DNA from: a virus
Direction: 5' to 3' (one strand)
Length of the DNA: 64,000 nucleotides
Virus record (IMG/VR): IMGVR_UViG_3300013093_000001
Location: 1-64,000 of that record
Shown here: in pieces, positions 1 through 64,000 of the stretch
Layout of the letters: every line of letters starts with the position of its first letter
Numbering within the stretch: position 1 is the first letter of the stretch
The notes under the pieces: generated by a model
Told to the model about the DNA's origin: nothing
Seen by the model: the letters and a program-made list of their open reading frames with translations, nothing else
The model's database searches: none
Position numbers and translations under genes: made by a program

Positions 1-412
1 GGGTTGGCGACTGATCCTCCACCACCCCATTGTTGTAGAAGCAATTAAGCAACGTGCTACAGGCATTGCGGAAGCGGCCAACGACATGTCAATTACGCGC
101 AACGCGGAAGAAAAAGCGGACTATGTGGTGACAATCCAGAACTGGAGTCCCAGCAGTTCGACTAGGGCCAGGGCTCGCGTCAAGACCGGCAATTTAATGG
201 CAAAGCTGGACAACGCTTCCCATTCAACGCTGTTACATGCGATGGATATGTTCCCCAGCGACCCTAAAGACAATGAGTCAGCCAGCTACAATTACGGTCA
301 CGAAGATTATCAACCCGAAGAAAAAACGATTTACCACTCCAAACAAACATTCGACAACGGGCAGACGGTGTATCGTGACAAGTCCGGTCGATTTACGCGC
401 GGACCGAAGTAA
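1..412 (+). CDS. Head-to-tail connector/neck-region protein (5' truncated by window edge)
   Basis: The frame of ORF 86..412 is open back to position 2. It lies immediately upstream of the tail terminator and major tail genes. The call is mainly by synteny. Confidence 0.55.
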   Translation, partial: GWRLILHHPIVVEAIKQRATGIAEAANDMSITRNAEEKADYVVTIQNWSPSSSTRARARVKTGNLMAKLDNASHSTLLHAMDMFPSDPKDNESASYNYGHEDYQPEEKTIYHSKQTFDNGQTVYRDKSGRFTRGPK

Positions 413-414
413 CC

Positions 415-867
415 ATGACCAGACCCTATCCCACTACAGCCCCGCCACCGACCGGTGGGCTCGCTATCAGCTACTTCACGCCATTAATGGCTCCAACGCC
501 CGTCGCAACCCGGCTGCCGCAACCAAGCAAAACCGATGACACGGTCAACGGATTCCTACGTGTTGAGTCATCTGGCGGCTTCCTGCGCGCAGATGGGTTG
601 CTGTATGACGTGGGGGTCATTTTGCACGCTTACGCGCCCAACAGCGCGGAGAGTGCGGCTGAGCAGTTGTTGGCGACCGCGTTGGGTTGGGGTGGTAACG
701 CTATGGGTACAACCATTACTCACCCCAGCAGTCAGGTTCAATACTTTGTCGCTTTTTCCCGCGTCAGTGGAGCCGGTGTTCGGCTCCAAGACCCGCTGGT
801 CAACTTGACCCGATTTGTCGGTAAGGTGTCATGGCGGCTCCAGGGCCGCTACGTCGCATCAAGCTGA
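415..867 (+). CDS. Tail terminator / tail completion protein
   Basis: 150 aa; VATRLP..., FLRVESSGG, ILHAYA, QDP..LTRF pattern typical of actinophage tail terminators; position before the major tail gene. Confidence 0.7.
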   Translation: MTRPYPTTAPPPTGGLAISYFTPLMAPTPVATRLPQPSKTDDTVNGFLRVESSGGFLRADGLLYDVGVILHAYAPNSAESAAEQLLATALGWGGNAMGTTITHPSSQVQYFVAFSRVSGAGVRLQDPLVNLTRFVGKVSWRLQGRYVASS

Positions 868-1237
868 GGTGTTCCTCCCGGACACATAAGCGGTTCTTAC
901 ATAGGTGGGTGACTATCGCATTGACCGGTATGGGTCCGTGTATTTGCTCCCACGCCACCCTGTGAACGTAGAGCAGGCGGTGGCCGGACCAGATAGCGCC
1001 GAAGCCGCTTTTATGGCGGTACCCCGTCCACACGGAACACTGTCCGAGGGTAGGGTCGGCTGGCAGGCCACCGTAGATTTGTATGGAGTTCAGTAGGCGG
1101 TCAGTGAAGGGTGCACGGTGTCCGATCATGTTGGTGGGGCCGGGACCACCGTAGCGGCGTAGACGTTCATAGTGCATACGACACAAGTTCCGCGCATAGG
1201 CGCGTTTATCACAGATTCGGCAGCTATTCGTGCTCAT
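800..1237 (-). CDS. HNH homing endonuclease
   Basis: N-terminal CxxC...LC..HY zinc finger, then CSVWTG...YVHRVAW...HLCKNRLCV..EHL. Antisense insertion in the tail operon. Confidence 0.85.
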   Translation of the reverse strand: MSTNSCRICDKRAYARNLCRMHYERLRRYGGPGPTNMIGHRAPFTDRLLNSIQIYGGLPADPTLGQCSVWTGYRHKSGFGAIWSGHRLLYVHRVAWEQIHGPIPVNAIVTHLCKNRLCVREEHLSLMRRSGPGAAMTPYRQIGSS

Positions 1238-1306
1238 CGGCCTCCAGCGTACTAGGCAAATGAAAGGTCAGCATCGACACGCCGCACCTCAACCTGGAAA
1301 CCGGGA

Positions 1307-1312
1307 TATAAT
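1307..1312 (+). promoter_or_regulatory. Putative -10 element (TATAAT) upstream of major tail gene
   Basis: Perfect TATAAT about 45 nt before the ATG at 1357, which has a purine-rich RBS (AGGAAGAGGA). Confidence 0.5.
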
Positions 1313-1356
1313 CATGTCACGCTTCCCAGTAAGTTCCGTCAACAGGAAGAGGAATT

Positions 1357-1953
1357 ATGAGTTACCCAGTTTTCGGGCAGGAACTCCAGGTCATGGAGGT
1401 CGCTGCTCCGCTCCCCAAGGTCAGCGGTGGCGTACTGTACGCTCCGCTCGGTACCACCCTCCCCAGCGACGCGACGACCGCGATTGGTGCACCGTTTGTG
1501 ACGTTGGGTCGTGTTTCGAATGAGGGTGTGGACCGTACCGAGGACCGTGGTCAGGTAGAGGTATTCGACTGGGGAACCAACTTGGTTGCCAGCTTGCAGG
1601 ACAAGTACGCGCTGACCATCAAGTTCAAGCTGCTGCAGATCGCTAACGCGGACGTGACTCGCGCTGTCCGAGGTAAGAGCAACGTCGGCGTTACCGCCGC
1701 CACCCTCAGCAGCGGCAACCTGATCACCAGTGCTCTTAACCCGACGCTGCTCGACACGGGCGTGTGGGTCATCGACGCATACTACATGGCGCAGTCCATG
1801 CGGCTGGTCTTGCCCAATGCCCGGGTCGTGCAAGTCGGACCTGTGCAGTGGGCAAGCAAGCAGTTGACCATGTACGACCTGACACTTCGTCCGTTCCCCG
1901 ACACCAACGGCAACCACGCCTATGAGTACTGGAACGACGGTCAGGTGCTGTGA
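1357..1953 (+). CDS. Major tail protein
   Basis: 198 aa; GGVLYAPLGTTLP.DA...LGRVS.EGV...WG...YDLTL..FPD..GN.AYEY is typical of actinophage tail tube proteins. Confidence 0.88.
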   Translation: MSYPVFGQELQVMEVAAPLPKVSGGVLYAPLGTTLPSDATTAIGAPFVTLGRVSNEGVDRTEDRGQVEVFDWGTNLVASLQDKYALTIKFKLLQIANADVTRAVRGKSNVGVTAATLSSGNLITSALNPTLLDTGVWVIDAYYMAQSMRLVLPNARVVQVGPVQWASKQLTMYDLTLRPFPDTNGNHAYEYWNDGQVL

Positions 1954-2375
1954 CAACCAGCACCAGGAAAGTTACACCCCGTAAGTCTGCACGGAAGGCC
2001 GCACGTCCCGTCAACAAAGAAGTTGACGGGACTGCGGTCACACCGCCTGAGCGGTTTGACTTACCGGAGCAGCAAGACGATCAGCACCCAGCGTATGGAA
2101 AGCGCCGGTTGTACCGGTATCAACCCAAAGGTGGGCAACCGGAGATTGTCTTTCCGCATATCACAACGGTTTCTGTCAATCCCAAATTCTTCTGGCGTAT
2201 TTACCCGATGAATGAGATGTTCCAGAGTTTTGAGTGGATGATTCAGGCTGAAGTACCGCGTGATATTCAAGCGCAGGTCATGGACTTGAATGATCGGGAA
2301 CAGGCCGACTTTTTCAGGGGATGGTTTTCTGACATCACCGCGCCGCAGGGGGTTTCTCCGCCGGGGGAATCATAA
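1950..2375 (+). CDS. Tail assembly chaperone (gpG-like)
   Basis: Lies between major tail and tape measure genes; ends CCG GGG GAA TCA TAA with a slippery site. Confidence 0.85.
   Translation: MTTSTRKVTPRKSARKAARPVNKEVDGTAVTPPERFDLPEQQDDQHPAYGKRRLYRYQPKGGQPEIVFPHITTVSVNPKFFWRIYPMNEMFQSFEWMIQAEVPRDIQAQVMDLNDREQADFFRGWFSDITAPQGVSPPGES
2363..2369 (+). other. Programmed -1 ribosomal frameshift site G GGG GAA
   Basis: The heptamer is in phase with the chaperone codons, and the -1 frame continues into ORF 2375..2755. It matches the GGGGGAA slippery sequence known from mycobacteriophage tail chaperones. Confidence 0.85.
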
Positions 2376-2755
2376 TGCTGGGCTGGGTCGTCGGCAAGCA
2401 CTGGCACGCGTTGGTCAGGGATGTCCTGGCGTTGGGGTACAAATCCGGCGACATGTTCAAAAGTTTGGACTTGGCAGAAATGTTGTCCATTGTTGTGGCG
2501 GCCCCACCCGGTAGCAGTGTGAGGTTTGCGTTGGATGAAGGCTGGTCCCGCACCGATCATTTGCTCGCAAATTTGCAAGAGGGTAATGCGGGGTTAGCGG
2601 ATTTGACGAAACCCTATGAGCGTCCTGGTCAACGAGCCGGTACTTCCTTCGGTAATGCGGATGTGATGACGTGGGAAGAGATGGACGAAATGGACCGCCG
2701 TCGTGCGTCACAGGTTGAGGTTGCCCAACCCGCGTCGAATGTGAGGGTATTTTGA
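2375..2755 (+). CDS. Tail assembly chaperone, frameshifted C-terminal part (gpT-like)
   Basis: In the -1 frame relative to 1950..2375; W..TDHLLANL...KPYERPG motif; overlaps the tape measure start. Confidence 0.82.
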   Translation: MLGWVVGKHWHALVRDVLALGYKSGDMFKSLDLAEMLSIVVAAPPGSSVRFALDEGWSRTDHLLANLQEGNAGLADLTKPYERPGQRAGTSFGNADVMTWEEMDEMDRRRASQVEVAQPASNVRVF

Positions 2756-5700
2756 CCGCCGCCGCTGGGGGAGAATTAGGGACAGTTTGGGTTAACGTCG
2801 TCCCGTCGATGGCTGGCGTGGTTGCCAGGATGACAGCTGAGGGTAAGCAGGCTGGCGATAAGTTCTCCAGCAGCTTTATGAATACCTTCAAGGGGATCGT
2901 TGAGGGTGACAATCCGGGTGCTGATTTCGGTAACAAGTTCATGCTCTCAGCCATGGAGGCGGTTGCCAGTACCGCTACGGATCGCATGCGGGATGCAATC
3001 AAAGGTGTCGGTAGCGCCGCCGCGACGACGATGATGTCGGAATTTGACTCCGTTGTTCATGGTCAGATGCCGAGTTTCATGCAGGCGTTTGACTTGCTGG
3101 AAGACAGCACAATGAAGCTCGTCAAAGCAATCCCGCTAATCGGGGGTGCTTTTGCTGGAACCATTGAAACAGTGTTGCCCTATTTCGATCAATTCAAGGA
3201 AATGGGTGGTCAACTGACTGACACGTTACTGGAAATCGGTAACGAGTATCAGGAAGTGGCCCGTAAGGTTGCCTCTCAGGGCATGGACTTCAGCCAGATC
3301 GATAATTTGACTAACGCCGTCAGGGACATCATGGCGTCCGGTGCAATTCTGCACTTTGAGGACGTTGGCAATACAATCGGTCGGCTGGGTCAGAATATAG
3401 AGGGTCTGAACCTTGGTCAACTCAAAGAACTGACTAAAACGATGGCCGAGTCCATTGAGTTGGTCGGTAAGTATGACCCCACCCAGTTTGCTGGCGCGAT
3501 CAATGCCTTCTCAATTCCGGCTGAGAAAGCCAATGAGGCTCTTATCCACTTGACGAATATGTCAGAAAAAACTGGCATCTCAATGGTCAAGTTGCTGGGC
3601 GATATGAAAACTTCCGGCGCCGCCTTGAGGGAGTTGGGTTACGGCTTGGATCAGACGGCGGCAATTTTTGCGTTGATGGAAAAGGGTGGCGACCAGGCGC
3701 TGCGTGCCTCGTTCCTATTTAACCGCGCTGTTAAGGAATTCCTCAAGGAGGGGAAAGTTCCGAAAGACGCGATGAAATCTCTGCTAGAAGTCACGAAGGA
3801 AATGATTAGCAATGGCGAGGGTGATGCCGCCATTAAGATGCTCTACACGTATTTCGGTGACCGTGGCGCTACCTTCATTAAAGATGCTGTTGAGCGCGGC
3901 CTGCTGAAACCAGCTGATATGCAAGCCGCTATGGCCGGTCTGGACGACAGCCTTGAAGGGCAGTTGGAGAAAACCAAGTCCCTGGGAGATGCAGTAGAAA
4001 TTATCGGCCAGCAGATGCGGGCGGCTTTAGAGCCAGCTGGGATCGGTCTCGCTCAGAATCTCGTCAAGATGGGTAATTCCATCTCGACCTGGTTGGCTAA
4101 GCATCAGGGTGACATTGCTACATGGGCAGCTAATTGTGAGAGCATTTTTGTTGACGTGATGGGCAGAGCGGCCAACTTTTTCGGTGACCTGATGAATTTC
4201 ATCGGACCGTTCATTGACTTCACAATTAAATGGGTGGCTCAACTCAGTGATCTGACAGCGCAATTCGTTCACATGTTCACCTATCTAGGTGCAAACATTC
4301 CTATATTCAAGGACAGTCGTTTCGGTCATTTCTTCCAATCCGCTAATGACGCGGTCAACCAGTTCTCGAAAATGGCTGAGCGTGCAGAATTTTTCGACTG
4401 GGCCGGAATGATCAACACAGGTGATGAAAAGCTACACCAATTCACTGGTGTTGTTTTGCCGCAACTCACGGCTGGTCTGGCTGACTCAGCGCAGGGATTC
4501 AAAAATCTTCAAGATGCTACGAACGCATACTTGACGGGAATTGACAGCGGTGACCTTAATCAAGCGTTTAAGCCGCTACTTGATGCTGAAGGTAAGTTTG
4601 CGGGTAAGGACGCTGAGCATCCGCTGTTCCGGTTATTGGGTGATAAGAAGCATTGGGATGAAGTAAAAGCAGCGTTGATGGACCTGGGCGTGGCAGCGAA
4701 AATTGATGCCCAGGGTGTCGTATATGAGTTGAGCTATGTTGGCGACAAAGCCAACAAGGCCCGGACGATGATGGAAGAGTTTTTCAAGACAATGCAGGAA
4801 GACTCCAAACCCGTCAAGCAGGGTTTGGAACCGGTGGACGGGGACGGCAATGCCGTTAAGGACACTAGCGACCTCGTCGGTCCAGGTACGCAGAAGCTGA
4901 CTATTGATGCCAGCGGTAACATTTCTGGGCTTTTACCGCCTGGTGTCGTTGCTGGTCCTGGTGGTGTTCCAACACCGGCTTACATGCTGCCAGGTAGCCT
5001 TCCCGCTGCGCCGCAAATACCGGCACTTGATCCGAATATTCTGACCGGTCCTTACGGTAGGTTGCCTGGTGGTGTAGGACCGGCAACCTCGCCGTCTTCG
5101 ACACCTGCTGCGCCGTCAGGGCAACCAATGTCACTGCCCCCGTTTAGTGGTGCACCAAGTCAGGCTAATATAGCTGGTTACATTTTTCAGGCCGCTAAAT
5201 CAGTTGGTTTCAGCGACAGTGACGCGACGAAAATTGTTGCGTACTCTGTTGGAGAAAGTAGCCTTAACCCCAGCATTAGTGGCGGTCCGCAGGTTCCACA
5301 GGGGGGTACGCCTGCCGCTAACCCAGAGGATGACACGGTTCGGGGCTTGTTCCAGGAAAAGCCGGACTTTCTTCGGAGTGCCGGGGTTGACCCCTACGCG
5401 GGTGGTTCTGTAACGGAGAACGTGCAGGCCTATCTGACTCACCTACTTGAGAACAGAAACGCCACTGGTTTTAATGGCAACTCCTTCGGCCCAGCAGGAA
5501 CCATTGAAAATATGCTCGCGGCGACGAGTAAGGGTGGTCCGTTAGGTACCAACCCCATCAGTCCACATTGGGAAGATTTTCAGAAAACTGCTGCTGATTT
5601 ACTGAAGCAGCAGCAGCCGTCGAATGCGCCTACACCAGTCATGCCTTCTGGTACGCCGTCGCAACCACTCTATACAATGCCCGCACCGAACATGTCGGGT

Positions 5701-8700
5701 GGACCGCCCAAGGGAACTTTGAATGATCCGCTGTACGTAATCGTGACATCCGGTGGCGCGGGGTCTGCCGCGTCTGTCAGCAACAGCGGTCTGGCTACAC
5801 CGGGCTTAACTACGGGTGGTGTACCACTAATCATTCCGAACACTAGCGGTAGCCTGGGTAACTCTCACCTGGGTAGCGGGTCTGCACCCGGTCCTGGCAG
5901 CAGCCCCAACACTCATCATGGTAGCGGGACACCACCCGGTCCTTCCGCGTCACACACGGCTCCTGGTTCCCACACCGCGCCTGGTTCCCACACTGCTCCC
6001 GACGGGCAACAGCACACGCCGGGAACGGGGGCTTGGTCGTGGAAGAAAGGCAACACGCTCGTCGGTCCTCTGCTGGCTACGGAACCAGAAGGTGCTGGTC
6101 CCGAGGGTGCTACCGGATATGAGTGGTTCCCCGGCGCTACACCTACCGACGCAACAGCAGCCCAAGTCAATGGTGTCAATGGTAGTGGGTCGGCGATTCC
6201 AGGCGGCAGTTTCGGTCCGTTCCCCGTTAGCGACCCCCGTTATGGGCAGCAAAATCCTGATCGTGCTAAATACGATCAGCAACTGCACGCAAAGTGGGAT
6301 TCAATCCTCTCGGGTACACCGGTGTCCATTTACGACATTGAATCCCTACCCAAAAACGCGCAAGATTATATTGCGGCCCACCCGGAATCCATCAAGCATG
6401 GGCTCAACAAATTACAAGAAACTCAGAGTCTAGACCGCGACGGTAATCTTTATGACGGGAAGAGTGGTGTTCTTCCTTTCGGCGGCGTCAATGACCTGCT
6501 TAAAGGACAGCCTTCTAAGAAAAACGTCACGCCGAGGACTTTCTTCAATGCGGAGGACCAGAAGACGTGGGATGCGATTGCCGACTGGTTCTCAAAGACC
6601 AGCGATCACGGCATTGGCGTACCTGACGGCCTAGCTGACCTGTGGAATCAAATTGTTGACACACCATCAGTTTGGGACATGGTGAAGGATTCGTGGCTGT
6701 TTTATCAAAATCCTGATAACAACCAGCCGCCGCTGCCCGGAGGTCCAGATAACACACCTGTCCATGTAGAGCCGCCGCCGCCGCCTGCTCACCACCAGTA
6801 CGGACAGTTCCCTTGGGAACAAACTCCGCATCATTTTGGTGGGATGATTGGTTTTTCCGGCGGCGGTGACACCGTATCGGTCAAAACGAATCCAATACCC
6901 GGTATCGGATATCCAGGAATGGGTGCAAGTTCCAGTATCGAATTGTACCGAAAACCCGATGGTACGTGGACCTCTACGGACCCGACCTGGGCACACCTCA
7001 TCAATCGGGAGTCTTCCGGTATCTCAAACATCATTCAGCAGATTACTGATGTCAACAGCGGCGGCAATGAAGCAGAGGGTTTATTTCAAATCACTCCAGA
7101 AAATTGGCGGCTGCTGGGTGGTACCGCTTACGCGCCTACCCCAAGGCAGGCAACGCCGCAGCAGCAGGCCGAGATTGCGGCGAAGTTGTTTAGTATCAAC
7201 CCCAACGGCAAAGACTGGGGTGCAAATCTGCCGGGGAGGGAGTCCAGTGCTGGTTTACAGAGCGGCCTTCGTTTAACGCCGCAATCCCCAGTGTTACCTG
7301 GCTTCACCGGTGGCGGTAGTCCCTGGGTTCAGGGTAGTTGGTTGCCGGGGCGCGACACCATTCCTGCTGCGCTTGAGGTCGGTGAATATGTTGTGCGTCG
7401 AGATCAGGCTCAAAAGCACAAGGGACTGTTGGACGCTGTCAATTACGGCCTTAAGGGTTTCGCCGGGGGCGGTTCTGTCGCTATCGACACCACTGGCGCC
7501 CAGGTGGACACAATTGCGGCGACAGAAGCAATCGCACAGGTGTTCCCCGGTGTCAGCAGTTTTGGCCTCTATCATGGTCCTGACGGCTATAACGAACACA
7601 GTTCCGGAGAGGCTGTGGACGTTATGGTCGGCAACGATACGGCTCTGGGTAATGCGGTGGCGAGCTTTGTGCTGGCAAACAGTCAAGCGTTGGGTGTTGA
7701 GTATGCGTTGTGGCAGCAAACGCAGTGGAATCCTGACGGTACATCGTCTCGTATGAGTGATCGTGGTTCGCCGACGCAGAACCACATGGATCATGTTCAC
7801 GTTAGGACGCAAGGTGGTGGCTTCCCGCAAGGGGGTGGTCCCGGTCCGCAGGGAACGGGAGACATGCCAGCGGGCACGTCCTCCACGCCAGCGCCAGCAG
7901 CCTATGGGTTTACCTTTGCTGGAATGAATGGCGGCGGCGGCGGGTACGGCGGCGGCGGCGGGTACGGCGGCGGCGGCGGGTACGGCGGCGGCGGCGGGTA
8001 CGGCGGCGGCGGCGGCGGTTTAACGTATGCGACGTTATCTGGTGCTATCAAGGGAGGTGGTCAGGAGCCAAATTACAGCAACGACCCAGAATTTGTTCCT
8101 TCAGGTAGTTTACCGTTTGGGCCAACAACGCCGAGCGGGGTGCGATATGAACCCGCACCCTATGACACGACGAAGAAAGCCTATGCCGATTGGGAATTAC
8201 GCCGTTTGCGGCACGCGAATAAAATGGCTGCCCGGCCACAAGAAGACGCATCAGACGACCTCAAATTGACGGAGTTGCAAACGAAATATGACAACGCTGA
8301 CACCGTGTATAGAGCTCGCGAAAAGGAGTATGAGGCGCTAACGCCGCAGGAGCAGAACGTACGAAGCCAAGAATTCATTGGCGACGGTAAGAATAGCTTG
8401 CAGTCGTTGGCTGCGGCTGCTAACGCAGCAAACGCGGAGTTGGAGAAGTTCAAGACGAGCCTCACTACGAAGCGTGGTGAGCGGGAAATTGAGGATCAGG
8501 TTCCAGACGAGAGTCTTGAGGGTCCGACGCCGTACAAACCCAAGGGTGGTGCTGCCAAACAGACCCCTGACAAGAATGCTGAGCGTTTCGGCTCTGGATT
8601 CACGCGCGGTATTTTGCAGGAGTTAGGTTTTCCAGAGGTATTCGGCAAGCCGCCAAATCAGTGGGGCAGCGTCAAGCTGGGCGAAAATGTCCTCGGCGCT

Positions 8701-9054
8701 TTTATGAGCATCTTTACTAACCCGTTGCAGGGTGGACCGCAGAATGGGCAGAGTTTGCTGGACATGTTCGGTGGTGGCGCCGCAGAGTTGGGTGGACCGC
8801 AACTGAAAATCAAAATCCCGGCAAGAAATGATAGAGACCCGACCGGTGCCGCGAATGCTGATTTACCTGGCAGGATGACTGACAATAGGGACACAAGGCC
8901 GGGAAGGTCGCAGAATAACAACCACACTGTCAACTATTTTCACGATCAGCGCGGGGCTGTCGTAGGATCAGGTGAAACAGCAGATTTCGTGACTCAACAA
9001 ATATCCCAGGCGGCGAAGCTGGTCAGTTCGTTTACGCGCGCAATCCCGGCGTGA
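2752..9054 (+). CDS. Tape measure protein with C-terminal cell-wall hydrolase domains
   Basis: 2100 aa. ELGTVWVNVVPSM N-terminus and ~700-aa helical region. Two transglycosylase-like motifs (ESSLNP...GLFQ; INRESSG...GLFQITPENW...ATPQQQAEIA) and a zinc-peptidase-like motif (EHSSGEAVDVMV...NHMDHVHV). Confidence 0.93.
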   Translation: MTAAAGGELGTVWVNVVPSMAGVVARMTAEGKQAGDKFSSSFMNTFKGIVEGDNPGADFGNKFMLSAMEAVASTATDRMRDAIKGVGSAAATTMMSEFDSVVHGQMPSFMQAFDLLEDSTMKLVKAIPLIGGAFAGTIETVLPYFDQFKEMGGQLTDTLLEIGNEYQEVARKVASQGMDFSQIDNLTNAVRDIMASGAILHFEDVGNTIGRLGQNIEGLNLGQLKELTKTMAESIELVGKYDPTQFAGAINAFSIPAEKANEALIHLTNMSEKTGISMVKLLGDMKTSGAALRELGYGLDQTAAIFALMEKGGDQALRASFLFNRAVKEFLKEGKVPKDAMKSLLEVTKEMISNGEGDAAIKMLYTYFGDRGATFIKDAVERGLLKPADMQAAMAGLDDSLEGQLEKTKSLGDAVEIIGQQMRAALEPAGIGLAQNLVKMGNSISTWLAKHQGDIATWAANCESIFVDVMGRAANFFGDLMNFIGPFIDFTIKWVAQLSDLTAQFVHMFTYLGANIPIFKDSRFGHFFQSANDAVNQFSKMAERAEFFDWAGMINTGDEKLHQFTGVVLPQLTAGLADSAQGFKNLQDATNAYLTGIDSGDLNQAFKPLLDAEGKFAGKDAEHPLFRLLGDKKHWDEVKAALMDLGVAAKIDAQGVVYELSYVGDKANKARTMMEEFFKTMQEDSKPVKQGLEPVDGDGNAVKDTSDLVGPGTQKLTIDASGNISGLLPPGVVAGPGGVPTPAYMLPGSLPAAPQIPALDPNILTGPYGRLPGGVGPATSPSSTPAAPSGQPMSLPPFSGAPSQANIAGYIFQAAKSVGFSDSDATKIVAYSVGESSLNPSISGGPQVPQGGTPAANPEDDTVRGLFQEKPDFLRSAGVDPYAGGSVTENVQAYLTHLLENRNATGFNGNSFGPAGTIENMLAATSKGGPLGTNPISPHWEDFQKTAADLLKQQQPSNAPTPVMPSGTPSQPLYTMPAPNMSGGPPKGTLNDPLYVIVTSGGAGSAASVSNSGLATPGLTTGGVPLIIPNTSGSLGNSHLGSGSAPGPGSSPNTHHGSGTPPGPSASHTAPGSHTAPGSHTAPDGQQHTPGTGAWSWKKGNTLVGPLLATEPEGAGPEGATGYEWFPGATPTDATAAQVNGVNGSGSAIPGGSFGPFPVSDPRYGQQNPDRAKYDQQLHAKWDSILSGTPVSIYDIESLPKNAQDYIAAHPESIKHGLNKLQETQSLDRDGNLYDGKSGVLPFGGVNDLLKGQPSKKNVTPRTFFNAEDQKTWDAIADWFSKTSDHGIGVPDGLADLWNQIVDTPSVWDMVKDSWLFYQNPDNNQPPLPGGPDNTPVHVEPPPPPAHHQYGQFPWEQTPHHFGGMIGFSGGGDTVSVKTNPIPGIGYPGMGASSSIELYRKPDGTWTSTDPTWAHLINRESSGISNIIQQITDVNSGGNEAEGLFQITPENWRLLGGTAYAPTPRQATPQQQAEIAAKLFSINPNGKDWGANLPGRESSAGLQSGLRLTPQSPVLPGFTGGGSPWVQGSWLPGRDTIPAALEVGEYVVRRDQAQKHKGLLDAVNYGLKGFAGGGSVAIDTTGAQVDTIAATEAIAQVFPGVSSFGLYHGPDGYNEHSSGEAVDVMVGNDTALGNAVASFVLANSQALGVEYALWQQTQWNPDGTSSRMSDRGSPTQNHMDHVHVRTQGGGFPQGGGPGPQGTGDMPAGTSSTPAPAAYGFTFAGMNGGGGGYGGGGGYGGGGGYGGGGGYGGGGGGLTYATLSGAIKGGGQEPNYSNDPEFVPSGSLPFGPTTPSGVRYEPAPYDTTKKAYADWELRRLRHANKMAARPQEDASDDLKLTELQTKYDNADTVYRAREKEYEALTPQEQNVRSQEFIGDGKNSLQSLAAAANAANAELEKFKTSLTTKRGEREIEDQVPDESLEGPTPYKPKGGAAKQTPDKNAERFGSGFTRGILQELGFPEVFGKPPNQWGSVKLGENVLGAFMSIFTNPLQGGPQNGQSLLDMFGGGAAELGGPQLKIKIPARNDRDPTGAANADLPGRMTDNRDTRPGRSQNNNHTVNYFHDQRGAVVGSGETADFVTQQISQAAKLVSSFTRAIPA
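7930..8019 (+). repeat. Four perfect 18-nt tandem repeats (GGC GGC GGC GGC GGG TAC; GGGGGY) within tape measure gene
   Basis: Directly visible; followed by a further GGC run. Confidence 0.9.
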
Positions 9055-9098
9055 CGTAGAGCCGGTAGTTTCAAATAATAAATTGTATCGGAGCGGCT

Positions 9099-9479
9099 AT
9101 GAAAGCAAAGAGCGAGAAGGTGGCAGAGCCGGTGTCGGCTAGTCCCGCCACTGTGCAGCGTCATGGTAGTTGGCATCTCGTCACCTACGGTTGCTGGCAA
9201 ATCAGTGTCGATCCTGCCGGGGTTATCATGCTGCCACGGCATCTCCATCCGCGAGAGGTCGATGACTTTGTGGGATGTATGGCCGTGGCTAAGGATGTGG
9301 CGCTGACAGTGGTGTCCACGAATGAGCGGGCTACCGCTGTTGCCGCTACGCGACCTGGTGGGCGCAGCAGCAGCGCGGTTGTAATAACGCAGGGACCGCC
9401 GCCGCCAGGTCTGCAAAGGATTCCCACGCAGCAGCGTACCGCCACCATTGGGCGAGTTAAGAGCCGCACCAGTAAATGA
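9099..9479 (+). CDS. Hypothetical protein in tail operon
   Basis: ATG with GGAG RBS; 4-nt overlap with the next gene. Confidence 0.6.
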   Translation: MKAKSEKVAEPVSASPATVQRHGSWHLVTYGCWQISVDPAGVIMLPRHLHPREVDDFVGCMAVAKDVALTVVSTNERATAVAATRPGGRSSSAVVITQGPPPPGLQRIPTQQRTATIGRVKSRTSK

Positions 9480-10588
9480 GTAACGTCATCAATTTTGCCG
9501 GTACCCCGGTCGTTGCCTCAGGTAACAGCAGCGCCACGGTCGGCAGGGTCATTGCAACGGAGGCGGCTGTTGAGTTTCCGCAGCTGTCGTTAGGGTTGCA
9601 GGGGGTTGGTACCAAAATCATCTACCTGGACCCGTTGGGCAATATTCATAACCTGGCTGGCGGTTATGCTGGGCTTGAGGGCTGCCGGATTGCGACACAG
9701 GTGTATGGCGACCAGCAGTGGCCGTTCACGCAGGTCATGGTCAACAGCCCCTACATTATGGGGTCTTTAATCCAACGTCAGAACATTCCGGAGCGTAAGT
9801 TCAACTTCAGTATCATCATCGGCGGCAACCCGCCCATGACGGAATACCAGTACCGGTTGGCTGAGGACTATTGGTGGTCCGGCCAGGATGAGTCGAATGA
9901 CGGCTGGATGGGTATTTACACCCGTTACTCTGGTTGGCGGTGGATTCCCGTCCGGCCGGAAGAGCCAACTAAGACGCCGCAGACGATGGACAACACCGCG
10001 TGGGGTAATAACGTGTCCCGGTGGGACATCACCTGGGTGGCGCAACGCCCGTATTTCACTAAACCGGCTAGGGCGGCAACTTTCCAATCAGCACAGTCAG
10101 GGAGCTACCAGGCTGCGCCTGCGAATTTGGCGACGGGTGTGACACCAGGGTTGCAGCATTTGGCTTACTTCTGGGGTAATTTGCCGCTGGCTAACGCGGG
10201 AGATTTGCCGAGTTATGTCACCTACTACGTTTCCTCTCCCGGTCAAGCTGTCGTGCAGGATAATTCCTCTGGCCGGTTGGTACCGTTGCCGGGAACGGTG
10301 TCGAGCGTCGGGACGTTTATGTGTGATACGGAACCTGGGCACCGTACTTTGACCGCCGCCAACGACCCCACCAGCAATCTAGTCTTCGATCTTGTACGAC
10401 AGTCAACTGTGCTCAATTACTTCCTTGCCGCCGCCACTAGCGGCAGTAAGCCCCTGCAATTGCAGTTTCAAAACAGGTTCATATACGCCATACCGCCGCG
10501 TTCAGAGGTGACGTTGACGGTGGGGCACAGCGACCCGAATGGAGTTGTTGTGGCGGCTGTCCCGCAGCGGTATAAGAGGAGTCGCTGA
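9476..10588 (+). CDS. Minor tail protein (distal tail/Dit-like)
   Basis: First large gene after the tape measure; GWRW..VR, PYF, N.GD.P motifs of actinophage Dit-like proteins. Confidence 0.78.
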   Translation: MSNVINFAGTPVVASGNSSATVGRVIATEAAVEFPQLSLGLQGVGTKIIYLDPLGNIHNLAGGYAGLEGCRIATQVYGDQQWPFTQVMVNSPYIMGSLIQRQNIPERKFNFSIIIGGNPPMTEYQYRLAEDYWWSGQDESNDGWMGIYTRYSGWRWIPVRPEEPTKTPQTMDNTAWGNNVSRWDITWVAQRPYFTKPARAATFQSAQSGSYQAAPANLATGVTPGLQHLAYFWGNLPLANAGDLPSYVTYYVSSPGQAVVQDNSSGRLVPLPGTVSSVGTFMCDTEPGHRTLTAANDPTSNLVFDLVRQSTVLNYFLAAATSGSKPLQLQFQNRFIYAIPPRSEVTLTVGHSDPNGVVVAAVPQRYKRSR

Positions 10589-12534
10589 TGCCGCAGTTCC
10601 TCGACACCCTGGGGGTCATCCCCACGACTTCTCCCATCCAATTCGGCGCTGGTCCTGACTCGTTTTTGCAGACACCGGGGTCCAACGGCTCTGTACCGTC
10701 CCTGCTCAGTCAACCAGCGCAGGCCGCCAATTACCTCAATGGGGTCAGGCAAACAGCTATACAAGGCGCTGGCCTGGTACCGCTGGTCAGGATCGGTGAC
10801 GGCAACCTTAGCAGCCTGTGGGAACTTGATGGGATCATCAAAAGCGAGGCAGAGGAGCTGCTAGAGGACAGCGGAAAGCTCATTGTGACCGTTGCCTGGG
10901 AGAACTGGATTCAAGACCTGCTGGTTAATGAAACTTTGCTGGTAGAAGATTTGCACATTATTGTGGACTGGGATCGGACCAACCCGAATTGGCGCACCCG
11001 GTGGGGTGGCAAAATTGTTGAAGTTCACATTAAGCAAGACGGAGATGGTAAGCACACCATCGAGTTGTCGGCTTTACACCACAGGGAACACGCGAAGCAT
11101 TTGCTGGTTGCCGCCAACCCGATTTTCCCGCCGGAGATACAACTGCCGCGCATGTGGGTGATGCCCGGTCCTTGCCGTACTATTTTGGCGACGACGGCGC
11201 TCATTAACCTGGGTCGGCTTTTCGTTCCCGGTTGGTCCGGGATTGCCAGTGGTTTGGACCCCGCAGGGTGGCTCAATCCGCTTAACCCTGACGCGGTGCT
11301 AAACCTGCTGCCAACTGAGTGGCCGATACAGGTGGCGTTTGTGGACCCGGTACTCGACCAGTCTCGGTGGACATGTATTGGGACGACGTGGCAGAACTGG
11401 CACGATTCGTTCAAGGATTTACTGAGTGACAGTGGTGTCGCGATGAAGGCGTACACCTACTTGACCACTGACGCTGACAGCCCTAACACGGAGTTAGTAG
11501 ACCTCGTCCAACTCATACCTGAATTGTTGGCGCAGATTCCGGGTATTTCCGTTGCGGGACTTGAAGCTGGGTTAGCTCGACTCTGTTCTCCGCAACGCAA
11601 CTGCGTGGTTTTTGCTTTTGAAGACGTGAGCGGGGTGACGGGGCCGACTGGGACGATTGCTGACGGTTTGCTGTCCACCGTCGCCGTCACCTTAGATGAC
11701 TTAATCACTCCGGTGTTGGTTAACGTCAAAACAGGTGACACCTATGATGCTGCCGGTGTCCTCAACGGACTTAGCGTTGAGGACTCTTCAGGTCTGGGGC
11801 AGACGTATCTGCTGGAGCAACTGCTGAATGTGGCCGTACCGCCGCCGAAGGTTATTTGGTGGGACGGGACTTTCAACGGCAGGTTGTCAGCTAACGTCAC
11901 CTATCACAAAGGTTCCCCCAAAACGATTATGACCGGGGGTAAGAGTCCAGTAATTATTAATGAAGCGCAAACCTTTGCCATTAAATACGGGCTCAGTCAA
12001 CTGCAAACTGTCATCACGGACGGTTTCATCCAAGAGTTTGGTGGTGCACCACAGGGTGCGGGACTCGACAATCTCTACCAGGGTCAGCTGGACAACGTAT
12101 TGTTTGCGTGGGAGCGTTTCACAGACCCGATGCGTGCTTTATATGCTGGCGATTTGGCGTGGCAGGAGCATTTTGAGCGTGGCAGTGGCGCGGCTTACAC
12201 GCTGGCTTCTGTGTTGACTTTGCGGAGCGGCAACTGGAAGACGAGGCCGTTCGCCGGTTTTGATGTCAGTACCTTGAACTGTTTCCCCTGGATTTATGGT
12301 GTTGACTACACGCTGGGTGACCGGGTGGGTTTTGAGCAGGACGGTGTCATCTACGTTGATAACATTTACACAGTAAAACATACTTGGGAGTGGGAAAAGC
12401 CGCTGACCATAGTCAATCGTATCGGTGAGGATAAGAAAAAAGCTGATCCGTTTGGGGCTGCCTTCAAAACCATCGCCACCCTCTACACTTTCATCAGCCA
12501 GCTGGCTGGTGAGGGTACTATCTTCCAAGGGTAA
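10588..12534 (+). CDS. Minor tail protein (baseplate hub, Gp37-like family)
   Basis: RWGG, ANP.FPPEIQLPRMW, GGKSP..IN, DY.LGDRVGFE motifs typical of the conserved mycobacteriophage minor tail protein. Confidence 0.85.
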   Translation: MPQFLDTLGVIPTTSPIQFGAGPDSFLQTPGSNGSVPSLLSQPAQAANYLNGVRQTAIQGAGLVPLVRIGDGNLSSLWELDGIIKSEAEELLEDSGKLIVTVAWENWIQDLLVNETLLVEDLHIIVDWDRTNPNWRTRWGGKIVEVHIKQDGDGKHTIELSALHHREHAKHLLVAANPIFPPEIQLPRMWVMPGPCRTILATTALINLGRLFVPGWSGIASGLDPAGWLNPLNPDAVLNLLPTEWPIQVAFVDPVLDQSRWTCIGTTWQNWHDSFKDLLSDSGVAMKAYTYLTTDADSPNTELVDLVQLIPELLAQIPGISVAGLEAGLARLCSPQRNCVVFAFEDVSGVTGPTGTIADGLLSTVAVTLDDLITPVLVNVKTGDTYDAAGVLNGLSVEDSSGLGQTYLLEQLLNVAVPPPKVIWWDGTFNGRLSANVTYHKGSPKTIMTGGKSPVIINEAQTFAIKYGLSQLQTVITDGFIQEFGGAPQGAGLDNLYQGQLDNVLFAWERFTDPMRALYAGDLAWQEHFERGSGAAYTLASVLTLRSGNWKTRPFAGFDVSTLNCFPWIYGVDYTLGDRVGFEQDGVIYVDNIYTVKHTWEWEKPLTIVNRIGEDKKKADPFGAAFKTIATLYTFISQLAGEGTIFQG

Positions 12535-12536
12535 AG

Positions 12537-13118
12537 ATGGACACAAACTTTCTAAACGGACAGGAATTTCCGCCGCAATTCGCTGGCAATGCGAAGCGGC
12601 GGCGGCAAGGCACGGCCCCGTTACTCCAGTTCGGGGATCGCGGGGAGTTAACCCCAAAGACAATCCAGCAAGCCAATTTGACGCCCGAGGAAGAAGAACG
12701 CGCCTACGAGATGCTCAAGGTGCAGGCCGCGTATTTGGAGATTTTTGATTGCCTATCGTACCCGGTGGACCCGGAGGGTCATGTCCATGACTTATCTGCA
12801 CTGGGTCCGTCTAAGATCGCTATCGCGTGGACGCTTGCGCTCAATGGTTTTCGTAGCAGCGGTCCACGGTACATCAAAAAGCGTCAATTCGCTGCTCCTG
12901 GTGTGTACGCTGACGCGCACACTTGGGTTGATGTTCGGAGCGCGGATGACGCCAGCCAGGAGTTGACACCGGAAACCAAGGCTAATGACCCCAGGTTGCC
13001 GCCAGATACCCGTAGGCTGGCCGCTATGCGGGATAACGCGCCGCCTATGGAGATGCCGCCGCAGTGGCGGGTCACACCGACCGTCACTGTGGTAGATGAG
13101 CCGAGGAGTCGTCCGTGA
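12537..13118 (+). CDS. Minor tail region protein (gp29/DUF2744-like)
   Basis: Synteny after the hub gene; L...GFR...IKKR...WVD pattern. Confidence 0.6.
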   Translation: MDTNFLNGQEFPPQFAGNAKRRRQGTAPLLQFGDRGELTPKTIQQANLTPEEEERAYEMLKVQAAYLEIFDCLSYPVDPEGHVHDLSALGPSKIAIAWTLALNGFRSSGPRYIKKRQFAAPGVYADAHTWVDVRSADDASQELTPETKANDPRLPPDTRRLAAMRDNAPPMEMPPQWRVTPTVTVVDEPRSRP

Positions 13119-15472
13119 CCGCTCCTAGCGTGGGCACGATCCTGTACCTGGGGAGTTGCGCGGTTAAGATGGCTGTGTCGGCGGCAACGACTTACCCCGA
13201 CACCCCTAACCAGTACACCGCGTCATTCAAGGTGATGAGTGATGTGGGTTTTACGTTGGATGCTGCGGCGGGGCCGCAGGGACCGGCAGGGCAGGGTCTG
13301 GTAGCCCTGCGGGAGCAGACCGACGAGAATGTGACGGCGGTCAGTGATTTGCCGACGCTGAGCAACACGACAGCGGATATCGGTAAGTATTACCTGATTG
13401 ATGAATTGGACAGCGCCGGTCATATCCTGACGACGTGGTGCTACGTCTGGTGGGGCACCTACTACCGGCAAATCATGATGGGTACGGTCGGTCCACCTGG
13501 GTCGATGCCGGAAATCTCAATCGCCACTCAAACAATTACTCCTGGGCTGCCAGCGGCGGTGTCTACGTCGGGTGGGACATGGGCTCCCGGCTGGGACTTT
13601 GAATTTCCGAGCCCGGTTGGCGCTCCAGGTCCGAATTGTGAGTTAGGTTTCTTCCCGGACGTTAATGTGCTTGGTGGTTTGCCTGCGAACCCTTGTGTCC
13701 TTGCCTCATCGGGTGGGGTCACCGCTGACGGTTATGAAATCTGGACACCATTCAACATTGAGGCTTATCTGCCGAAAATGTTCTCAATGCCGATGTCACA
13801 ATTCTCCGCCTACAGTGGTATCGCGCAGCAGGCCAACGTGGGTTCCTACACCCTCCCGCCGCAACCCTATCCGTGGACCCCCGTCGTGTGGGGCCACCTG
13901 TCAGCCGGTGGTTTCAACCTGTCCGGCAATCCCCTCATGGTGGGTGCCCAGGTGCTGCTGAGCGACAGCAGCTTGACTGATGACGGAATGTATGATGGTC
14001 AGCGCATTGGGCGCGGCATGGGTGCACGGCATGGCGTTGTCAACATTTCACCTCACTATTCAACTCCGAAAACGCCGTCGCGTAACATCAAACCCGCCAA
14101 CGGCCTAGCGGTAATTCCTGCCAGTCCGTCTAATCTTGTTGCCACCGCCTCCTCAGCAGGTGGTTCACTCCCAGCGGCCACCTATTACTACGTTGTGACC
14201 GCCGTCAACGCGGATACGGAAACGCCGCCGTCTGCGGAGGTTGCGGTGACCACTAAGGGCACACACAGCAAGGTCACCTTGTCGTGGATCGGCCCCCCAG
14301 CTACCGGCTATAACATCTATCGCGGGACAAGCAGCGGTGCGGAAAGTGTGCTGGTACAGAGCGTGTCAGGTACCACTTTCAGTATCATTGATTCCGGTGG
14401 CGGGACAACCAACACGTCGCCACCCCCGCCAACCAAGGTCTACGTCAACCTCTATAACGACGGCCAGTACGGCTACTACACTTTTAATCCGACTATTAAC
14501 CCCAACACCCTGCAATCCGCGCTCGACGCGCTCGTCGCCGCCATAGGCCACCCGGTCGCCACCATACAAGGGACAATCAGTCTGGTGCAGGGCCTTGTCG
14601 CTGGCGTACCGCAGGAAGTGCAGAACAGCTTGGATGCTATTGCGAGCCTGGTGACTGGGAACCCGGTGGTCAGCGCCGCAACGAACGTCGTCACAGAAGC
14701 GCTGAACGGGTTGAATGCCCAGGTCAATATTCTGGCAGGTAAACTGACCTCCATCCTGGGTTTCAGCGTTCCCAATTTGCTGTCGTCCATTGCCAGCAAC
14801 CTGGCCTCTTTCTCTGCTACTGTGACCGCTGACCTGCAGAATAGTCTTGATGCTGTTGCTAATCAGATTGGCATACCGGGCATTTCTCACACCCCGTCGG
14901 AGCTTGCCAGTGTCCTCAACACCATCCAGCCGACCTTGCAGCAGTTGTCCGACGTACTCGGCGGCAACTGGATTCCCAACGTCGTAACATTATTCAATTC
15001 GTTTATCAGTTCTCCTGGCGCTACTATCACCACAGATATCAGGACGGCGCTGGACGCGGCGACCAGCGCCATCAATCAAGGTACTGGCCTCTCTCCGACT
15101 TCTGCCGTCGCAGCGCTCAACTTGTTCCAGCAAAACCTGGACGGGGTGGCTAACAAAATCGGTTTGACGGGTGCAAATAACACCATCAGCAGCGTCATGG
15201 TGGCGCTGGTACCGTGGATTAACGGTGCTGTCAGTACCGTCACTGGCCTGCAAACGAAGATAGATGCGCTCGCTAACTTCCTCGGACTCCCCGGCTTGGG
15301 TAACGCGGTATTGAGTGTGATTGATGCTTTACTGGCGTTAACGGGTAATATTTCCACCTACTACACCACGGATGCTCAGCTTTTCATTATGGTCGTACCG
15401 ATGTTGGCTAATGTGACGCCGCAAACCTACGACACCTTCCCGTTGAGCTTCCCGTTCGTTTTTAAGGAATGA
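13115..15472 (+). CDS. Minor tail protein with collagen-like GPxG linkers, an FN3-like insert and a helical repeat insert
   Basis: Paralogous to 17138..18604 (ADIGKY, WYGT/WWGT, WTP.VWGH, NPLM.G, PHYSTP, YVNLYNDGQ, DAQ.FIM.VP). Confidence 0.8.
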   Translation: MTAPSVGTILYLGSCAVKMAVSAATTYPDTPNQYTASFKVMSDVGFTLDAAAGPQGPAGQGLVALREQTDENVTAVSDLPTLSNTTADIGKYYLIDELDSAGHILTTWCYVWWGTYYRQIMMGTVGPPGSMPEISIATQTITPGLPAAVSTSGGTWAPGWDFEFPSPVGAPGPNCELGFFPDVNVLGGLPANPCVLASSGGVTADGYEIWTPFNIEAYLPKMFSMPMSQFSAYSGIAQQANVGSYTLPPQPYPWTPVVWGHLSAGGFNLSGNPLMVGAQVLLSDSSLTDDGMYDGQRIGRGMGARHGVVNISPHYSTPKTPSRNIKPANGLAVIPASPSNLVATASSAGGSLPAATYYYVVTAVNADTETPPSAEVAVTTKGTHSKVTLSWIGPPATGYNIYRGTSSGAESVLVQSVSGTTFSIIDSGGGTTNTSPPPPTKVYVNLYNDGQYGYYTFNPTINPNTLQSALDALVAAIGHPVATIQGTISLVQGLVAGVPQEVQNSLDAIASLVTGNPVVSAATNVVTEALNGLNAQVNILAGKLTSILGFSVPNLLSSIASNLASFSATVTADLQNSLDAVANQIGIPGISHTPSELASVLNTIQPTLQQLSDVLGGNWIPNVVTLFNSFISSPGATITTDIRTALDAATSAINQGTGLSPTSAVAALNLFQQNLDGVANKIGLTGANNTISSVMVALVPWINGAVSTVTGLQTKIDALANFLGLPGLGNAVLSVIDALLALTGNISTYYTTDAQLFIMVVPMLANVTPQTYDTFPLSFPFVFKE

Positions 15473-15479
15473 TAGAGAC

Positions 15480-17111
15480 ATGACACTGCCTGCCAACTGG
15501 ACTTCCGGTAGCATCTTCTCTTCTAGCAGCGAAAACGCTGTTGAAGCGGCGGTCAACAACCTGCAAATAGAGCCAGTTGCCGTACAGAACGCCAATTACA
15601 CGGCTGCTGCCGGTCAACTGATCCCGGTCAATGCTACTGCTGGCGCGGTAACCGTCACCCTTCCGAATGCGCCAGCGGATGAAGCCCAGATCGTTGTGAA
15701 GAAAATTGACTCCTCTGCTTACGCCGTGACAGTGCAGACACAGGGCAGCGACAAGTTTAACTCTGTTGGCGACGGGACGCAGTTGTCGCTTGTCCTCCAA
15801 TATCAAACGCTGCACCTACTGTATTCCGCATCAGCGGCGGTGTGGTATGTAGTCAGCACGGACGCGCCACTGACCGCAACTGATAGCCGATACGTCCAGG
15901 TTGGCGGCGCTTTAGGGACACCCACCAGTGGAACCCTGACTAATTGCACATTCCCCACTATCAGCGTGGCGAATGGCGGTACCGGTACGACGACGTTGAC
16001 CGGCCTTGTCAAAGGAACTGGAACGACCCCGATGACCGCAGCTGTCGCGGGTACCGACTATCTTGTACCCGGTGGCGCTTTGGGTACGCCGTCCAGCGGT
16101 ACGTTGACGAATGCAACAGGACTACCGTTATCCGGCCTGCTGTCGTCGGCGTATTCCACAACGCCCACTTCTTCTACGTTAGCTGAGTGGGATTCCAACA
16201 AGAATCTTTCAGCCAATGCGCTCCTCCCGGCGCAAACGTCAACGGCGGTGGCATCCGCAAACACCGTCACATTGACCATTGCAAGCAGTCAGACTCAGAT
16301 TTTTACTGGTAGCGGCGGGTTTGTTCAGACAGTGAAATTGCCGACGACCAGCATCAACGCCGGTTACGCATATACCATCTCAAACGGTCAGACTGGTACC
16401 GGCACGGTTGTTGTTCAGTCATCCAACGCGACTACAATTACAACTCTGTTGGTCGGTCAGACCGCGACATTCGTCGCGGCCACCGCTACTCCGACGACCC
16501 CCGCCAACTGGCTCCTGGCTTTCAATTCATCGGTCCCTGTGCCCGCAGTTAACCTGCCAAACGGAATAACGAACTTCAACACTGCTGTGCAGTCTCAGGC
16601 TTGTGTGGCGAATACCAAGTATTACGTCACGTCATCAAACTTGGCGCTGCCGTCTAACCCATTGAGCGGTACTTATGGTTTGACCGCAAACAAGAGCACA
16701 TTCATTTGGGACATTGCCATGAACAAGGACCAGCCGAGTACGGGTGGCACCTTCAGCATCATCCTGTTTAGGGGCACTAACGGTAACGCTACCGACACCG
16801 CTGATGTAACTCAGCCGCTCGGTACGTTAACAAACGTGGCCGACAACATGACCTTGGAAGTTCAGATCACGGTCACAAGTACGGCCAGTGGTTCTAGCTC
16901 CTATTTTTACTCCGTGGTCACGACACACCTGGCTGCGTCCGGTACTGGTTTTGGGTTGACTACGGGCGGTACCGGTGCCTCTCACTTCAGTGGGACAGTC
17001 GGTTCCCTGACGTTTGCGGCCGGAACCACTTTTGGGATCGGTTTTGTGTCCACTGGTACACCCACAGTGGGTATACCTCAGGTTCAGTCTTCTACCTTCA
17101 ACATCTACTAA
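15480..17111 (+). CDS. Tail fibre / virion structural protein
   Basis: Thr/Gly-rich beta-structured protein with GGALGTP.SGTLTN repeats and a VANGGTG motif typical of fibres. Confidence 0.7.
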   Translation: MTLPANWTSGSIFSSSSENAVEAAVNNLQIEPVAVQNANYTAAAGQLIPVNATAGAVTVTLPNAPADEAQIVVKKIDSSAYAVTVQTQGSDKFNSVGDGTQLSLVLQYQTLHLLYSASAAVWYVVSTDAPLTATDSRYVQVGGALGTPTSGTLTNCTFPTISVANGGTGTTTLTGLVKGTGTTPMTAAVAGTDYLVPGGALGTPSSGTLTNATGLPLSGLLSSAYSTTPTSSTLAEWDSNKNLSANALLPAQTSTAVASANTVTLTIASSQTQIFTGSGGFVQTVKLPTTSINAGYAYTISNGQTGTGTVVVQSSNATTITTLLVGQTATFVAATATPTTPANWLLAFNSSVPVPAVNLPNGITNFNTAVQSQACVANTKYYVTSSNLALPSNPLSGTYGLTANKSTFIWDIAMNKDQPSTGGTFSIILFRGTNGNATDTADVTQPLGTLTNVADNMTLEVQITVTSTASGSSSYFYSVVTTHLAASGTGFGLTTGGTGASHFSGTVGSLTFAAGTTFGIGFVSTGTPTVGIPQVQSSTFNIY

Positions 17112-17137
17112 ACTAGCGCAGGACGGGAGGAGGTCGG

Positions 17138-18604
17138 ATGACCCAGCCAGCGGTCGGTGACACGACCTTCCTAAACGACTACTTTATCAACACCCGCGTG
17201 TATGGGGTTGTGACGCAAGGACCACCTGAGTTCTTGGCGACGTATGAAATCCAGGGCGACCAGGGTTCTCTGCTCATTGCGGTGGCCGTGGGACCAGAGG
17301 GTCCACCTGGGCAAAACATGTTTGCCATGACGTTGCAGAATGACAGCATTGACAGCGTGTCGAATCTGCCTAAAACTTTGCAGAACAGTAGCGCGGACAT
17401 CGGCAAATACTGGGTGATTGACGACATTGATGCCAATGGTGACATCATCGGTAGTTCTATTTATGTGTGGTACGGGACAACATTCAAGCGTTTGACCTTG
17501 GGGAGTCCCGGCCCACAGGGTCCGGTTCCGGTCATCACACCGCAGCTTAACGTACTGCCACCGAATCAGAGTAACAGTGTCACGCAGACCGGTAATGCGT
17601 GGACACCGACCCTCACGTTCAATATTTCCGCGCCTGCGGGACCGCAGGGTCCAGCCGCCGCGCTGGCTTTGTGTCCTGACGTTGATTTTACGACTGCGCC
17701 GCCGCAGGCCGGGGATGTGTTGGGTTTTACCGGCAGTTACCAGAATGGGTTGCTGTCGCCACCATCAGGCCTACTCGGAATTGTGAGTAGCACAGGTGGT
17801 ACTTTAGCTGCTGGTACCTACTACTATGTGGTGACCAGCGTCAACAGCAACGGTGAAACGACAGCGTCCAATGAAATAGCTGTGACGACAACCGGCAGTA
17901 CGTCCAAAGTCACGCTTCATTGGAATGCTGGTGGACGCGGCAACTTTAGCCCTACTGCCTACCACATTTACCGTGGTACCACAGCCGGTGGCGAAAACTC
18001 TCAGGTAGCGTCTGTTTCAGCTCCCGCCGCTGGTGTCAGTCCTACCTTTATCGACACAGGTGGCTCCGGTACCGGTGGCGGCATCCCACCATCAGTCAAC
18101 ACTGCAACAATCAGCCTTCCGGTGTGGACACCGGTTTCCATTTCTCAACTGATGCCCTCCCCGTACTCCATGCCAGAGGCATCCTTCACGCACTTCTCAG
18201 GCATCTCTCAGATGGCACCAATCGGCAGCTTCTCGATACCGCCGCAGTCATTTGACTGGACACCAATCGTGTGGGGTCACATCGGCGCATTCGGTATCGA
18301 GTTAAGTACCAACCCGCTGATGATTGGGTGTGAAGTCCTGCTAGGCGACCCAGGCTCGGGTCAACAAATCGCACGCGGCTTCGGTAACAGTCTTGGCGAA
18401 GTGAACATCATGCCGCACTACAGCACACCAAATCAGACCGGAGCCGCAATCACGCCGTACAACGGTACCGCTGTCGTTCCAGCACATCACAGCAATCCGG
18501 CGCAAGGGACCATCTACGTCAACCTTTACAACGACGGACAGATCGGGTTGTACTCGTTTCATCCCACTGACGCGCAAATCTTCATCATGCTGGTCCCGGT
18601 GTAG
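17138..18604 (+). CDS. Minor tail protein (paralog of 13115..15472)
   Basis: Shared motifs with 13115..15472; GPxG linkers; FN3-like insert. Confidence 0.8.
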   Translation: MTQPAVGDTTFLNDYFINTRVYGVVTQGPPEFLATYEIQGDQGSLLIAVAVGPEGPPGQNMFAMTLQNDSIDSVSNLPKTLQNSSADIGKYWVIDDIDANGDIIGSSIYVWYGTTFKRLTLGSPGPQGPVPVITPQLNVLPPNQSNSVTQTGNAWTPTLTFNISAPAGPQGPAAALALCPDVDFTTAPPQAGDVLGFTGSYQNGLLSPPSGLLGIVSSTGGTLAAGTYYYVVTSVNSNGETTASNEIAVTTTGSTSKVTLHWNAGGRGNFSPTAYHIYRGTTAGGENSQVASVSAPAAGVSPTFIDTGGSGTGGGIPPSVNTATISLPVWTPVSISQLMPSPYSMPEASFTHFSGISQMAPIGSFSIPPQSFDWTPIVWGHIGAFGIELSTNPLMIGCEVLLGDPGSGQQIARGFGNSLGEVNIMPHYSTPNQTGAAITPYNGTAVVPAHHSNPAQGTIYVNLYNDGQIGLYSFHPTDAQIFIMLVPV

Positions 18605-18606
18605 CC

Positions 18607-21600
18607 GTGGCAGGCGCAATTGACATTAAATCCGGCAGTAACTCCCTGTCCGGTGCTAACCTGTTTTACGCTGACAAAAACCCCCTCAATCAACTTTTCC
18701 AGGGGGTTGATGATGTTCTGGGACATCAAGCTCACAGCGCCGGACAGGCGTTTCTGGACTACGTTCACCAAATCGTCCAGGAGCTCATTAAGGCGATTGT
18801 TGGGTTGCCGTCTGAAATTCTGCAGGGTGTACTCTCGACCATTGCGCCGCTGCTGCACGATGTCAGCACGTATTTCGGCAACGTCGAAGCGTTCCTCGGT
18901 GGTATCAATCCCTTGTCGGCTTTATTCGACGCAACGACAGAGGCTGAGAATTATTTTCAAAATGTGTTACTGGCAACCGGCGCTGGTGCTGATTTAGTTG
19001 CTGCCGCTAATCTAGGTCAGCAAATTGTCAATGAAGTTGTCAACACCATCAATAATCTAGTACCGACGACGCCGCCCGTAACGTATGCGCTTAGTGATCT
19101 GCAAACCGCTTTAAAGAACATTCCTGCGAACTTCGTCAAAGACGTGCTCGGCGGGAGTAATCTAGGGGCTGATGTTCAGCAGATTGTCACTAATATAAAC
19201 ACTGCTCTCAATTATACGGATTCGATAACTCACGCGGTGCTGACCGACGTGGGCTCTCTTGAGAAGGCGCTGCAAAGTATTCCGAACGTCAACTTGCAGT
19301 CGATTCTTAGCGGTGAAAGCCTGGGTAATGATGTGCAGGCACACGCCAACGCGTTCGTTAACTATATTTCCAGTGAATCCCAGGCCACCGTCACTAACAT
19401 TCAGACGCACTGGAACAGCTTCGTCAGCAATTTTCTCGGCTTCACTCAGTCGTCATCTGGTACTCCACCACCGCCACCAGCACAGTCCGTCAACTATGTT
19501 GCGCAAACGCAGCAAACATTCAACACGCAACAAGCGCAGAATAAACAGATCGCCAACAATGTTGATCCGACCTTAGACCCGGTTTTTCATCTTTCAACAA
19601 TTGCTACGACCCTCTCTACCAACAGCGTTACTCAGTCAGCGTCAACTATTGGTTTTATATCAATTCCAGACATCTCAGCTACAAAAGATGAAATTGCTTG
19701 GCTGGGAAATTTCGGCAGCACTGGAACTGTCACCGGCTTCTACCTGACCGTTTACGCTCTTAATACCAAGACCGGCGTTATGACGTGGCTGTATTCGTCA
19801 CCGAACCTCATGTATTACACGTCCGCGCTTTTTAGCGGAGTTGCTGTATCTGGCAGTGCAGTGTGGAATTATTTTCAGTTTCCAAACACGACGACCGTGT
19901 CAAGCGGCATCACCACTGTCACCGGGTGCGCTTTGCAGAACATCTCTTTAGGTAACGCAACGGGCGGAACTTTTACTCTGACGCTCGGTAGTGCGACTAC
20001 CTCTGCGATTGCCTACAATGCCCCGGCGTCTGGTACCGGTTCCGTTCAGGCAGCATTGTCGGCTTTGAGCAGCGTCGGCAGCGGTAACGTCGTGGTGCAG
20101 GGTAATGCTGGTGGTCCTTACCTCGTCACATTCACTAATAGTCTGGCTGGCAGCGCTGAACCTCTGCTGACGGTAAACGCTGCGTCTCTGATGGGAGGTG
20201 CACCCCAGGTGACGCCGTTCATCAATGTTTCCCAAGGCCAGGTTTATGCTGTTGAACTGGCCGTAACTGGCAGTGGTAGTTATAACCTCGTCGGCCAGAC
20301 CAGTCTGATCCCGCAGATTGGCGGGTCCATCTATCCGAAAGCGCTCGGGGCTGCGCGGACCAGTGTAAGTCCAACATTCGATACTAGCGGCGCTGGTTCT
20401 ACATTGAACGTCACAACTGCGGTGACTTCGTGGAGTACTTCATGGTCACACACGGTGGGAAGTTCCGCGTCGTCGGCGCTAGTCGTATATTTTGCACGTA
20501 ACGGTGGTACAAGTAATAACCACGCTGGGGTTAACGTCTATGCCGTTGACTCCAATACGGGATTGACCTACAACCTCGCTTTTTTAATTTCAGAGGCCTT
20601 CAACAACTCTAATGCTAATGGCGTGATTGAAGTGTTTGGGACAGTAGGTATTCCTGCTGGAACTTACACCCTATACATGTCGGCCAGCTTGTCGACATCA
20701 ATCTACGTTGCTTACGTCAACTCTTTTAGCTATCTCAATGTGGCGTCCATGACCTCATCTGGCAGTTACGGCGCATCGACGTCTCCAAGTCAAACTGTCA
20801 CGTCGGCTGTCGGTCATCTTGTTTCCAACTGTTTAGCCGCGCAAGCCACTGGGTCTACGGAGGCTTTGAGCGCTTATTCAGCGTCTTCTTCTCACGCCAG
20901 CCAGGACATTCTTAACTCGACGCTCGGGTTCAAATTTCCGTTGGCAATCGGAGACTTTGCTGGTGCAGCCAGCGTGACTTTCTCCGCAACAAATTCTACT
21001 TCTGCAAACTGGGCATCAGCGGCGGTTGATCTCGTCGGACTTGTTCCAGCTTTCACTTCGTTCCCCACCTACAGCGGGGTCGGCAGCGGCTACAGTCACA
21101 CAACATCTGCCAGCAGCGTGACTGGAACATGGAGGCACACGGCGAACGCAGGTGACTGCGTAATCGTTGCCGTTAGCGTCATGGTATACCCCAATAGCGC
21201 CTCCTACACTGCCTATACGCGAAGTGTGACCTACGGCGGCGTAGCCATGACCTCTCTTGGCGCAACGAACTACACCAGCACTACGCAGGGGTTTACTGAA
21301 TATTTTTATTTGAATGCGGTGACGGGTGGTTCTCAGACGGTTTCTCTGACCATTTCGGGAACGACGAATATTACTCTGGTGCAGGCAAATTCTGTGAGCT
21401 ACAGCAATGTCGGCGGTGTAGGTGCAGCCCAGGTTTTGACTGGTTCGACTAGTGGCGTATTTAGCAATAGTTACACTGTTGCCACCACCGCTGCGCTGTA
21501 CGTGTCAATACAGTCTGTCATCAACGGCAGCGTCACGACAGCGACAATCACGAACTTTTCTCAGGCCGGGAGTTCGACTGAGCCGGTTGCTAACGTCGTG

Positions 21601-22467
21601 GCAGTTAGCCGTTATAACGCGTCAGTAATCAGCGGTACCACCAACAGCGCCGCAATACTCATTGGTGACTGCACTTCTGCCAGTACCGCACTGTATACCG
21701 CAGCAGCCGTTACGCCGTCAACAACTCAAGATGCTACGGCGGTAGTCATCCCGCTGTATCCCGCTATTTCCAATCTCGGCGGTAGCGTTATTTCAAGTAT
21801 CGCTAGTTCGGCAACACTCGGTGCGTATTATTCGCAGACAACACCCTGGTTCGGACTGAGTGGAGAAGCAAACGCAACTTCGTACCCGCCGTTGCTGACG
21901 ACTTTCACGGCAAACACTTTAGGTTTTGTACCTCCAACCTGGGCTAACAGCATTGATATCGCCGTTTTCGGAGCTGGCGCTGGGGGTTACCAGGGCAGCA
22001 ATAACGGTGACTACAGCGGCGGCGGCGGCGGCGCTGGTGTCTGCACTACAACTACCTGTACCAAAGCTCAATTTGGAGGTACCTGGCCTTCGCTGACCAT
22101 CAAAGTCGGCGCGGGCGGCAGTGGCGCCCCATATAGCACCACCAATCAGGGGGTTCCCTACACTGGGACGCCGCCGACCGGTGGCGGAGGTAGTCAAGTG
22201 TTGAACGGCGCGACGAGCTTATGTGCTGCCAGTGGCGGTACGATCAATGCAACGGGACAGATAGCGGGGTATTGGTCATCCCAAGCAAGTGGACAATCCG
22301 AAAGCAACAAGAGCTACAATGGGACCACTTACTACGGGGGCGCTGGCGGCCAGTCCATATCGGCTAGCGGAAGCGTTCCCGGTGGCGGTGGCGCTGGCGG
22401 TGGGGAAGGAAGCGGGAATGGCGGTAGCGGCGGCGGCGGCGCGGTCTACATACTCGCCTACCAGTAA
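18607..22467 (+). CDS. Large minor tail protein with glycine-rich C-terminal domain
   Basis: 1286 aa; helical N-terminus, repeated Ser/Thr-rich beta domains, and a C-terminal GAGAGG...PGGGGAGG...GGGAV domain typical of mycobacteriophage tail proteins. Confidence 0.82.
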   Translation: MAGAIDIKSGSNSLSGANLFYADKNPLNQLFQGVDDVLGHQAHSAGQAFLDYVHQIVQELIKAIVGLPSEILQGVLSTIAPLLHDVSTYFGNVEAFLGGINPLSALFDATTEAENYFQNVLLATGAGADLVAAANLGQQIVNEVVNTINNLVPTTPPVTYALSDLQTALKNIPANFVKDVLGGSNLGADVQQIVTNINTALNYTDSITHAVLTDVGSLEKALQSIPNVNLQSILSGESLGNDVQAHANAFVNYISSESQATVTNIQTHWNSFVSNFLGFTQSSSGTPPPPPAQSVNYVAQTQQTFNTQQAQNKQIANNVDPTLDPVFHLSTIATTLSTNSVTQSASTIGFISIPDISATKDEIAWLGNFGSTGTVTGFYLTVYALNTKTGVMTWLYSSPNLMYYTSALFSGVAVSGSAVWNYFQFPNTTTVSSGITTVTGCALQNISLGNATGGTFTLTLGSATTSAIAYNAPASGTGSVQAALSALSSVGSGNVVVQGNAGGPYLVTFTNSLAGSAEPLLTVNAASLMGGAPQVTPFINVSQGQVYAVELAVTGSGSYNLVGQTSLIPQIGGSIYPKALGAARTSVSPTFDTSGAGSTLNVTTAVTSWSTSWSHTVGSSASSALVVYFARNGGTSNNHAGVNVYAVDSNTGLTYNLAFLISEAFNNSNANGVIEVFGTVGIPAGTYTLYMSASLSTSIYVAYVNSFSYLNVASMTSSGSYGASTSPSQTVTSAVGHLVSNCLAAQATGSTEALSAYSASSSHASQDILNSTLGFKFPLAIGDFAGAASVTFSATNSTSANWASAAVDLVGLVPAFTSFPTYSGVGSGYSHTTSASSVTGTWRHTANAGDCVIVAVSVMVYPNSASYTAYTRSVTYGGVAMTSLGATNYTSTTQGFTEYFYLNAVTGGSQTVSLTISGTTNITLVQANSVSYSNVGGVGAAQVLTGSTSGVFSNSYTVATTAALYVSIQSVINGSVTTATITNFSQAGSSTEPVANVVAVSRYNASVISGTTNSAAILIGDCTSASTALYTAAAVTPSTTQDATAVVIPLYPAISNLGGSVISSIASSATLGAYYSQTTPWFGLSGEANATSYPPLLTTFTANTLGFVPPTWANSIDIAVFGAGAGGYQGSNNGDYSGGGGGAGVCTTTTCTKAQFGGTWPSLTIKVGAGGSGAPYSTTNQGVPYTGTPPTGGGGSQVLNGATSLCAASGGTINATGQIAGYWSSQASGQSESNKSYNGTTYYGGAGGQSISASGSVPGGGGAGGGEGSGNGGSGGGGAVYILAYQ

Positions 22468-22481
22468 CCAATAGGAAGATT

Positions 22482-22823
22482 ATGACTACGAACCTCCTGA
22501 TGCCCAACAACGCTGATCCAATTACCGGTTTGACTATTGCTCTCATTGGTTGGCAGTTGACAGCAGCGACTGCGATGGACGCGTTCACAGGCTGCAATTT
22601 TATTCATCAATTGGGTTACATCAGTACGCTAGTTGATGACGTTGATCCAACCGCGAATCCACCTATCTGGCGTTTGACGATTGATCGTCCCGGCGATGTT
22701 CCCATCGTTATTGCCGATACAGATTGGTTGGTCTGCGACGGTCACCATGCGTGGGGGATACCGCAGGCAACAGTGAACTCTGAATACGCAGTAACGGCCT
22801 ATACCCTGCCGAGTTCTGGCTAA
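22482..22823 (+). CDS. Hypothetical protein (last gene of tail operon)
   Basis: AGGAAG RBS; follows the glycine-rich tail gene. Confidence 0.65.
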   Translation: MTTNLLMPNNADPITGLTIALIGWQLTAATAMDAFTGCNFIHQLGYISTLVDDVDPTANPPIWRLTIDRPGDVPIVIADTDWLVCDGHHAWGIPQATVNSEYAVTAYTLPSSG

Positions 22824-22977
22824 GCCCGATGTTATGTTGCGTATGTCTGCTGGATGATATTGATATCAAAGCTGTCTGCTACGTGCAGGGAACTTCGGTG
22901 TGCAGGAGTCATGCAATAGCACTTGGCAAGCTCGACCTCGCCGGTCGTCTGCAAGCCGTTTATAAGCTCTTGCAGTC

Positions 22978-23226
22978 TCAAGCCAGCGGCGCCTGAGCTT
23001 TCTTGTCGAATTTAATTTGAAAAATCCTTGAGCTACTAAGCCCAGTAGCGGCCATAATTGGCCCCACAAGGACGCCTTCTCTGCAAGCGCCTCGGATGGC
23101 GTGACCTAATTCTGTTTCTGTCTGCTTGGCGAGTTCTCGTCGTTCTGCCAGTTTTCTGCTTATGGTTGACAGGGCTGTGACCCACCTGTCGGTGACGTGC
23201 TGGTCTGGTGCTGCTCTCCTAGCCAT
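22978..23226 (-). CDS. Small HTH DNA-binding protein
   Basis: AIRGACREGV...IMAATGLSSSRIFQI is a helix-turn-helix signature. Confidence 0.65.
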   Translation of the reverse strand: MARRAAPDQHVTDRWVTALSTISRKLAERRELAKQTETELGHAIRGACREGVLVGPIMAATGLSSSRIFQIKFDKKAQAPLA

Positions 23227-23314
23227 ACTTTAAGTATACCGGAGTGGCAATAAAGGGTGGTAGTGTGGGGTTGTGGTCGGCAAAGGGTCGGCCAGTGGAA
23301 AGGCTGGTTTAGCA

Positions 23315-23827
23315 ATGCCCAATGTTGTTGCACGGATGGGACCGCTGGCGGGTAGAGTGGAGCCGTCAGATGGCACAGGCCGACTTAGGAGCATAATGTC
23401 TACGGTCCCGCGTAATGTATCGAAAGATTTGCCCGCAATGACTGGAGCCGAGTTGCAGTCGATGCGGGAGTATTTGGGGTTGTCGATTGACTGGTTGGCC
23501 GAGCAGCTGACGTTGAATAAGCGGCGCATGTTGCGGATGGAAGAGGGTAAGGAGCGCATACCGACAGTGTTGGTGTCGCTCATTGACGACATTTATGAGG
23601 AAACTAACCAGATGGTTGATGAGTTGTCTGGTCATTACCGTCGTAAGGTTAAGGCCACGCAGAATGATGTGGTGGTGGCGACGTACCGGACTGATCGGGA
23701 GTATGACGCTGCTGGCGGCAAGTATCCCAGTAGGTGGCACAGGATGGTTATGGCGCGGGTGGCGCACGCTGTACCGGGTCTAGTTATTACCCACGCTGTT
23801 GCGGAGGCTGACGCAGAAGCGTTGTAG
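23315..23827 (+). CDS. XRE-type HTH regulator, Aca2/YdiL (DUF1870)-like
   Basis: MTGAELQSMREYLGLSIDWLAEQL...MEEGKERIP, plus C-terminal YRTDREY...WHRMVMARV. Start placed at the ATG after a GGAAAGG RBS. Family call from memory of the motif. Confidence 0.65.
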   Translation: MPNVVARMGPLAGRVEPSDGTGRLRSIMSTVPRNVSKDLPAMTGAELQSMREYLGLSIDWLAEQLTLNKRRMLRMEEGKERIPTVLVSLIDDIYEETNQMVDELSGHYRRKVKATQNDVVVATYRTDREYDAAGGKYPSRWHRMVMARVAHAVPGLVITHAVAEADAEAL

Positions 23828-24098
23828 GCAGGGTATGTTGCTGGGTTGCCCTGTGGTTGGGTTGGTGCAGATTTCTGTGGGTATTGCCCCGCATCGTGGA
23901 CATACGTTTTGTACGGCATCTCGGTATGCGGCGGGCCAGCGTCGTTGCAGCGTTCCCACCACTTCTGTATATGCGTGACTGTGCATGTATTAAGTATGTG
24001 ATAGATTGCGCCTAGACGCAAATACCAGCGTGGCGGCTTTAAGGAATACCGACAGCGCGATAACCTAGCAGCGAATCAACTACAGGAGAATCGAACGT

Positions 24099-24710
24099 AT
24101 GAGTGGCATCAAATTCGTCGGACAGCAGGATGTTCCCGTAGACGACCTCAAGCCGCATCCTGATAATCCGAACCGTGGCAGTGTGGACGACCTACAAACC
24201 TCGCTGGAGCAGTTTGGACAGTTCAGGTCCATCGTCGCCACCAAGGATTTGACTATTCTCGCTGGTCACCACCTGTGGCAAGCGGCTAAGGAGTTGGGTT
24301 ACAAGACCATGCGGGTGGATATTTTGGATGTTGACGACAAAACGGGTCGTAAAATCATGCTGGCCGACAACAGGCTGGCCGATCTGGGTATGGGACCGGA
24401 CCTGGACTTGCTGCTTAAAAACCTGGAAGAGCTTCATGGTGACATCGCAGGGACCGGTTTTGATGAGGAATACCTGCGGATGCTGGAAGATGCCATCCAG
24501 GGTCCACCCGACCTTGAGGAATTGGAGCGGGAGGTCGACGAAAAGCCACCAAGCCCCACGGACTTCTTCAAGCGCATCACCCTACTGGTAGACCCTAGAG
24601 AGCAGACAAGGTGGGAGCGGCACCGCGCTATGTTCCCCGACGACAATGAGGCTTTCCGGTATCTACTGGTCAAGAACGTTCAGGATTCGGAAGCAGGGGA
24701 CGACGGCTAG
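24099..24710 (+). CDS. ParB-like nuclease domain protein
   Basis: LKPHPDNPNRG...SLEQFGQ...ILAGHH...AAKELG...LADNR. Confidence 0.88.
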   Translation: MSGIKFVGQQDVPVDDLKPHPDNPNRGSVDDLQTSLEQFGQFRSIVATKDLTILAGHHLWQAAKELGYKTMRVDILDVDDKTGRKIMLADNRLADLGMGPDLDLLLKNLEELHGDIAGTGFDEEYLRMLEDAIQGPPDLEELEREVDEKPPSPTDFFKRITLLVDPREQTRWERHRAMFPDDNEAFRYLLVKNVQDSEAGDDG

Positions 24711-25745
24711 GTGGGTAAACCGAGCGTCCGCGGGAGGTCAACGATCCCGCCACCGAAAAATGTCCTGTGCTCTTTTTTTTACTACAAAAAAGCGGATATG
24801 GAAAAGATAGCGCCCTGCCGCGTGATCGCGGATTCAGGAGCGTTCTCAGCTAAGCAAAATACGGAAACTTACCAGTTTGGTAACGCCGTCACTACGAAGG
24901 CGTTGGTTGCCTGGACCAAGAAGTGGGAACATTTGCTGTGCTGGGTGGCGTGTATTGACGTTGCGAGTGCTGAGCAAACGAAAATAAATTGGGATCGGAT
25001 GTGTCAGAGCGGTTTGCAGGCTGTTTCTACTCTGCATGTTGGTGACCATCCCAGTACGATGGACTGGTATGCGGAACGCGGGGTAGACTTTCTCGGTTTG
25101 GGTGGTATGGCGGGGAGTTATATTTCCGATAACGCTAAGATGCGCTGGATGATTGACTGCTTCAAATATGCGCGGGAAAACCACCCCGACATGCGCTTTC
25201 ATGGTTGGGGTATCACGCACGCGAAATTCCTGCGGTTACCGTTCTTTTCAGTGGATTCTTCCGGCTGGGGCAGTAGCTATCGGTATGGCCGCATTTCTTT
25301 GCGGAACCCGCTGACGGGAGAAACGCTGCCGTGCGTACTGGACGGTAAGTCTATCTATGACGCTAAGAACAAAAAACTCCGAGAGTTACTGATAGAGCAT
25401 TACGGTGTCAGTCCTAGCGAGATTGCTAAGGCTGGTCCCGCTAACCGGGTGTTGTTAGTCAAGCTATCTGCCTTGTCGGCCTCTGTGCAGGAACAGGAGT
25501 GGCGTAAGACGTTTCGAAAGCAACCCATTTACCCACCCTCTTGGGGCAGACTCAAAGGTTGGACGTTGGGTGACGGTCCTAATCAGCATTTGGCTTTAAG
25601 TGGTTGCGGCGCGGGGATCAGGGAGCGTAAAGCCTTCGCTGAATTCGACTATGGTCCACATATGCACCTGGTTGACGGATTTCCACCCCACTTGCGGGTG
25701 GTGGCTGAATTGAATGGCGCAGAACACCCCGAGGAGCTTGTATGA
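24711..25745 (+). CDS. dpdA: DpdA-like (TGT-fold) DNA 7-deazaguanine transglycosylase
   Basis: DSGAFS, GLGGM, FHGWG and SVDSSGW motifs; directly upstream of queD-queE-folE. Confidence 0.72.
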   Translation: MGKPSVRGRSTIPPPKNVLCSFFYYKKADMEKIAPCRVIADSGAFSAKQNTETYQFGNAVTTKALVAWTKKWEHLLCWVACIDVASAEQTKINWDRMCQSGLQAVSTLHVGDHPSTMDWYAERGVDFLGLGGMAGSYISDNAKMRWMIDCFKYARENHPDMRFHGWGITHAKFLRLPFFSVDSSGWGSSYRYGRISLRNPLTGETLPCVLDGKSIYDAKNKKLRELLIEHYGVSPSEIAKAGPANRVLLVKLSALSASVQEQEWRKTFRKQPIYPPSWGRLKGWTLGDGPNQHLALSGCGAGIRERKAFAEFDYGPHMHLVDGFPPHLRVVAELNGAEHPEELV

Positions 25746-26164
25746 GTACAATTTCTGTGAGAACGCACTTTGCCGCTGGTCACAGGATTTTAGGTTTGGT
25801 CGGCGCTGGCGCTAAGTGTAGGAACATACATGGTCACACCTTCCATGTGACATGGACGTTTGAGCAGAGCAAAGACAACTTCAGCCTGGAGTTCGGTACG
25901 CTCAAGCAGGCGTTGCGCGGCGTCATCAAGGACAATTTCGATCACTCTTTCATCGTTGACCAGGATGACCCGTTTTCGGAATACCTGCGGTTGGAGAGTC
26001 TGAAGCACTACGTTTTGGCCGGTAAACCGACGACTGAGGCCATTGCGGAGGAGATTGCCAACCTGTCTGCCGCTAGCCTTAAAGCGGTGACCAAGCATGT
26101 TGTGATGCGCCGGGTGGCGTTGGAAGAAGGACCGAACAATGTGGCGACGTGGGAAGATGACTAG
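25742..26164 (+). CDS. queD: 6-carboxy-5,6,7,8-tetrahydropterin synthase
   Basis: F.AGHR...C.NIHGH.F...FDH...PT.E motifs. Confidence 0.93.
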   Translation: MSTISVRTHFAAGHRILGLVGAGAKCRNIHGHTFHVTWTFEQSKDNFSLEFGTLKQALRGVIKDNFDHSFIVDQDDPFSEYLRLESLKHYVLAGKPTTEAIAEEIANLSAASLKAVTKHVVMRRVALEEGPNNVATWEDD

Positions 26165-26856
26165 TGCTGTCGCTCTCGGAGGTCTTTGTCAGTCACCAGG
26201 GTGAGGGTCCGCGCTCTGGCAGACTGTGTACGTTCATCAGGCTCGGTGGTTGTAATTTGTCTTGTTCCTGGTGTGACACCCCCTATACCTGGGACGCTAA
26301 GCGCTTTGATTTGCGGCAGGAATTGAAAAGGGTCAAAGCTGAGGACATTATGGCGCTTGTTCCCGGTGACGTTGATGAGGTTGTCATTACTGGTGGTGAG
26401 CCGCTGATGCACCAAAAGACAGCCGACTGGGAGATGCTTTTACGGTTACTGAACCGCGCCGACAAGTACATATGCGTGGAAACTAATGGAACGATTGCGC
26501 CTACGCCGGTCACGCAAACCTACGTCCGACACTACTCAATTTCTCCTAAGCTCCCTAACGCGGGTACCCACAAGAAAGGCCAGAGTCCGGTCATGGCGGT
26601 GTGGCCTAACAGGCTGCGGCATGACGGAACCTGCCTGAAATTCGTGGTTAAAGACGAGTCAGAGGTTAGAGTAGCTGCCGAATTGGCTGACAGTTTGGGT
26701 TGGCAGCGCCGTAACGTGTGGATGATGCCGGAAGGAAGATTTAAGGAATTCCTCCTCGACAGGTGGCCGGAGATTTGTGATGAAGCTAAGGCGCAGCGCG
26801 TCAATGTGACGATGCGCCTGCATGTCCTGGCCTACGGTGACACAAGAGGGACGTAA
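26164..26856 (+). CDS. queE: 7-carboxy-7-deazaguanine synthase (radical SAM)
   Basis: EVF.S.QGEG...FIRLGGCNLSCSWCDT, ITGGEP, VETNGT, SPK, RLH. Confidence 0.95.
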   Translation: MLSLSEVFVSHQGEGPRSGRLCTFIRLGGCNLSCSWCDTPYTWDAKRFDLRQELKRVKAEDIMALVPGDVDEVVITGGEPLMHQKTADWEMLLRLLNRADKYICVETNGTIAPTPVTQTYVRHYSISPKLPNAGTHKKGQSPVMAVWPNRLRHDGTCLKFVVKDESEVRVAAELADSLGWQRRNVWMMPEGRFKEFLLDRWPEICDEAKAQRVNVTMRLHVLAYGDTRGT

Positions 26857-27419
26857 TGGACAAGGTTGAGGCGGCGGTCACCGACCTACTGGCCGCGCTG
26901 GGATTTCCTGCTGACGAGCATTTACGGGACACGCCCCGCAGGGTTGCTCGCGCTTGGCGGGACCAAACGTGGGGCTATGAGGAGGAGCCGGGTCACCACC
27001 TACGCAGAACATTCCCAGCGCCGGACGACGCGGGACTCATTGTTCAGGCTGGTATCGACGTGCAGAGCATCTGCGCTCATCATTTGCTGCCGTTCGGGGG
27101 CCGCGCCACCGTTGCGTACAGGCCCCGGCCGGGTGCACCCATCGTCGGGTTGTCTAAGCTGGCGCGTTTGGTCTACGGGTATGCTGCGCGGCTGCAAGTA
27201 CAGGAGCGGATTGGGAATCAAGTGACGGCGGCGTTAATGGACGAATTGAATCCAGTCGGCGCGGTTTGTCTAATAACGGCTAGCCATGACTGCATGAGAT
27301 TGCGCGGCGTGAGAAGTCCCAGGACAGAGACTACGACAGAATCGGTCGGCGGGTTACTCGCAATCAGCGACATCAACTTGGCTCGGCAGCTGCATGTGCA
27401 GGGAGCCACGCTGCTGTGA
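26856..27419 (+). CDS. folE: GTP cyclohydrolase I
   Basis: DTPRRVARA, SICAHHLLPF.G, GLSKLARLV...RLQVQER, H.CM..RGV. Confidence 0.95.
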   Translation: MDKVEAAVTDLLAALGFPADEHLRDTPRRVARAWRDQTWGYEEEPGHHLRRTFPAPDDAGLIVQAGIDVQSICAHHLLPFGGRATVAYRPRPGAPIVGLSKLARLVYGYAARLQVQERIGNQVTAALMDELNPVGAVCLITASHDCMRLRGVRSPRTETTTESVGGLLAISDINLARQLHVQGATLL

Positions 27420-27601
27420 ATGTTTTGTCAGCGCCGCAAATGGCGCGACGTTACGAGATTCCACTGCGAACAATACAGGCGGCGTGTAAGACCGGTACGT
27501 TGTTGGCGCAGAAGTTTGGCAGGGTATGGATGATTGAGGATCAGGAAGCCGCGAAATTCGCGGCTAATCATCGCAAGGTCCAGCGCCTACGTCTTTCATA
27601 A
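27416..27601 (+). CDS. Excisionase-like winged HTH protein
   Basis: LS..QMA..Y.IP..TI...C..G.L.AQKFGRVWMI. Confidence 0.7.
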   Translation: MNVLSAPQMARRYEIPLRTIQAACKTGTLLAQKFGRVWMIEDQEAAKFAANHRKVQRLRLS

Positions 27602-28191
27602 ACACTGACTGTGTCGTGGATACCGGGCCACCTGACGGGTCGGTGTTCCGCAACAAGGTTCCACTGCTGCAACTCCGTAAACATTGCGTCGTTGCCGGTA
27701 CACCCGCCCTGTTCCTCACCTATGTAAATGATGCGGTGTCCTGCGTATTTTTTGACCGCATTGTATCCGTCATCTGTCTTGTACGGCGGCCAGGACAGCA
27801 GTAGCGTGCTTTCTGGGTGCTGCTGGACTGACCGCGTGCAGTTGCGCCGCGTCACAAATGTGTGTGGTTCATGACTATGCCAGTGATTTTTGGGGTACGG
27901 GTTGCGGTCATAGGAATAAACGACGACACCGGCCTGTTGCAGTAGGTATCCCCACCAACCAGTTCCCGCCATAGGGTCTACGACGCTGCTGTGGGCATTG
28001 TTGACAACGAAATCCACGGTGGCCGGGTCTGTGATTGTCCAACTGTATTTTTTGCTGAACAAGTCTCTTGCAGGCATGACCCGACACAGGGAGTCAACGC
28101 TGTACCCATTTATTCCACCGCTGGTGTCCAAGTCCTCAAATAACGGTTGCAGTTGCTCCCAAAACCGGTTAGTCACCCGGCAGAACTTCAA
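27568..28191 (-). CDS. SAM-dependent methyltransferase-like protein
   Basis: VVDPMAGTGWW glycine-rich motif I, LLLSWPPY, IIYIGE..GGCTG. Confidence 0.6.
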   Translation of the reverse strand: MKFCRVTNRFWEQLQPLFEDLDTSGGINGYSVDSLCRVMPARDLFSKKYSWTITDPATVDFVVNNAHSSVVDPMAGTGWWGYLLQQAGVVVYSYDRNPYPKNHWHSHEPHTFVTRRNCTRSVQQHPESTLLLSWPPYKTDDGYNAVKKYAGHRIIYIGEEQGGCTGNDAMFTELQQWNLVAEHRPVRWPGIHDTVSVYERRRRWTLR

Positions 28192-28378
28192 ACGGGTCGG
28201 TACCCAGCAGGATTAAAGCGCTGGCGTTGTCGTCCCAATCCACAGCGTACTGGTCAAAGGAGCCGACCCAGTTGACCGTACCCTCAGTCCCTACGGGTAT
28301 TGGGTTAGGTTCTTCAGGCAGTGGACCCGTAATGCGTATCCGGTCGCCTACCTGGCATCTCGGTACCCAGTTTTCCAT
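28169..28378 (-). CDS. DUF4314-like small protein
   Basis: GDRIR...PIPVGTEGTV..V.....VDWD.....L. Confidence 0.65.
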   Translation of the reverse strand: MENWVPRCQVGDRIRITGPLPEEPNPIPVGTEGTVNWVGSFDQYAVDWDDNASALILLGTDPFEVLPGD

Positions 28379-28944
28379 GACAGTCCTTTCTTCTGTGCAG
28401 GCCTGGTGCCCGCAGCTGACCTTCTTTTATTGGGTGGGACCACTTGGTCGCTAATGAATGACGTAATGCCGTTCAGTCTTTGCAGGGGTATCGACTCAGG
28501 GTTGTCGCCGTGGCGCAGCGACAGACCCCTCCTGTAAGCCATGTTGGGATGGTCGGTGATGTAACCGTGACAAGACCTGCATAGGTGGAGGATGTTGGCG
28601 GGAGTCCACTGACCGCCGACTCCGCGAGAAATCCTGTGGTGCATGTCCGTGGCCTTAGCGCGTCCGCAACATTCGCAAATGCCACACGACCTCCCCGCCA
28701 CTGCCTTCCTGGTCGTGTACTCATCCCACTCGTAGTAGAACTTCCCCGACATCTCGCAAGTTTTTCTGGTCTTTGGGACCGGGTGTGGCAGGATTTCATT
28801 CTCGATATCTACGTCAATTAGCTCAAAGCAGCCGGGACAAACGATCACAGGCTTCACCCTTTTTCGGGACGACGTGTGGAGTGGTGTGTTGCACTCCACG
28901 TTAGCCGGTCCTGGTGCTTGTCGACAACAAAGGTCGATAGGCAT
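28348..28944 (-). CDS. HNH endonuclease
   Basis: CECCG..ATDMHHR..R..GG.W...N..HLCRSCH; the true start may be downstream of 28944. Confidence 0.8.
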   Translation of the reverse strand: MPIDLCCRQAPGPANVECNTPLHTSSRKRVKPVIVCPGCFELIDVDIENEILPHPVPKTRKTCEMSGKFYYEWDEYTTRKAVAGRSCGICECCGRAKATDMHHRISRGVGGQWTPANILHLCRSCHGYITDHPNMAYRRGLSLRHGDNPESIPLQRLNGITSFISDQVVPPNKRRSAAGTRPAQKKGLSWKTGYRDAR

Positions 28945-29009
28945 CGTTTTTCCCCTGTCGGTCCTGGTACTTAGTCATTATATGACAGGCGGCTGGCTAT
29001 TCACCATAG

Positions 29010-29369
<360 letters not shown>

Positions 29370-29378
29370 TACAATTTT

Positions 29379-29906
29379 TTGATGCAAGAAATCTGGCGTT
29401 CCATAGTTGATTGTCCTGGCTATGAAGTTAGCAATCGCGGCCGCGTCAGGTCAATTAACCGTGTCGGAGTAGATGGTCGTAGGGTACACGGACGTATCCT
29501 GACGGGTAGTCTTAGTGGGTCCACTGGTGCGCGCTTAACGGTCCGTCTTCATAGGCCAGACGGTACGGTCGCCAAGCGCTACATCCACAGCCTGGTACTT
29601 GAAGCCTTTATTGGTCCCAGGCCGCGTGGTTGCGTTGCTCGACATATCAACGATGATGGTATGAATAATGCCTTGTCGAACTTACGGTGGGGCACTAAAT
29701 CTCAGAACGGCTATGACGCGGTCGCCAACGGACGGCATGGAAACTCTACTAAGACCACCTGTCCTCGTGGTCACGCCTTAGCTGTACGGTGGGGAGAAAG
29801 CGGTGGTAGGCGGTGTCGAGAGTGCCAGCAGCAGCGGCAGGTGCTGCGGAGAAATAAAAAGAAACGCTCAATTGAGAAGAAAAAATCAACCGGGATGCTG
29901 GAATAA
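29379..29906 (+). CDS. NUMOD4-HNH homing endonuclease
   Basis: EIWR.I....GYEVSNRGRVRS; IHSLVLEAFIGPRP...RHIN....NN..SNLRWGT..QN; KT.CPRGH. Confidence 0.9.
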   Translation: MMQEIWRSIVDCPGYEVSNRGRVRSINRVGVDGRRVHGRILTGSLSGSTGARLTVRLHRPDGTVAKRYIHSLVLEAFIGPRPRGCVARHINDDGMNNALSNLRWGTKSQNGYDAVANGRHGNSTKTTCPRGHALAVRWGESGGRRCRECQQQRQVLRRNKKKRSIEKKKSTGMLE

Positions 29907-29913
29907 TATTGGT

Positions 29914-30231
29914 ATGACAAACGGCGACGGTGATGCTCTGACGGACCCCGTTAAAATAGCGGAGACATGCAGTGAGCTAGAAATGATGGCCCGTCCGCTG
30001 TGTGTACGGTGTAACACCCGACCAGCAGAGAGAATCGTGCGGCTTCACAGCGTCGTTACGCCTGGTGGGAACGTATGGTTGATGTGTCGTCATTGTGGAC
30101 AGAAAACCCTGGACACTATTTGTGTGGAGTTAGCGAACGCCGCATTCTGTACCAGCGGACCCCTTGTTTGTCACTGTTGTCAACAGATTGTCAACAGCGT
30201 GTATGACGTTTTTAGTATGGAGAAGCTATGA
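29914..30231 (+). CDS. Cys-rich hypothetical protein (possible zinc finger)
   Basis: Three CxxC pairs. Confidence 0.55.
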   Translation: MTNGDGDALTDPVKIAETCSELEMMARPLCVRCNTRPAERIVRLHSVVTPGGNVWLMCRHCGQKTLDTICVELANAAFCTSGPLVCHCCQQIVNSVYDVFSMEKL

Positions 30232-30391
30232 CTGACGATGACGTAAACTTCACCAGCGACATGATCTACTTCCGCGCGCTGGCAGAAGATGTGTATTTTA
30301 GGGTCGAGTACGGCGATGCCGTAGAACCTTTTCCAACTTACCTGTCTGATGACTTGCGTAACATGCGGTTAGCTTTGCCTGATCCAATGAC

Positions 30392-31018
30392 ATGACGCAG
30401 CCGCTATTTACCGATGAGGGCGAGGAGTACTACGCCGCCGCTTATGCCCATAACCGACCTTTCGCCACGCCCGGTCCATATAACACAACCCTGACACCAG
30501 ACCAGGAAAAAAACTTTCGCGCCTGGGTTGCTACGAGGAAGGTTCCATTCGATCCCGACGCAAGTGTCATCGACTATGATATGCGTGGGTTTTGGCGCGA
30601 TGACCCGTCAGAGGCACGCAAGTGGCGACGTGGCGAGCATTTCCCAGATACTTACAAAACACCGTATGACACGACCTTTAGTAACGAGTCTAAGTACGCA
30701 ACCAAAGACAATCCATTCAAGTGGGATGGTGACGGACCGGACGCGCACCTTGTCGATCAGCGTAACGGCCAGGTTATCTTCGCGCCACCACAGGATGACC
30801 GGCCAGCAAAAAAACCATCATCATTTTCCTCTGAGTCCGGTTACGGTACCCGCTGGTGGTTAGACGTGGTTCACAGAAACGGTCAGACTAGCCGAGCTCA
30901 ACTTCATATGGTTAGCACTGGTAACGGAGAAACACATTGGGAACTAGTGACACCACTGTCACCGGGTGACCGATTGAAGATAAGCGGACGCGGCACTATG
31001 AGCATCGACCGCAGCTAG
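30392..31018 (+). CDS. Hypothetical protein
   Basis: 208-aa ORF; DYDMRGFW...HFPDTYKTP...TFSNESKY block. Confidence 0.65.
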   Translation: MTQPLFTDEGEEYYAAAYAHNRPFATPGPYNTTLTPDQEKNFRAWVATRKVPFDPDASVIDYDMRGFWRDDPSEARKWRRGEHFPDTYKTPYDTTFSNESKYATKDNPFKWDGDGPDAHLVDQRNGQVIFAPPQDDRPAKKPSSFSSESGYGTRWWLDVVHRNGQTSRAQLHMVSTGNGETHWELVTPLSPGDRLKISGRGTMSIDRS

Positions 31019-31123
31019 GACCGTTTTTCTCGGCGCGCGTCCCATTCTTGTCGGTGGCCGCTGGTAGGTTTCTGTCTAGTACAACGGCAAACGGTCGTCA
31101 CCGGGATTCGGGAAGGTTGCATC

Positions 31124-31999
31124 ATGTTCAAAACGCAAACATTTATCCACGGAGAACCCGGATTTATAGCGCCGGGAAGCGAAGAACATGCCCAGTATAT
31201 CAGTCCCAGCAAAGTCGCCTCAATCTGTGGCGTCAGCCGCTGGGAAAGCGCCTACACGCTGTGGCATCGGATGAAAAATCTGATCCCACCGAAATCTCAC
31301 GTCGACATTTTTGACACTGGCATCGCTATGGAATTGGCGATGGCAGAGTTATGGAAGTTGCGAAACCCAGGATGGCGTGTATCCCGCGGAGAAGTCCAGT
31401 ATGTGACCGATGAGTTCGATTTCCCCGCGCTGGCGACCATTGACCGCCGCGTCAGCAAAGGCAGGGCAAAACATATTTTGGAGATGAAGATTGCGCGTGA
31501 CCTTGAGGGGTGGGGTGACCCTGACCTGTCAGGGGATGCGCCAGCGGACTACGTCCTGCAAGTAATCTGCCAGCAACTATTCACAGGTCTGCGTGCACCG
31601 GCCAATCTTATGGTTCTGGGTCCGTTTTTCACAGAGCGTGTCTACACCGTTGATTTTGATGTAGATGTCAGCAATTGGGTGATACATGAATGTACCAAGT
31701 TCTACAAGTCGCTGTCGGGTAGTCATGCCCCGGAACTTGATGACAGTGTGTCCACGTATCGTACGGTCAGGCAACTTCACACCAGTATCAACGGGTCCGT
31801 CGTTGAGATACCGGAGGAGCTGGCGACAGAGGTAAATAGCTTACGGCGGCAAATAGAGCCGCTGGAGTCCAGGCTGCGGGGCTGCCGGTCCCAACTCCTG
31901 GAATTGATGGGTGATGCCCAGTACGCCGAAGTCAATGGAGAAAGGATTGCAAGACGCCAACCCAATAGGAGTGGCGGCGTGTCACTGGTGATGGTCTAA
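31124..31999 (+). CDS. YqaJ/RecE-like exonuclease
   Basis: PGSEE..., ISPSKVASICGVSRW.S.Y.LW, ATIDR, LEMK, P.DY..QV..Q; adjacent to a RecT-like gene. Confidence 0.85.
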   Translation: MFKTQTFIHGEPGFIAPGSEEHAQYISPSKVASICGVSRWESAYTLWHRMKNLIPPKSHVDIFDTGIAMELAMAELWKLRNPGWRVSRGEVQYVTDEFDFPALATIDRRVSKGRAKHILEMKIARDLEGWGDPDLSGDAPADYVLQVICQQLFTGLRAPANLMVLGPFFTERVYTVDFDVDVSNWVIHECTKFYKSLSGSHAPELDDSVSTYRTVRQLHTSINGSVVEIPEELATEVNSLRRQIEPLESRLRGCRSQLLELMGDAQYAEVNGERIARRQPNRSGGVSLVMV

Positions 32000-32020
32000 C
32001 TAGGGAAAGGAAAGCAAGAC

Positions 32021-32932
32021 ATGAACGAAATTAGAGAATACAACGAACCGGTCCTGGACAGCCTGGGACCGCCAGATGATGTGTTTATTACACAGCCGAC
32101 AACCGGCGCATTGCAGCGCATGGAGGCAGAAGCACGAGCAATGAAGACGGCGTACACCATCGCCAGCAGTTTAAGTAAGACTGAGATGGTACCGGAGGCA
32201 TACCAGGCCGGTAAGCATGGTGAAAGCGCCGCCTACAACCTCTGTGCAGCAATCATGTATGGCGCAGAATTGGGTTTGTCTGCCGTCCAGTCCGCGCAGA
32301 ACATCTTCATTGTGCGGGGCAAACCGGCTATTTACAGCGTCACAATGGCAGCAGTCATTCGGCGCGCCGGTTTTGTCATTGAGGAGGTAGAAGCGACAGA
32401 TGAAAAGGTTGTGTGGAAAGGACTGCGCGACGGCGCGTGGGCCTTTTCAGAATGGACAATCGGTCGCGCTAAACTCGCCGGTTACACATCAAATAAACTG
32501 TATGAGACAAACCCCAAAGCAATGCTAAGGGCTAAATGTATTGCGGAATTGGCGCGTATAAAATTCCAAGACTGCATTACCGGTCTAGCGCATAGCATTG
32601 AGGAATTGCAGTTGGAAAACGTCACGGTACAGCGCGTAGTCAAACCGGCCAATGTCGTAAGAGGCGCGGCGGCGTTACGGCAAGCGGCTGCCGCATCCCA
32701 AGCGCCGGAACAACCGGTTGAGGAGCCAGAGGTGACGCCTGAGCCGGTAGAGCAGTGGATGATTTCCAAAATGCAAGTCGACAAGATTAGGAAACTGTAT
32801 CTACAAAAAGGCATAAAAGGTCAGGGTGTCATGGACGATGTTGCTGAGTTCCTACAGTTGGATTCTCCGCTCAAAGACCTCAATGACCTGTCCTTGGAGG
32901 ACGGGGACGCGGTCCTGGCTTACCTGTCGTGA
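32021..32932 (+). CDS. RecT-like single-strand annealing protein
   Basis: MVPEAY, AAIMYGAELGL...S.QNIF.V.GKP, RAK.AG, P..MLRA. Confidence 0.8.
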   Translation: MNEIREYNEPVLDSLGPPDDVFITQPTTGALQRMEAEARAMKTAYTIASSLSKTEMVPEAYQAGKHGESAAYNLCAAIMYGAELGLSAVQSAQNIFIVRGKPAIYSVTMAAVIRRAGFVIEEVEATDEKVVWKGLRDGAWAFSEWTIGRAKLAGYTSNKLYETNPKAMLRAKCIAELARIKFQDCITGLAHSIEELQLENVTVQRVVKPANVVRGAAALRQAAAASQAPEQPVEEPEVTPEPVEQWMISKMQVDKIRKLYLQKGIKGQGVMDDVAEFLQLDSPLKDLNDLSLEDGDAVLAYLS

Positions 32933-32943
32933 CCCAAGATGCA

Positions 32944-32978
32944 GCAGACCCCCGCCAGAAAGGGGTGGCGGGGGTCTG
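32944..32978 (+). terminator. Hairpin/likely terminator after recT-like gene
   Basis: GCAGACCCCCGCCA-GAAAGGGG-TGGCGGGGGTCTGT, starting about 10 nt after the stop codon. Confidence 0.6.
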
Positions 32979-33159
32979 TGTGCACCGGGTGATGCGCGTC
33001 CAGATTAGCACGCCAATAATCCGATAGCAAAACTTCTCAAAAAAACCTCCGTGGCTACTACCGCTGAGGGGGTCGGAGCTAGTACGCTACGGCGGTACCT
33101 AAAGGTACAAACCGGGTGACCTGCCAGAAGGGGTAACATGATGACTTGGGTTGACACAT

Positions 33160-33990
33160 ATGTGGTTTAACGTAGATGACCACCTACACAGCACGCCAGA
33201 ACTTTTTGAGATACCACGCCGTTTTCGTGCCGCCGCCGTTGGCGTGTGGACCCTGTGCGGCAGCTGGCTGTCGCAGCACTGCGCTGACTATGTACCGGAT
33301 GAGGTTGTTCGCGACTTCGGAGGTACGGCGGAAATCAGAGGTTGGCTAGTCCGTGCAGGTCTGTGGACAGAGACAGACAGGGGCATTGCGTACACGTCGC
33401 GTGGCTGCCGCGTACCGAACGCGCAAGCCGTACAGCAATCTCGCGCAGCGACTACGGAGCGGGTACGTAAGCACCGTGCAAACAAGCAAAAGGGCCCCGA
33501 CCAGCAGGTTGAGGCCGACGTAACGCCGTTACACCCTCCGGGACAGGGTGCGTTACTAACGCTGCACGACGGTATAGGTATTGGTAATGGGGTTGGTTCT
33601 TTAACTAAACCTACTTCTTCTAAAGCTGTCGTTACGTTCAGGGGTACGTCACCAGGCGGTCCTCTAGCTGAGGCGAGAGTGTTGGTGCAGCAAGCCCTGG
33701 TAGGGCTGAGTTATTTTGGGCGCAAGCAGCGCAAGGCGCTTGAGGACAAAACACTGGAATTGCTGGGCGACGGCGCTAAGCCGGAGGACTTGGCAGAGGC
33801 TTTGCGGATTTGGGTTCAGACTGATGACGTATACCCAGGCCACTTGTCTCACATGTATACGGAGCTAATGAAAAGACGTAGTGGTGTGACACGCTCACGG
33901 TCGGCAAGTAATATTGACCATTCCTTTCAGCAATTGGCCGACTTGGACCGGCGTTACGCCGCAGAATCAGAAAGCGGGTCGTCAATATGA
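33160..33990 (+). CDS. Replication initiator (RepA/lambda O-like) protein
   Basis: WFNVDD...A.GVWTLCGSW...LV.AGLW N-terminus and RVRKHR basic helix, typical of actinophage initiators. Confidence 0.65.
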   Translation: MWFNVDDHLHSTPELFEIPRRFRAAAVGVWTLCGSWLSQHCADYVPDEVVRDFGGTAEIRGWLVRAGLWTETDRGIAYTSRGCRVPNAQAVQQSRAATTERVRKHRANKQKGPDQQVEADVTPLHPPGQGALLTLHDGIGIGNGVGSLTKPTSSKAVVTFRGTSPGGPLAEARVLVQQALVGLSYFGRKQRKALEDKTLELLGDGAKPEDLAEALRIWVQTDDVYPGHLSHMYTELMKRRSGVTRSRSASNIDHSFQQLADLDRRYAAESESGSSI

Positions 33991-34120
33991 GAAAGTTTTT
34001 AAGCAGTTTTAAGGTCAGCAGCATATTAGATATTTTATGGCCGGACTTTACTTTCTGGTCAACAAAGAAACCGACGCAACGCGAAGAGCCTGGTTTGTTG
34101 GATAAGAAAAGGCCGCAAAA

Positions 34121-34495
34121 GTGAATAACGTCCCGGCAAAGGCTAAGGAAGAATTAGGCTTTAAGCGAATGGCTGTCAGGGTTATTGCGAAAGCCAAAGC
34201 ATATGATGCCAGGGTTTCGGTGGGAGATGAGAACTCAGCTGATGCCAAGGTAGAGGCGTGGGCAGAACACTTCGCGTTAACGCGCTGTGATGATCTGAGT
34301 GACCTGTTGGCGGCAGTTGCACAGTTCTACCTCCAACCACGCGACCGCGTCGTCCAACCCGCCGACATCACCAGTATCGTCAAGGCCAACCGGCGCGACT
34401 GGCTTGACCGCCAATCCGTACCGCAGTCGGTACCGGCGAATGAGGACAGGCGACTGGCGCTGATGGGTGAAATCAGAAAACACTTTAGTATGTGA
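34121..34495 (+). CDS. Hypothetical protein, possible helicase loader
   Basis: AYD.R...VEAW...AV..FY...QPADI pattern; follows the initiator. Confidence 0.5.
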   Translation: MNNVPAKAKEELGFKRMAVRVIAKAKAYDARVSVGDENSADAKVEAWAEHFALTRCDDLSDLLAAVAQFYLQPRDRVVQPADITSIVKANRRDWLDRQSVPQSVPANEDRRLALMGEIRKHFSM

Positions 34496-35526
34496 CTATG
34501 CGAGTAGGGCTGATAGCACGTTCAGATAACACCGGCCTGGGTAACCAAACTTATGAATTTTTTTCGCACGTCAAACCAGCTAAAACACTCGTCGTAACGC
34601 TGTACGCCAAAAAGTTGACAGAGCACGTTGAGCGCTACCCCGACAGCCCGACAACCCACACCCCCAACGCGGCTCAGATACACCGATTCCTCGACGGCCT
34701 CGACATCGTTTACACGGCAGAAACGCCCTATAACCATGAGTTATACAGTTTTGCGCGAGACAAGGGCATCCACACCATCGAACACTCAAACTATGAGTTC
34801 CTGGGCTACCCGCAGCGGTTCACGGAAGCTCCGAAACCGAGCATCTTTGCAGCGCCTAGCGCGTGGCACTTCAATGACTTTCCGGAACCCAAAGTATTCC
34901 TCCCTGTGCCCATAGCAACCCGCCGATTCAAACGCAAAAAGAAAGTGAAAGGTCCGGCCTCGCGATTCCTGCATGTCATTGGACACCCCGCAACCAACGA
35001 CCGCAACGGAACAAAAGACTTGCTGGCAGCACTCCCCTTCATTACGTCCGATGTCACGGTCACTTTGACATGCCAGTCCAGCAAATACATCCCCGAAATC
35101 GGGCCACTCCCCTCCAATGTCACAGTTCACAAGCGGTGTGGAGATGTGGAGAACTACTGGGAGTTGTACGACGGTCAAGACGTGCTGATTTTGCCGCGCA
35201 GATATGGTGGTCTATGCCTACCGGCGCAGGAATCTATCGGTGCAGGGATGCCGGTCATCATGCCGGACGTATCACCTAACCAATGGCTACCGCTGCAATG
35301 GAGGACACCGGCTAAGCAGTCAGGGGAACTGATGGTACGTCGGTCATTCACAACCTACAAGACGGACCCCGTTGATCTTGCGGCTAAAATCGACTCCTTC
35401 TGCGACTTAGACTTCTACCGCAATGCCATGCACGAAGTGGACAACTTGCGAGAGGAATACAGCTGGGACGCGCTGCTGCCCGTTTACCATCAAGTCTTTG
35501 CAGACACCCTGTCGCGGCAACCCTGA
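34492..35526 (+). CDS. Glycosyltransferase (GT-B)
   Basis: GLGNQT, DRNGT..LL.A, DVLILP.RYGGLCLPAQE..GAGMPVI..D, YSW. Confidence 0.85.
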   Translation: MTMRVGLIARSDNTGLGNQTYEFFSHVKPAKTLVVTLYAKKLTEHVERYPDSPTTHTPNAAQIHRFLDGLDIVYTAETPYNHELYSFARDKGIHTIEHSNYEFLGYPQRFTEAPKPSIFAAPSAWHFNDFPEPKVFLPVPIATRRFKRKKKVKGPASRFLHVIGHPATNDRNGTKDLLAALPFITSDVTVTLTCQSSKYIPEIGPLPSNVTVHKRCGDVENYWELYDGQDVLILPRRYGGLCLPAQESIGAGMPVIMPDVSPNQWLPLQWRTPAKQSGELMVRRSFTTYKTDPVDLAAKIDSFCDLDFYRNAMHEVDNLREEYSWDALLPVYHQVFADTLSRQP

Positions 35527-35565
35527 AAAAGTAGGCCCAAATGGCCTGTAACGAGATTAAATGCG

Positions 35566-36080
35566 TCAGGTGGCCGCAGACCCCAACAGTTGCGACAGGA
35601 TGTCTGGTGGGGAACCTAAGACCAACCGGTCCTCCCCGCCAACCAAAGAGATCGCTGAGCAATCAACCATCGGAGAACCCCAGTCATCCTCACCCACAAG
35701 TATTGATACAACGTGGTCGGTGTTGACCCACCAATCCCCACCCGCCACCAGCTTCAGCTGACACCAGGCCATCAGGGTTCCTGCGGGTTATTTCCGTAGT
35801 CGGCAAGCATCCACAGCGCTTCCTGTAACTTGCTTTCCTCGCGCTGGAAACTGAGTTCCCAAGCGAGTCTCATGACAGTGGCTAAACGGTAATCAGTCAC
35901 CCGGCGCAGCAACAGCATCAGGTCACCGTGAACCCCTACCGGTACCTGCTGTGGTGAACCGCTATGGATCACTGTTGCCAGGTGCGGTCCATCGTGACCG
36001 ACCGGCAAACCACAATTTCTCGCAGGATCGATATTGATTGAAGCGCCGCAGGAAGAGTCCGGAAATGAATCCTCGTTCAT
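35566..36080 (-). CDS. Two small hypothetical proteins (35566..35772 and 35772..36080)
   Basis: Coupled stop/start at 35772. Confidence 0.5.
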
Positions 36081-36120
36081 GCCAGTGGTCCAATCGGTCC
36101 GTTTGCCGTATTCTGGCTTC

Positions 36121-36444
36121 ATGCTACATGAATCCTGGTCAACAATACCTGGGTATGAGGGCCAGTACGAGATTTCCGACTGGGGCCGCTGCCGATCAAT
36201 CGACCGGGTCGTCAAAGGACGTGACGGCTCAACCCGGTGGATTCAAGGTAAGATCATCAAACCTCATGCGCGGCGTGACGGCGTCATCGTCGTAAACCTG
36301 TGGCGGGAGAGCAAATACCGACAGAAGCAACTGCGCCGACTGGTACTTGAGGTCTTTGACCAGCCGCAACCAGCCGGTCAGGATGCGCGTAACTTAGACG
36401 GAGATCCTCACAATAACCGCCGCGACAACCTCACATGGTCGTAG
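36121..36444 (+). CDS. NUMOD4/HNH endonuclease, short and possibly degenerate
   Basis: W..IPGYEGQYEISDWGRCRS.DR. The HNH part ends at NLDGDPHNNRRDNLTWS-stop and lacks the usual His. Antisense to its neighbours. Confidence 0.7.
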   Translation: MLHESWSTIPGYEGQYEISDWGRCRSIDRVVKGRDGSTRWIQGKIIKPHARRDGVIVVNLWRESKYRQKQLRRLVLEVFDQPQPAGQDARNLDGDPHNNRRDNLTWS

Positions 36445-38773
36445 TCGGAGAATACTGCAACCGCCACTCGTACAGGTCTTTCTTGTGGGCATCTGCGCGT
36501 AAAATCTCGTCAATAAGTTTGATGACCTCGTCGGATGTTTTGCAGGTGAAAAACAACTCATCAGCTTCACTCCAACCTAGACCGAGAATTTCAGTCGCGT
36601 AGTCCTTGACATTACGCACTGATTTATTAGGCAGGACGCAATAGTCGGTTACGATACTGCCGTCCACGCGCAGATTTAAAAGCTCCTCCTTAAAAGCTAA
36701 TTGGGCACCAGAGTTGACGACGGTCCAGCCTGCTGCACATGCGGTTGTCGGACAGGATGCCGTCAACCACTTGACTGGCTCGCCGTAATAAGTTCCCGAC
36801 TCAATTTCATCGGCATTGTCCATGTCATCGCGGGACAATTTACCCCAACTGGCCTGGTCATGCGTACCTGCTTTCGCTGCGGCAACAATTGTTGCCCGCA
36901 ACTTCTTCAAGGCCGGAATGTTGTAGTCAGCCATTTGCTTCCTTTCTATTTACGCGGCTGCCGTTTGCCGCCGCATACCAATTATGACCGTCCCTGCTGT
37001 TAATCGCAATTGTTGAGAACGCGCTTTACGCGCTCTGGGTAAAAAGAGCGGTAACTATAGTGACCGGGCATACCACCCACGAATGTCAGCGACAGTCGTC
37101 CATCTTTCGACCACGTCGGATAGAGAAATGTGAATTTTCCGCGAACACCGGAAATTGTCATCACAGTTCCAGGACCGACAGCCTTGCCCTTAATTCTCAA
37201 TTCGGCCATCGGATTCTCCGTTCACCAACCTGTATATGACCGTATCGCATCTAATAATTACTTCTTCAATAATTCCACGCTTGACCAAACCAGCGAGCAG
37301 TTGCCTGTCCCTGTATGTCTTCCTCCATTGCGGCAGGTAATAACCTCTGCCGTAGCGCAGCATTTTTTCAATCATCTTCTGCTGCGCTTGACCCAGGCCA
37401 CTACCCATGCGTGTCTGAAACAGGTTGCGACATGTCATGCTCTGGATCATCGAAAAACCAACCCTGGTCGGGGGCATATTCCGACGGGCCGGTATATTTT
37501 GATGGACGACTCGCCTGCTCCCAGCAACTTTTATGCCAGACACTAGGATCATCTGCGTCGATGCTGATTGGTCGACCGTTGAGGTTGCCGTAGCCGTCGT
37601 ACTCTCCCACCAGCAGGCTGCCATCTGGGGTTAACGCCACTGCATCAACCATCCAGCGGTTTATGTTGTTAGCCGCCATGTGACTGAGCAAAGGGTGGCG
37701 ACAGTCATTGCATAACCAGGAAAAGAATCCCATTTTCCCTCCATATTCAAGGTGGTCCGGTGCACCCTACCTGGGACGGGAGTAGGTGTCCCAGGTAGGG
37801 GCCCGACCGGCCATGCGCTTCCCCGCGCACAACCGGGGTCATTGGACGTGCTTCGCTAACTGCTTCGCCGCCGCCGTCACCGGTCGGTTGACTTGTCGCT
37901 CTGCGTGGACAACCTTGGGTGCCTTGACCCGCAGGGTGGCCTTAAACGCCTGCTCCGCAGCAAGCCAATCAGCTAGCTTTTCGTGGTACTTGGCTTCCTC
38001 CTCTAACCACTGCTGACATTTGACAGAATGTGTACGCTCAGCGACCAGCCACTCGGCTATAGCCTTTTCATTGGCTTTTGCTTCCCTGGATTTAATCCAT
38101 TCCAGGGTCTTCGTGTGTAACTCATGTCCACCACACACGCTGTTCGCGCAACAAACATGAGAGTGGGTGTTGTCTTTGTAATATGTTTCCCCGCAGGGGT
38201 CGCAACCTGCTGGGCAGGTTGGCGTCTTGTCGCCGGTCCAACCCATGCACCGCAAGTATTGCCTCATTGCGCCATGTCCAATGGTCCGTATGCGTTGTAG
38301 GGCAGGTCTTGGACAGTCAAAACTTCCTCCCACCGGTACCGGACACCGTCCGGTGTGACAGCCTCATGCGGTCCGTCATGCTCATAAACCCTGTCACCGC
38401 AACCACATGTCAAAGACTCAAAAAACACGCTAATAAAGCAGCAGACACCATCAGGGTGTACCGCTCCGCAGTCGCGGGTAGCCAACGCCACCCCATCACC
38501 ACCGTGGGTAACCAGCGCCGCAGTTTCCTGCAACGCCACAATCACAGGGTCCACAACAACCGGTTCGACCGGCTGCTCCGGCTCATGCTTTTTTAACGTC
38601 GCCGGTCGCCGGGCCGGGTCTGTGTGAGGTACCCGTATAGTCCACGCATCTACGTGGACCGCCTGGTGCATAACAAACCCACGTCCAGCTAACTCGTCAC
38701 CTACAGCTTGGAAGCTGTTGGCTCTAATGCGCGTCCTGCCATAAACAGCCTCAAAGGCATGTTTGTCGTCCAT
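36431..38773 (-). CDS. Run of leftward hypothetical genes (36431..36934, 37000..37209, ~37190..37408, 37401..37733, 37839..~38277, 38264..38773)
   Basis: Co-oriented ORFs with RBSs or overlaps; no function recognised. Confidence 0.55.
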
Positions 38774-38859
38774 TACCTACTCCCTGATCTACTCCCTGTC
38801 GGCTGCCGTTTTGCCGCCGTACCACCATTATGGCCGACACCCCCAGCCACTCACAACCC

Positions 38860-39801
38860 CTAATTCTGCGTTACCACATCCAGTATCGTCTGCCAACGGT
38901 GCAGGTAGGTGTGCTTTTCGCGGACCAGGTTGTGCCCAGCGATTCGTATAGACTCCCGTTCCTCGTCGGCGGCGACGTAATAATCAATTACGTCCCGCAG
39001 TTGATCGAAGTCACCGAAGTCGTAGTAGACCAGATGCCGCTTGTCAACAAATGACTTCTCCAAGCCCGAGATTTTAGGCATAATGAGGAAACCCCCGCGA
39101 CCCATGCATTCATAAACCCGGTCACTCCAATAATCGGGGTAGCTGAAGTGTTGGCAGAGGCTGTCGCCAACCGCCACCTTGGCATTGCCGTACACCCTGT
39201 TGAGTGCTGTTGACCGAACCGTCTTGATGCCGTCACCGCCGTAATGCCTGAATCTCTTGCCATAGGTTGTTGCCAACCAGTCAATCAGCTGCGGTCGGTA
39301 CGGCCACTCCTCGTGATAGCCGCGGCTGCCGACGAAGACAACATCAAAGGGATCGTCCCTGGTGATGTCGCGATAGCAGTCGCTGTGAAAAACACCGGCA
39401 GGTAGGTAGTGGCCCTTAACGGCGGTGTTGTTATTCAACCATTCTGCCATCAGACGGTCAGCGGTGAAGAAGTGATCCACCGTCCAGTAGGGCTCTGCTC
39501 CCATGTCCCGCTGCCGCTGTAAACCCATCCACAAGTCCAAGTGGTAGGTCACTACCGGGACACCGCAGTCGCGAATGCGATCCAGCGCCAACTCCATGCC
39601 AGGGGTGTCCCAGCCGTGGGTGTGAACCCACACCAACATATCTGCGCCTTGACAGGCTGTAACGACCTCGCGCCACGTCACCCTACGCTCCTGTAGCCGG
39701 GTAACGGTGTAACCTAACTCCTCCAAGCTGGCGGCGTGGTGATTTTCGCTGCTATACGAAACATCGAAATTGCCCAGGAAAGCAATCCTGCGGCTCACCA
39801 C
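38860..39801 (-). CDS. Glycosyltransferase (CgeB/Glyco_trans_1_2-like)
   Basis: DVVFVGS..Y...R..LI..L, LN.VY..AKV..G, YWSDRVYE..G.GGFL, R..I...G...V..KHTY.HR. Confidence 0.88.
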   Translation of the reverse strand: MVSRRIAFLGNFDVSYSSENHHAASLEELGYTVTRLQERRVTWREVVTACQGADMLVWVHTHGWDTPGMELALDRIRDCGVPVVTYHLDLWMGLQRQRDMGAEPYWTVDHFFTADRLMAEWLNNNTAVKGHYLPAGVFHSDCYRDITRDDPFDVVFVGSRGYHEEWPYRPQLIDWLATTYGKRFRHYGGDGIKTVRSTALNRVYGNAKVAVGDSLCQHFSYPDYWSDRVYECMGRGGFLIMPKISGLEKSFVDKRHLVYYDFGDFDQLRDVIDYYVAADEERESIRIAGHNLVREKHTYLHRWQTILDVVTQN

Positions 39802-40211
39802 ACCTCACTCGGTTGTCCAATGTCCAAGACGGGTGCATCACTGCCGCGACGTATATTGCAGTCCAAATGAGAGGCTGCCCAGTTGGACACGTCCATCAAC
39901 AAATCTGGACGCTCCTTCGCGGTAAGGATGTGATCTACACTCCACGATAAAGGGTGCGGGTATGCCAACTTGTAGTCGATGGCATTGCCGCAAAGCCAGC
40001 ACGGCTTACCCACCACCCCCTCCGGGCTTCTGAAGCGTGCACACTCATCACGAAAATCTTTTTTCCTGGCTTTGTACTGCGGCGACTCACGCAGAGAACG
40101 GATTTTCGATGCGTTGACTGACGCCGCAGTTTTCGGTACTGGTGGCGCTGACTCGGGGGTGTCGTCTAGCTCATCCATGCCTACCCCGCTTGCGGGATGC
40201 TTTGCCGCCAA
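39795..40211 (-). CDS. HNH endonuclease (packaging-associated type)
   Basis: CWLCG..IDY...SVDH.......P.L..D..N..ASH..CN..RG. Confidence 0.85.
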   Translation of the reverse strand: MAAKHPASGVGMDELDDTPESAPPVPKTAASVNASKIRSLRESPQYKARKKDFRDECARFRSPEGVVGKPCWLCGNAIDYKLAYPHPLSWSVDHILTAKERPDLLMDVSNWAASHLDCNIRRGSDAPVLDIGQPSEVW

Positions 40212-41419
40212 TTACCTGGCATCTGCTGCTTGGCTGACAGCGACATGACATTCGCCAAGCCGTCGCCAGGTGACCAAGTCACCGTGCTGGGTTGCTGGTA
40301 CGGCAGGACCGCCAGCGTCGGGTCGGTCAGATTGACCGCCGTGTTGTCGGTGGACGCATAGAAAGCGAATGGCGCGAGGTACTGGCTTTGACCGTTGAAC
40401 GTCACATCACTAAACGTCACATCGTAAATCAAATGCGTACCGGTCGGTAAACCCAGCACGGACGTTTCGGCTACCAGCTGAAATCCGGGCGTATTGGCGT
40501 AGTCGATGGTGGACAGGACACCGTTATATATACGCGCCGTCAGTGGCGGCAAGGAAATCGCCGTACTCGCTGTCACAGCGGGTCCACCTGTGTTGGTCAC
40601 CGCAACAGTAATCTCACAAAAACCGAGGCCTTGCGCGTTGGAGAGCAGGTCGGCGTTGCCGGTCACCGCTTGAATCGCAGTATTGACCAGAGAACCCCCG
40701 AAGGACAGCAGGTACGTCTGCGGCGCATTATTGGAACTGACCGTGACGTTTCCACTCCCTATGGACGTAAGCGCCTGCAATGCGGATTGGACGCTGGTGA
40801 CACCCGTCGTCGTATGGGAAATGGAGACAGTAGGCGTGGTACCGCCAGTCAAGCTCGACGTTGCCACCAGCAACGACTGGGGCGCATTAGCGAGAGCACT
40901 GACGAATGTGATCGTGTAGGGACCGCCAGCGGAGCCGGTGACGGTGACATTGCCGGTCCCATTAATGGATGACAACGCGCCCAGCGCAGCCTGTACGGAG
41001 TTGGTCCCGGTGGCTGGCGCGTTATAGGCAATCGCAGCTGTCGTATTTCCACCGAAGGTCAGCGTGTAAGTCCCGCCCGTAGGAGAACCTGTCAAGGTAA
41101 CGGTCTGTACGTCGTTGACAGAGGCATTGGCTGGCGCAGTGTAGGGCAAAGCCACCGTTGTGTAGCCGCCGTAAGACAGGGTGAAGGTGCCCCCGGTCGG
41201 GTTGTTGATGAGGTAGACAGTCTGAGTTCCACTCGACGCAGCAGAAATTAAATAACTGGCTACGGGGAACTGCTGACCTTGCGGTAGGCGTGGCGTGAAC
41301 GTAACAAGCCCATTGACAGGCTGCACGACGGGACTGTTCGTATTACCTGAGATGGACGGGTCTGCAACCGCATAGTAGTAGCCGGTGACCTGGAAAAAAG
41401 TCAGCGAATTCGTCATCAA
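40181..41419 (-). CDS. Virion-type structural/decoration protein
   Basis: Two copies of the TGGTFTL..G..TT.AIAYNA.A..VQAAL.AL domain that also occurs in tail protein 18607..22467. Confidence 0.65.
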   Translation of the reverse strand: MMTNSLTFFQVTGYYYAVADPSISGNTNSPVVQPVNGLVTFTPRLPQGQQFPVASYLISAASSGTQTVYLINNPTGGTFTLSYGGYTTVALPYTAPANASVNDVQTVTLTGSPTGGTYTLTFGGNTTAAIAYNAPATGTNSVQAALGALSSINGTGNVTVTGSAGGPYTITFVSALANAPQSLLVATSSLTGGTTPTVSISHTTTGVTSVQSALQALTSIGSGNVTVSSNNAPQTYLLSFGGSLVNTAIQAVTGNADLLSNAQGLGFCEITVAVTNTGGPAVTASTAISLPPLTARIYNGVLSTIDYANTPGFQLVAETSVLGLPTGTHLIYDVTFSDVTFNGQSQYLAPFAFYASTDNTAVNLTDPTLAVLPYQQPSTVTWSPGDGLANVMSLSAKQQMPGNWRQSIPQAG

Positions 41420-41673
41420 GCTCTCCTGCGTTTGCGTTGGCCGTCATGAACAGTGGTAATGATCGCTTCTCCATCTCGCGGGTCGGACCCGAAAACCTCC
41501 GGCGGCATCTCCTGTATCTCTGGCTGGTCAACCATCTTGGGCTGAATCAACGCGGTCACCCGCAGCTTTTCTTCGTCGCTAATAATTTTCTGGTCGTACA
41601 CGACGCTGGAAAACACGAGCCGATCATTGACGCGGATATCCAACCTCGCAGGTTTCGACACAGGAACCTTCAC
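41416..41673 (-). CDS. Hypothetical protein
   Basis: Overlaps the start of 40181..41419. Confidence 0.55.
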   Translation of the reverse strand: MKVPVSKPARLDIRVNDRLVFSSVVYDQKIISDEEKLRVTALIQPKMVDQPEIQEMPPEVFGSDPRDGEAIITTVHDGQRKRRRA

Positions 41674-42020
41674 CTAAACCGCCGCCCCCACCTTAAGCTG
41701 GAACAACGAGAATTTAGGGTTAGAAACCAGCGGCAGGTGATCCGCACACGTCGCGTATGTGTTGGCAACAGTGATTGCAGGGATGCGTGAGCCGGTCCTG
41801 ACAAAACACACAGCACAAGCGATGTAGTTGTCTGCGACAGCACAGGTCATGTAATTTTCTGCGGCGGTTTTCTTCACCCCGACAGTATGACACCTTTTAA
41901 CGCGACAAGATGCGCCGCTGGCAGTGTGTCCAATACACACGCCAACCCGGTAGCGAAGCCGGTGGACCGGGGTTACCCTGTTGTTATACGGCAAACCGCC
42001 GTGGTCGGAAAGGGGTAACA

Positions 42021-42392
42021 ATGAACCAAAATACTGCGTCAGTAGGTGGTGGCCTGCGGCAAGCGAGAAAACAGCAGGCCGCTAAGAGGACACCAGCCAA
42101 GGTCACGCAACTGCGTACCGACACAGATCAGGCGACAAGCCGCAATGCAGCAAAGCCGCAAAGCAGCAAACGAGCAACCCTGAAGTGGACCTTGTCCGGT
42201 GACGCGAAGGGTCGCAAGCAGGTTCCGGCGACCGCTGTCGCGCCAAACGGTGACCTCTACAGCATTGCCGGGTCCGACAAGCAATGGCGAGCCGATGTCA
42301 TTGATGTCAACAAGAACAAGTCAACCCTGGTGGTGGATGTGGCGTTCGACAAGGCTTACAAAGCCTGCGTGGAACACAGCAAGTCGCCGTAA
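42021..42392 (+). CDS. Hypothetical basic protein
   Basis: ATG after GGAAAGGGG RBS and a leader hairpin. Confidence 0.6.
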   Translation: MNQNTASVGGGLRQARKQQAAKRTPAKVTQLRTDTDQATSRNAAKPQSSKRATLKWTLSGDAKGRKQVPATAVAPNGDLYSIAGSDKQWRADVIDVNKNKSTLVVDVAFDKAYKACVEHSKSP

Positions 42393-42393
42393 A

Positions 42394-42759
42394 TTGCGGA
42401 TGTGGATGTGCCCGACCCAATGGATGTGTCGGGCACATCTACTAGGAGAACACCGGGAGCTTCATGCCCTGGTAGGCATCATACGGCGCGGGACCAGCTT
42501 AGATGGTTATGCGGCCAATGGTTTGATTGAAACCGGGTCAATCCTCGCTCGACATGAGCAGTTAGTTGCTGAAATGACAAAAAGGGGCTACCAGCACCAC
42601 AGCCCATTGATATATCAGGACGATATATCTTTCGGCGTTGTTGACCGGGAGTCAGCTGCGACAGAATTAGCCAGACGATGCAGCCATTGCAGGAACATGA
42701 TGCCAGTCAAGAACTTACCGGCCACCCAAACCCAGGGCACCCAGTTCGTCATTGAATAG
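42394..42759 (+). CDS. Pyrimidine-dimer DNA glycosylase (DenV/endonuclease V-like)
   Basis: TTG start; MRMWM.P..MCR.HLLGEHRELH...RHEQLVAEM.KRGY.H.SP...C..C. Confidence 0.75.
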   Translation: MRMWMCPTQWMCRAHLLGEHRELHALVGIIRRGTSLDGYAANGLIETGSILARHEQLVAEMTKRGYQHHSPLIYQDDISFGVVDRESAATELARRCSHCRNMMPVKNLPATQTQGTQFVIE

Positions 42760-42763
42760 TAGT

Positions 42764-43477
42764 TCAGGTAATTATTCGGGTGTAACCGTTCCAAGCATCT
42801 AAAATATCGCGACAGAAATCCTCTGACCTCCACGCTGGCGGCCCCTCCTCAATCTCTTGGACATAATGCCGTATAGCTGCTCGTCCATCAAAGCCAACGT
42901 CTACGCCCCACACCGTGAAGGCTGCCCACTTGCGGCCACAAGGGGGGCATTTGCCGCAAGCCCTGCCCCTGACCGGCTCATAACAGGAAAACGTGTCTTT
43001 GACCATGCGCTTACCATCAAACCCCCTGGTCAAACATTCTCCGACCAAAGCGGCCTTCGTCAATCTATACACCGGCAACTCAACCTTGACATTTCTCCCG
43101 TCAGGTAACCACCGCTGGACGGCGAATAAATACTCTGTCAGGTTGTTCAACCTGCTGACGAACTCCAAATCCTTGTCGTGGCCGGTACTGCTGTCAACGG
43201 ACCCCATCTGAATCCTGTCACCGTAGTTGGCGGCTACGAGCGCCAATATAGCGTTGCGACCGGGGATGACTTTGGAGTCCTGCAATTCATAATTCCCCAA
43301 TTGGCGCAGGTCAGCTACTTCTAACCGGCCAGTAAATCCAGGTGGCTTCTTAAGCCGACGATACTCCTGCTCCCCGTATCGCCCCCCCATGCGGCAGTAG
43401 AGCAACACGTCAGGCTTTGTCAACAGACTCATGCAATAACTGTCAACCCCACCACTGTAGAGCGCTACAACGGTCAC
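42764..43477 (-). CDS. QueC-like PP-loop ATPase (divergent second copy)
   Basis: LYSGGVDS, IPGRN, TK..LV, SCY, CGKCPPC; lacks the YPDCR motif. Confidence 0.8.
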   Translation of the reverse strand: MTVVALYSGGVDSYCMSLLTKPDVLLYCRMGGRYGEQEYRRLKKPPGFTGRLEVADLRQLGNYELQDSKVIPGRNAILALVAANYGDRIQMGSVDSSTGHDKDLEFVSRLNNLTEYLFAVQRWLPDGRNVKVELPVYRLTKAALVGECLTRGFDGKRMVKDTFSCYEPVRGRACGKCPPCGRKWAAFTVWGVDVGFDGRAAIRHYVQEIEEGPPAWRSEDFCRDILDAWNGYTRIIT

Positions 43478-43614
43478 GGCGACATTCTCTGACTGCTGAC
43501 AGCTTTGAGGGAAGCGTTATCGTTTAAGGCTGCTTCTAACTTAGCCTCAGCCCGCAAACACCTTTGTCGCCACTCGTCTTTTTCTCGTTGCAATTCACAG
43601 TCCATGTCCATGTG

Positions 43615-44235
43615 TCAGCATTCTAGTCCAGCCTCTCGCCGGGACAGGCAAGCACCGCAGTTATTACACGGTCGTTGTTCGCCACGGTAACAGGACCACG
43701 TCAAACCCAGCGGAACATCAGACCAACGTCCCAGCTCAACGATTTGCCGCTTATTGAGATTGATGAGGGGAGCAGATACCTTAACCCCATACGCGGAACG
43801 TCCGGCAGCGTTGAGGAATGCTATAAATTCGGGACGACAATCAGGGTATCCGGCAGCATCGTCGCGGTTACACCCCAATACCACCTCATCGCAGTTACAC
43901 ACGCTGGCGCGAGCTAAAGCTATAGATATAAGTAGCAGGTTGCGTCCCGGTACGAATGTTGCGTCCACTGTCTCAGCGTGCTTGACAGGGATTATGCCCT
44001 GTCCTGTTAAGGCAGATGGTAGCGTCATCGGCAAGGTGACAACTTCATGGACCACGCCGTAGTAATCCGCAATAGCGGCTGCCGCTTCCAGCTCCTTGAC
44101 ATGATTCTGCCCGTAATTGACTGAAAGCGCTAGGTGGACGTTTTTCCTTGCCACTGTCAGATCAAGCGCAACTGTGGAATCGATGCCACCTGATAGCAGT
44201 ACAACCGCTGCGTCAGCCCCTGAAAAGTGGCTCAC
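43615..44235 (-). CDS. queC: 7-cyano-7-deazaguanine synthase
   Basis: VVLLSGGIDS, YGQ.H.KE, VPGRN, GYPDCR, K..IV, TWSCY, C..C..C..R. Confidence 0.93.
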   Translation of the reverse strand: MSHFSGADAAVVLLSGGIDSTVALDLTVARKNVHLALSVNYGQNHVKELEAAAAIADYYGVVHEVVTLPMTLPSALTGQGIIPVKHAETVDATFVPGRNLLLISIALARASVCNCDEVVLGCNRDDAAGYPDCRPEFIAFLNAAGRSAYGVKVSAPLINLNKRQIVELGRWSDVPLGLTWSCYRGEQRPCNNCGACLSRREAGLEC

Positions 44236-44845
44236 AGTTCACACTCTCCTCTAGCCATTCAATCAACTTTGGCAAGTTTTTATCAGGACCGAAAATTAAA
44301 AACGTTCCATCTGCACTATCACAACCCAGGTGGTCGGCGTATCGGTAACGGCGGGCTGAGTTGACACGTCCGAAGTGCACCCACATTCCAATGGACTTGG
44401 CGTGAGAAATTACCCGCCGCGCCTGCTGACCCAACTTCCAGGCCGTGGTACCCCCAACAAATAACACATCAAAGGTCGACCAGGGGATTGTGTCCGGCTC
44501 CGCACCATCCTGTGCAACGAAGGCGGCAGGAAAACCTAATTCCCTGATCTTCGGTAACCATTGCTCGGACCGCTCGATGGTTGCGACATGATTACCGACA
44601 ACATCTGGAGCGGTTGCAAACAAACAAGTGTTGAGATGTTTTACCTGCGCCGTCAACCATCGCCACCACCGTGCCTCATCGAAATCTTTTTTGCCAAAGC
44701 AACCGTTATCAGCACACCACTGTGCACCATCAACGCGCTGACATGGGCGCGAAGAATCAGGAGTAGCGATAAAACCTAGCTTCGGCTGGTCTTGCATCGC
44801 ATCCCGTATCGGTTGCGTGGAAGGATTTGCGAAATACAGCATCAC
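44213..44845 (-). CDS. Second TGT-fold/DpdA-like protein
   Basis: ADNGCF, APDVVG, FVAQDG, LFVGG, VHFGRVN and DSADGT motifs; overlaps queC. Confidence 0.6.
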   Translation of the reverse strand: MMLYFANPSTQPIRDAMQDQPKLGFIATPDSSRPCQRVDGAQWCADNGCFGKKDFDEARWWRWLTAQVKHLNTCLFATAPDVVGNHVATIERSEQWLPKIRELGFPAAFVAQDGAEPDTIPWSTFDVLFVGGTTAWKLGQQARRVISHAKSIGMWVHFGRVNSARRYRYADHLGCDSADGTFLIFGPDKNLPKLIEWLEESVNCEPLFRG

Positions 44846-45680
44846 GTCAACTTTTCAAAAGCCACGGTAAAGCCAGTGAGGGGACGATTAGGGTTACCGT
44901 CACTGCGTATCGGGTTGCGCTGATCGACCCTTTTGTAAACCTCGTAAGCAGATTCCGTAGTGAACACCGTGGCGTCAGAAAGACGCTTAGTTGTCACCAT
45001 GTGGCATTGCATCGGTCGGCCAGTAATAGGCTCCAGTCCCGGTCTATCTGGGTCATACTCTACCAGATACTGGCCGTCGAAGGCTGTTGGCGTACCATTG
45101 ACAAGACCAATCACGCGTATGACAACCCTGTCATCTCGTTCTACAAACCCCGTCACGCTGGCCTCAAAACAAGTGCTTGACCGTGTCCGAATCCCAGTTC
45201 ACACTGAAATTGGTTGAAGTGAAAACGGCAGACATAAGCCCACGTCCCAGGACGGTCACCGACAGCCAACTTCGCATCCGCGTAGGCCGCGACCTTAATG
45301 CCGCGCTGCGCCTCACAGATATCACAGGACGGTCTGACCTTGACTATTGTGTATTTGCTACCCACCTACTCCCTCTCTGCTAATCTTTTTTCGCGCCGGT
45401 AGTCCCTCATCCATTTGCGGCATAAATCACACCGGCAGCGTAGGCTTGAGTACCCGGTTGAGGTCCCATGCATCTCAGGACTCAATACTTGGCGTTCGCG
45501 CCAGTCCTCAATCTGACCGTACTGCCTGGTACGACGACATCTGTCTGAGCAAGTGACGGGTTTGCGGCCCAACTGACCGGCTGGAACTACAAATGACGTG
45601 GCGCAAACGGTGCACGACCGCTCTGCGTCGAAGCTTCTTGGTTTGCGCTGACGGGGTCGCGGTTCAGACGGTTGTGTCAT
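44842..45680 (-). CDS. Three small hypothetical genes (44842..45156, 45153..45365, 45366..45680; the last two Cys-rich)
   Basis: Coupled leftward ORFs upstream of the second modification module. Confidence 0.55.
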
Positions 45681-45808
45681 TTAATGACTCCTTTCTTGTT
45701 TGTCCAAGTCACGCTACCGTATCTAGTCAGATTTGTCATTGTCGGCAGAAGCCGTTGAGAAGCCGCCGGGGAGGAGGTTGTACCCGGCGGCTGCCCAACG
45801 GCTCCTGG

Positions 45809-46036
45809 TCAGCCGCAGTCGCCTCGTATGATCGGCCAGTTGGTGGAACGCCAAGCTCTCCACTCGTTAAATCGGCCATCGTTGCGCTGCAACCCCTGAC
45901 GTATCTCGTCCTGTGATAGACCCAGGTTGTACGCGCCGCAAACCTCTGCAGTGGTTTGGTCGTCACTATCAGCTCGCGCTGGTATTGACAAAACCAATGA
46001 CAATGCAGCGGCGACTCCCACCGCAATAACTCTCAT
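45809..46036 (-). CDS. Small secreted protein
   Basis: Signal peptide ending PARA; two Cys; resembles small mycobacterial exported proteins. Confidence 0.6.
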   Translation of the reverse strand: MRVIAVGVAAALSLVLSIPARADSDDQTTAEVCGAYNLGLSQDEIRQGLQRNDGRFNEWRAWRSTNWPIIRGDCG

Positions 46037-46209
46037 AACTAACTCCTACCTGTCGTCAGCGACCCTTTGCCGCCGTACACCACTATTTTAGCTTGCCGGG
46101 TGTTGGTTCACCATAGCCAAATCCCACTTGTTAACCGAGAGTCCAACGCGGCGTCCGTTGAACGTCAGTCCCATCAGCTATGCTGAGTCTGACTGGGAGG
46201 AAAGAACAC

Positions 46210-46965
46210 ATGGCTTACAAACTCGGGCTGCAGCCGCCAAAACCAGGCGCTGTCCGCTTGCGACTCGCCACCTACCTGGACTTCCGCATGCTCCCCACAC
46301 CTCCACAGGAGTTCGGCCACTACAGCAAAATCAATGAGTGGGGCATGCTCGCTAATGACCAGTACGGCGACTGCGCCCTAGCCGGGGCATGCCACCAGAC
46401 CATGCTGTATACGGCAGAGGGCGGTACACCAGCGCCATTCAACGACAAAGCCGCGCTGGCTAACTACTCTGCCGTCACCGGCTTCAACGCCGACGACCCC
46501 AGTAGCGACCAGGGCACCCAGGTGGGCGCTCTGGCAGATTACTGGCTGCGGCAAGGGATCGTCGACGCTGCCGGGAAGCGCCACCAGGTTGTCGCCATCG
46601 CTGACATGAACCCCGGCGACCTGAGAGAACTGTGGATCGCAACCTACCTTTTCCAAGCTGTCGGCCTCGGTTTTGCTCTGCCGGAAAGCGCGATGGATCA
46701 GACGCGGGACGGCAAAGTGTGGGACGTGGTTCCCGGTGCAGACATTGTCGGCGGCCATTACGTTCCCTGCTTCGGCAGGTCCAACGGTAACGGCATTGGC
46801 GTGACATGGGGCGCTTTGCAACCCTTCACACCCGACTTTTACCGGACCTACAACAACCAGGGACTCTGCGTGCTGAGCGAAGAAATGATGGTCAACGCCA
46901 AAAGCATCGACGGTATTGACGATCAACTCCTCCGCGCCGACATTGCCGCCATGCAGGCAGGGTGA
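46210..46965 (+). CDS. Papain-like cysteine peptidase
   Basis: ND.YGDC..A (Cys), GGHYV (His), VTWG; GGGAGG RBS; first gene of the lysis region. Confidence 0.65.
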   Translation: MAYKLGLQPPKPGAVRLRLATYLDFRMLPTPPQEFGHYSKINEWGMLANDQYGDCALAGACHQTMLYTAEGGTPAPFNDKAALANYSAVTGFNADDPSSDQGTQVGALADYWLRQGIVDAAGKRHQVVAIADMNPGDLRELWIATYLFQAVGLGFALPESAMDQTRDGKVWDVVPGADIVGGHYVPCFGRSNGNGIGVTWGALQPFTPDFYRTYNNQGLCVLSEEMMVNAKSIDGIDDQLLRADIAAMQAG

Positions 46966-46966
46966 C

Positions 46967-47419
46967 ATGCCCAACTGGTTGAGCCGCCTACAGGTTAAAA
47001 AACCCGACACACCAGCACATGACGGAAGAATCACTCATTCTTACGTCATCCATTACCCGGCACACCCGCCGAGGGACGGCGACCCCCACTACAAGGACTT
47101 TGAGGCGTTTAGGAAACGAACGAAGGACACGGCGCAATGCGCTATCGGCAGCCACCGCGAAGACTTCTCAGAATGCCAGGGCAGTTTAGAACTACACCAC
47201 TGTCATGTAGAATTCAGTTTGCAGAATGGCATCGACCTGAAGTGGCTGGAAACCGACTACCCTGGCATCAGCGACCCCGACACTGTCGGGGCTTGGGTTG
47301 AGTCAGCGAACAACCTGCTGTACCTATGTGAATACCACCATAGAGGCCACGGCGGTGTCCACGTTGCCAGCGCCAGCGACTATGAGGCTGAGAAGTACGT
47401 CAGAGGATTGATTTCGTGA
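46967..47419 (+). CDS. HNH-like protein
   Basis: LELHH.H.E...NL..LC..HHRG..GVH. Confidence 0.55.
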   Translation: MPNWLSRLQVKKPDTPAHDGRITHSYVIHYPAHPPRDGDPHYKDFEAFRKRTKDTAQCAIGSHREDFSECQGSLELHHCHVEFSLQNGIDLKWLETDYPGISDPDTVGAWVESANNLLYLCEYHHRGHGGVHVASASDYEAEKYVRGLIS

Positions 47420-47432
47420 GAGGAGAGGAATA

Positions 47433-48782
47433 ATGCCGCTACTGAGAAGCAACGTGGAGTTCGCTAAGCGCGTTTTCCTCGACCGCCTGACCACCGATCA
47501 GCAGGGTCTTTACCAGGCAGACGATAACGATGCAGGACCGGGCGATGTTTATGACTATGCTGGCTGCTACGACCCCGATAACCTCGGTGTGGGCGCAGAC
47601 TGCTCTGGCTCGGCTGGCATCTTCATCGGCGCAGCATTCAACGGACCTGACGGGTTGCAGTGGATCAGGCAATTTTGCACAGAAACATTCCCCGGTTCGT
47701 TCCTCGGCTTCCGTCAAACCACGCAGGAAGATTTAGTCAACAACTACTATCCGATTAAAGTCTGCATTGAGCATGGCGGCGGTGGACCCAACAGCCACAT
47801 GAACTGCTCCATCGACGGCATCGTCATGGAATCAAACGGTGACTACGGTACCTGCACCCTGGACCACGGCGCAATCCCGCAGGACAGCGACTTTTGGAAT
47901 GACTGGTGGGTGTTTGATGGACCCATACAGGAGGACACCACCTACCGCTGCCCCATGGAGTACCCGCAGGGTGTTGACTACGCCGGGGGCACCATCGGTG
48001 CGTTGGATTTGCGAGAAGCTGGAATCAGTTTCGTATGCCGTTACTTGACGGACGGCGGCGCATCCTTACCGGGTAAACAATTGCAGCGACAGGAGTTCCT
48101 TGACCTGTGCGCTAACGGAATCAGCATTGTTTTCAACTGGGAAACCACAGCCGACTTCATGCTCAACGGCTACGACCAGGGCGTGAGTGACGCGCAGCAG
48201 GCACTCGACTACATTCGCTCCCTTCCTGGTGCACCGTCACAACCCGTCGTCTACTTTTCTGCCGACTTTGATGAAACGCCTGACCAGGACTCCGTGGTGT
48301 GGGAGTACATGGCTGGCGCTAACAGCGTCTTGGGCACCAATGCACAAGGAAAAATGTGCGCCGGTATATACGGCGACTACTGGGTTTGCTCGCGAGCTTT
48401 GGATGCCAATGTGGCTGACTATGTGTGGCAGACAGAGGCGTGGAGTGGCGGCAATGTCACCGGGTCGGTCAACATCTTCCAAAGGAATTCTCTAGGCTAC
48501 CGCGACTTTAACGGCATCCAATGCGACATTGATGAAGCACACACTGACGACTTTGGTCAATTCACACCAGGAGGAATCATGCCAGAAAAACCGACCGATC
48601 TCATCCTCGACCAACTGGAGGGACCGCTGGGACCGGATGGCAGCCGTCAAGGCTGGCCGCAACTCGGCAACCGCAGTGTCGTAGATTACCTGGCCCAAGT
48701 CGTTGGACCAGCACTGCAACAAATCCAGGCCAGCCTCACGTCCGTGCACGTCCGCTCACCTTTCTCTAAGGACAAAAAATGA
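47433..48782 (+). CDS. lysA: Endolysin (Lysin A): N-terminal peptidase, DUF1906/GH25-like hydrolase, C-terminal GWPQLG domain
   Basis: DCSG...SHM; GVDYA...FVCRYL...VYFSADFD...GIYG...WQT.AWS...CDID; GWPQLGNRSVVD. Confidence 0.88.
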   Translation: MPLLRSNVEFAKRVFLDRLTTDQQGLYQADDNDAGPGDVYDYAGCYDPDNLGVGADCSGSAGIFIGAAFNGPDGLQWIRQFCTETFPGSFLGFRQTTQEDLVNNYYPIKVCIEHGGGGPNSHMNCSIDGIVMESNGDYGTCTLDHGAIPQDSDFWNDWWVFDGPIQEDTTYRCPMEYPQGVDYAGGTIGALDLREAGISFVCRYLTDGGASLPGKQLQRQEFLDLCANGISIVFNWETTADFMLNGYDQGVSDAQQALDYIRSLPGAPSQPVVYFSADFDETPDQDSVVWEYMAGANSVLGTNAQGKMCAGIYGDYWVCSRALDANVADYVWQTEAWSGGNVTGSVNIFQRNSLGYRDFNGIQCDIDEAHTDDFGQFTPGGIMPEKPTDLILDQLEGPLGPDGSRQGWPQLGNRSVVDYLAQVVGPALQQIQASLTSVHVRSPFSKDKK

Positions 48783-49129
48783 CCTCTCCCAACGCCGACG
48801 CCACCCCGCAGAGCGTGTCGGACAAGCTGGACGGCATCAACGCCAACGGCAACCAGGAACCCTACGACGTTGTCGCCATGCTCTATGACGCCAATCTCCT
48901 GGGACTCGCCAAGGACTACGCCTTCCCCGAGGGCAGCAACACGTCCAGTTCCGCACTCGACCACGTCAACACGCTGGCAAAAATCCTCACAAGGACACAC
49001 AAGCACGCTGACGGGAACAGCTACGACGCATGGGACGCTCTGCAAACCTGCCTGAAGTGGGTATTGACCCAAAACCTACACATCAACGATGACGAAAAGG
49101 ACTCTGTCAACTACAAGGGTGTCAAGTAG
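48779..49129 (+). CDS. Hypothetical protein between lysins
   Basis: Overlaps both neighbouring genes. Confidence 0.65.
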   Translation: MTSPNADATPQSVSDKLDGINANGNQEPYDVVAMLYDANLLGLAKDYAFPEGSNTSSSALDHVNTLAKILTRTHKHADGNSYDAWDALQTCLKWVLTQNLHINDDEKDSVNYKGVK

Positions 49130-49971
49130 TGGTACAGCCCCTGCTGTTGACCGTTAACGGTACCGGTGTTCCCGATCCTTACGGACCGGGCTTTTCCTCT
49201 GACTTGGGGCGCATGCTGCAAGTCAATCCATGGCAAGTCATTGCCGACAAGCTCGATGGACTCGTTTCACCCGCAGCGCCAGTACAGTGGCAGCCCATCG
49301 GCTACCCCGCCGCTGTCGTCCCGATGGGTCCGAGCGTGGAAGCCGGTAGAGCCGAAGTGGTACGGCAGATTAAGCTAAGGCCAGCCGGTACGCCTTTATT
49401 CCTCTCTGGCTACAGCCAAGGCGCTATCGTCACCGGCCAAGTATGGGCACTCGACATTCTTGCACCCAGCGGCTCCCTACACAGCCGCCTACCGGACGTA
49501 CTTGGTGTCATTCAATTCGGTGACCCCCTGCGCTGTCCCGGTAAGGCGAACGGCAATTTGGTTGCCGGAATCCCCATGCCCAAGGACTTAGATGGTCAGG
49601 TCACTGGCGGCATCGCCGGTCCCGCTGACCTAACTCCTAGTCAAACGCCTGACTTCCTGCTGTCCTGCGCGTTGGACGGCGACCTATACGCGTCAGCACC
49701 TGTTGGAAATTCTCCCTGGAATGCGGAGTCCAAGGTGGGAAACGTCGAGACGTCAATCTATAACATTATTGAACAACCGACGTTTACCGATATCATCGCC
49801 GTGGCGCGTGACCTCCTAATGCCAATTGCCACCGTAGAGGGAGCAATGAACGCACTGATGTTCTTCGCTGCCGGTACAAACGCCCCGCATTGGCAATATC
49901 AACCATTCCTACCAGCTATCATCGACTGGATCACTAGTCGCATTAAAGAAAGAGGAACAAGTAATGTCTGA
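49129..49971 (+). CDS. lysB: Lysin B (cutinase-like mycolylarabinogalactan esterase)
   Basis: TVNGTG, WQPIGYPA..PM..SV..G, GYSQGA, FGDP.R, GDLY, H..Y. Confidence 0.92.
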   Translation: MVQPLLLTVNGTGVPDPYGPGFSSDLGRMLQVNPWQVIADKLDGLVSPAAPVQWQPIGYPAAVVPMGPSVEAGRAEVVRQIKLRPAGTPLFLSGYSQGAIVTGQVWALDILAPSGSLHSRLPDVLGVIQFGDPLRCPGKANGNLVAGIPMPKDLDGQVTGGIAGPADLTPSQTPDFLLSCALDGDLYASAPVGNSPWNAESKVGNVETSIYNIIEQPTFTDIIAVARDLLMPIATVEGAMNALMFFAAGTNAPHWQYQPFLPAIIDWITSRIKERGTSNV

Positions 49972-50164
49972 CAATTTTTCCCTCGGCGCAGTAGACCCGG
50001 CTACGATTGCCAAGCAGCTGGATGAGGCAATCGTTGGACTCAACGCCGTGATCGGCGTACTGGAAACACTGCCGATCATCCCCGAATCGTTGCAGAAAAA
50101 CTTGGTGGAAGCCCAGCATGTCCTGGCTGTCATCAAGCAAATTCTGGACAAAGTTGCATCGTGA
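49964..50164 (+). CDS. Small helical hypothetical protein
   Basis: 66 aa with RBS, inside the lysis operon. Confidence 0.55.
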   Translation: MSDNFSLGAVDPATIAKQLDEAIVGLNAVIGVLETLPIIPESLQKNLVEAQHVLAVIKQILDKVAS

Positions 50165-50484
50165 CCACACCGGTCATCCCACATAGCCTCTCGTCACTGG
50201 CCTTCTGGCTAGACACGACAGAACGGGCACTCCGTAGCTTCGCGCAGGGTACCCTAGCGGCTCTCGGCGTGGGCAGTACCAGCCATGTTGCGCCGGGGGT
50301 GTCAGTACCCTGGGATGCCGCGCTGGCATTCGGTGGCATCTTAGCCATCATGTCCGTCCTGACTTCTATTGCCAGCATTGCTGTACCCGGTAGCGACCCG
50401 CAAAATGGTTCTTTCTTCCCGCCTTACCCGGTACCGGAGGTTAAGATGGCAATGTGGTGGCGGCGACTTATCAGGAGGAAGTGA
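50161..50484 (+). CDS. Holin (r1t-like)
   Basis: FW.D..ERA.RSFAQ...W...L......SVLTSIAS. Confidence 0.85.
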   Translation: MTTPVIPHSLSSLAFWLDTTERALRSFAQGTLAALGVGSTSHVAPGVSVPWDAALAFGGILAIMSVLTSIASIAVPGSDPQNGSFFPPYPVPEVKMAMWWRRLIRRK

Positions 50485-50485
50485 T

Positions 50486-50869
50486 TTGCTCTGGCATCAA
50501 AAGCTGTTAGCCAGATTCACTGCTTGGTTCGGTTCTGGTGGCGGCGTCATCCAAACCTTCATAGCAACCGTCGTCGTTGTGGCCTTGGAATTTCTATTCC
50601 CACAGCTTGACAAGCATGGCATCTGGTTGCTGTACTGGCTTACAATCTATTCTGCCGTGACGCAGCCAGCCTTGGCGCACGCTGGCGCGGAGAGTAACAA
50701 ACTCCTACACAAAGTACTTCTCAACCAAGGCGAAATGCTCGCCAATCAGAGCAAGATTTTAGACCGCATAGAACACATGCTGCATGAGGACACGGTGCTG
50801 GACCGCCGAACTCACGACCTCGTCCAAGCCATACACGCTTCCGTCGACACCAGTAAGAAAAGACGTTAG
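50486..50869 (+). CDS. Membrane protein (DUF1003-like)
   Basis: TTG start after AGGAGG; two hydrophobic segments, YSAVTQP, coiled tail. Confidence 0.55.
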   Translation: MLWHQKLLARFTAWFGSGGGVIQTFIATVVVVALEFLFPQLDKHGIWLLYWLTIYSAVTQPALAHAGAESNKLLHKVLLNQGEMLANQSKILDRIEHMLHEDTVLDRRTHDLVQAIHASVDTSKKRR

Positions 50870-50925
50870 TAGCTTCCACTAGCGTACTTGCCAGTACACG
50901 GCTAAAGGCGTGAGAACATAGAGTT

Positions 50926-51549
50926 GTGTACGCCGCAGATTTGCCGACACCCGTAGTCACAGGCGATCTTGCAGTATTGATTGCCGTGCTAGGCCATAGT
51001 TGGCTGACATGGATTCTATTCGTCGTCGTCCTGTGGCTCCTGATCACACGGCTGGCAGAGACTTATGAAGGCGCTGCTAAACTCCTCGGACCATTCGGTA
51101 AGCGCGTCATGCGCGGCTACCAGCAACGCCACAGCGAAAGATACATGCACGATGTTGCGGAGCAAGCAAAGGTTATTGCGGCAAAGCTGGAGGCAGACGG
51201 CATACCGGCAGACTATGAACTGGTCAAGACCCAGTTGGACAACGTCATCACCAGGGTCACCGACTTAGAAGTAGAGAATGCAGCACTTCGATCCTTCGTC
51301 GTCTACGACGAGCAATGGCACTTCGCCGTTCTCCTTCAAGCGGCGCAGAACGGGTCGGCCCCGAATTTCCCCATCAGGCTGACTTGGTTAGAGTTCCGAG
51401 AGAAATGGCGGCAGGGTTGGCGGCCTCCAGCTGGTCCACCGACTGAGCTAAAGACCTACGTCGCAGACGTAGGGAAGGCGGCTCGCCGCGCTGCCCGTCA
51501 AGCGCAGGTTCACGAGGAAGATTTACCAGGTGAATACGCTAGCGACTAA
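50926..51549 (+). CDS. Membrane-anchored coiled-coil protein
   Basis: N-terminal transmembrane segment; typical of post-holin genes. Confidence 0.6.
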   Translation: MYAADLPTPVVTGDLAVLIAVLGHSWLTWILFVVVLWLLITRLAETYEGAAKLLGPFGKRVMRGYQQRHSERYMHDVAEQAKVIAAKLEADGIPADYELVKTQLDNVITRVTDLEVENAALRSFVVYDEQWHFAVLLQAAQNGSAPNFPIRLTWLEFREKWRQGWRPPAGPPTELKTYVADVGKAARRAARQAQVHEEDLPGEYASD

Positions 51550-51841
51550 AAATCACCGCGACGAGGTTCTGCTCAACACCTTTGCTGTCGTTTTGATAGA
51601 AGCGTCAACGGGTCGCATCATTTACGCCAATGATCAGATGTCCAATATGACCGGGCTGAAATTAGATGACCTGATGGGCTGCTACATAGCAGACATACTC
51701 GCAAAAGACAGCGTCTTTGAAAACGGACAAGTTCACATCAAACACAGGGACGGTACTACCCTCCCTGCGTGGGTCGCGCTAGACCGCAATATGAAATATG
51801 CACCTAAATACATCGCCGCCGCGCTGCTGCCCGCAATTTGA
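51530..51841 (+). CDS. Stand-alone PAS-domain protein
   Basis: AVVLI...GRIIYAN......TG...DDLMG..I.DIL...KHRDGT..P.WV. Confidence 0.75.
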   Translation: MNTLATKNHRDEVLLNTFAVVLIEASTGRIIYANDQMSNMTGLKLDDLMGCYIADILAKDSVFENGQVHIKHRDGTTLPAWVALDRNMKYAPKYIAAALLPAI

Positions 51842-51847
51842 AAATCT

Positions 51848-52858
51848 ATGTTCGAACCACCGGAAATAATTTCTGAGCAACTCTACGCTGGACCGGGTGC
51901 TGCTCCGATGTTGACGGCGGCGGCAGGCTGGCAGGGCACTGCGAACAACCTAGCTGGTACAGGTCAAGACTTCGCTCGTATTATCTCCCAAATCCCCTGG
52001 TCGGGACCAAGTTCAGAATCGATGCGCGCAACGGCAGCGTCTTACGCGACGTGGCTATTCGCGACAGCGGAACAAGCCGCGCAGACCGCTGCCTTGGCGC
52101 ACGCCGCCGCAACGGCCTATGAATTAGCACGCGCGACCGCCATACCACCGGAAGCTGTGACATGTAACAGAATGCAACTGGCAATACTGACGGCAACCAA
52201 CATCCTCGGCATGAACTCCGTTGCTATCGCAGCCACAGAATCCCAGTACGCAGAGATGTGGACACAAGATATAGCCGCTATGACAGCCTACAGCGCAACA
52301 TCTGCTGAGCTAACGAGCGCATTACCGAATTGGACTACGCCCCCCGCCGCAACGGCTCCACCATCAGCACCTGCTATTTGGACTTATTTACTCGGAGGTC
52401 AAACAATCCCACAGCTGTTTTGGACTACTTTCCAAGCCAATCTGAGCAGCGGACCATTTTCTTTACCGCTGCAACTCCTCAGCCTGTTTACAGTGCTATG
52501 GGCCACCGGCAGTCCCGACAGCCCTATCAATCAAATACTGGGGCTGGCCCAGAATCCGGTCATTGCGCCGCCAACATACCTAGCAGAGCCGTTGGCGACA
52601 GCGCCAACACCTCAAATACGCGCCAACATGGGCAGCGGCAATACTCTGGGACCGCTGCGGGTGCCTCCGACATGGGCACAACCGCCTAAGCAACTAGTTC
52701 CCCGACCCATTACCGTCAACACAGTGGGATCGGAACTAGAACCCTACCCGTTGGGACTGCCGATACTGACAGGTAGCGGCGGTACGACCACGCGGAAACC
52801 GTTACCCGAATACGGCAAGAGCTCGACCGTGATGGTCAAACACCCATATGGCGGCTAG
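51848..52858 (+). CDS. PPE family protein (SVP-like C-terminus)
   Basis: PPEIIS..LYAGPG..PM..AA.GW, WSGPSS, IPPE.V..NR, TNILG.N..AIA.TE.QY.EMW.QD..AM..Y; LGPLRVPPTW. Confidence 0.92.
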   Translation: MFEPPEIISEQLYAGPGAAPMLTAAAGWQGTANNLAGTGQDFARIISQIPWSGPSSESMRATAASYATWLFATAEQAAQTAALAHAAATAYELARATAIPPEAVTCNRMQLAILTATNILGMNSVAIAATESQYAEMWTQDIAAMTAYSATSAELTSALPNWTTPPAATAPPSAPAIWTYLLGGQTIPQLFWTTFQANLSSGPFSLPLQLLSLFTVLWATGSPDSPINQILGLAQNPVIAPPTYLAEPLATAPTPQIRANMGSGNTLGPLRVPPTWAQPPKQLVPRPITVNTVGSELEPYPLGLPILTGSGGTTTRKPLPEYGKSSTVMVKHPYGG

Positions 52859-54268
52859 GACTGTCGAATTGTTGGAGTAGAACTCAAATCACGCCGACAG
52901 TCGAGGAAGTTTCGCAAAGCTATGTGCATAACTTCTGACAGCTGCCACCCCTCGCTGGACTCACAGAAAGCCTGAACTATATTTTCTTCGCTGTTCGCCC
53001 AACCATCCTCATGGTCATTGTAAATGCCAACACACCAGCCCATCGGTTTACCAAACCATTCCAAACCTAACCGCGACCGCAGTGAGTGGCAATCTGGGTC
53101 CGTGGCAACTATCCAATGGCCGCTCTCTAAGCGGCCCTCTAAGGCATAGCAACCACCACCTGTATGCACTTCATGCAATAAAATACCCAGGTCAAGCCTT
53201 ACTTTCCACAGGATGATCGCGGCATGGGCACCTGACGATTTTCCAATCTCATGCTCATAGTCTGAGAACGGCGGGTCGGTTGGTTTCATAAAAATACCCA
53301 TTACACGTCCCGTCTGAAGCTGTAGGCATCATAGGGCTTTCGGCCACACCACACGTCCGTCAGAGCTTGTGTGACGTTAAGGCCAGTTGCTTCGTCAATG
53401 GCCTGCCACTCAACGATGCAACGCGGTTCTCCATCAAGACCCAGCAGAACAGACTCCACCGGTTCCATAAGTGTCATGCGGAGTCGGTTATACCACCACG
53501 ACTTTTGCATCGTCAGGCGCATGAACCGCAAACCGTCATCAACACTGGCAAAAACGATGTTCCCGTTCGGCGTCATGTCAGGACTACCAGGGTAGTGTGC
53601 ACCACCTTGACAGGAGAACTGCGTTGCAATGCCAGACCGCCACACGGCGTCCAGCAGATCAACCATGCCTTCGTCAACATGGCCGTTGCTCGTCAATACT
53701 TGCTTATGAATACTCACTATCCTCCTTATCTGGGTCGGCCTCTGCCGACCGCGCACCCAGGCCAGGTAATGAACCTGACCTGGGCCTTCTTTCAGTTGTG
53801 GTAGTCGACGTGCACCAGCCACGTTGACGGGTCGAGCGAAGCCAGGAATTTCAAAAACTGCTCTTCAAATTCCGGTCCGCGTTCCCAGTCACCAATCACG
53901 GTTGACCCGCTACCCTCTGGGCCAAGCCACTTCGTGTGCCACACGCAATCAAGGTCCAGGTAACTGTAGACGTAGTCTATCGACTCTGCTACAAGGTCAC
54001 CGACGCGTGCACAGTCGGTAGCGCCAGCTTCCGCGACTTCATCGGGGAAACCGAAACTGCTGGGCTCAGACGGCAGACCGCTAACACAGTCGGGTTTCAA
54101 CCGCCACTCACCACCCCACCTGCCGCCAACAACCCACCAGTCCCATTCAGGATCACCTTCTGGGTCACATGAATCGTAGCCATACCGGGACATGCGTAGT
54201 TCCAACTCGGACCGCAAGTTATCCGGCTCAACATCTCCCGGTATGGCGACAACATGGCTATAGTGCAT
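52855..54268 (-). CDS. Three hypothetical genes (52855..53301, 53301..53822, 53792..54268)
   Basis: Coupled leftward ORFs; the last has WDWWVVGGRW and a terminal VDYH motif. Confidence 0.6.
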
Positions 54269-54668
54269 TAGCCGCCACCTCATCTGTCACCGTGGACGCT
54301 GGGTATTTCGGCGCGAGTTGGTCCCGCAGGAACACCCAAATCCGGTCAGGCAGGCTGGTGGTTTCTCCCTGATCGTCGTGCGACGTCAGGGCAACAGGAC
54401 CGCAAATCACGTCCTGGTTACGCATCTCAGGGCATAAACCCCACCACAACGCTGTCGCTGGCTCATTAACCGGCAAGCCTTGCAGTTTGCCTTCTTCGTT
54501 ACACCACATGTCCAGTTCGTCTGTCACCCGAACCAGTTCAATGTAGCCACCGACAACACCCTGTAGGAATCCCAAACTGGTGGCTTCGTCACCTGACGAC
54601 ACCCGCCGAAATTCGTACAGACCACCAGAGTCCTGGTCGATAATGGCCGCTTTGTAACCTGTATTCAT
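54258..54668 (-). CDS. DUF3846-like protein
   Basis: LQ.VVGGYIE.V.....MWCNEEGK..GLPVN..AT...I.GP. Confidence 0.8.
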   Translation of the reverse strand: MNTGYKAAIIDQDSGGLYEFRRVSSGDEATSLGFLQGVVGGYIELVRVTDELDMWCNEEGKLQGLPVNEPATALWWGLCPEMRNQDVICGPVALTSHDDQGETTSLPDRIWVFLRDQLAPKYPASTVTDEVAANAL

Positions 54669-54743
54669 CTTTCCTCCTGTCGGGTCTGACCTCGTGTCAG
54701 ACCTCGTGTCGCGGCAAGGTAGTGAGCCTTGCCGGGACGAACT

Positions 54744-57700
54744 TTACGCTGGCGTGTCTGGGCCAAACATAGAGCGCAAGTAATTGAGCTCTTCTTTTTT
54801 GAGCTCACTGACATAGCGCAACTCGCCGCAGTGTTCGCAACTATGCGGGTGGTCATTGCCACCGTCGCATGAGCCACACACCCAATCGTCATACGTCAAT
54901 CTACTGCTACCTGCCTCTCTTGGTCACATTGAACTTGCCAGCCTTCAAGCGGTCTACTAATTCTCCCAATGCCGCCTCAAAACCGTCCGCGAAGGCGCTC
55001 GCTTCGTTTTGGTCCAGGTTTTTTCGTCTTTGCACAGCCACATGGGAGAGTGTTCCAGTTGGTCACGGACCCCGGCGACTGCTTCTTGACACCACTCCTC
55101 AACCGCGTGCTCGTCAAACTCCATTGTTGCCTTCCTATAAATTGGTCCTGGCCTGTGCCAATACTCGCGTCCCGGTAAGGTAATAAGCCTTACCGGGACT
55201 GTACTAATAATTAGTACGCTTCACCACACCGGCAACCACAGTTACGACGTTATCGGTTCTCCGCGTTGTTCGCCGCGTGCATTGTCCCAGGTATACATCA
55301 TGACATCGAGTGCATTAATGAACCTGACGTACATCTCCGATCCTGTCGGAAGGTAGCGCGGTATAGTTGCGCGTTGATCCCGACCGGTTACGGTTTCCGT
55401 CAAATGCACGTCCACTTGTATGCCGTCGTAGTCAATGCTGACCCTGATCGTCACGACCTAGACTCCCGCTGCATTATACGAATTTCGTCACGGATAACTG
55501 GGTGCCAAAAACTGTTAATTTCCGTTCCTGGTGTCCAATTTTGACGTGCCCACGACCGAAATTCTGCTTCTTCCTCCGGGGTCAAGTCACGGAAAATGCT
55601 CTCAAACTGACCCGACTTGCTGTTGCGGATCATTAAATTCCCCTCCGCATAGTCAAAACATGCGCTGCATGAGCTAAATTAATCCAAGCGTCAGCAAGTT
55701 GTATCTGACAATTGACTGTCAGTCTCTGACCTAGCGGACCATTCTCCACCGCAGTGAGTATTTTTTCTGCTTTCCGCAGGTACTCAACGGTTTCCATTCC
55801 TCCTCCAATCACCTTGGCCGGTTGCCAAGGACAGCGCCTGGGCGGGGCACTGAACCCCACCCAGGCTTCCTCAATCTTTGTAAATCTTGGACCCCAATGC
55901 TTCTTCGGTCGCAATGACCAAATTCTGCATTGTAGTCAACTCCTGCTCCGTGGTTTCCGCCGCCATTGGCATCATCTCAACCCGGTACTCGACAATTTCG
56001 TCAAAACCAGCTTCTAGGTGGTCGTCAACGATTTTGGCAGCAGTAGCCGCTGTCATGCCGGGGTTATTCTCTCGCAGTTGCTGGATAAGTTCGCTGCGAC
56101 TGCCTCGGTAAACTCGGCTCTGGCCTTCCGGCCTCTTGCCGTCAGTCATTTTGGCCGTCAACGTCGATATACAGCGTCCTGCTTGCACCCGGTCCTGTTT
56201 CAACGGTAATAGAAGCGTGGTCACCGTCAAAAACGATTTCAGCACTCCTGACTGCTTCCAACGACCGCTGCTTCACCGCCGCATACTTTGCGTCATGCGC
56301 CGCAAGACTCGCCGCCAAAGGACTTCTGTCTGTCAGGAATCCTGGGACTCGTTCTGACTGCAACCACTTGACCAAACCACTGACAAATTCTCGTGGTAAG
56401 GAAACCGTTGCTTCTGGCGCCTGCTCTACCATTGTGCCAAGCAGCGCATGGGGCCGGTTATTGACGACGGCAAGCATGACATCCAATGCCGGGTTAAGCT
56501 GCTCCAGCGGTAACTCCACGTCCCAGTCCAGACGGTCGAATGCCTGATCGGCTAGTTCGACAGCCCTATTTCGCACGGACTGCAACACGTCAGCAGTATT
56601 AGTATCTGCCATGTTTAACTTCTCCTCTAATCTAGTGCAGGTCGGCTCTTTGCCGACCTCGTACCGGGTGCCGGTACGACCCGACACCCGGCCTCTTTTT
56701 ACGCTACAGCCTCAACGCGGTGGGTGTAAAAACACCCATTCTTCCCGCAGTCCACTTCCTGCTGCACAAGCGACCACATTGCGTCCCACACGCCGAATAG
56801 CAAATCATAATCGGACGGACGACGACCCAAACCGAAATCGTCTTCCGGCTTCATAAACATTGCTATGATCTCGCGTAGCGCCGCTGTCACAATGTCCTTC
56901 GCTGCGTCACACCAAACGAAATTCACGTCTGCCGGGTCGAAGCCCCGGTACCACGACCTCGGTCCCGGCGCTGGCTCTAAACCAGCGTTGGACCGCTCAA
57001 TTTGAGCGGCCCTGTACGCCTTCGTGTCGTGGCAGTCGCAGTAATTCCTGTCAGACGCGACAATCTCATCACTGGCAAGTAACTGCCAAATACTGAGATG
57101 GACACCGGCAAGCAACTCGCTGTCACTGGTCCTGCTGTGCAGGTCCGTGGCATACAAGTCCACGACCTCACGCAAAGCATCCTTCAGGATATCCGTGGCA
57201 TCTTCACACCACAGATAGTCGTCTGACTTTTTGTCGTCTTGGTACTCCCAAGCCATACTTTTCTCCTCCACTATGGGAACCGGCCTTTGCCAGTCCCTCG
57301 TACCCCGGCCGGATTTGACACCGACCGGGGCTGACCTACTACCTACCCTGCGGGAACTCTTCCTGAATCAAAGCGGTGATAAACGCTTTGTGGTCAGCCA
57401 GGGCTTTATTCAGCGCAACGATCACGCCATACACCGCTTGTCGCTCTCGCCAGTCCTGCATCTGCTCCTCGTAGTATTGTCCAGCGGTGACCGTGGAAGC
57501 AGGCAAACGGAACTGTTTGTCCTCACTAAGCGAGTTTAGTATCGCGTTAGGGTCGTCCGGCTTCTGGGGTTGCGGTTCGTTGCCAACAACAGGAGAAAAA
57601 CCCCAGTATTGTGCTTCCAGATGATCGATCAGACCTGTCAGAAATTGCTGCGTTATCGGGAAGCCGTCTTCTCCTGCTGGCTGATCATCCGTCAACACAA

Positions 57701-57803
57701 CGTCGGCAGCCTGCTTCAGCGCTAGCTTCAACGTGCTGCCAGGTACTTCCAAGACGTAATGATCACACGCCTCGTCAATCCGACGCTGCAATTCTGTTGT
57801 CAT
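54744..57803 (-). CDS. Small hypothetical genes (54744..54899, ~54907..55124, 55242..55454, 55451..55633, 55633..55797, 55871..~56148, 56142..56612, 56699..57256, 57339..57803)
   Basis: Starts refined to the ATG/TTG following each RBS; no function recognised. Confidence 0.6.
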
Positions 57804-57878
57804 CTTTCCTCCAATCTGACCCGACCCTTTGCCGGGTTCGTACCCCGGTCAGGCTCGACCCTGACCGGGGCTGGGCAG

Positions 57879-58736
57879 CTAGCTGACCTTCCTGGTCGGC
57901 GCTGCTCGCTTAGCTGGCGCTTTCTTAGGCGCAGCCTTCTTAGCTGGTGTCTTACCAGCCGGATGCCGCTTGACGGACGCTTCCAGCTGCGCCATCAAGT
58001 CGGACACGTCGTCGTCGCGCTGGTCCAGATCAACGACGCTGGTCAACACGCCACCCTTAGCTTTCGTGTCAATCAACGCCGCGACCTGCGCGGTGTAGGT
58101 GTCAACGAAGTTGGCGGGACTAAAGTCCTCAATCATGCTGTCAACGACTGCGTGCGCCATTTCCAGCATTTTGGGTGACTCAATGGTCCCGTTTAAATGC
58201 TGCAAACCATTAGCGTCACGGATTTCGTCCAGCCAAATCAGGGTGTGCATGACCAACACGTTGCCAAGGACGCGGATGACAGCCATTTGCTGTCGTGTTC
58301 GCAACACAAACTTTGCGACCGCAACAACATCTGACTCCACCATGACCCGACGCAACAGCGCGTAACCTTGAGAGCTGTTGTCTGTGGGTTCCAAAAAGTA
58401 ACTGGACTCCCACATAATCGGGTCAATCTCGTCACTGTGACAAAACTGGACCACCTCAATGGCCGACAACTTATTGGCTTCCTGCAACTGCGCCAGGTCG
58501 TCATCGGTAATAACGACAATCTTGTCGTCATCAACCAGCTTGCCTTTAATGACTTCGTCAGACCGTGGGTTGACGCCACACTTCTTACACACGCGGGGCT
58601 GACCAATCGCACCCTCGCAACCTGCATGGAACAGGTTAAACGAGATGTCATGGCTGTCCGTTGCCTTGTAGAGTTTGACACCCACATTCACTAAACCGAA
58701 GTTCAGTGACGTGTTTTTCACTGATCTCATACCCAT
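57879..58736 (-). CDS. ku: Ku DNA end-binding protein
   Basis: SLNFGLVNV.VKLY.AT, I.V.QF...EIDP....SYFL.P, GYALLR, F.DTY, DV.DLMA.LEASV, basic PAKKA tail. Confidence 0.95.
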   Translation of the reverse strand: MGMRSVKNTSLNFGLVNVGVKLYKATDSHDISFNLFHAGCEGAIGQPRVCKKCGVNPRSDEVIKGKLVDDDKIVVITDDDLAQLQEANKLSAIEVVQFCHSDEIDPIMWESSYFLEPTDNSSQGYALLRRVMVESDVVAVAKFVLRTRQQMAVIRVLGNVLVMHTLIWLDEIRDANGLQHLNGTIESPKMLEMAHAVVDSMIEDFSPANFVDTYTAQVAALIDTKAKGGVLTSVVDLDQRDDDVSDLMAQLEASVKRHPAGKTPAKKAAPKKAPAKRAAPTRKVS

Positions 58737-58897
58737 GTTTTCCTCCTCCACGGCGACCCTTTGCCACCGCTTATTTATTTTAGCCAGACAACTGGCTACT
58801 CACCACCCGGTGGTGGCGAAATCTATGACCCCTCCAGGTAAAATCTCCTCAATACAGGGGAGGTGTAACGACCCGTCAGGTTCGCTACACCCCCTCC

Positions 58898-61800
58898 CTA
58901 CTCAGGGTGGTAAATGCCGTGCATTTCGTCTAGGCATTTGTCGCAGTGCTTGACGTAAGACGGCTTTCCGTCAACTAGCCAAAACTCTGTACCATAAATC
59001 TGGTTTGGCAATATCTGCCTCACGCATGTACTACAGGCATGGCTCTTCCTTGCTCGGCGGTACCGGGTCTCACCTAGCTGTAATTCATCAATCCAGTCAA
59101 CTTCTTCTGGATCATCCCTGTAGCCAGCGTAGATGCTAGCCACAATGCCACCGCAGCATTTGAGAATAGTTGACGCAACCCTCTGCGTAACCCTCGGTAT
59201 ACATTTCCGCTCTCTGCTGGTCGTATTGCCGCTCCGACTCCTTGTACTGCGCGAGCAGTTCAGGCGACAGACGTGACTCGTCAACAGTCAACAAAACTCG
59301 CTGACCATTGCACACAGAGCAAAGCGCATCATAGACACCCGACTTGTAATCCTGCCAAAAGTCGGGGTCTTGATCGTACATTTCATCCTGGGTCATACCG
59401 CCCTCCCAGCAATCATGCACACCGCGACCTTCACAACGCCAGCAGACCTCGTACTTGTCGGGCAAGTTGACGCTCGTCGGTCCGTCTTCGCTGTTTGCGT
59501 CGGTACCAAGCATCTGGTACTTCATGCTTCTCTCCTCCTAACCGGGCTGGCTTGTGCCAGCCTCGCACCCTGGCCGGGTTCGACCCCGGCCAGGGCTCGT
59601 CAGGCCAATCCCCTGACGTACAGGTAACCCTTCACCCGTTCGGCCAGCTCGTAAGCGGAATCGATGATATCCAATTCGTTGGACGAATTGTCATACCGCT
59701 CGTAAAACTGGTTCAGCGCAGCCACGACCGCCTTTGCGTCGTATTCTTGCCGCTCCTGCATAATCGGCAATGACTGCGGCGACCACCAGTGGCCGCTCAC
59801 ATACCCGGCTTGAAGTCGAAGTACACACGCGGGTTGTGCGTGAACTCCATGACACCTTCGACACGGTCCGACTTCCGTCGGACCATGACGTATGGAGCAG
59901 AGAAGCCAATGACTTCAAATTCTGCCTGTAACTGCTCGGTGTCCCACGTCTGTCCCTCTGGCTTGCGACCAGAGTCGTAGTTGTGGATTTCAATACCTGA
60001 CATTTTTCCTCCTCCACTTGGGTCGGCCTGGTGCCGACCTCGCGCCGTGGTTGAGTTCGACCCCAACCACGGCAATTCTTAGTCTCAAACCCGCAGCGTA
60101 ACAGCCTGCGGGTTCCTCAACCCAACCGCGAAGGTGTGGTCACCACCGACATCCGTATTACAATGACGGCAGTAGGTTGTAGCACCTACCACTGACAGCG
60201 CTGATCGCACCCAGGCGAAATGATCGCCAACACACGGCAGGCAAACAGCGCCTCCAGGTTGACCGCACTCCTGCATTGCAATATGCGTTGCTTCCCGTTT
60301 GCCACACAGGCCACACCGAATTACCCCGCCAGCTACCTCAGCTAACGAATAAATCTCCCTGAGAGTTTCGATATATGCTTCACCCGTTTTCTCGCTGAGA
60401 GACTCAAGTAATTCTGCTATTAATTCTTCTCCCATGTTTCCTCCTCCTTGTGGCTGGTTGTCAGCCCCGTGCGCTGGCCGGGTAATGAACCCGGCCAGGG
60501 CTGTGTCATAGCCGCGACAGGACACCGTTAATTAGTTCTGCCACCGCATCCAACGTCACGCCACCAGACAATTTTAGCTTCTCAGCAACATAATCAGCGC
60601 TGACCGGACTGTCGAAGGTGTATGCCCCGCAGGACTTGACTGCAACGAATACCTGCCTGTGGTTGACATAACTGATCGTATTGCTGCCACCGACGTCGCA
60701 AGGCGATGCAAACAAAATCCGCAGCGCAGTAGCCTGTCTATCCGTCCAAAGCAGAGCGACCGACCCGTAGTAATTCATATCGAACACCACGGCGTCGAAT
60801 GTACCGTCGCTGTTGACAACCTGATTGTATTCGTCAAGCGTGTACTGCCGCTCACCCATCACTCTGGTCCGTTCGCCCAAAAATCCAGCAACTCAAGAAT
60901 TCCGGTGAGGGCTTCGGCAATAGCTATCTGCGCGTGGTCCTGGCTAGTTGGACGCAAATCCGCACGCCCGTTTTTAGCCCAACCGATCCGCTCTCGCGCA
61001 TTTTTCAGGTGTTGATTCACTTTTCCTCCAATCTGGTCCGGCATTTGCCGGACTCGTACCCCGGCCAGGTTCGACCCTGGCCGGGGCGTGTCTAGCTCGC
61101 TATGACGCCGCTACCCTCGCAACGCAGGCAGGTCTGGTATCCCAGCGACTCGTGGTCGTAGTCAAACCATTGCGACCCTGGTTCAAGTTGCAGAAGCTTG
61201 CTGCGGTGCAATTCCTCGCTGTAGTTAAAGCCTTCGCCGCTGCAACCCGCGCAAGTGCGCTTGCCTGTCAACTGCAATTCCAGTTCGTAGACAATCGCCG
61301 CAACCTCACAGTTGCAAATATTGACGCTGTGATCGCAACCCAAATCGTCTGAGAGGTATTCAATCAACGACGCCACCAGCGCCTTGGGTACAGGTTGACT
61401 GTCACCCCGCTCTGGGTGTTTTTCCATCTCAGCGCGGTAGTCAGCGATCTCAGTTCTGCGCATCAATGTCCAAGACGGACGTTCGATGGGGTCACTGACC
61501 CGCAACGCCTCACTCAGCAGGACATTCTCAATTTCGACCCACTCAGTAGACATCTCTCCTCCTAACTGGGCTGGCCTCTTGCCAGCCTCGTACCCCGGCC
61601 AGGTTCGACCCTGACCGGGGCTATTTCAACGAACCGTGAACGACACGGTCATTCCGTCACTCCTACGGTCTATCCTGTCACGCAAACGCGACAGCGAAGC
61701 AAACAGGTGTGCGTGTGGGACTGCTGCAACACCGAACCGTTTGAAACCACCTGGATCGTCAAACTCATCTGCTAAAAACGACTCCGTGTAGTAGTCCTCT

Positions 61801-62667
61801 GCGTCTTCGTCAACGTAGCGCACAACTAATCTCCTCACAGGCAACGGACTCAACTCAGCCAGCAACGGCTCCCACAAGCATTGATCGGCAGTGAACGTCA
61901 CTTCGTTCTTCGGCCAGCCAAACGTGTCCCTCGGTCCTTCTGACACCCAAGACCAACCTAGCCCTACGGCCATAGTCCGTATGTTTGCTCGGTTTTTCTC
62001 TGCAATCTCGTACTCGTACTGCACAGTTTTTTCCTCCTCCTAACTGGTCTGGCTCATGCCAGACTCGTACCCGGTACAGGTTCGACCCTGTACCGGGCGC
62101 TACCGCTAAACCTTCTGCTTACGCGGCTCAAACTCGGTCACAATCGGTTGCGTAGCAGACCCATGATGTGTCCAGTGGTAGTACCCCATCTGGTCAACAC
62201 CAGTGAACTCTAAGGGTGGCGGGAACTCTACTAAAACATAGCCGTAACCCAACCGGGCACCTTGCTGCCGGAAGTTATGTTTGGCTTCCGACACGCTGCT
62301 GCCTCGACCCCAGCGGTTTTGACCCATCACAAGGAATGTGGACATTCTTTCCTCCAATCTGACCCGACCTCTTGCCGGGTTCGCGTCCTAGCCAGGTTCG
62401 ACCCTGACTAGGACTCCTTTATTAGTCTTGGGTACCGTAGCTACCCAACCTGCCACGCAATTCTTTCAGCGTGTCAATCTCCCGCGTCAACTGGTTGGCG
62501 TGTGCTTTGGCGACTTCCAGCGCCGCGTTCCCAACCGCTCGGGTGATGTGCCTGAGCGTGGCATTGATGTGGCTGATGTCAGTGGACTGCCGCAACCACA
62601 TCGCGTCCCGCAAGCAGCCATCCAACTCCAAAACCAAGTCGTTGATGGCGTCTTGTAAGTGCTCCAT
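58898..62667 (-). CDS. Small hypothetical genes (58898..~59143, 59136..59525, 59600..59800, 59797..60003, 60085..60435, 60506..60859, 60859..61020, 61092..61553, 61626..62024, 62106..62345, 62422..62667)
   Basis: Most begin directly after a repeat copy and a GGAGG RBS; several carry CxxC or CxxCxGxG motifs. Confidence 0.65.
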
Positions 62668-62740
62668 TTTCCTCCTTCTAACTGGCTGACTCTTTGTCAG
62701 CCTCGTACCCCGGCCAGTTCTGACACTGGCCGGGGCCACC

Positions 62741-63271
62741 TCACGCCGCAAATGCGTCGTACCACACCTTCCGCTTGTCACCACAGCAAGGGCCATAAAA
62801 CCACCCACGCCTATTAACTCTAAGCCGGTGCGCTGTCACGTTACCGTGACAGTAGAAGCAATGCGGGACCAGCTTACCGTCAGCTATCGTAAACTCTAGC
62901 TGCTGCCTCGGCTTATTGTTCCAGCCAACAAAGAACCTAAAAATTCTCAGGTGACTGGTATGACGCATCAAATGCAATGACCTTGCTAGCCTCGCTAACC
63001 GCAGCAGGGCTAAACCACCACCTGCCACGGGCAGTAACGCTGCCACAATGACACAAGCATCAAACACGTTCCAAAAAGACCGGAAGAAAAGCCTGGTAAA
63101 CGCGACACGAAGAGCCAGTTCACACGCAAAGAACAGCAAAACAGCGTTGTCCAGCCGCTCAAGTAATTCAGCGTTCGTGTCATCTACAAGGCTCCACGCC
63201 ACCAGACCAAGGTTGGTTAGAATTGCGACCATCACTACCCGGTCTAGCGGGGAAGACCTGTTGTGCGACAT
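62741..63271 (-). CDS. Voltage-sensor-domain (Ion_trans S1-S4) protein without pore
   Basis: F..E..LR (S2), FFRS.WNVFD..VI (S3), LRLARLAR.L.L.R (S4); no pore helices follow. Confidence 0.8.
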   Translation of the reverse strand: MSHNRSSPLDRVVMVAILTNLGLVAWSLVDDTNAELLERLDNAVLLFFACELALRVAFTRLFFRSFWNVFDACVIVAALLPVAGGGLALLRLARLARSLHLMRHTSHLRIFRFFVGWNNKPRQQLEFTIADGKLVPHCFYCHGNVTAHRLRVNRRGWFYGPCCGDKRKVWYDAFAA

Positions 63272-63327
63272 TTCTCATAAACCTCCTCCTAACATCCCCG
63301 ACCCTGTGTCGGGGAAATCTGTGTGGG

Positions 63328-63444
63328 GAGGCGGCGGCGCAGGTACTGCGCCCGAGCCATGTAACCGGGCAAGGCAATCCTTGCTTCCATTGCCACCAAA
63401 AATGAATGAAAACGGTGGGATGGTGAGTTTAACGCCGCCGCCTC
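63328..63444 (-). ncRNA. Putative structured RNA, three-way junction, copy 1 of a tandem pair
   Basis: 12-bp closing stem GAGGCGGCGGCG/CGCCGCCGCCUC; junction sequences conserved with copy 2. Confidence 0.65.
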
Positions 63445-63477
63445 AAGCCTCAAAAAGTTTGTGTGGAAAGGTGGTGG

Positions 63478-63598
63478 GGGGGCGGCGGCGCAGGTACTAC
63501 ACGCCCCGTAGTAAAAGGGCGCTTATTGGTAGTCCTTACTTTCCAATTTCCCACCAGCAAGGAACGAGAAATTGGTTGAGCTTAACGCCGCCGCCTCC
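63478..63598 (-). ncRNA. Putative structured RNA, three-way junction, copy 2 of a tandem pair
   Basis: Same architecture as copy 1 with different but pairing P2/P3 sequences. Confidence 0.65.
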
Positions 63599-63601
63599 AG
63601 C

Positions 63602-63844
63602 CTATGCTGACCGCCGTGAAGCGGCCATCGTTCGTACCTTGCTGACCACCCAGCGGGTGAATTTTACAAGATAACGAACTGCTGTGACCAAGAACCACGC
63701 GAGGCAAGCGAAAATCAGCAGTTCAGACAACTTGCGATTCTTTCGCATAACGCTCAGTATCACTTCTCCAGCGATTAGCTGGACCGCGTTACTGCTCAGG
63801 TGCTTCGTCAGTTCTTCAAACTGGTTTGGTCGTTCAAGCAACAC
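63602..63844 (-). CDS. Small hypothetical membrane protein
   Basis: GTG start after GGAGGAAAG and a repeat copy; one hydrophobic segment. Confidence 0.55.
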   Translation of the reverse strand: MLLERPNQFEELTKHLSSNAVQLIAGEVILSVMRKNRKLSELLIFACLAWFLVTAVRYLVKFTRWVVSKVRTMAASRRSA

Positions 63845-64000
63845 CTTTCCTCCTCTCCTAAGCTGGCCTTATGCCAGCTTCGTGTCCAGCACGACTTCGA
63901 CATCGTGCTGGACTTCCTTACTTGCGGTGACCGTGACCGGCGATGTTGTAATGACCGATATCACCACTTGATGTACCGGGTTGGTCGCTGCGGAACACGG

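Follow-up and report, generated by a model that had tools for sequence, protein, structure and literature searches.

A recurrent RNA hairpin behind predicted promoters of an uncultured phage clade may protect the 5' ends of non-structural mRNAs

Why should the same small hairpin stand before genes of one phage genome both behind promoter-like sequences and, in a long array of cistrons, behind a second hairpin? The question is raised by a 64,000-nt window (positions 1 to 64,000 of IMG/VR record IMGVR_UViG_3300013093_000001), in which an earlier note had listed eight sites where this element, hairpin A, occurs without the hairpin B that precedes it in the array. All eight indeed carry the described sequence, and the identity of the 12-mer GGCAAAGGGTCG at 23279(+), 46060(-), 57822(-) and 58754(-) is exact (0.34 matches expected by chance), with a one-mismatch version at 31086(+). 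The hairpin is real but had been drawn too short. As can be seen in Table 1, it consists of a 7-9 bp stem, G-U pairs allowed, with the apex GGC-A-NNN-G-G(C/U)C, that is, an A-N-N-N-G pentaloop closed by GGC/G(C/U)C, and a strong Shine-Dalgarno (SD) sequence starts 0-11 nt 3' of it. The conserved apex features are the closing C-G, the first loop A, the last loop G and the G-C third pair. Loop positions 2-4 are free to vary inside a single genome, and both 4- and 6-nt loops and G.A mismatches are tolerated: at 36951 and 38800, the apex GC-AAA(A)CG-GC is retained and followed by a G.A mismatch and 4-5 further pairs. The hairpin has no U tract. Rfam covariance models returned no match at gathering score across the 64-kb window, and only chance-level matches (E > 2) at 53.5-64 kb.

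Table 1. Hairpin A copies and promoter-like sequences in the window (R1 and R2, covariance models).
Feature	Position	Strand	Details
Extended -10, TGg-TAGTGT	23258..23266	+	Precedes HTH gene; no convincing -35
Stand-alone hairpin A, tggtcggc-AAAGG-gtcggcca	23274..23294	+	8 bp, 2 G-U; 7 nt after -10; SD GGAAAGG, then ATG 23315; HTH_31 protein 23315-23827; R2 22.3 bits, E 0.008
Stand-alone hairpin A, tgcgggc-ACCAG-gcctgca	28396..28414	-	SD GAAAGGA, ATG 28378; no promoter upstream; overlaps 3' end of HNH endonuclease ORF; R2 22.6 bits, E 0.0075
Promoter motif, TGGTGA-N18-TATAAT	28977..29006	-	Before HNH endonuclease gene; without hairpin A
Extended -10, TGg-TAGGTT	31062..31070	+	Precedes recE-like gene
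Weak hairpin A, acggc-AAACG-gtcgt	31084..31098	+	5 bp; 13 nt after -10; RecE-like gene 31124-31999; R2 11.7 bits, E 2.8
Promoter motif, TTGCGA-N17-CATAAT	36981..37009	-	
Variant hairpin A, GCGGC-G-GC-AAACG-GC-A-GCCGC	36951..36977	-	Apex retained, G.A mismatch; predicted +1 at base of 5-bp outer stem; gene 36431-36934 (phrog_889) downstream; R2 11.8 bits, E 2.6
Promoter motif, TTGTGA-N18-CATAAT	38827..38856	-	
Variant hairpin A, CGGC-G-GC-AAAACG-GC-A-GCCG	38800..38819	-	6-nt loop; 7 nt after -10; gene 38264-38773 downstream
-10-like TACCCT	41974..41979	+	Divergent intergenic region
Hairpin, tacggc-AAACC-gccgtg	41987..42003	+	6 bp; last loop base C, not G; 7 nt after -10; gene 42021-42392 downstream
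Promoter motif, TGGTGA-N17-TAAAAT	46085..46113	-	
Stand-alone hairpin A, cggcggc-AAAGG-gtcgctg	46057..46075	-	7 bp, 2 G-U; 9 nt after -10; gene 45809-46036; R2 19.5 bits, E 0.039
Array hairpin A with identical 12-mer GGCAAAGGGTCG	57819..57837	-	Behind hairpin B (12 bp, loop GTCGAG) and linker ACGA
Promoter motif, TGGTGA-N17-TAAAAT	58777..58805	-	Palindrome GCCAG-N4-CTGGC adjoins -10
Stand-alone hairpin A, gcggtggc-AAAGG-gtcgccgt	58750..58770	-	8 bp, 3 G-U; 6 nt after -10; GGAGGAGG immediately 3'; Ku gene 57879-58736; R1 18.2 bits, R2 19.1 bits
Hairpin A, tccccgac-ACAGG-gtcgggga	63295..63315	-	Without B, no promoter-like sequence; precedes AGGAGGAGG and Ion_trans-like gene 62741-63271; ~330-nt non-coding stretch upstream; R2 18.0 bits

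A genome-wide motif scan, which the earlier note had suggested as a check, gave 24 sense-biased matches to G[GA]C-ANANN-G[CT]C on stems of 6 bp or more, against 0.8 in shuffled sequences. All covariance-model matches at E < 0.1 are sense to the local genes, which bears out the claim that the hairpin is always oriented with transcription, and its reported absence before tail genes (1-22.8 kb) and lysis genes (46.2-52.8 kb) also held. Each genome has more than 50 members of this family, every one associated with an SD; in about 45 cases the hairpin is inter-cistronic and has hairpin B rather than a promoter in front of it. Model R2, which was trained solely on hairpins from other genomes, detects the copies at 23273, 46055, 58749 and 63294 at E 0.008-0.09, and those at 36953 and 31080 only at E ~2.7, while neither R1 nor R2 detects the hairpins at 38800 and 41987. 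Additional copies lie at 28396-28414(-) within the window, where the earlier note had overlooked it, and beyond the window at 88351, 89236, 92627 and 92347.

The stand-alone copies at 23274, 36951, 38800, 41987, 46057 and 58750 have a -10 box 6-9 nt before the stem, as do those at 88351, 89236 and 92627 outside the window. The gap is thus shorter than the 8-14 nt initially given, reaching 13 nt only at the weak 31084 site. A (T/C)ANNNT box is found in the tested interval of 9 of the 12 stand-alone copies (p = 4e-4), and a -35-like hexamer at 16-18 nt is also present in six of the 12 (p = 1e-6, partly post hoc; these very sites served to define the -35 class T[TG]G[TC][GC]A). The composite motif TGGTGA-N17/18-TA[ACT]A[AG]T occurs six times in the genome, always on the minus strand, versus 0.075 times in shuffles. 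For folding, +1 was set at 7 nt beyond the predicted -10, promoters and start sites both being predictions. On this basis, nine of 10 sites of this genome (G000) have the first stem base at +1 to +3, the assigned +1 is a purine in 8 of 10, and folding of the 10 sites from the predicted +1 leaves the SD mostly unpaired. The proposal that transcripts start almost at the hairpin fits these nine sites but not 31084, where it would begin at about +8. Not all promoters have hairpin A: an HNH endonuclease gene is preceded by one at 29006(-) that lacks it, and the same-family promoters at 91257(-) and 55226(-) are directly followed by other stable hairpins. Since neither a promoter nor hairpin B lies upstream of the copies at 63295, 28396 and 92347, a 5'-terminal position is not universal; the first of these, which the earlier note had listed at 63296-63314, is nevertheless a good hairpin preceding an SD.

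The same arrangement recurs in three related IMG/VR phages (G1, G3 and G5), whose promoters were picked solely by each genome's own motif. The hairpin and its SD follow 25 of 30 such promoters (9/13 in G3, 5/6 in G5 and 11/11 in G1), the stem starts within ~5 nt of the assumed +1, and the apex is retained in 24 of the 25 hairpins. Orthologous genes are especially informative. A Vipr-like gene that has B/A upstream in G000 has a promoter and hairpin A in G3 and G5, and the same exchange is seen for gene 74629 (promoter and A in G5) and gene 70297 (in G1). Because orthologues with promoter and A in relatives carry B and A here, hairpin A emerges as the constant part of the 5' UTR, which lends comparative support to the earlier suggestion that initiation and cleavage would yield the same 5' end. 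In G000 and G1 alike the Ku gene has a promoter and hairpin A, the promoters and the stems being unrelated in sequence between the two, and gene 60039, preceded by B/A in G000, has A alone in G1, the loop being ACCAG in both. In G1 and G3, a conserved upstream box lies just 9-12 nt from the -10, a spacing that suggests that these may not be plain SigA promoters. Judging from protein similarity, the host would be of Mycobacterium type.

How the stems vary indicates the level at which they act. In the stand-alone copies, 88.6% of cells pair and covariation exceeds that of every shuffle and every slid control; when the relatives are added, 93.3% of cells pair, with both-side changes in 48 cells. 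Non-Watson-Crick pairs in the stand-alone stems comprise 12 G-U versus four A-C on the sense strand, and three of the four A-C pairs lie outside the 5-bp stem of 31084. These wobbles and compensatory changes point to hairpin A acting as RNA rather than as a DNA operator. According to the operator reading, the repeat would be a double-stranded site at +1 to +20, where a repressor such as the HTH protein encoded at 23315 blocks initiation or elongation in the manner of Cluster A stoperators. Such a role would suit a repeat lying directly 3' of promoters, with one copy before the HTH gene, permitting autoregulation, and with a stoperator-like fixed orientation relative to transcription. It is however quite improbable, considering that conservation is limited to 3 bp in each arm, that the arms covary, that the second pair is G-U (GGC/GTC) in 11 of 32 sequences, which breaks DNA symmetry, that the inter-cistronic copies have no promoter, and that a separate operator-like palindrome, GCCAG-N4-6-CTGGC, already adjoins the -10 in G3, G5 and two G000 promoters. 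The repressor site that the earlier note had entertained is disfavored on the same grounds (covariation and G-U pairs). The 17-bp palindrome TGTTCGGNNNCCGAACA of Cluster O and the Cluster A stoperators (PMC4351075) are likewise present many times in actinophage genomes, in the short gaps between genes of the non-structural arm, but these repeats are invariant in sequence, whereas the arms of hairpin A covary and include G-U wobbles and the element is strictly sense-oriented. The Cluster O palindrome has no meaningful orientation, occurs also inside genes and is read as double-stranded DNA (PMC4351075). Identity with a DNA operator or stoperator was rejected, only the GGC/G(C/U)C apex being retained.

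Elements are homogenized within genomes, as seen in the G1 loops, mostly ACCAG, and in the nearly identical G3 promoters. The repeats could then be mainly recombination cassettes like T4-type PeSLs (described in PMC4122927), kept similar by gene conversion, used for shuffling modules and devoid of an RNA role, which would also accommodate the small orphan genes each flanked by the same element and the orthologues behind differing upstream partners. We regard this as improbable, because compensatory changes, together with G-U pairs on the sense strand, reveal that pairing in the RNA is under selection and because the distances to the -10 and the SD are constrained; shuffling could in any case coexist with an RNA function. 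PeSLs (PMC2839356, PMC4122927) likewise combine a repeated early promoter and a stem-loop beside small variable genes, and modules are swapped there. However, in PeSLs a terminator stem-loop comes ahead of the promoter, while hairpin A comes behind it and forms the predicted mRNA 5' end; the reversed order and the missing U tract led us to reject identity.

What might the hairpin do as RNA? On balance, we lean towards the view that a standard 5'-UTR cassette, with hairpin A as its 5' element, protects the mRNA 5' ends of non-structural genes. The cassette (hairpin, 0-11 nt, GGAGG-type SD, start codon) would be used for these genes by an uncultured clade of Mycobacterium-type phages. With the -10 at 6-9 nt from the stem, the primary transcript would start at, or within ~3 nt of, the helix base and have a base-paired 5' end. 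5' stabilizers, which Bacillus mRNAs also carry, have a limit of ~2-4 unpaired nucleotides before the stem. A flush 5' stem-loop would deny a single-stranded end to enzymes of 5'-end-dependent decay (an RppH-type pyrophosphohydrolase, RNase E and RNase J), and hairpin A would keep the SD clear of upstream pairing, yielding stable, uniformly translatable mRNAs. Greater structure in the 5' UTR goes along with a longer half-life in M. smegmatis (PMC11532794), and a 5'-terminal stem-loop stabilizes E. coli mRNA (Emory et al. 1992, as cited in PMC10641625). The ompA 5' UTR stabilizer (Emory, Bouvet and Belasco 1992, cited in PMC10641625) is likewise a stable hairpin that sits between the RBS and the mRNA 5' end, a few nucleotides from the latter. 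While ompA-type stabilizers are single-gene elements that were experimentally tested, the putative stabilizer hairpin A is reused on more than 50 genes in at least four phage genomes and has a conserved apex.

Among the three functions that the earlier note had proposed for a common tag, the stabilizer fits best. The third, a nut/boxB-like or put-like RNA making RNA polymerase read through terminators, is very improbable. A promoter-proximal pentaloop hairpin does recall lambda nutL/nutR, and the B/A double hairpin loosely resembles the two stem-loops of HK022 put. The boxB loop has a GNRA-like frame, G first and A last, as opposed to the A...G frame here, and a lambda-type boxB, which needs that loop, a 5-bp stem and one or two sites, was rejected for an element with 7-9 bp, more than 50 copies per genome and a link to the SD that is unlike the nut/put distribution. 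We saw no terminator-rich context, and the Rfam comparison of the window gave no match to favor this reading.

A pure stabilizer would need no conserved apex, and its retention points to sequence-specific recognition: a conserved factor may also read hairpin A, given that GGC-A..G-G(C/U)C is kept across four genomes. It is conceivable, though unlikely, that recognition is the main role, hairpin A being a binding tag through which a conserved phage or host RNA-binding protein jointly controls how more than 50 non-structural genes are translated or processed, with stabilization secondary. The apex is constant and the lower stem covaries across four genomes with unrelated promoters, and the hairpin adjoins the SD, as such a tag might; yet no candidate protein emerged, the freedom of loop positions 2-4 and the tolerated 4- and 6-nt loops and G.A mismatches speak against it, and tagging is compatible with 5' protection, not exclusive of it. 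Restriction to non-structural genes recalls the Start Associated Sequences and extended SAS (SAS/ESAS) of Cluster K mycobacteriophages, for which a bound factor was likewise proposed (PMC3203893). As described for these and for Cluster EF Microbacterium phages (PMC3203893, PMC7302621), SAS/ESAS lie in sense at non-structural starts only, occur with or without an upstream inverted repeat, paralleling A alone versus B and A, and travel with gene families among related genomes, all of which we found for hairpin A. However, the SAS as given there is a 13-bp conserved asymmetric sequence containing the RBS (GGGATAGGAGCCC), whereas hairpin A is a stem-loop with covarying arms, followed by a normal GGAGG SD, and a search of G000 for GGGATAGGAGCCC with up to two mismatches gave no match. 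The accessible text of PMC3203893 describes no link of SAS/ESAS to promoters or transcript 5' ends.

In the 22-kb array of G000, hairpin B (12 bp) and the linker ACGA fill the promoter slot before hairpin A. Of 31 copies of hairpin B, 25 have a stem of exactly 12 bp; the hairpin has a T-loop-like GUCGAA loop and a trailer ACGA, which we compared with ACCA. In mycobacteria, RNase E cleaves on the 5' side of C in single-stranded RNA (RN/CNU, the slash marking the cut), leaving a 5' monophosphate (PMC10641625), a motif that the linker fits at the C only. If the B/A linker were cut, the next cistron would begin with CGA followed by hairpin A, so that its 5' end would match that of an mRNA initiated at a promoter. 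More speculatively still, these elements, whose transcription starts, cleavage, stabilization and any bound factor we infer, might form an RNA punctuation system, in which B mimics a tRNA acceptor/T-arm minihelix, a host tRNA-processing enzyme (RNase Z or P) or RNase E cuts A/CGA, and A serves the whole clade as a tag, capping the newly made 5' end and bringing in a dedicated factor. If this doubtful scheme were true, promoters and processing sites would be interchangeable routes to one standard mRNA.

We were able to locate the described sequence of hairpin A, the small stem-loop just 5' of the Shine-Dalgarno sequence (SD), at all eight sites where an earlier note had placed it without hairpin B, its 5' partner in the array repeats, and at seven of them behind a -10-like box. 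Exact copies of the 12-mer GGCAAAGGGTCG occur four times, always on the coding strand, whereas chance predicts 0.34. The hairpin is real, but the true structure is larger than first drawn: a stem of 7-9 bp (G-U allowed), closed by GGC/G(C/U)C, bears a pentaloop whose first base is A and whose last is usually G, and ends 0-11 nt from a GGAGG-type SD. A strict regular expression gives 24 matches, versus 0.8 in shuffles. R1, a covariance model made from array copies only, recovers about 40 array copies and then the stand-alone hairpins at 58750, 92627, 88351, 63295, 23274, 36951 and 46057. R2, a hairpin-only model trained solely on hairpins of other genomes, finds 23273, 46055, 58749 and 63294 at E values of 0.008-0.09 and a further, overlooked copy at 28396-28414(-); it scores 36953 and 31080 only at E ~2.7, and its scan of this genome (G000) does not recover 38800 and 41987. 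At E ≤ 0.1, R2 yields ~27 matches in G000 versus 0-4 per control phage genome. As had been claimed, model matches with E < 0.1 are all sense to local genes and none precedes the tail genes (1-22.8 kb) or lysis genes (46.2-52.8 kb), with gene coordinates taken from an ORF listing and a crude codon-usage gene caller.

Six hairpin A sites are preceded by a two-box motif, T(T/G)G(T/C)GA and (T/C)A..(A/G)T spaced by 17-18 nt, and the other sites differ in what lies upstream, as listed in the table. The form TGGTGA-N17/18-TA[ACT]A[AG]T is found six times in the genome, always on the minus strand, versus 0.075 in 200 dinucleotide-preserving shuffles. Of the 12 stand-alone hairpins, nine show a -10-like box in the tested interval (p = 4e-4), and six of them a -35-like box too (p = 1e-6, an optimistic value, one -35 class having been derived from those very sites). 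A generic sigma-70 scan recovered just two of the promoters, since TGGTGA is a poor match to TTGACA. The -10 box lies 6-9 nt from the first paired base (13 nt at 31084); with +1 assumed 7 nt past it, the stem would start at +1 to +3 in 9 of 10 sites, on a purine in 8 of 10, and folding from this assumed +1 leaves the SD mostly unpaired.

Features associated with hairpin A and its promoters (G000 unless stated; for promoter boxes, the position is that of the hairpin A site)
Feature	Position	Strand
Two-box promoter motif, in the window	36951, 38800, 46057, 58750	
Two-box promoter motif, beyond the window	88351, 92627	
TTGCGA-N17-AATAAT	89236	
TGN-extended -10 only	23274, 31084	
TACCCT as -10-like box	41987	
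Hairpin A, no promoter-like sequence found	63295	
GCCAG-N4-6-CTGGC palindrome	58783-58799, 28983-29000	minus
Typha hairpin-A-like element, GGGGCAGGC-AACCG-GCCAGCCCC	64711-64733	
Typha hairpin-A-like element, GGGCAGGC-ATCAG-GCCAGCCC	66473-66495	

Hairpin A is not on every promoter. The promoter at 29006(-), 5' of an HNH endonuclease gene, is without it, and those at 91257(-) and 55226(-) have other stable hairpins immediately 3'. At the latter (window 55163-55226, minus strand), TGGTGA-N17-TACAGT runs directly into a B-type hairpin, CCCGGTAAGG-cttatta-CCTTACCGGG, and hairpin B may therefore also sit at a transcript 5' end. Upstream of the 22-kb minus-strand array, the divergent region at 75700-76200 of G000 contains neither a TGGTGA-type promoter nor hairpin A; the first feature downstream of it on the minus strand is a ~340-nt structured RNA. 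A palindrome, GCCAG-N4-6-CTGGC, adjoins the -10 box in two G000 promoters and in all family promoters of two related phages, G3 and G5, and looks like the operator of a clade-conserved regulator, distinct from hairpin A.

The confirmed observation holds beyond this one genome, in a clade of related phages. A terminase search returned 23 IMG/VR relatives, and we compared G1 (97 kb), G3 (42.5 kb) and G5 (33 kb). In each of these, the promoters share a conserved, genome-specific motif; between the four genomes, promoter sequences are unrelated. At sites picked by promoter motif alone, hairpin A and an SD follow within a few nucleotides in 11/11 cases in G1, 9/13 in G3 and 5/6 in G5, and the GGC-A..G-G(C/U)C apex is retained in 24 of the 25 promoter-selected hairpins. 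Five further IMG/VR relatives, all fragments, have 0-1 R2 matches each, an uninformative number. R1 gave no matches on Bipper, Typha or prophiGD43A-5, no B/A-type element was found among the tightly packed genes of phage Omega (Cluster J), and Ku-based locus searches returned no close relative, only one unrelated 72-kb contig from which the element is absent. DNA-pattern matches to the B/A repeat, 14 in IMG/VR and four in JGI metagenomes, were at chance level, R1 confirming none of them.

Is hairpin A an RNA structure or, as one option of the earlier note had it, a double-stranded repressor site? In the ten stand-alone copies, 88.6% of stem cells are paired, with covariation above all 500 shuffles and all slid controls. 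Moreover, the non-Watson-Crick pairs of these stems comprise 12 G-U on the sense strand versus four A-C, three of the latter outside the short stem of 31084. Covariation and sense-strand G-U pairs together favor a sense-strand RNA structure, and the operator option is accordingly disfavored. An alignment of 32 sequences has 93.3% of cells paired, partly by construction since the relatives' sites were first located by a hairpin scan, and 48 cells with both sides changed.

Orthologous genes reveal that what precedes hairpin A is exchanged. The array repeat (B/A) upstream of a gene for a 220-aa protein (89704-90366) in G000 is replaced by promoter and hairpin A in G3 and G5, as it is for array gene 74629 in G5 and array gene 70297 in G1. 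Gene 60039 has B/A in G000 and hairpin A alone in G1, with the loop ACCAG in both and different stems, while Ku has promoter and hairpin A in G000 and G1, with promoter and stem sequences unrelated between them. These comparisons identify hairpin A as what stays constant in a gene's 5' UTR; its upstream partner can, judging from the sequences, be a promoter, hairpin B or nothing.

We propose a standard 5'-UTR cassette in which hairpin A would give the mRNA a base-paired 5' end. Two routes would generate this end: transcription initiation, or cleavage within the 3-5 nt linker 3' of hairpin B. In 17 of 31 copies that linker reads ACGA. Mycobacterial RNase E cuts 5' of C in single-stranded RNA, yielding a 5'-monophosphate end (PMC10641625); ACGA agrees with its motif RN|CNU at the C only. 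In M. smegmatis, longer half-life accompanies a more structured 5' UTR (PMC11532794). The transcription starts, the cleavage and stabilization by hairpin A are inferred. The earlier proposal of a common 5' tag is supported in part, by placement after promoters and by the swaps, with its DNA repressor option disfavored. That a bound factor reads hairpin A is a live alternative, compatible with stabilization, which alone leaves the conserved apex unexplained. In 25 of 31 copies of hairpin B (window 53700-64000(-), on to 75 kb), the stem measures exactly 12 bp and carries a loop of 6 nt, mostly GTCGAA. With its T-loop-like loop and ACCA-like trailer, it would by analogy resemble a tRNA acceptor/T-arm minihelix, the minimal substrate for RNase Z and RNase P; no tRNA was detected by ARAGORN or Rfam.

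An Rfam search of the window returned no family match at the gathering score. Of the elements described so far, the SAS/ESAS repeats in actinophages of Clusters K and EF (PMC3203893, PMC7302621) come closest. They share gene class, orientation and a two-form architecture with hairpin A but consist of a conserved sequence overlapping the RBS, for which a search here found no counterpart. PeSLs of T4-type phages (PMC2839356, PMC4122927) also combine promoter and stem-loop, but in the opposite order, and the Cluster O palindrome (PMC4351075) is an invariant DNA repeat. The Cluster J paper reports as repeats only transposon ends and integrase arm sites, and mentions no stem-loop, hairpin, promoter, palindrome or conserved sequence. 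The cultured Mycobacterium phage Typha has two hairpin-A-like elements directly 5' of the SD of genes 103 and 108; both share an A/A internal mismatch with the G1 Ku hairpin, and TGGTGA-N17-TGATAT lies 33 nt upstream of the first.

Beyond the window, the hairpin at 90387 was ruled out as a stand-alone copy by a B-type hairpin upstream. The 220-aa protein encoded downstream of it, on the minus strand, has no Pfam match; residues 153-207 match PDB 36pp_D, 'SUSP1 Vipr protein' (E 3e-4), and its orthologues share 46% (G3) and 53% (G5) identity. Upstream of its gene, at ~90707-91258(-), lies a GGY-NN pentamer array; TGGTGA-N17-TAAAAT at 91257 precedes it, as does a long hairpin situated at the predicted 5' end. 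Protein and array look like a VIPR system (Viral Interference Programmable Repeat; bioRxiv 10.64898/2026.04.26.720920).

The IMG/VR virus record from which the window comes spans 113,905 bp with direct terminal repeats. The window (54.8% GC) encodes Ku, RecE/RecT-like proteins, an Rv2525c-type endolysin and a queuine tRNA-ribosyltransferase-like protein. The last, of DpdA type (phrog_7068, E 3e-107), belongs to an operon 3' of the HTH gene (24099-27419(+)) and hints at 7-deazaguanine modification of phage DNA. The Ku protein is nearest to Mycobacterium Ku (43-46% identity), with Cluster J phage Ku at 36%, and its nearest relatives are in Logan contigs (47-50%); the terminase is nearest to those of the cultured Mycobacterium phages Typha and Bipper (55%). 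Such similarities point to a host probably in the Mycobacteriales.

If the model is true, a mycobacteriophage-like virus group uses one small hairpin to give dozens of early mRNAs a standard 5' end, which would arise from initiation or RNA processing. It would offer a testable model of how actinophage transcripts are protected from the host RNase E/RNase J machinery, experiments in M. smegmatis being feasible with the two Typha genes, and the promoter-hairpin-SD cassette is a portable, ready-made expression part for mycobacterial genetics. For the start-associated repeats of actinobacteriophages, long without an explanation, the model would likewise suggest a role.

Follow-up and report, generated by a model that had tools for sequence, protein, structure and literature searches.

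The question raised by this locus is what role is played by a two-hairpin RNA element that comes after nearly every gene of a 21-kb block in an uncultured mycobacteriophage-like virus. The window analysed, a stretch of 64,000 nucleotides, is part of a genome of 113,905 bp. A Mycobacterium host is suggested by the presence of PPE and DUF732 genes, with gene content as the sole basis of this assignment.

Copies of the element and their placement

For the detection of copies, a covariance model (R1) was used with the 16 window copies as the seed. Every one of the 15 copies reported in the original prediction was found in its place on the minus (mRNA-sense) strand. The number fifteen holds within the range covered by that prediction and is otherwise an artefact of the window end, since a 16th copy lies beyond that range in the window (Table 1) and 45 copies are present genome-wide. 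The search of the whole genome by R1 gave 44 copies (35-90 bits, E 1e-23 to 5e-8), and the 45th (genome 64287-64359) was obtained at 33.9 bits with filters off. All 45 are located on the minus strand, between a stop codon and a Shine-Dalgarno sequence (SD); the plus strand matched only where the palindrome of hairpin 1 is echoed, at <=25 bits. The element does not behave as a REP/MITE-like repeat, given the single strand in 45/45 copies and the tie of each copy to the SD of the next gene.

In most copies, 2-10 nt separate the stop codon from the start of hairpin 1, and the distance from the end of hairpin 2 to GGAG/GAGG is 5-6 nt in 29 of 41 copies. The junctions free of the element are those of overlapping or coupled genes, or those with a promoter of their own. 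The arrangement proposed earlier, in which the element stands between stop codon and ribosome-binding site and is absent from coupled pairs, was thus borne out. The array genes flanked by the element are unrelated to one another and no paralogous or duplicated cassettes were found; 18 further copies were detected on six other contigs, where the genes are mostly unrelated to those of the array. The element therefore serves any cargo.

With Rfam 15, nothing reached the gathering score, neither in the window nor elsewhere in the genome, and only chance-level matches were given at E<=5; in the original prediction, too, no described RNA family had been recognised. No description of tRNA-like hairpin punctuation was found in the literature for bacterial viruses.

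Table 1. Positions of element copies and stand-alone hairpins in the window (H1, hairpin 1; H2, hairpin 2).
Feature	Position	Strand	Score
Element copy (H1 12 bp, loop GUCGAA, ACGA, H2, SD)	63845..63916	-	R1 69.2 bits
Element copy	62669..62739	-	R1 74.2 bits
Element copy	62346..62417	-	R1 78.8 bits
Element copy	62031..62101	-	R1 77.1 bits
Element copy, closest to consensus	61553..61624	-	R1 89.8 bits; fold z -5.9
Element copy, example of the original prediction	61020..61090	-	R1 82.8 bits; MFE -43.6 kcal/mol, z -6.7
Element copy, variant: 7-nt loop UUCAUUA, one C.C mispair	60435..60504	-	R1 50.4 bits, filters off
Element copy	60005..60076	-	R1 74 bits
Element copy	59529..59599	-	R1 81.9 bits
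Element copy, immediately 3' of Ku-like gene	57803..57874	-	R1 81.7 bits
Element copy	57260..57334	-	R1 62.7 bits
Element copy	56624..56695	-	R1 66.7 bits
Element copy, 7-nt-loop variant	55796..55869	-	R1 58.2 bits
Element copy, 7-nt-loop variant	55129..55202	-	R1 59.8 bits
Element copy, 7-nt-loop variant	54668..54741	-	R1 64.8 bits
Element copy, 16th in window, last of array	53717..53788	-	R1 70.1 bits
Stand-alone H2, loop AAAGG; TAAAAT 6 nt upstream; adjoins SD of Ku-like gene	58750..58770	-	
Stand-alone H2, loop AAAGG; TAAAAT 9 nt upstream; then SD, ATG	46057..46075	-	
Stand-alone H2, loop AAAGG; TAGTGT 7 nt upstream; opposite strand	23274..23294	+	weak R1 match, model positions 36-56
Stand-alone H2-like stem, loop AAACC; TACCCT 7 nt upstream	41987..42003	+	

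Covariation, strand and the two hairpins

The stems had been described as changing in sequence with pairing kept, and this was supported by the alignment, in which 98.2% of 824 cells were paired and 192 compensatory double changes were counted, distributed over 16 of the 19 pairs. None of 500 shuffles matched the real alignment on any measure, and in slid controls pairing was obtained in 23-47% of cells only. The identical structure was given by a seed alignment made with MAFFT only (15 of 19 pairs compensatory), and 62 copies from seven sources were paired in 97.5% of cells, with 318 compensatory cells.

G.U/U.G cells exceeded A.C/C.A cells by 74 to 6 (binomial p 5e-16; 49 to 6 without the basal pair), so the folding strand is that of mRNA polarity. 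The sense strand was the better folder in 40 of 45 copies, with a mean of -37.7 versus -32.1 kcal/mol, and the folding z-scores were -5.4 to -7.4. The argument that the mispairs are G-U on the mRNA is thereby sustained, and an RNA-level structure of mRNA polarity rather than a plain DNA palindrome is supported; the wobble asymmetry (G.T in DNA) would also be given by folding of the non-template DNA strand.

Hairpin 1 is a probable mimic of the acceptor/T-arm minihelix, the top half of tRNA, because a 12-bp helix equal to acceptor plus T stem, a T-loop-like loop and an unpaired R-C-G-A follow one another in it. Its 12 pairs, the length of the coaxial acceptor and T helix, are kept with no indel in 44/44 genome copies and in 62/62 copies aligned, and this fixed length suggests a ruler-type recognition. 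The loop N-U-C-R-A-A (U in 44, C in 43 and R in 44 of 44 copies) contains the TpsiCR core, and the unpaired linker after hairpin 1 has R and C in all 44 copies, G in 41 and A in 39, its R-C being kept in the metagenome copies and in Gordonia phages as well.

The mimicry is imperfect. In the window copies the loop has 6 nt, where tRNA has the 7-nt T loop UUCRANY with its closing G-C; G.U is frequent at the basal pair, and the tail is RCGA versus the RCCA (discriminator plus CCA) of tRNA; five copies have 7-nt loops without A58. The base preceding G1 is a purine in 39 of 44 copies; bacterial RNase P prefers U at this place, and C at position 74 partly inhibits some RNase Z enzymes. Hairpin 1 is identical in four copies. 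No tRNA gene was detected by ARAGORN in the whole genome, nor was any match to RF00005.

Hairpin 2 is more variable (5, 7, 8 or 9 bp, with A-rich loops of 3-6 nt). It also stands alone, and at 6 of 9 such sites it is placed 6-9 nt after a TANNNT hexamer (background 4.5%; P 6e-7, an optimistic value as the sites were picked by eye from a list). From this position, hairpin 2 appears to be the usual 5' start of mRNAs in this phage. A different, longer hairpin is found at the apparent end of a transcription unit (58857-58898).

Relatives and known systems

Fuller tRNA mimics occupy the same slot between stop codon and SD in the cultured Gordonia phages VanLee and Cafasso. In these elements, the T stem and acceptor-like stem total 12 bp in most cases, the loop is the canonical 7-nt TTCGAnT, a D-like insert of ~10 nt is present, and R-C-G comes next, then a small hairpin and finally the SD. 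They are matched by R1 at 27 bits. They also match mascRNA-menRNA (RF01684) over the full length except the anticodon arm, at sub-threshold E values of 0.05-0.7. The mascRNA/MEN-beta fold combines an acceptor stem with a T arm and a short D-like arm at the end of a long transcript, from which RNase P and RNase Z release it; the likeness has its limits, as no match reaches the gathering score, the family is eukaryotic and the window copies are unmatched. A 12-bp helix and a T-type loop followed by discriminator and tail are likewise present in the synthetic acceptor/T-arm minihelices that serve as model substrates for RNase P, RNase Z, synthetases and the CCA-adding enzyme; hairpin 1 differs from them by its 6-nt loop, RCGA tail and frequent basal G.U, and by being natural, repeated and embedded in mRNA.

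Among other phage systems, the five RNase III sites R1-R5 of T7, intercistronic hairpins of at least ~20 bp that contain an internal loop, split the early transcript into stable single-gene mRNAs with a hairpin at the end. The helices here are 12 and 7-9 bp with 4 unpaired bases between, shorter than about two turns of double-stranded RNA, and a conserved tRNA-like loop and tail are present; no phage RNase III gene was found, and cutting by RNase III as in T7, cited in the original prediction as a precedent that differs, finds no support. The SAS/ESAS motifs of cluster K mycobacteriophages, sequence-conserved repeats just 5' of many start codons, resemble the element as repeats upstream of starts in an actinophage. 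They differ from it, as had been claimed, since the stems here covary freely and the 13-nt SAS motif, GGGATAGGAGCCC, gave 0 matches in the window at <=2 mismatches.

The t-elements of plant mitochondria are non-decoding tRNA-like folds beside coding regions, at which mRNA 5' and 3' ends are made by RNase P and tRNase Z (PMC1920247), and they are employed likewise in Haloferax (PMC4946936). As in these t-elements and in mitochondrial tRNA punctuation, the folds here are tRNA-like and stand at gene borders, and host tRNA-processing machinery would be used. The present element differs in several ways: the minihelix has only 30 nt, its loop has 6 nt and its tail is RCGA, a further hairpin and the SD are attached to it, and it is repeated in 45 copies in a bacterial virus, where cleavage is presumed.

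Function of the element

The features described above, from structure, strand and placement to the constant length, the conserved loop and linker and the relatives, are best read as a tRNA-type RNA punctuation, in which host enzymes would cut at hairpin 1 and yield single-gene mRNAs; we give this reading about an even chance. The block would be transcribed as one long leftward polycistronic mRNA, along which the elements would serve as cis-acting marks, and host endonucleases acting on tRNA precursors or on single-stranded R|C sites would cut within the four-base linker. The candidates are RNase Z, cutting 3' of the discriminator purine, and mycobacterial RNase E, preferring a cut 5' of C with a purine before it; RNase P may perhaps act too, at the G with which hairpin 1 begins. 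Mycobacterial RNase E cuts single-stranded RNA 5' of C at 88% of mapped sites, with a weak preference after purines and with sites enriched intergenically (PMC10641625). For RNase E, a linker of 4 nt enclosed by stable helices on both sides leaves little room. Each cistron would become a separate mRNA with hairpin 2 at its 5' end and hairpin 1 at its 3' end. Hairpin 2, three bases from the new 5' end, would give a shield from 5'-end-dependent RNase E/J and insulate the ribosome site, and hairpin 1 would block 3' exonucleases. The earlier proposal of a transcript cut into single-gene units is accordingly kept as the best reading, on the grounds of the minihelix geometry, the Gordonia mimics and hairpin 2 as a 5' hairpin, with the cleavage step itself still conjectural; that the transcript is an early one is an assumption of that proposal.

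Of the other explanations, an uncleaved stabiliser or insulator is rather unlikely and yet the foremost: two hairpins filling the gap would stop 3' exonucleases entering from downstream, deny Rho loading and keep the SD unpaired with neighbouring coding sequence. The great stability of the hairpins (-37 to -44 kcal/mol), an almost entirely structured gap, the constant 5-6 nt between hairpin 2 and SD and the presence of hairpin 2 on promoter-proximal mRNAs are consistent with it. Precedents are REP-type stabilisers; REP/BIME and the mimivirus 'hairpin rule' are cases of structure-based intergenic hairpins by which the 3' ends or the stability of the mRNAs of many genes are shaped. REPs, however, occur in both orientations with no fixed SD link, mimivirus hairpins are AT-rich and of variable length, and neither has tRNA-like features. 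A stabiliser has no need for an invariant 12-bp length, a U-C-R loop or an R-C linker, and it offers no account of why the Gordonia phage elements resemble tRNA more fully.

The conserved loop and linker could also be the recognition site of one trans-acting regulator, by which translation or decay of all cassettes would be switched jointly, and this we regard as improbable. A protein of the phage or of the host might play this part, as might the duplicated ~350-nt non-coding RNA of the array, whose two structured slots share 85% identity, nine compensatory pairs and an anti-SD-like stretch that is invariant, and whose conserved CCUCUAACCUCCAAAC could pair with UUGGAGGAGGAAA leaders. The anti-SD-like stretch, however, is partly paired within the predicted fold, the element recurs with different gene sets on other contigs and in Gordonia phages, and the scan of 124 proteins (76 non-array and 48 array) revealed no family of RNA-binding proteins or RNases; control of translation through one dedicated phage RNA-binding factor, as first suggested, finds no support.

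Less probable still is a DNA-level device, in which hairpins on single-stranded DNA would be recombination sites for cassettes (attC- or PeSL-like) or selfish repeats. Integron attC sites conserve structure over sequence and tolerate G.T wobble on one strand only, and here too structure is conserved over sequence with one-strand G.T wobble, every copy stands at the 3' end of a small promoterless gene, and four copies share hairpin 1. The 30-nt hairpin, however, is too small for attC (57-141 nt, two core-box pairs), no attC-type core sites were seen in copies judged by reading only, all copies are intergenic in a single orientation, and the element is fused in phase to the SD with hairpin 2 reused at promoters. 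The cassette shuffling once proposed is supported, only indirectly, by the unrelated cargo flanked by the same element on other contigs, and is opposed by the lack of any PF00589 (tyrosine integrase) match in the 100%-complete genome and of duplicated cassettes.

Factor-independent or NusG-assisted terminators or attenuators after each gene are the least credible, in spite of a GC-rich hairpin after every stop codon and of the U-tract-less terminators proposed for mycobacteria (PMC3993855), since mycobacterial RNA polymerase requires a U-tract (PMC3993855), few U follow either hairpin within 8 nt (mean 1.1, max 3, after hairpin 1; mean 1.8, max 4, after hairpin 2), the terminator scan gave no excess and flagged no copy, 45 terminators in series would silence distal genes, and the apparent unit end uses the other, longer hairpin. 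Lacking a U-tract, the element is not an intrinsic terminator.

In its fullest form, the tRNA-type punctuation would be a mitochondrial-type one in a bacterial virus, a reading that we hold as doubtful at present: host RNase P together with RNase Z or E would cut out anticodon-less mimics, each a minihelix of 31 nt, from between all cistrons of a 21-kb transcript, the 45 freed minihelices might act as decoys or sponges for host tRNA-handling or tRNA-attacking enzymes, and the shared module would let phages swap unrelated cassettes.

Anatomy and distribution of the two-hairpin element

In mRNA sense, which is that of the minus strand, the array is a run of small genes with one module in most stop-to-start gaps. 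In the module the stop codon is followed, 2-10 nt on, by hairpin 1 (H1, 12 bp, loop GUCGAA); next come the linker ACGA and hairpin 2 (H2, typically 7-9 bp with an A-rich loop), and GGAGG stands 5-6 nt further on, ahead of the start codon. The window makes up the first 64 kb of one 113,905-bp contig, an IMG/VR viral genome that has direct terminal repeats and a completeness rating of 100%. The fifteen copies listed in the original prediction were all real and lie in the range given for them; a sixteenth was found in the window, and the count for the genome was 45. A covariance model (R1) was built from the window's 16 copies, and the genome scan with it recovered 44 copies at 35-90 bits and the 45th with the filters off. 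The copies span 53.7-75.3 kb, with a single outlier at 90.4 kb whose downstream gene (220 aa) gave no Pfam match. Every copy in the genome is on the minus strand, and the plus-strand matches of R1 were only weak echoes of the H1 palindrome. The covariance model was used in place of a generic two-hairpin script, which was too noisy (hundreds of chance matches); a match inside a gene from the first exact-pattern scan was also due to chance.

The length of H1 is fixed, with no gaps in any of the 12 pairs among the 44 copies or among 62 copies from seven sources. H2 has a stem of 5, 7, 8 or 9 bp and a loop of 3-6 nt. The H1 loop consensus is N-U-C-R-A-A (U 44/44, C 43/44, R 44/44) and that of the linker is R-C-G-A (R 44/44, C 44/44, G 41/44, A 39/44), in agreement with the predicted conservation of both. 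Element-free junctions were found, also as predicted, between overlapping or coupled genes; the sole exception is the Ku-like gene, preceded by an upstream region of its own. On reading, the 3' arm of H1 showed no alternative pairing with the Shine-Dalgarno (SD) sequence.

No paralogues were found among the 42 cassette genes tested, so that nothing but the element itself is repeated. The cargo is almost entirely of unknown function, the sole Pfam matches being DUF3846, an Ion_trans fragment, DUF732 and weak zinc-finger ones. The Ion_trans match probably comes from a 176-aa gene, in which an S4-like R-x-x-R voltage-sensor segment was recognized on reading and whose leader holds two tandem structured repeats of ~120 nt (GAGGCGGCGGCG ... 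GUACCUGCGCCGCCGCC). Upstream of the Ku-like gene, a longer hairpin of another type is followed first by UGUAUUG, then by the hexamer TAAAAT and an H2 that stands alone, and it looks as if one transcription unit ends and another begins there, inside the array. Two gene-sized, ORF-poor slots of ~350 nt, 85% identical to each other, carry nine compensatory pairs and the invariant GAUUUCCUCUAACCUCCAAAC, complementary to UUGGAGGAGGAAA leaders, and a normal element copy lies 3' of each; they are candidates for a structured or regulatory RNA freed by the same punctuation.

Coordinates of the features in the genome and on one other contig (L001 and L002, further stretches of the same genome; L059, a metagenome contig)
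Feature	Position	Strand	Remark
Sixteenth element copy	window 53717-53788	minus	
Outlier element copy	L002:6571-6642 (genome 90371-90442)	minus	upstream of 220-aa gene
Hairpin of another type	window 58857-58898	minus	~17 bp, -28.7 kcal/mol; directly 3' of stop codon
Ku-like gene	window 57879-58751		identified via PHROGs
176-aa gene	window 62741-63271		
Tandem ~120-nt repeats	window 63296-63601	minus	
~350-nt slot	L001:6440-6790 (genome ~70.3-70.7 kb)	minus	
~350-nt slot	L001:11460-11815 (genome ~75.4-75.7 kb)	minus	
Stand-alone H2 with TANNNT	23274, 41987	plus	SD and start codon after each
Stand-alone H2 with TANNNT	46075, 58770, 88369, 92649	minus	SD and start codon after each
PPE-domain gene	window 51848-52858	plus	Pfam PF00823, E 3e-49
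7-deazaguanine DNA-modification set	window ~24100-27400	plus	QueC, PTPS/QueD-type, QueE, GTP cyclohydrolase I
Queuine tRNA-ribosyltransferase/DpdA-like gene	window 24711-25745	plus	in 7-deazaguanine set
Identical element copies	L059:2232-2303, 2479-2546		including 15 nt of preceding reading frame

Covariation and folding strand

The 44 copies were aligned by fitting to the model, and a MAFFT-only seed gave the same structure (15/19 pairs compensatory). Pairing was kept in 98.2% of the cells with 192 compensatory cells, double-sided changes occurred at 16 of the 19 pairs, and none of 500 shuffles matched any of these measures, which bears out the claim that the stems change in sequence and keep pairing. 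When the partners were slid, pairing fell to 23-47%. G.U/U.G cells exceeded A.C/C.A cells by 74 to 6 (49 to 6 excluding the basal pair), the sense strand folded better than the antisense strand in 40 of 45 copies, and single-copy folds were 5.4-7.4 standard deviations better than those of shuffles; selection thus acts on one strand, of mRNA polarity. The earlier choice of an RNA structure over a DNA palindrome was upheld as to the one-strand fold; the wobble statistic by itself is also compatible with folding of the non-template DNA strand, whose sequence is identical.

Rfam was searched with the window and the rest of the genome and gave no match, consistent with the statement that the element is not a described RNA family. 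ARAGORN detected no tRNA in the genome, and identity as a tRNA gene was ruled out by these two negative results. Identities as SAS, attC, REP or CRISPR-like arrays were ruled out by membership tests, and megablast of the region against phage records returned no match.

Related elements and likeness to tRNA

Metagenomes were searched by a degenerate pattern scan and then with R1. Most of the 118 pattern matches were due to chance, and real copies were present on five contigs only, numbering six (L120), five (L059), four (L098), one (L040) and one (L101). One further H1 lies on a 92.9-kb UViG (L021). H1 on all these contigs is 12 bp, with the loop U-C-R kept and followed by R-C. Their ORFs are mostly non-homologous to those of the genome's array, which shows that conservation of the module does not depend on the genes it accompanies. 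The identical pair on L059 suggests a recent tandem duplication of a cassette. Three IMG/VR pattern matches (L020, L022 and L023) were not genuine copies. The related UViGs obtained by a portal-based search were structural-region fragments with just one remnant element (L019, an H1 remnant and an intact H2), and a Ku-based IMG/VR search yielded no relatives. In the Cluster J phage Omega (Ku 36% identical), the gaps are too short for elements, as judged from the annotation.

The acceptor stem (7 bp) and the T stem (5 bp) of a tRNA are stacked into 12 bp, the length of the H1 helix. The U-C-R of the H1 loop corresponds to TpsiC-R, the invariant core of T loops, and the linker R-C-G-A differs from discriminator-C-C-A by one base. 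These features of the window alone would amount only to a resemblance. Through a weak blastn match the Gordonia phage VanLee (NC_073474) was reached, in which ~17 gaps of ~100 nt between small same-strand genes (3100-12400, plus strand) contain an element that is likewise placed between stop codon and SD; the corresponding elements of phage Cafasso are on the minus strand. The VanLee element is ordered as acceptor-like stem, D-like insert of ~10 nt (for example GCTC-TGGT-GAGC), T arm with the canonical GGTTCGAnTCC (loop TTCGAnT), R-C-G, small hairpin, conserved leader (CACGGCACCCAACyGAAAGGAG) and SD. In most copies of VanLee and Cafasso, the lengths of the T stem and the acceptor-like stem add up to 12 bp. 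R1 matched the VanLee and Cafasso elements at up to 27 bits, and one VanLee element was called a tRNA by ARAGORN. The Rfam family mascRNA-menRNA, whose tRNA-like members are cut out by RNases P and Z, aligned end to end with them minus the anticodon arm, at E values (0.05-0.7) that are below threshold. Elements of this type are unannotated in their records and were confined by blastn to VanLee, Cafasso, Aleemily and ObLaDi. Because these fuller mimics fill the same slot, the H1 of the window appears to be a tRNA mimic in its most reduced form, of a kind placed likewise in related actinophages. The VanLee genome also encodes a Ro-like RNA-binding protein.

Proposed processing, alternative explanations and significance

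PPE and DUF732 genes are typical of Mycobacterium; the presence of the former in the window and of the latter within the array points to a Mycobacterium host. The tail proteins are closest to those of mycobacteriophages (46% identity) and the Ku-like protein to those of Cluster J phages (36%). The genome also carries an ATP-dependent DNA ligase, RecE/RecT, methylases and HNH genes. Among the 76 non-array and 48 array proteins, no RNase (including RNase III), CCA-adding enzyme, Ro/TROVE protein or integrase was found, the only faint RNA-enzyme match being RNA_ligase (E 7.6e-6); any processing would therefore be left to the host. Mycobacterial RNase E cleaves directly before a cytidine (88% of the sites mapped in M. 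tuberculosis), with a weak preference for a preceding purine, in single-stranded regions and at sites enriched between genes (PMC10641625). The linker, with its invariant R-C, agrees with this specificity. A cut by RNase Z after the discriminator would fall at the same R-C spot, and one by RNase P 5' of G1.

H2-type stems were also listed outside the array. Of nine sites chosen by eye on both strands, six have a TANNNT hexamer whose end lies 6-9 nt upstream, compared with 4.5% of random positions (P 6e-7, a generous value since the sites were picked by eye). If TANNNT is a -10 box, primary transcripts of the phage start at or just before H2, and a cut at R|C in the linker would give array mRNAs a similar 5' end, with three free bases followed by H2.

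The element is read here as tRNA-type punctuation with a 5' cap hairpin, an explanation about as likely as not. H1 would mark the cut and, after cleavage, shield the 3' end of the upstream message, and H2 would shield the new 5' end and insulate the ribosome site. Against this stand the 6-nt loop, the G.U basal pair, the purine rather than U before G1 and the tight 4-nt linker. The same hairpins might act uncut as a stabiliser and anti-Rho insulator, a somewhat unlikely alternative that leaves the fixed length, the loop and the linker unexplained. It is doubtful that the element is an operator for a single trans-acting factor, since no such factor was found among the 124 proteins searched. Recombination sites acting as single-stranded DNA are improbable, as the genome lacks an integrase and the element is too small and is fused to translation signals. 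Transcription terminators are the least credible, with means of 1.1 U in the 8 nt past H1 and 1.8 past H2 and hence no U-tract, which mycobacterial RNA polymerase needs (PMC3993855); the terminator scan showed no excess, and intrinsic terminators were ruled out on these grounds. The sigma-70 promoter scan of 50-64 kb likewise showed no excess.

In the literature covered, mostly outside subscription journals, no description of such elements in phages was found. The nearest concepts include the t-elements of plant mitochondria and haloarchaea (PMC1920247, PMC4946936), mascRNA and the RNase III sites of T7. tRNA-like processing signals are known; what would be new is a miniaturised one, paired with a 5' hairpin and present in 45 copies in a bacterial virus. 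If tRNA-type punctuation is the true explanation, phages would have an RNA element of a new class, found 45 times in this genome and also on soil-type contigs, with fuller mimics in cultured Gordonia phages. The idea is directly testable, since both VanLee and its host can be grown and M. smegmatis offers knock-down tools for RNases E, P and J, and the element might serve as an insulator part in mycobacterial synthetic operons. The question behind it is how a phage can set useful and separate expression levels for many tiny, unrelated genes in a row. A portable stop-to-start module would be a general answer if it recruits the tRNA-processing or RNase E machinery of the host to cut, cap and tail each message, and the element bears on why many actinophages scatter real tRNA genes among small genes.

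Follow-up and report, generated by a model that had tools for sequence, protein, structure and literature searches.

A family of predicted three-way-junction RNAs between the genes of actinophages, with two tandem copies upstream of a voltage-sensor-like gene

Introduction

Among described phage RNAs, the closest in kind to the element studied here are the orphan “downstream element” motifs such as Mu-gpT-DE, which are reportedly represented in a 224-motif survey and in Rfam: structured RNAs that directly follow a phage gene, in many cases that of the major head protein, were discovered by comparative means and have been assigned no function. Hammerhead ribozymes, for their part, are frequent in phage intergenic regions, where they sometimes occur in several copies, and kink-turns are found in riboswitch aptamers, namely SAM-I, lysine and c-di-GMP-II. 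The C4 RNA of phages P1 and P7 and the species 1 and 2 RNAs of phage T4 are RNase P-processed or stable phage RNAs. In addition, repeated motifs have been reported at the gene borders of mycobacteriophages, i.e., start-associated sequences in cluster K (PMC3203893) and a 17-bp dyad repeat in cluster O (PMC4351075).

Here we follow up an original prediction which held that a gap in front of a voltage-sensor gene contains two tandem three-way-junction RNAs, and which proposed a tandem riboswitch or a ribozyme or processing element as their role. The family to which we assign these RNAs resembles Mu-gpT-DE in its place behind phage genes, but it combines a three-way junction with a kink-turn, occurs in actinophages, follows no single upstream gene and gives no Rfam score. 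Like the C4 and T4 species RNAs, its members appear to be small structured RNAs within longer phage transcripts, from which host enzymes may cut them as they do those RNAs; no similarity of sequence or fold between them was shown.

Type III toxin-antitoxin systems of the ToxI kind also come to mind, since structured RNA repeats stand in tandem immediately before a gene that may be toxic, again in a phage setting. The units found here nevertheless measure ~150 nt and are only two in number, as opposed to repeats of ~34-36 nt; the downstream protein is Ion_trans-like and not a ToxN-like nuclease; and a third copy and the other family members stand singly, beside unrelated genes. The cluster K and O motifs, as short repeats near gene borders in related phages, bear on the double-hairpin elements of the genome described below. 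They are short, sequence-conserved DNA thought to bind protein, whereas the new element is a fold of ~100-200 nt with covarying helices.

Results

Two RNA copies fill a gene gap of a mycobacteriophage-like virus

The stretch analysed (the window) covers the initial 64 kb of a viral record that measures 113,905 bp, carries direct terminal repeats and has a G+C content of 55.7%; every sequencing run listed as containing this phage was made from lake-water DNA. The major capsid protein of the phage shares 47-55% identity with that of Mycobacterium phages such as Omega, LittleE, Typha and Bipper and of two M. abscessus prophages, and genes for a PPE-family protein, Ku, QueC and an ATP-dependent DNA ligase are present in the genome; because of these capsid identities and genes, we class the source virus as a mycobacteriophage-like actinophage. 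The genome has no tRNA or tmRNA genes, ARAGORN finding no tRNA-like gene in it.

The genes throughout the neighbourhood of the 330-nt gap lie on the minus strand (Table 1). The product of the downstream gene was matched to Pfam Ion_trans by its N-terminal (S1-S4) part (E 4.9e-13). Homologues of this channel-like protein with lengths of 116-133 aa consist of the sensor part only; one homologue that is 99% identical and one that is 57% identical were also noted. A script counted ~40 inter-gene elements between 52 and 80 kb of the genome, built in a fixed order: stop codon, hairpin B (a 12-bp hairpin with a GUCGAA-like loop), (A/G)CGAG, hairpin A, a strong Shine-Dalgarno (SD) sequence and the start codon. 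Scanning IMG/VR for this double-hairpin signature gave zero matches. Within the 330-nt gap, hairpin B and the ACGAG linker are missing and the two junction RNAs stand in their place, followed by hairpin A and the SD, just as had been described. Neither a promoter nor a U-tract terminator belonging to the junction RNAs was found at the gap. Assembly joints and loose ends were seen at the cassette borders; they are probably graph breaks at the repeated hairpins and were left unused.

Table 1. Positions of the two junction RNAs, their helices and joining strands, and the neighbouring features in the window.
Feature	Position	Strand	Remarks
Upstream gene, 80-aa ORF	63602..63844	-	TAG stop 63604-63602; copy 1 directly after stop
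Copy 1, three-way-junction RNA	63481..63595	-	R2 56.5 bits, E 6e-11; 6 nt after TAG stop
Copy 1 P1	63595-63586 with 63490-63481	-	10 bp, then U63585.G63491
Copy 1 J1/2, UAAGCUCAA	63584-63576	-	
Copy 1 P2	63575-63543	-	
Copy 1 J2/3, AAAGUA	63542-63537	-	
Copy 1 P3	63536-63492	-	bulged A63495
Spacer between copies, C/A-rich, CCCCCACCACCUUUCCACAC...	63443..63480	-	
Copy 2, three-way-junction RNA	63330..63442	-	R2 57.5 bits, E 3e-11
Copy 2 P1	63442-63433 with 63339-63330	-	10 bp, then U63432.G63340
Copy 2 P2	63423-63387	-	
Copy 2 J2/3, AAGCA		-	
Copy 2 P3	63381-63341	-	bulged A63344
Hairpin A, CCCCGAC-ACAGG-GUCGGGG, part of the usual inter-gene element	63296..63314	-	precedes SD
SD AGGAGGAGG of downstream gene, ATG at 63271	63282..63290	-	unpaired with junction RNAs (centroid fold)
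Downstream gene, 176-aa protein, voltage-sensor-like S1-S4 half of Ion_trans plus Cys-rich tail	62741..63271	-	PF00520

When folded singly, copies 1 and 2 (~115 nt each) both adopted a three-way junction, with energies of -58.1 and -58.0 kcal/mol (z = -5.5 and -5.1), and none of 200 shuffles folded as well. The minus strand folded better relative to its shuffles than the plus strand (z -5.4 and -3.4, respectively), and the 19-mer GGCGGCGGCGTTAARCTCA occurs twice, against 0.02 occurrences expected. A coding reading was rejected, as every shared frame has stops and none stays open across the copies; a 28-codon UUG ORF in copy 2 is unconserved. The folds, the 19-mer, the strand bias and the lack of an open frame confirm the observation of two diverged tandem copies on the minus strand, and the strings that had been quoted for them (GGCGGCGGCG, UUAARCUCA, AAGYA, AGG-AYURC / GYAGU-A-CCU, G and CGCCGCCGCC) are all present.

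The two copies have an identical closing helix and identical junction letters (UUAAGC / UUAAAC, GUA-AGG / GCA-AGG and A-CCUG-CG), their flanks are alike as well, and it is in the arms that they differ. P1, a 10-bp G+C helix formed by GGCGGCGGCG and CGCCGCCGCC and extended by a U.G pair, is very stable (an 11-13-bp G+C helix). By comparison, P2 and the distal part of P3 cannot be aligned between the copies, and pairing is kept in each. Two base pairs at the base of P3 differ and are compensated, and each copy has its bulged A, in line with the covariation and the unlike but paired arms that had been claimed.

Strain variants were taken from contigs of two other lake-water runs. The variant contigs covering copy 1 list no differences in it, and two changes, a substitution and a 1-nt deletion, were seen in the spacer. 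Five substitutions fall in copy 2: those at 63377 (P3) and 63398 (P2) turn G.U into G-C, that at 63385 turns U-A into U.G, that at 63387 breaks the outermost P2 pair, and that at 63431 changes the Y position of J1/2. This cluster could be a recombination patch, and the variants were therefore not read as evidence on constraint.

A third copy and a copy in a related phage

The original prediction had suggested building a covariance model from the two copies and searching phage data with it, a course that led to a third copy, to a member in a relative and then to a wider family. The model built from window copies 1 and 2 only (R1) matched a third copy in the same phage, beyond the window (genome 68699-68904, L007:4699-4904; 28.9 bits), which was lost when R1 was run with filters off. 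This copy is 206 nt long, has much larger arms, retains CGUUAAACUCA, GCAAGGAC and CUGUACCUGCG and takes the same fold. Its P1 has changed in sequence and still pairs, through 6 bp, an interruption and then AGG/CCU. The slot that it occupies reads upstream gene, full double-hairpin element, RNA, second full double-hairpin element, next gene; the RNA is preceded by an SD-like AGAGGAAG, with neither a start codon nor an ORF of its own. Since this copy is alone in a slot, it speaks against a leader specific to the channel gene.

Among relatives, the DNA of 30 related IMG/VR records was scanned by cmsearch. R1 matched a 127-kb relative (G003; capsid 70% identical) at L100:622-733, with 36.8 bits and E 3e-6. 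In this member, P1 (GGCGGGCGCG/CGCGCCCGCC) has two pairs swapped relative to the source phage, and it is accompanied by UCAAAC, GCAAGG, a P3 with a bulged U, and CCUGCG; the element begins 7 nt past a stop codon. It also contains an internal ATG with a good SD, so overlap with coding sequence is possible in some members. The 241 bases compared are the same in the copy of another record (G007), which does not count as an independent member.

Two weak matches to the core model R2 (described below), in records G002 (20.9 bits) and G017 (18.7 bits), were taken as chance. Mimicry of a host RNA was likewise considered and rejected: in 151 Actinomycetota genomes R1 gave one weak match (E 0.02 per genome) from which the junction strings are absent, and which was also taken as chance.

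A wider family with covarying helices

Strict patterns, which demanded CTCA and GTACCTG, both peculiar to the source phage, produced only chance matches without P1 in three IMG/VR scans and one metagenome scan, and two further IMG/VR scans were empty. A relaxed pattern common to four sequences (GCGTYAARC ... GYAAGG ... CCTGCGC) matched 62 loci in a single IMG/VR scan. A script that tested the pairing of the 7 bases outside the fixed GCG/CGC found a perfect 10-bp P1 in 23 of the 62 loci, with many different helix sequences, and 6-9 bp in 8 more; the remaining loci have 3-4 pairs, that is, the fixed GCG/CGC and at most one other. The same pattern matched 401 Actinomycetota genomes once, compared to three times for the reversed control, which indicates that the motif is enriched in phage DNA. 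A core model, R2, was made for search use only, from an artificial seed of four typed and trimmed sequences with their arms replaced by GAAA loops; with this model, copies 1 and 2 score 56-57 bits, and a further 14 members are recovered at E below 0.01.

The family consensus runs P1, U.G, YAARC, P2, GYA, AGG-P3a, CAYGA ... GA, one bulged base, CCUG, P1'. Across the family, P1 is 10-17 bp long, free in sequence and ends in U.G (16/16 aligned members), and P2 has a short C/G stem that closes a large loop. P3a, of 5-6 bp, occurs in 18 distinct sequences that are fully paired save two (4/5 and 5/6), and the bulged base before CCUG is an A in 16 of 23 members. C[A/C]YGA is present in 18/23 members, 14 of which have GA opposite, and the hairpin P3b lies between these two strings. 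A three-base bulge with G-A facing G-A beside a canonical stem is what we take to be the textbook kink-turn pattern.

Paired cells make up 98.1% in the 16 aligned members, compared to 68.6% in shuffles, and double-sided changes number 80, compared to 24.8 +/- 3.6 in shuffles and 13-22 in slid controls. The pairs that covary are 7 of 11 in P1 and 5 of 8 in P3, where the P1 covariation is partly a product of selection for P1 pairing and the alignment was fitted to R2; AGG/CCU and the inner GCG/CGC of P1 cannot covary, since the search pattern fixes them. Homologues with covariation thus bear out the conserved junction with free, covarying stems that had been foreseen.

Cultured members were found in the Mycobacterium phages Weirdo19 (MN103533.1, 46275-46382) and JustASigh (PP750961.1, 49049-49181). 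In both, tiny hypothetical-protein genes are annotated over the RNA, probably wrongly. The window region and one other member (L225), searched by blastn against cultured phages, gave no match.

The family is present three times in the source phage, in a divergent form without the kink-turn. The signature is absent from all three copies (copy 1 has CAAUAA, with nothing opposite), UUAARCUCA replaces UCAAAC, and there is no CAYGA/GA. Since the kink-turn is absent from all three, the window copies are best described as a divergent subtype of the family, their membership being suggested by shared topology, short shared strings and one bridging covariance-model match.

Inverted repeats of 10 bp at both ends, multiple copies and positions at cassette borders would also be expected of a DNA-level element (a recombination site or a miniature inverted-repeat mobile element), whose terminal inverted repeats the stems would then be. 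However, the repeats differ wholly between members yet remain complementary, as fits a helix and not a site for a transposase or recombinase; the G.U pairs point to the mRNA strand, members are always on the coding strand, and the flanks contain no target-site duplication. We find this explanation scarcely credible.

Position relative to genes

Sixteen of 26 members begin 2-16 nt past the stop codon that ends an ORF of 94 codons or more. These upstream ORFs are in varying frames with respect to the motif; across the members, no frame stays open and no ORF is conserved. At several loci the upstream genes are those of the major head protein and then a 99-aa head-tail-adaptor-like protein; in one context a 501-aa head protein lies upstream and the tape measure gene downstream; and other neighbours are a 1257-aa virion protein, small early genes and proteins of unknown function. 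The downstream proteins examined have no Pfam family and are mutually unrelated. The next start codon is 16 to about 300 nt away, some members being followed by an SD and start 16-60 nt on, and others by a conserved promoter-like stretch or further hairpins rather than a gene. In many members P1 is immediately preceded by ACCA or followed by ACC.

These contexts bear on the proposal that the tandem pair is a ligand-sensing riboswitch controlling the voltage-sensor-like gene. In its favour are two aptamer-like folds with a conserved junction directly upstream of one gene, the kink-turns known in several aptamers, and the QueC gene carried by the phage. Yet no gene association runs through the family, the members of which usually follow a gene; the third copy precedes a full inter-gene element and not an SD; and an Actinomycetota MAG has a homologue of the channel-like gene with no junction RNA in front of it. 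Moreover, the folds do not sequester the SD, from which hairpin A separates them, there is no terminator, and P1 is too stable to switch. The family does resemble kink-turn riboswitch aptamers in its multi-helix junction, in an arm that a kink-turn could fold back and in highly conserved junction letters, but it differs from them in its lack of gene association or expression platform (none is visible near the window copies), in following genes, in its very long P1 and in the lack of Rfam similarity; the window copies lack the kink-turn altogether. We therefore consider a riboswitch specific to the voltage-sensor gene to be unsupported, given that the neighbours vary and that 16/26 members follow stop codons, and regard a ligand-sensing role of the pair as highly improbable. 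Tabulating the downstream genes, as the original prediction had advised, brought out no gene or pathway shared across the family.

Comparison with known RNAs

The prediction that no known family is involved withstood a check against Rfam 15, in which no model reached its gathering threshold in the window, elsewhere in the genome or in 12 member loci. When the cutoff was relaxed to E 5-10, the only matches to appear were weak and unrelated, and in four further member loci none of them fell on the element. The best of the sub-threshold matches was to CcsR1, an RNA with CCUCCUCCC loops, and the resemblance is weak. A literature search found no description of the junction motif.

The CcsR1 resemblance is one of several features that could point to a trans-acting or ribosome-directed RNA, whose CUCCUU loops or AAGG would bind SD regions or ribosomes, or to a device for translational coupling or re-initiation behind the stop codon. 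CUCCUU resembles the 3' end of 16S rRNA, and a CUCCUU-like run is found in the P2 or P3b loop of 12/23 members; AAGG in the junction is invariant across members. In addition, the element starts within the footprint of the terminating ribosome, and long P1 clamps are typical of stable small RNAs. Against this, the loop motif is missing in half of the members, the genome has no target complementary to J1/2, and the next start codon lies anywhere from 16 to about 300 nt away, with promoter-like sequence or hairpins following some members. On balance, we deem a role of this kind quite unlikely.

A new class of self-cleaving ribozyme, cutting phage transcripts between cistrons, could conceivably account for the conservation of the junction (about 20 near-fixed letters among free stems). 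Several copies per genome, including the tandem pair, lie at scattered intergenic sites with unrelated neighbours, a distribution similar to that of hammerhead and twister ribozymes in phages, and the kink-turn could fold P3b back onto the junction. As in type I hammerheads, a three-way junction is closed by a helix of the 5' and 3' ends, with conserved junction strands and free stems. Nonetheless, no Rfam ribozyme model shows any similarity. On reading the sequence, the hammerhead core boxes CUGANGA and GAAA are absent: J1/2 is UUAARCUCA or UCAAAC, so that UYAARC takes the place of CUGANGA, and GYA follows P2 instead of GAAA leading into stem III. The residue at the position of the hammerhead cleavage site, before P1', is a G paired with U. 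A P1 of 10-17 G+C pairs would, moreover, keep the products together, and the third copy already lies between two putative processing elements. Self-cleavage is thus an unlikely explanation in our judgement.

Discussion

Taken together, covariation, strand and placement establish what is, by prediction, a structured, phage-borne RNA family with a conserved junction, located on the coding strand between cistrons and independent of the identity of its neighbours. As to its role, our preferred reading (with a probability of roughly 0.55) is that this uncatalogued actinophage family is an autonomous module acting at the level of the transcript, which marks, protects or processes the end of the upstream cistron or is released as a stable small RNA. 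That estimate concerns mostly the identity and autonomy of the family; the processing or stability mechanism, taken by itself, is a tentative suggestion that we hold to be less likely than not.

According to this autonomous-module reading, the RNA would be made on the coding strand as part of a polycistronic phage mRNA, and would fold independently, usually from a few bases past a stop codon. It would act as a module in its own right and not as a sensor of the adjoining gene; in the source phage, one copy fills a gene slot and two in tandem take the place of the 3' hairpin of an inter-gene element. We infer that the module may act on the end of the upstream cistron, by marking, protecting or processing it, or be freed as a small stable RNA, and that the conserved junction and the kink-turn may be the site of catalysis or of protein or nuclease action. 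RNase P is one candidate nuclease, because many members have ACCA-like or ACC-like flanks. Against this reading, a plain stabiliser would need no conserved junction, and one would hardly expect an element in the service of an upstream cistron to stand, as the third copy does, between complete inter-gene elements.

A more far-reaching possibility, which we regard as unlikely, is that the family represents a new class of catalytic or sensing RNA, either a self-cleaving ribozyme or a compact fold of junction and kink-turn to which a host or phage nuclease (RNase P, for instance) is recruited, and with which actinophages would cut or mark polycistronic transcripts behind stop codons. Past discoveries of riboswitches and ribozymes have started from features that this family has too, namely a conserved junction, heavy covariation and a kink-turn. 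If this were true, the source phage would possess three kink-turn-less variants of such an RNA beside its ~40 double-hairpin punctuation elements.

In either case, the novelty is at the level of the RNA family, and the role may prove ordinary, e.g., mRNA 3' protection. The family is missing from Rfam 15 and occurs in dozens of uncultured actinophage contigs and in at least two cultured Mycobacterium smegmatis phages; as Weirdo19 and JustASigh can be grown and engineered, its function is directly testable. For the source phage itself, the 330-nt gap would now be read as RNA cargo or punctuation among ~40 hairpin-framed cassettes, and not as a regulatory leader of the channel gene.

Hairpin-framed cassettes and non-coding gene slots

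The minus-strand gene cassettes are separated by inter-gene elements, about 40 of which were listed by script on the minus strand between 54700 and 64000 of the window and further along the genome up to ~75300. Each begins with a stop codon, which is followed by a 12-bp hairpin whose 6-nt loop is GUCGAA-like, then by (A/G)CGAG and another hairpin, and lastly by a strong Shine-Dalgarno (SD) sequence ahead of the start codon. Since this 12-bp stem with its T-loop-like loop resembles the acceptor/T-arm minihelix of a tRNA, punctuation by RNase P or RNase Z is a candidate role worth testing. A signature scan of other IMG/VR contigs returned no match to the exact signature.

Gene slots of the array are also filled by two diverged copies of a ~330-nt non-coding stretch, each with the sequence GUGAUUUCCUCUAACCUCCAAAC, complementary to the consensus SD of the array (UUGGAGG...GAGGAAA). 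Neither copy had a match in Rfam. These stretches are unrelated to the three-way-junction RNA.

Coordinates of phage genes, non-coding stretches and reading frames over the RNA fold
Feature	Position	Strand	Remark
PPE-family protein	window 51848-52858	+	PF00823, E 3e-47
Ku homologue	window 57879-58751	-	E 1e-39
QueC-like protein	window 42764-43477	-	
Channel-like protein	window 62741-63271	-	
~330-nt stretch, first copy	L007 (later stretch of this genome):6280-6720, genome ~70331-70650	-	
~330-nt stretch, second copy	L007:11300-11760, genome ~75350-75694	-	
Weirdo19 gp72	L255:2036-2158		annotated hypothetical gene over conserved RNA fold
JustASigh genes 78 and 79	L256:1854-2082		annotated hypothetical genes over conserved RNA fold
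111-codon ORF of G003, a related 127-kb phage	L100:683-1018	+	

The junction RNA and its surroundings

Because the sequence of P1, the closing helix, is the same in copies 1 and 2 of the junction RNA, pairing is also possible between the 3' strand of P1 in copy 1 (window 63481-63490) and its 5' strand in copy 2 (window 63433-63442). The C-rich spacer would then be enclosed in an alternative hairpin, which accounts for the weak Rfam alignments to CcsR1 and mir-1824. The prefiltered genome search with the RNA model gave 0 candidates where direct cmsearch scored 36.8 bits, and its negatives are therefore unreliable.

The genes annotated over the fold in the cultured Mycobacterium phages Weirdo19 and JustASigh are tiny (28-52 codons) and are probably annotation artefacts. 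The kink-turn string is CAUGA in roughly half of the family members, where it could also serve as a start codon, and CACGA in the others. In the G003 member, an internal ATG with a good SD (AAGGGCGGA) heads the 111-codon ORF, which has a clear GC3 signal only from about position 780 on.

At six loci where the junction RNA lies behind capsid and adaptor genes (L253, L239, L225, L214, L204 and L205), a conserved stretch, CCACAATTTGRCC.CAGTTACAGATAAC..., lies in the 20-70 nt after it and resembles a promoter or operator that would serve the unit that follows.

Phage-encoded proteins and likely host

The channel-like protein downstream of copies 1 and 2 comprises only the voltage-sensor half (S1-S4), followed by a Cys-rich tail (HCFYCHGN...CCGD). 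Its nearest relatives are sensor-only proteins of 116-133 aa, and one comes from an Actinomycetota MAG. Although a genomic G+C content of 55.7% and an origin in lake water stand against it, the phage's PPE and Ku genes point to a mycobacterial host.
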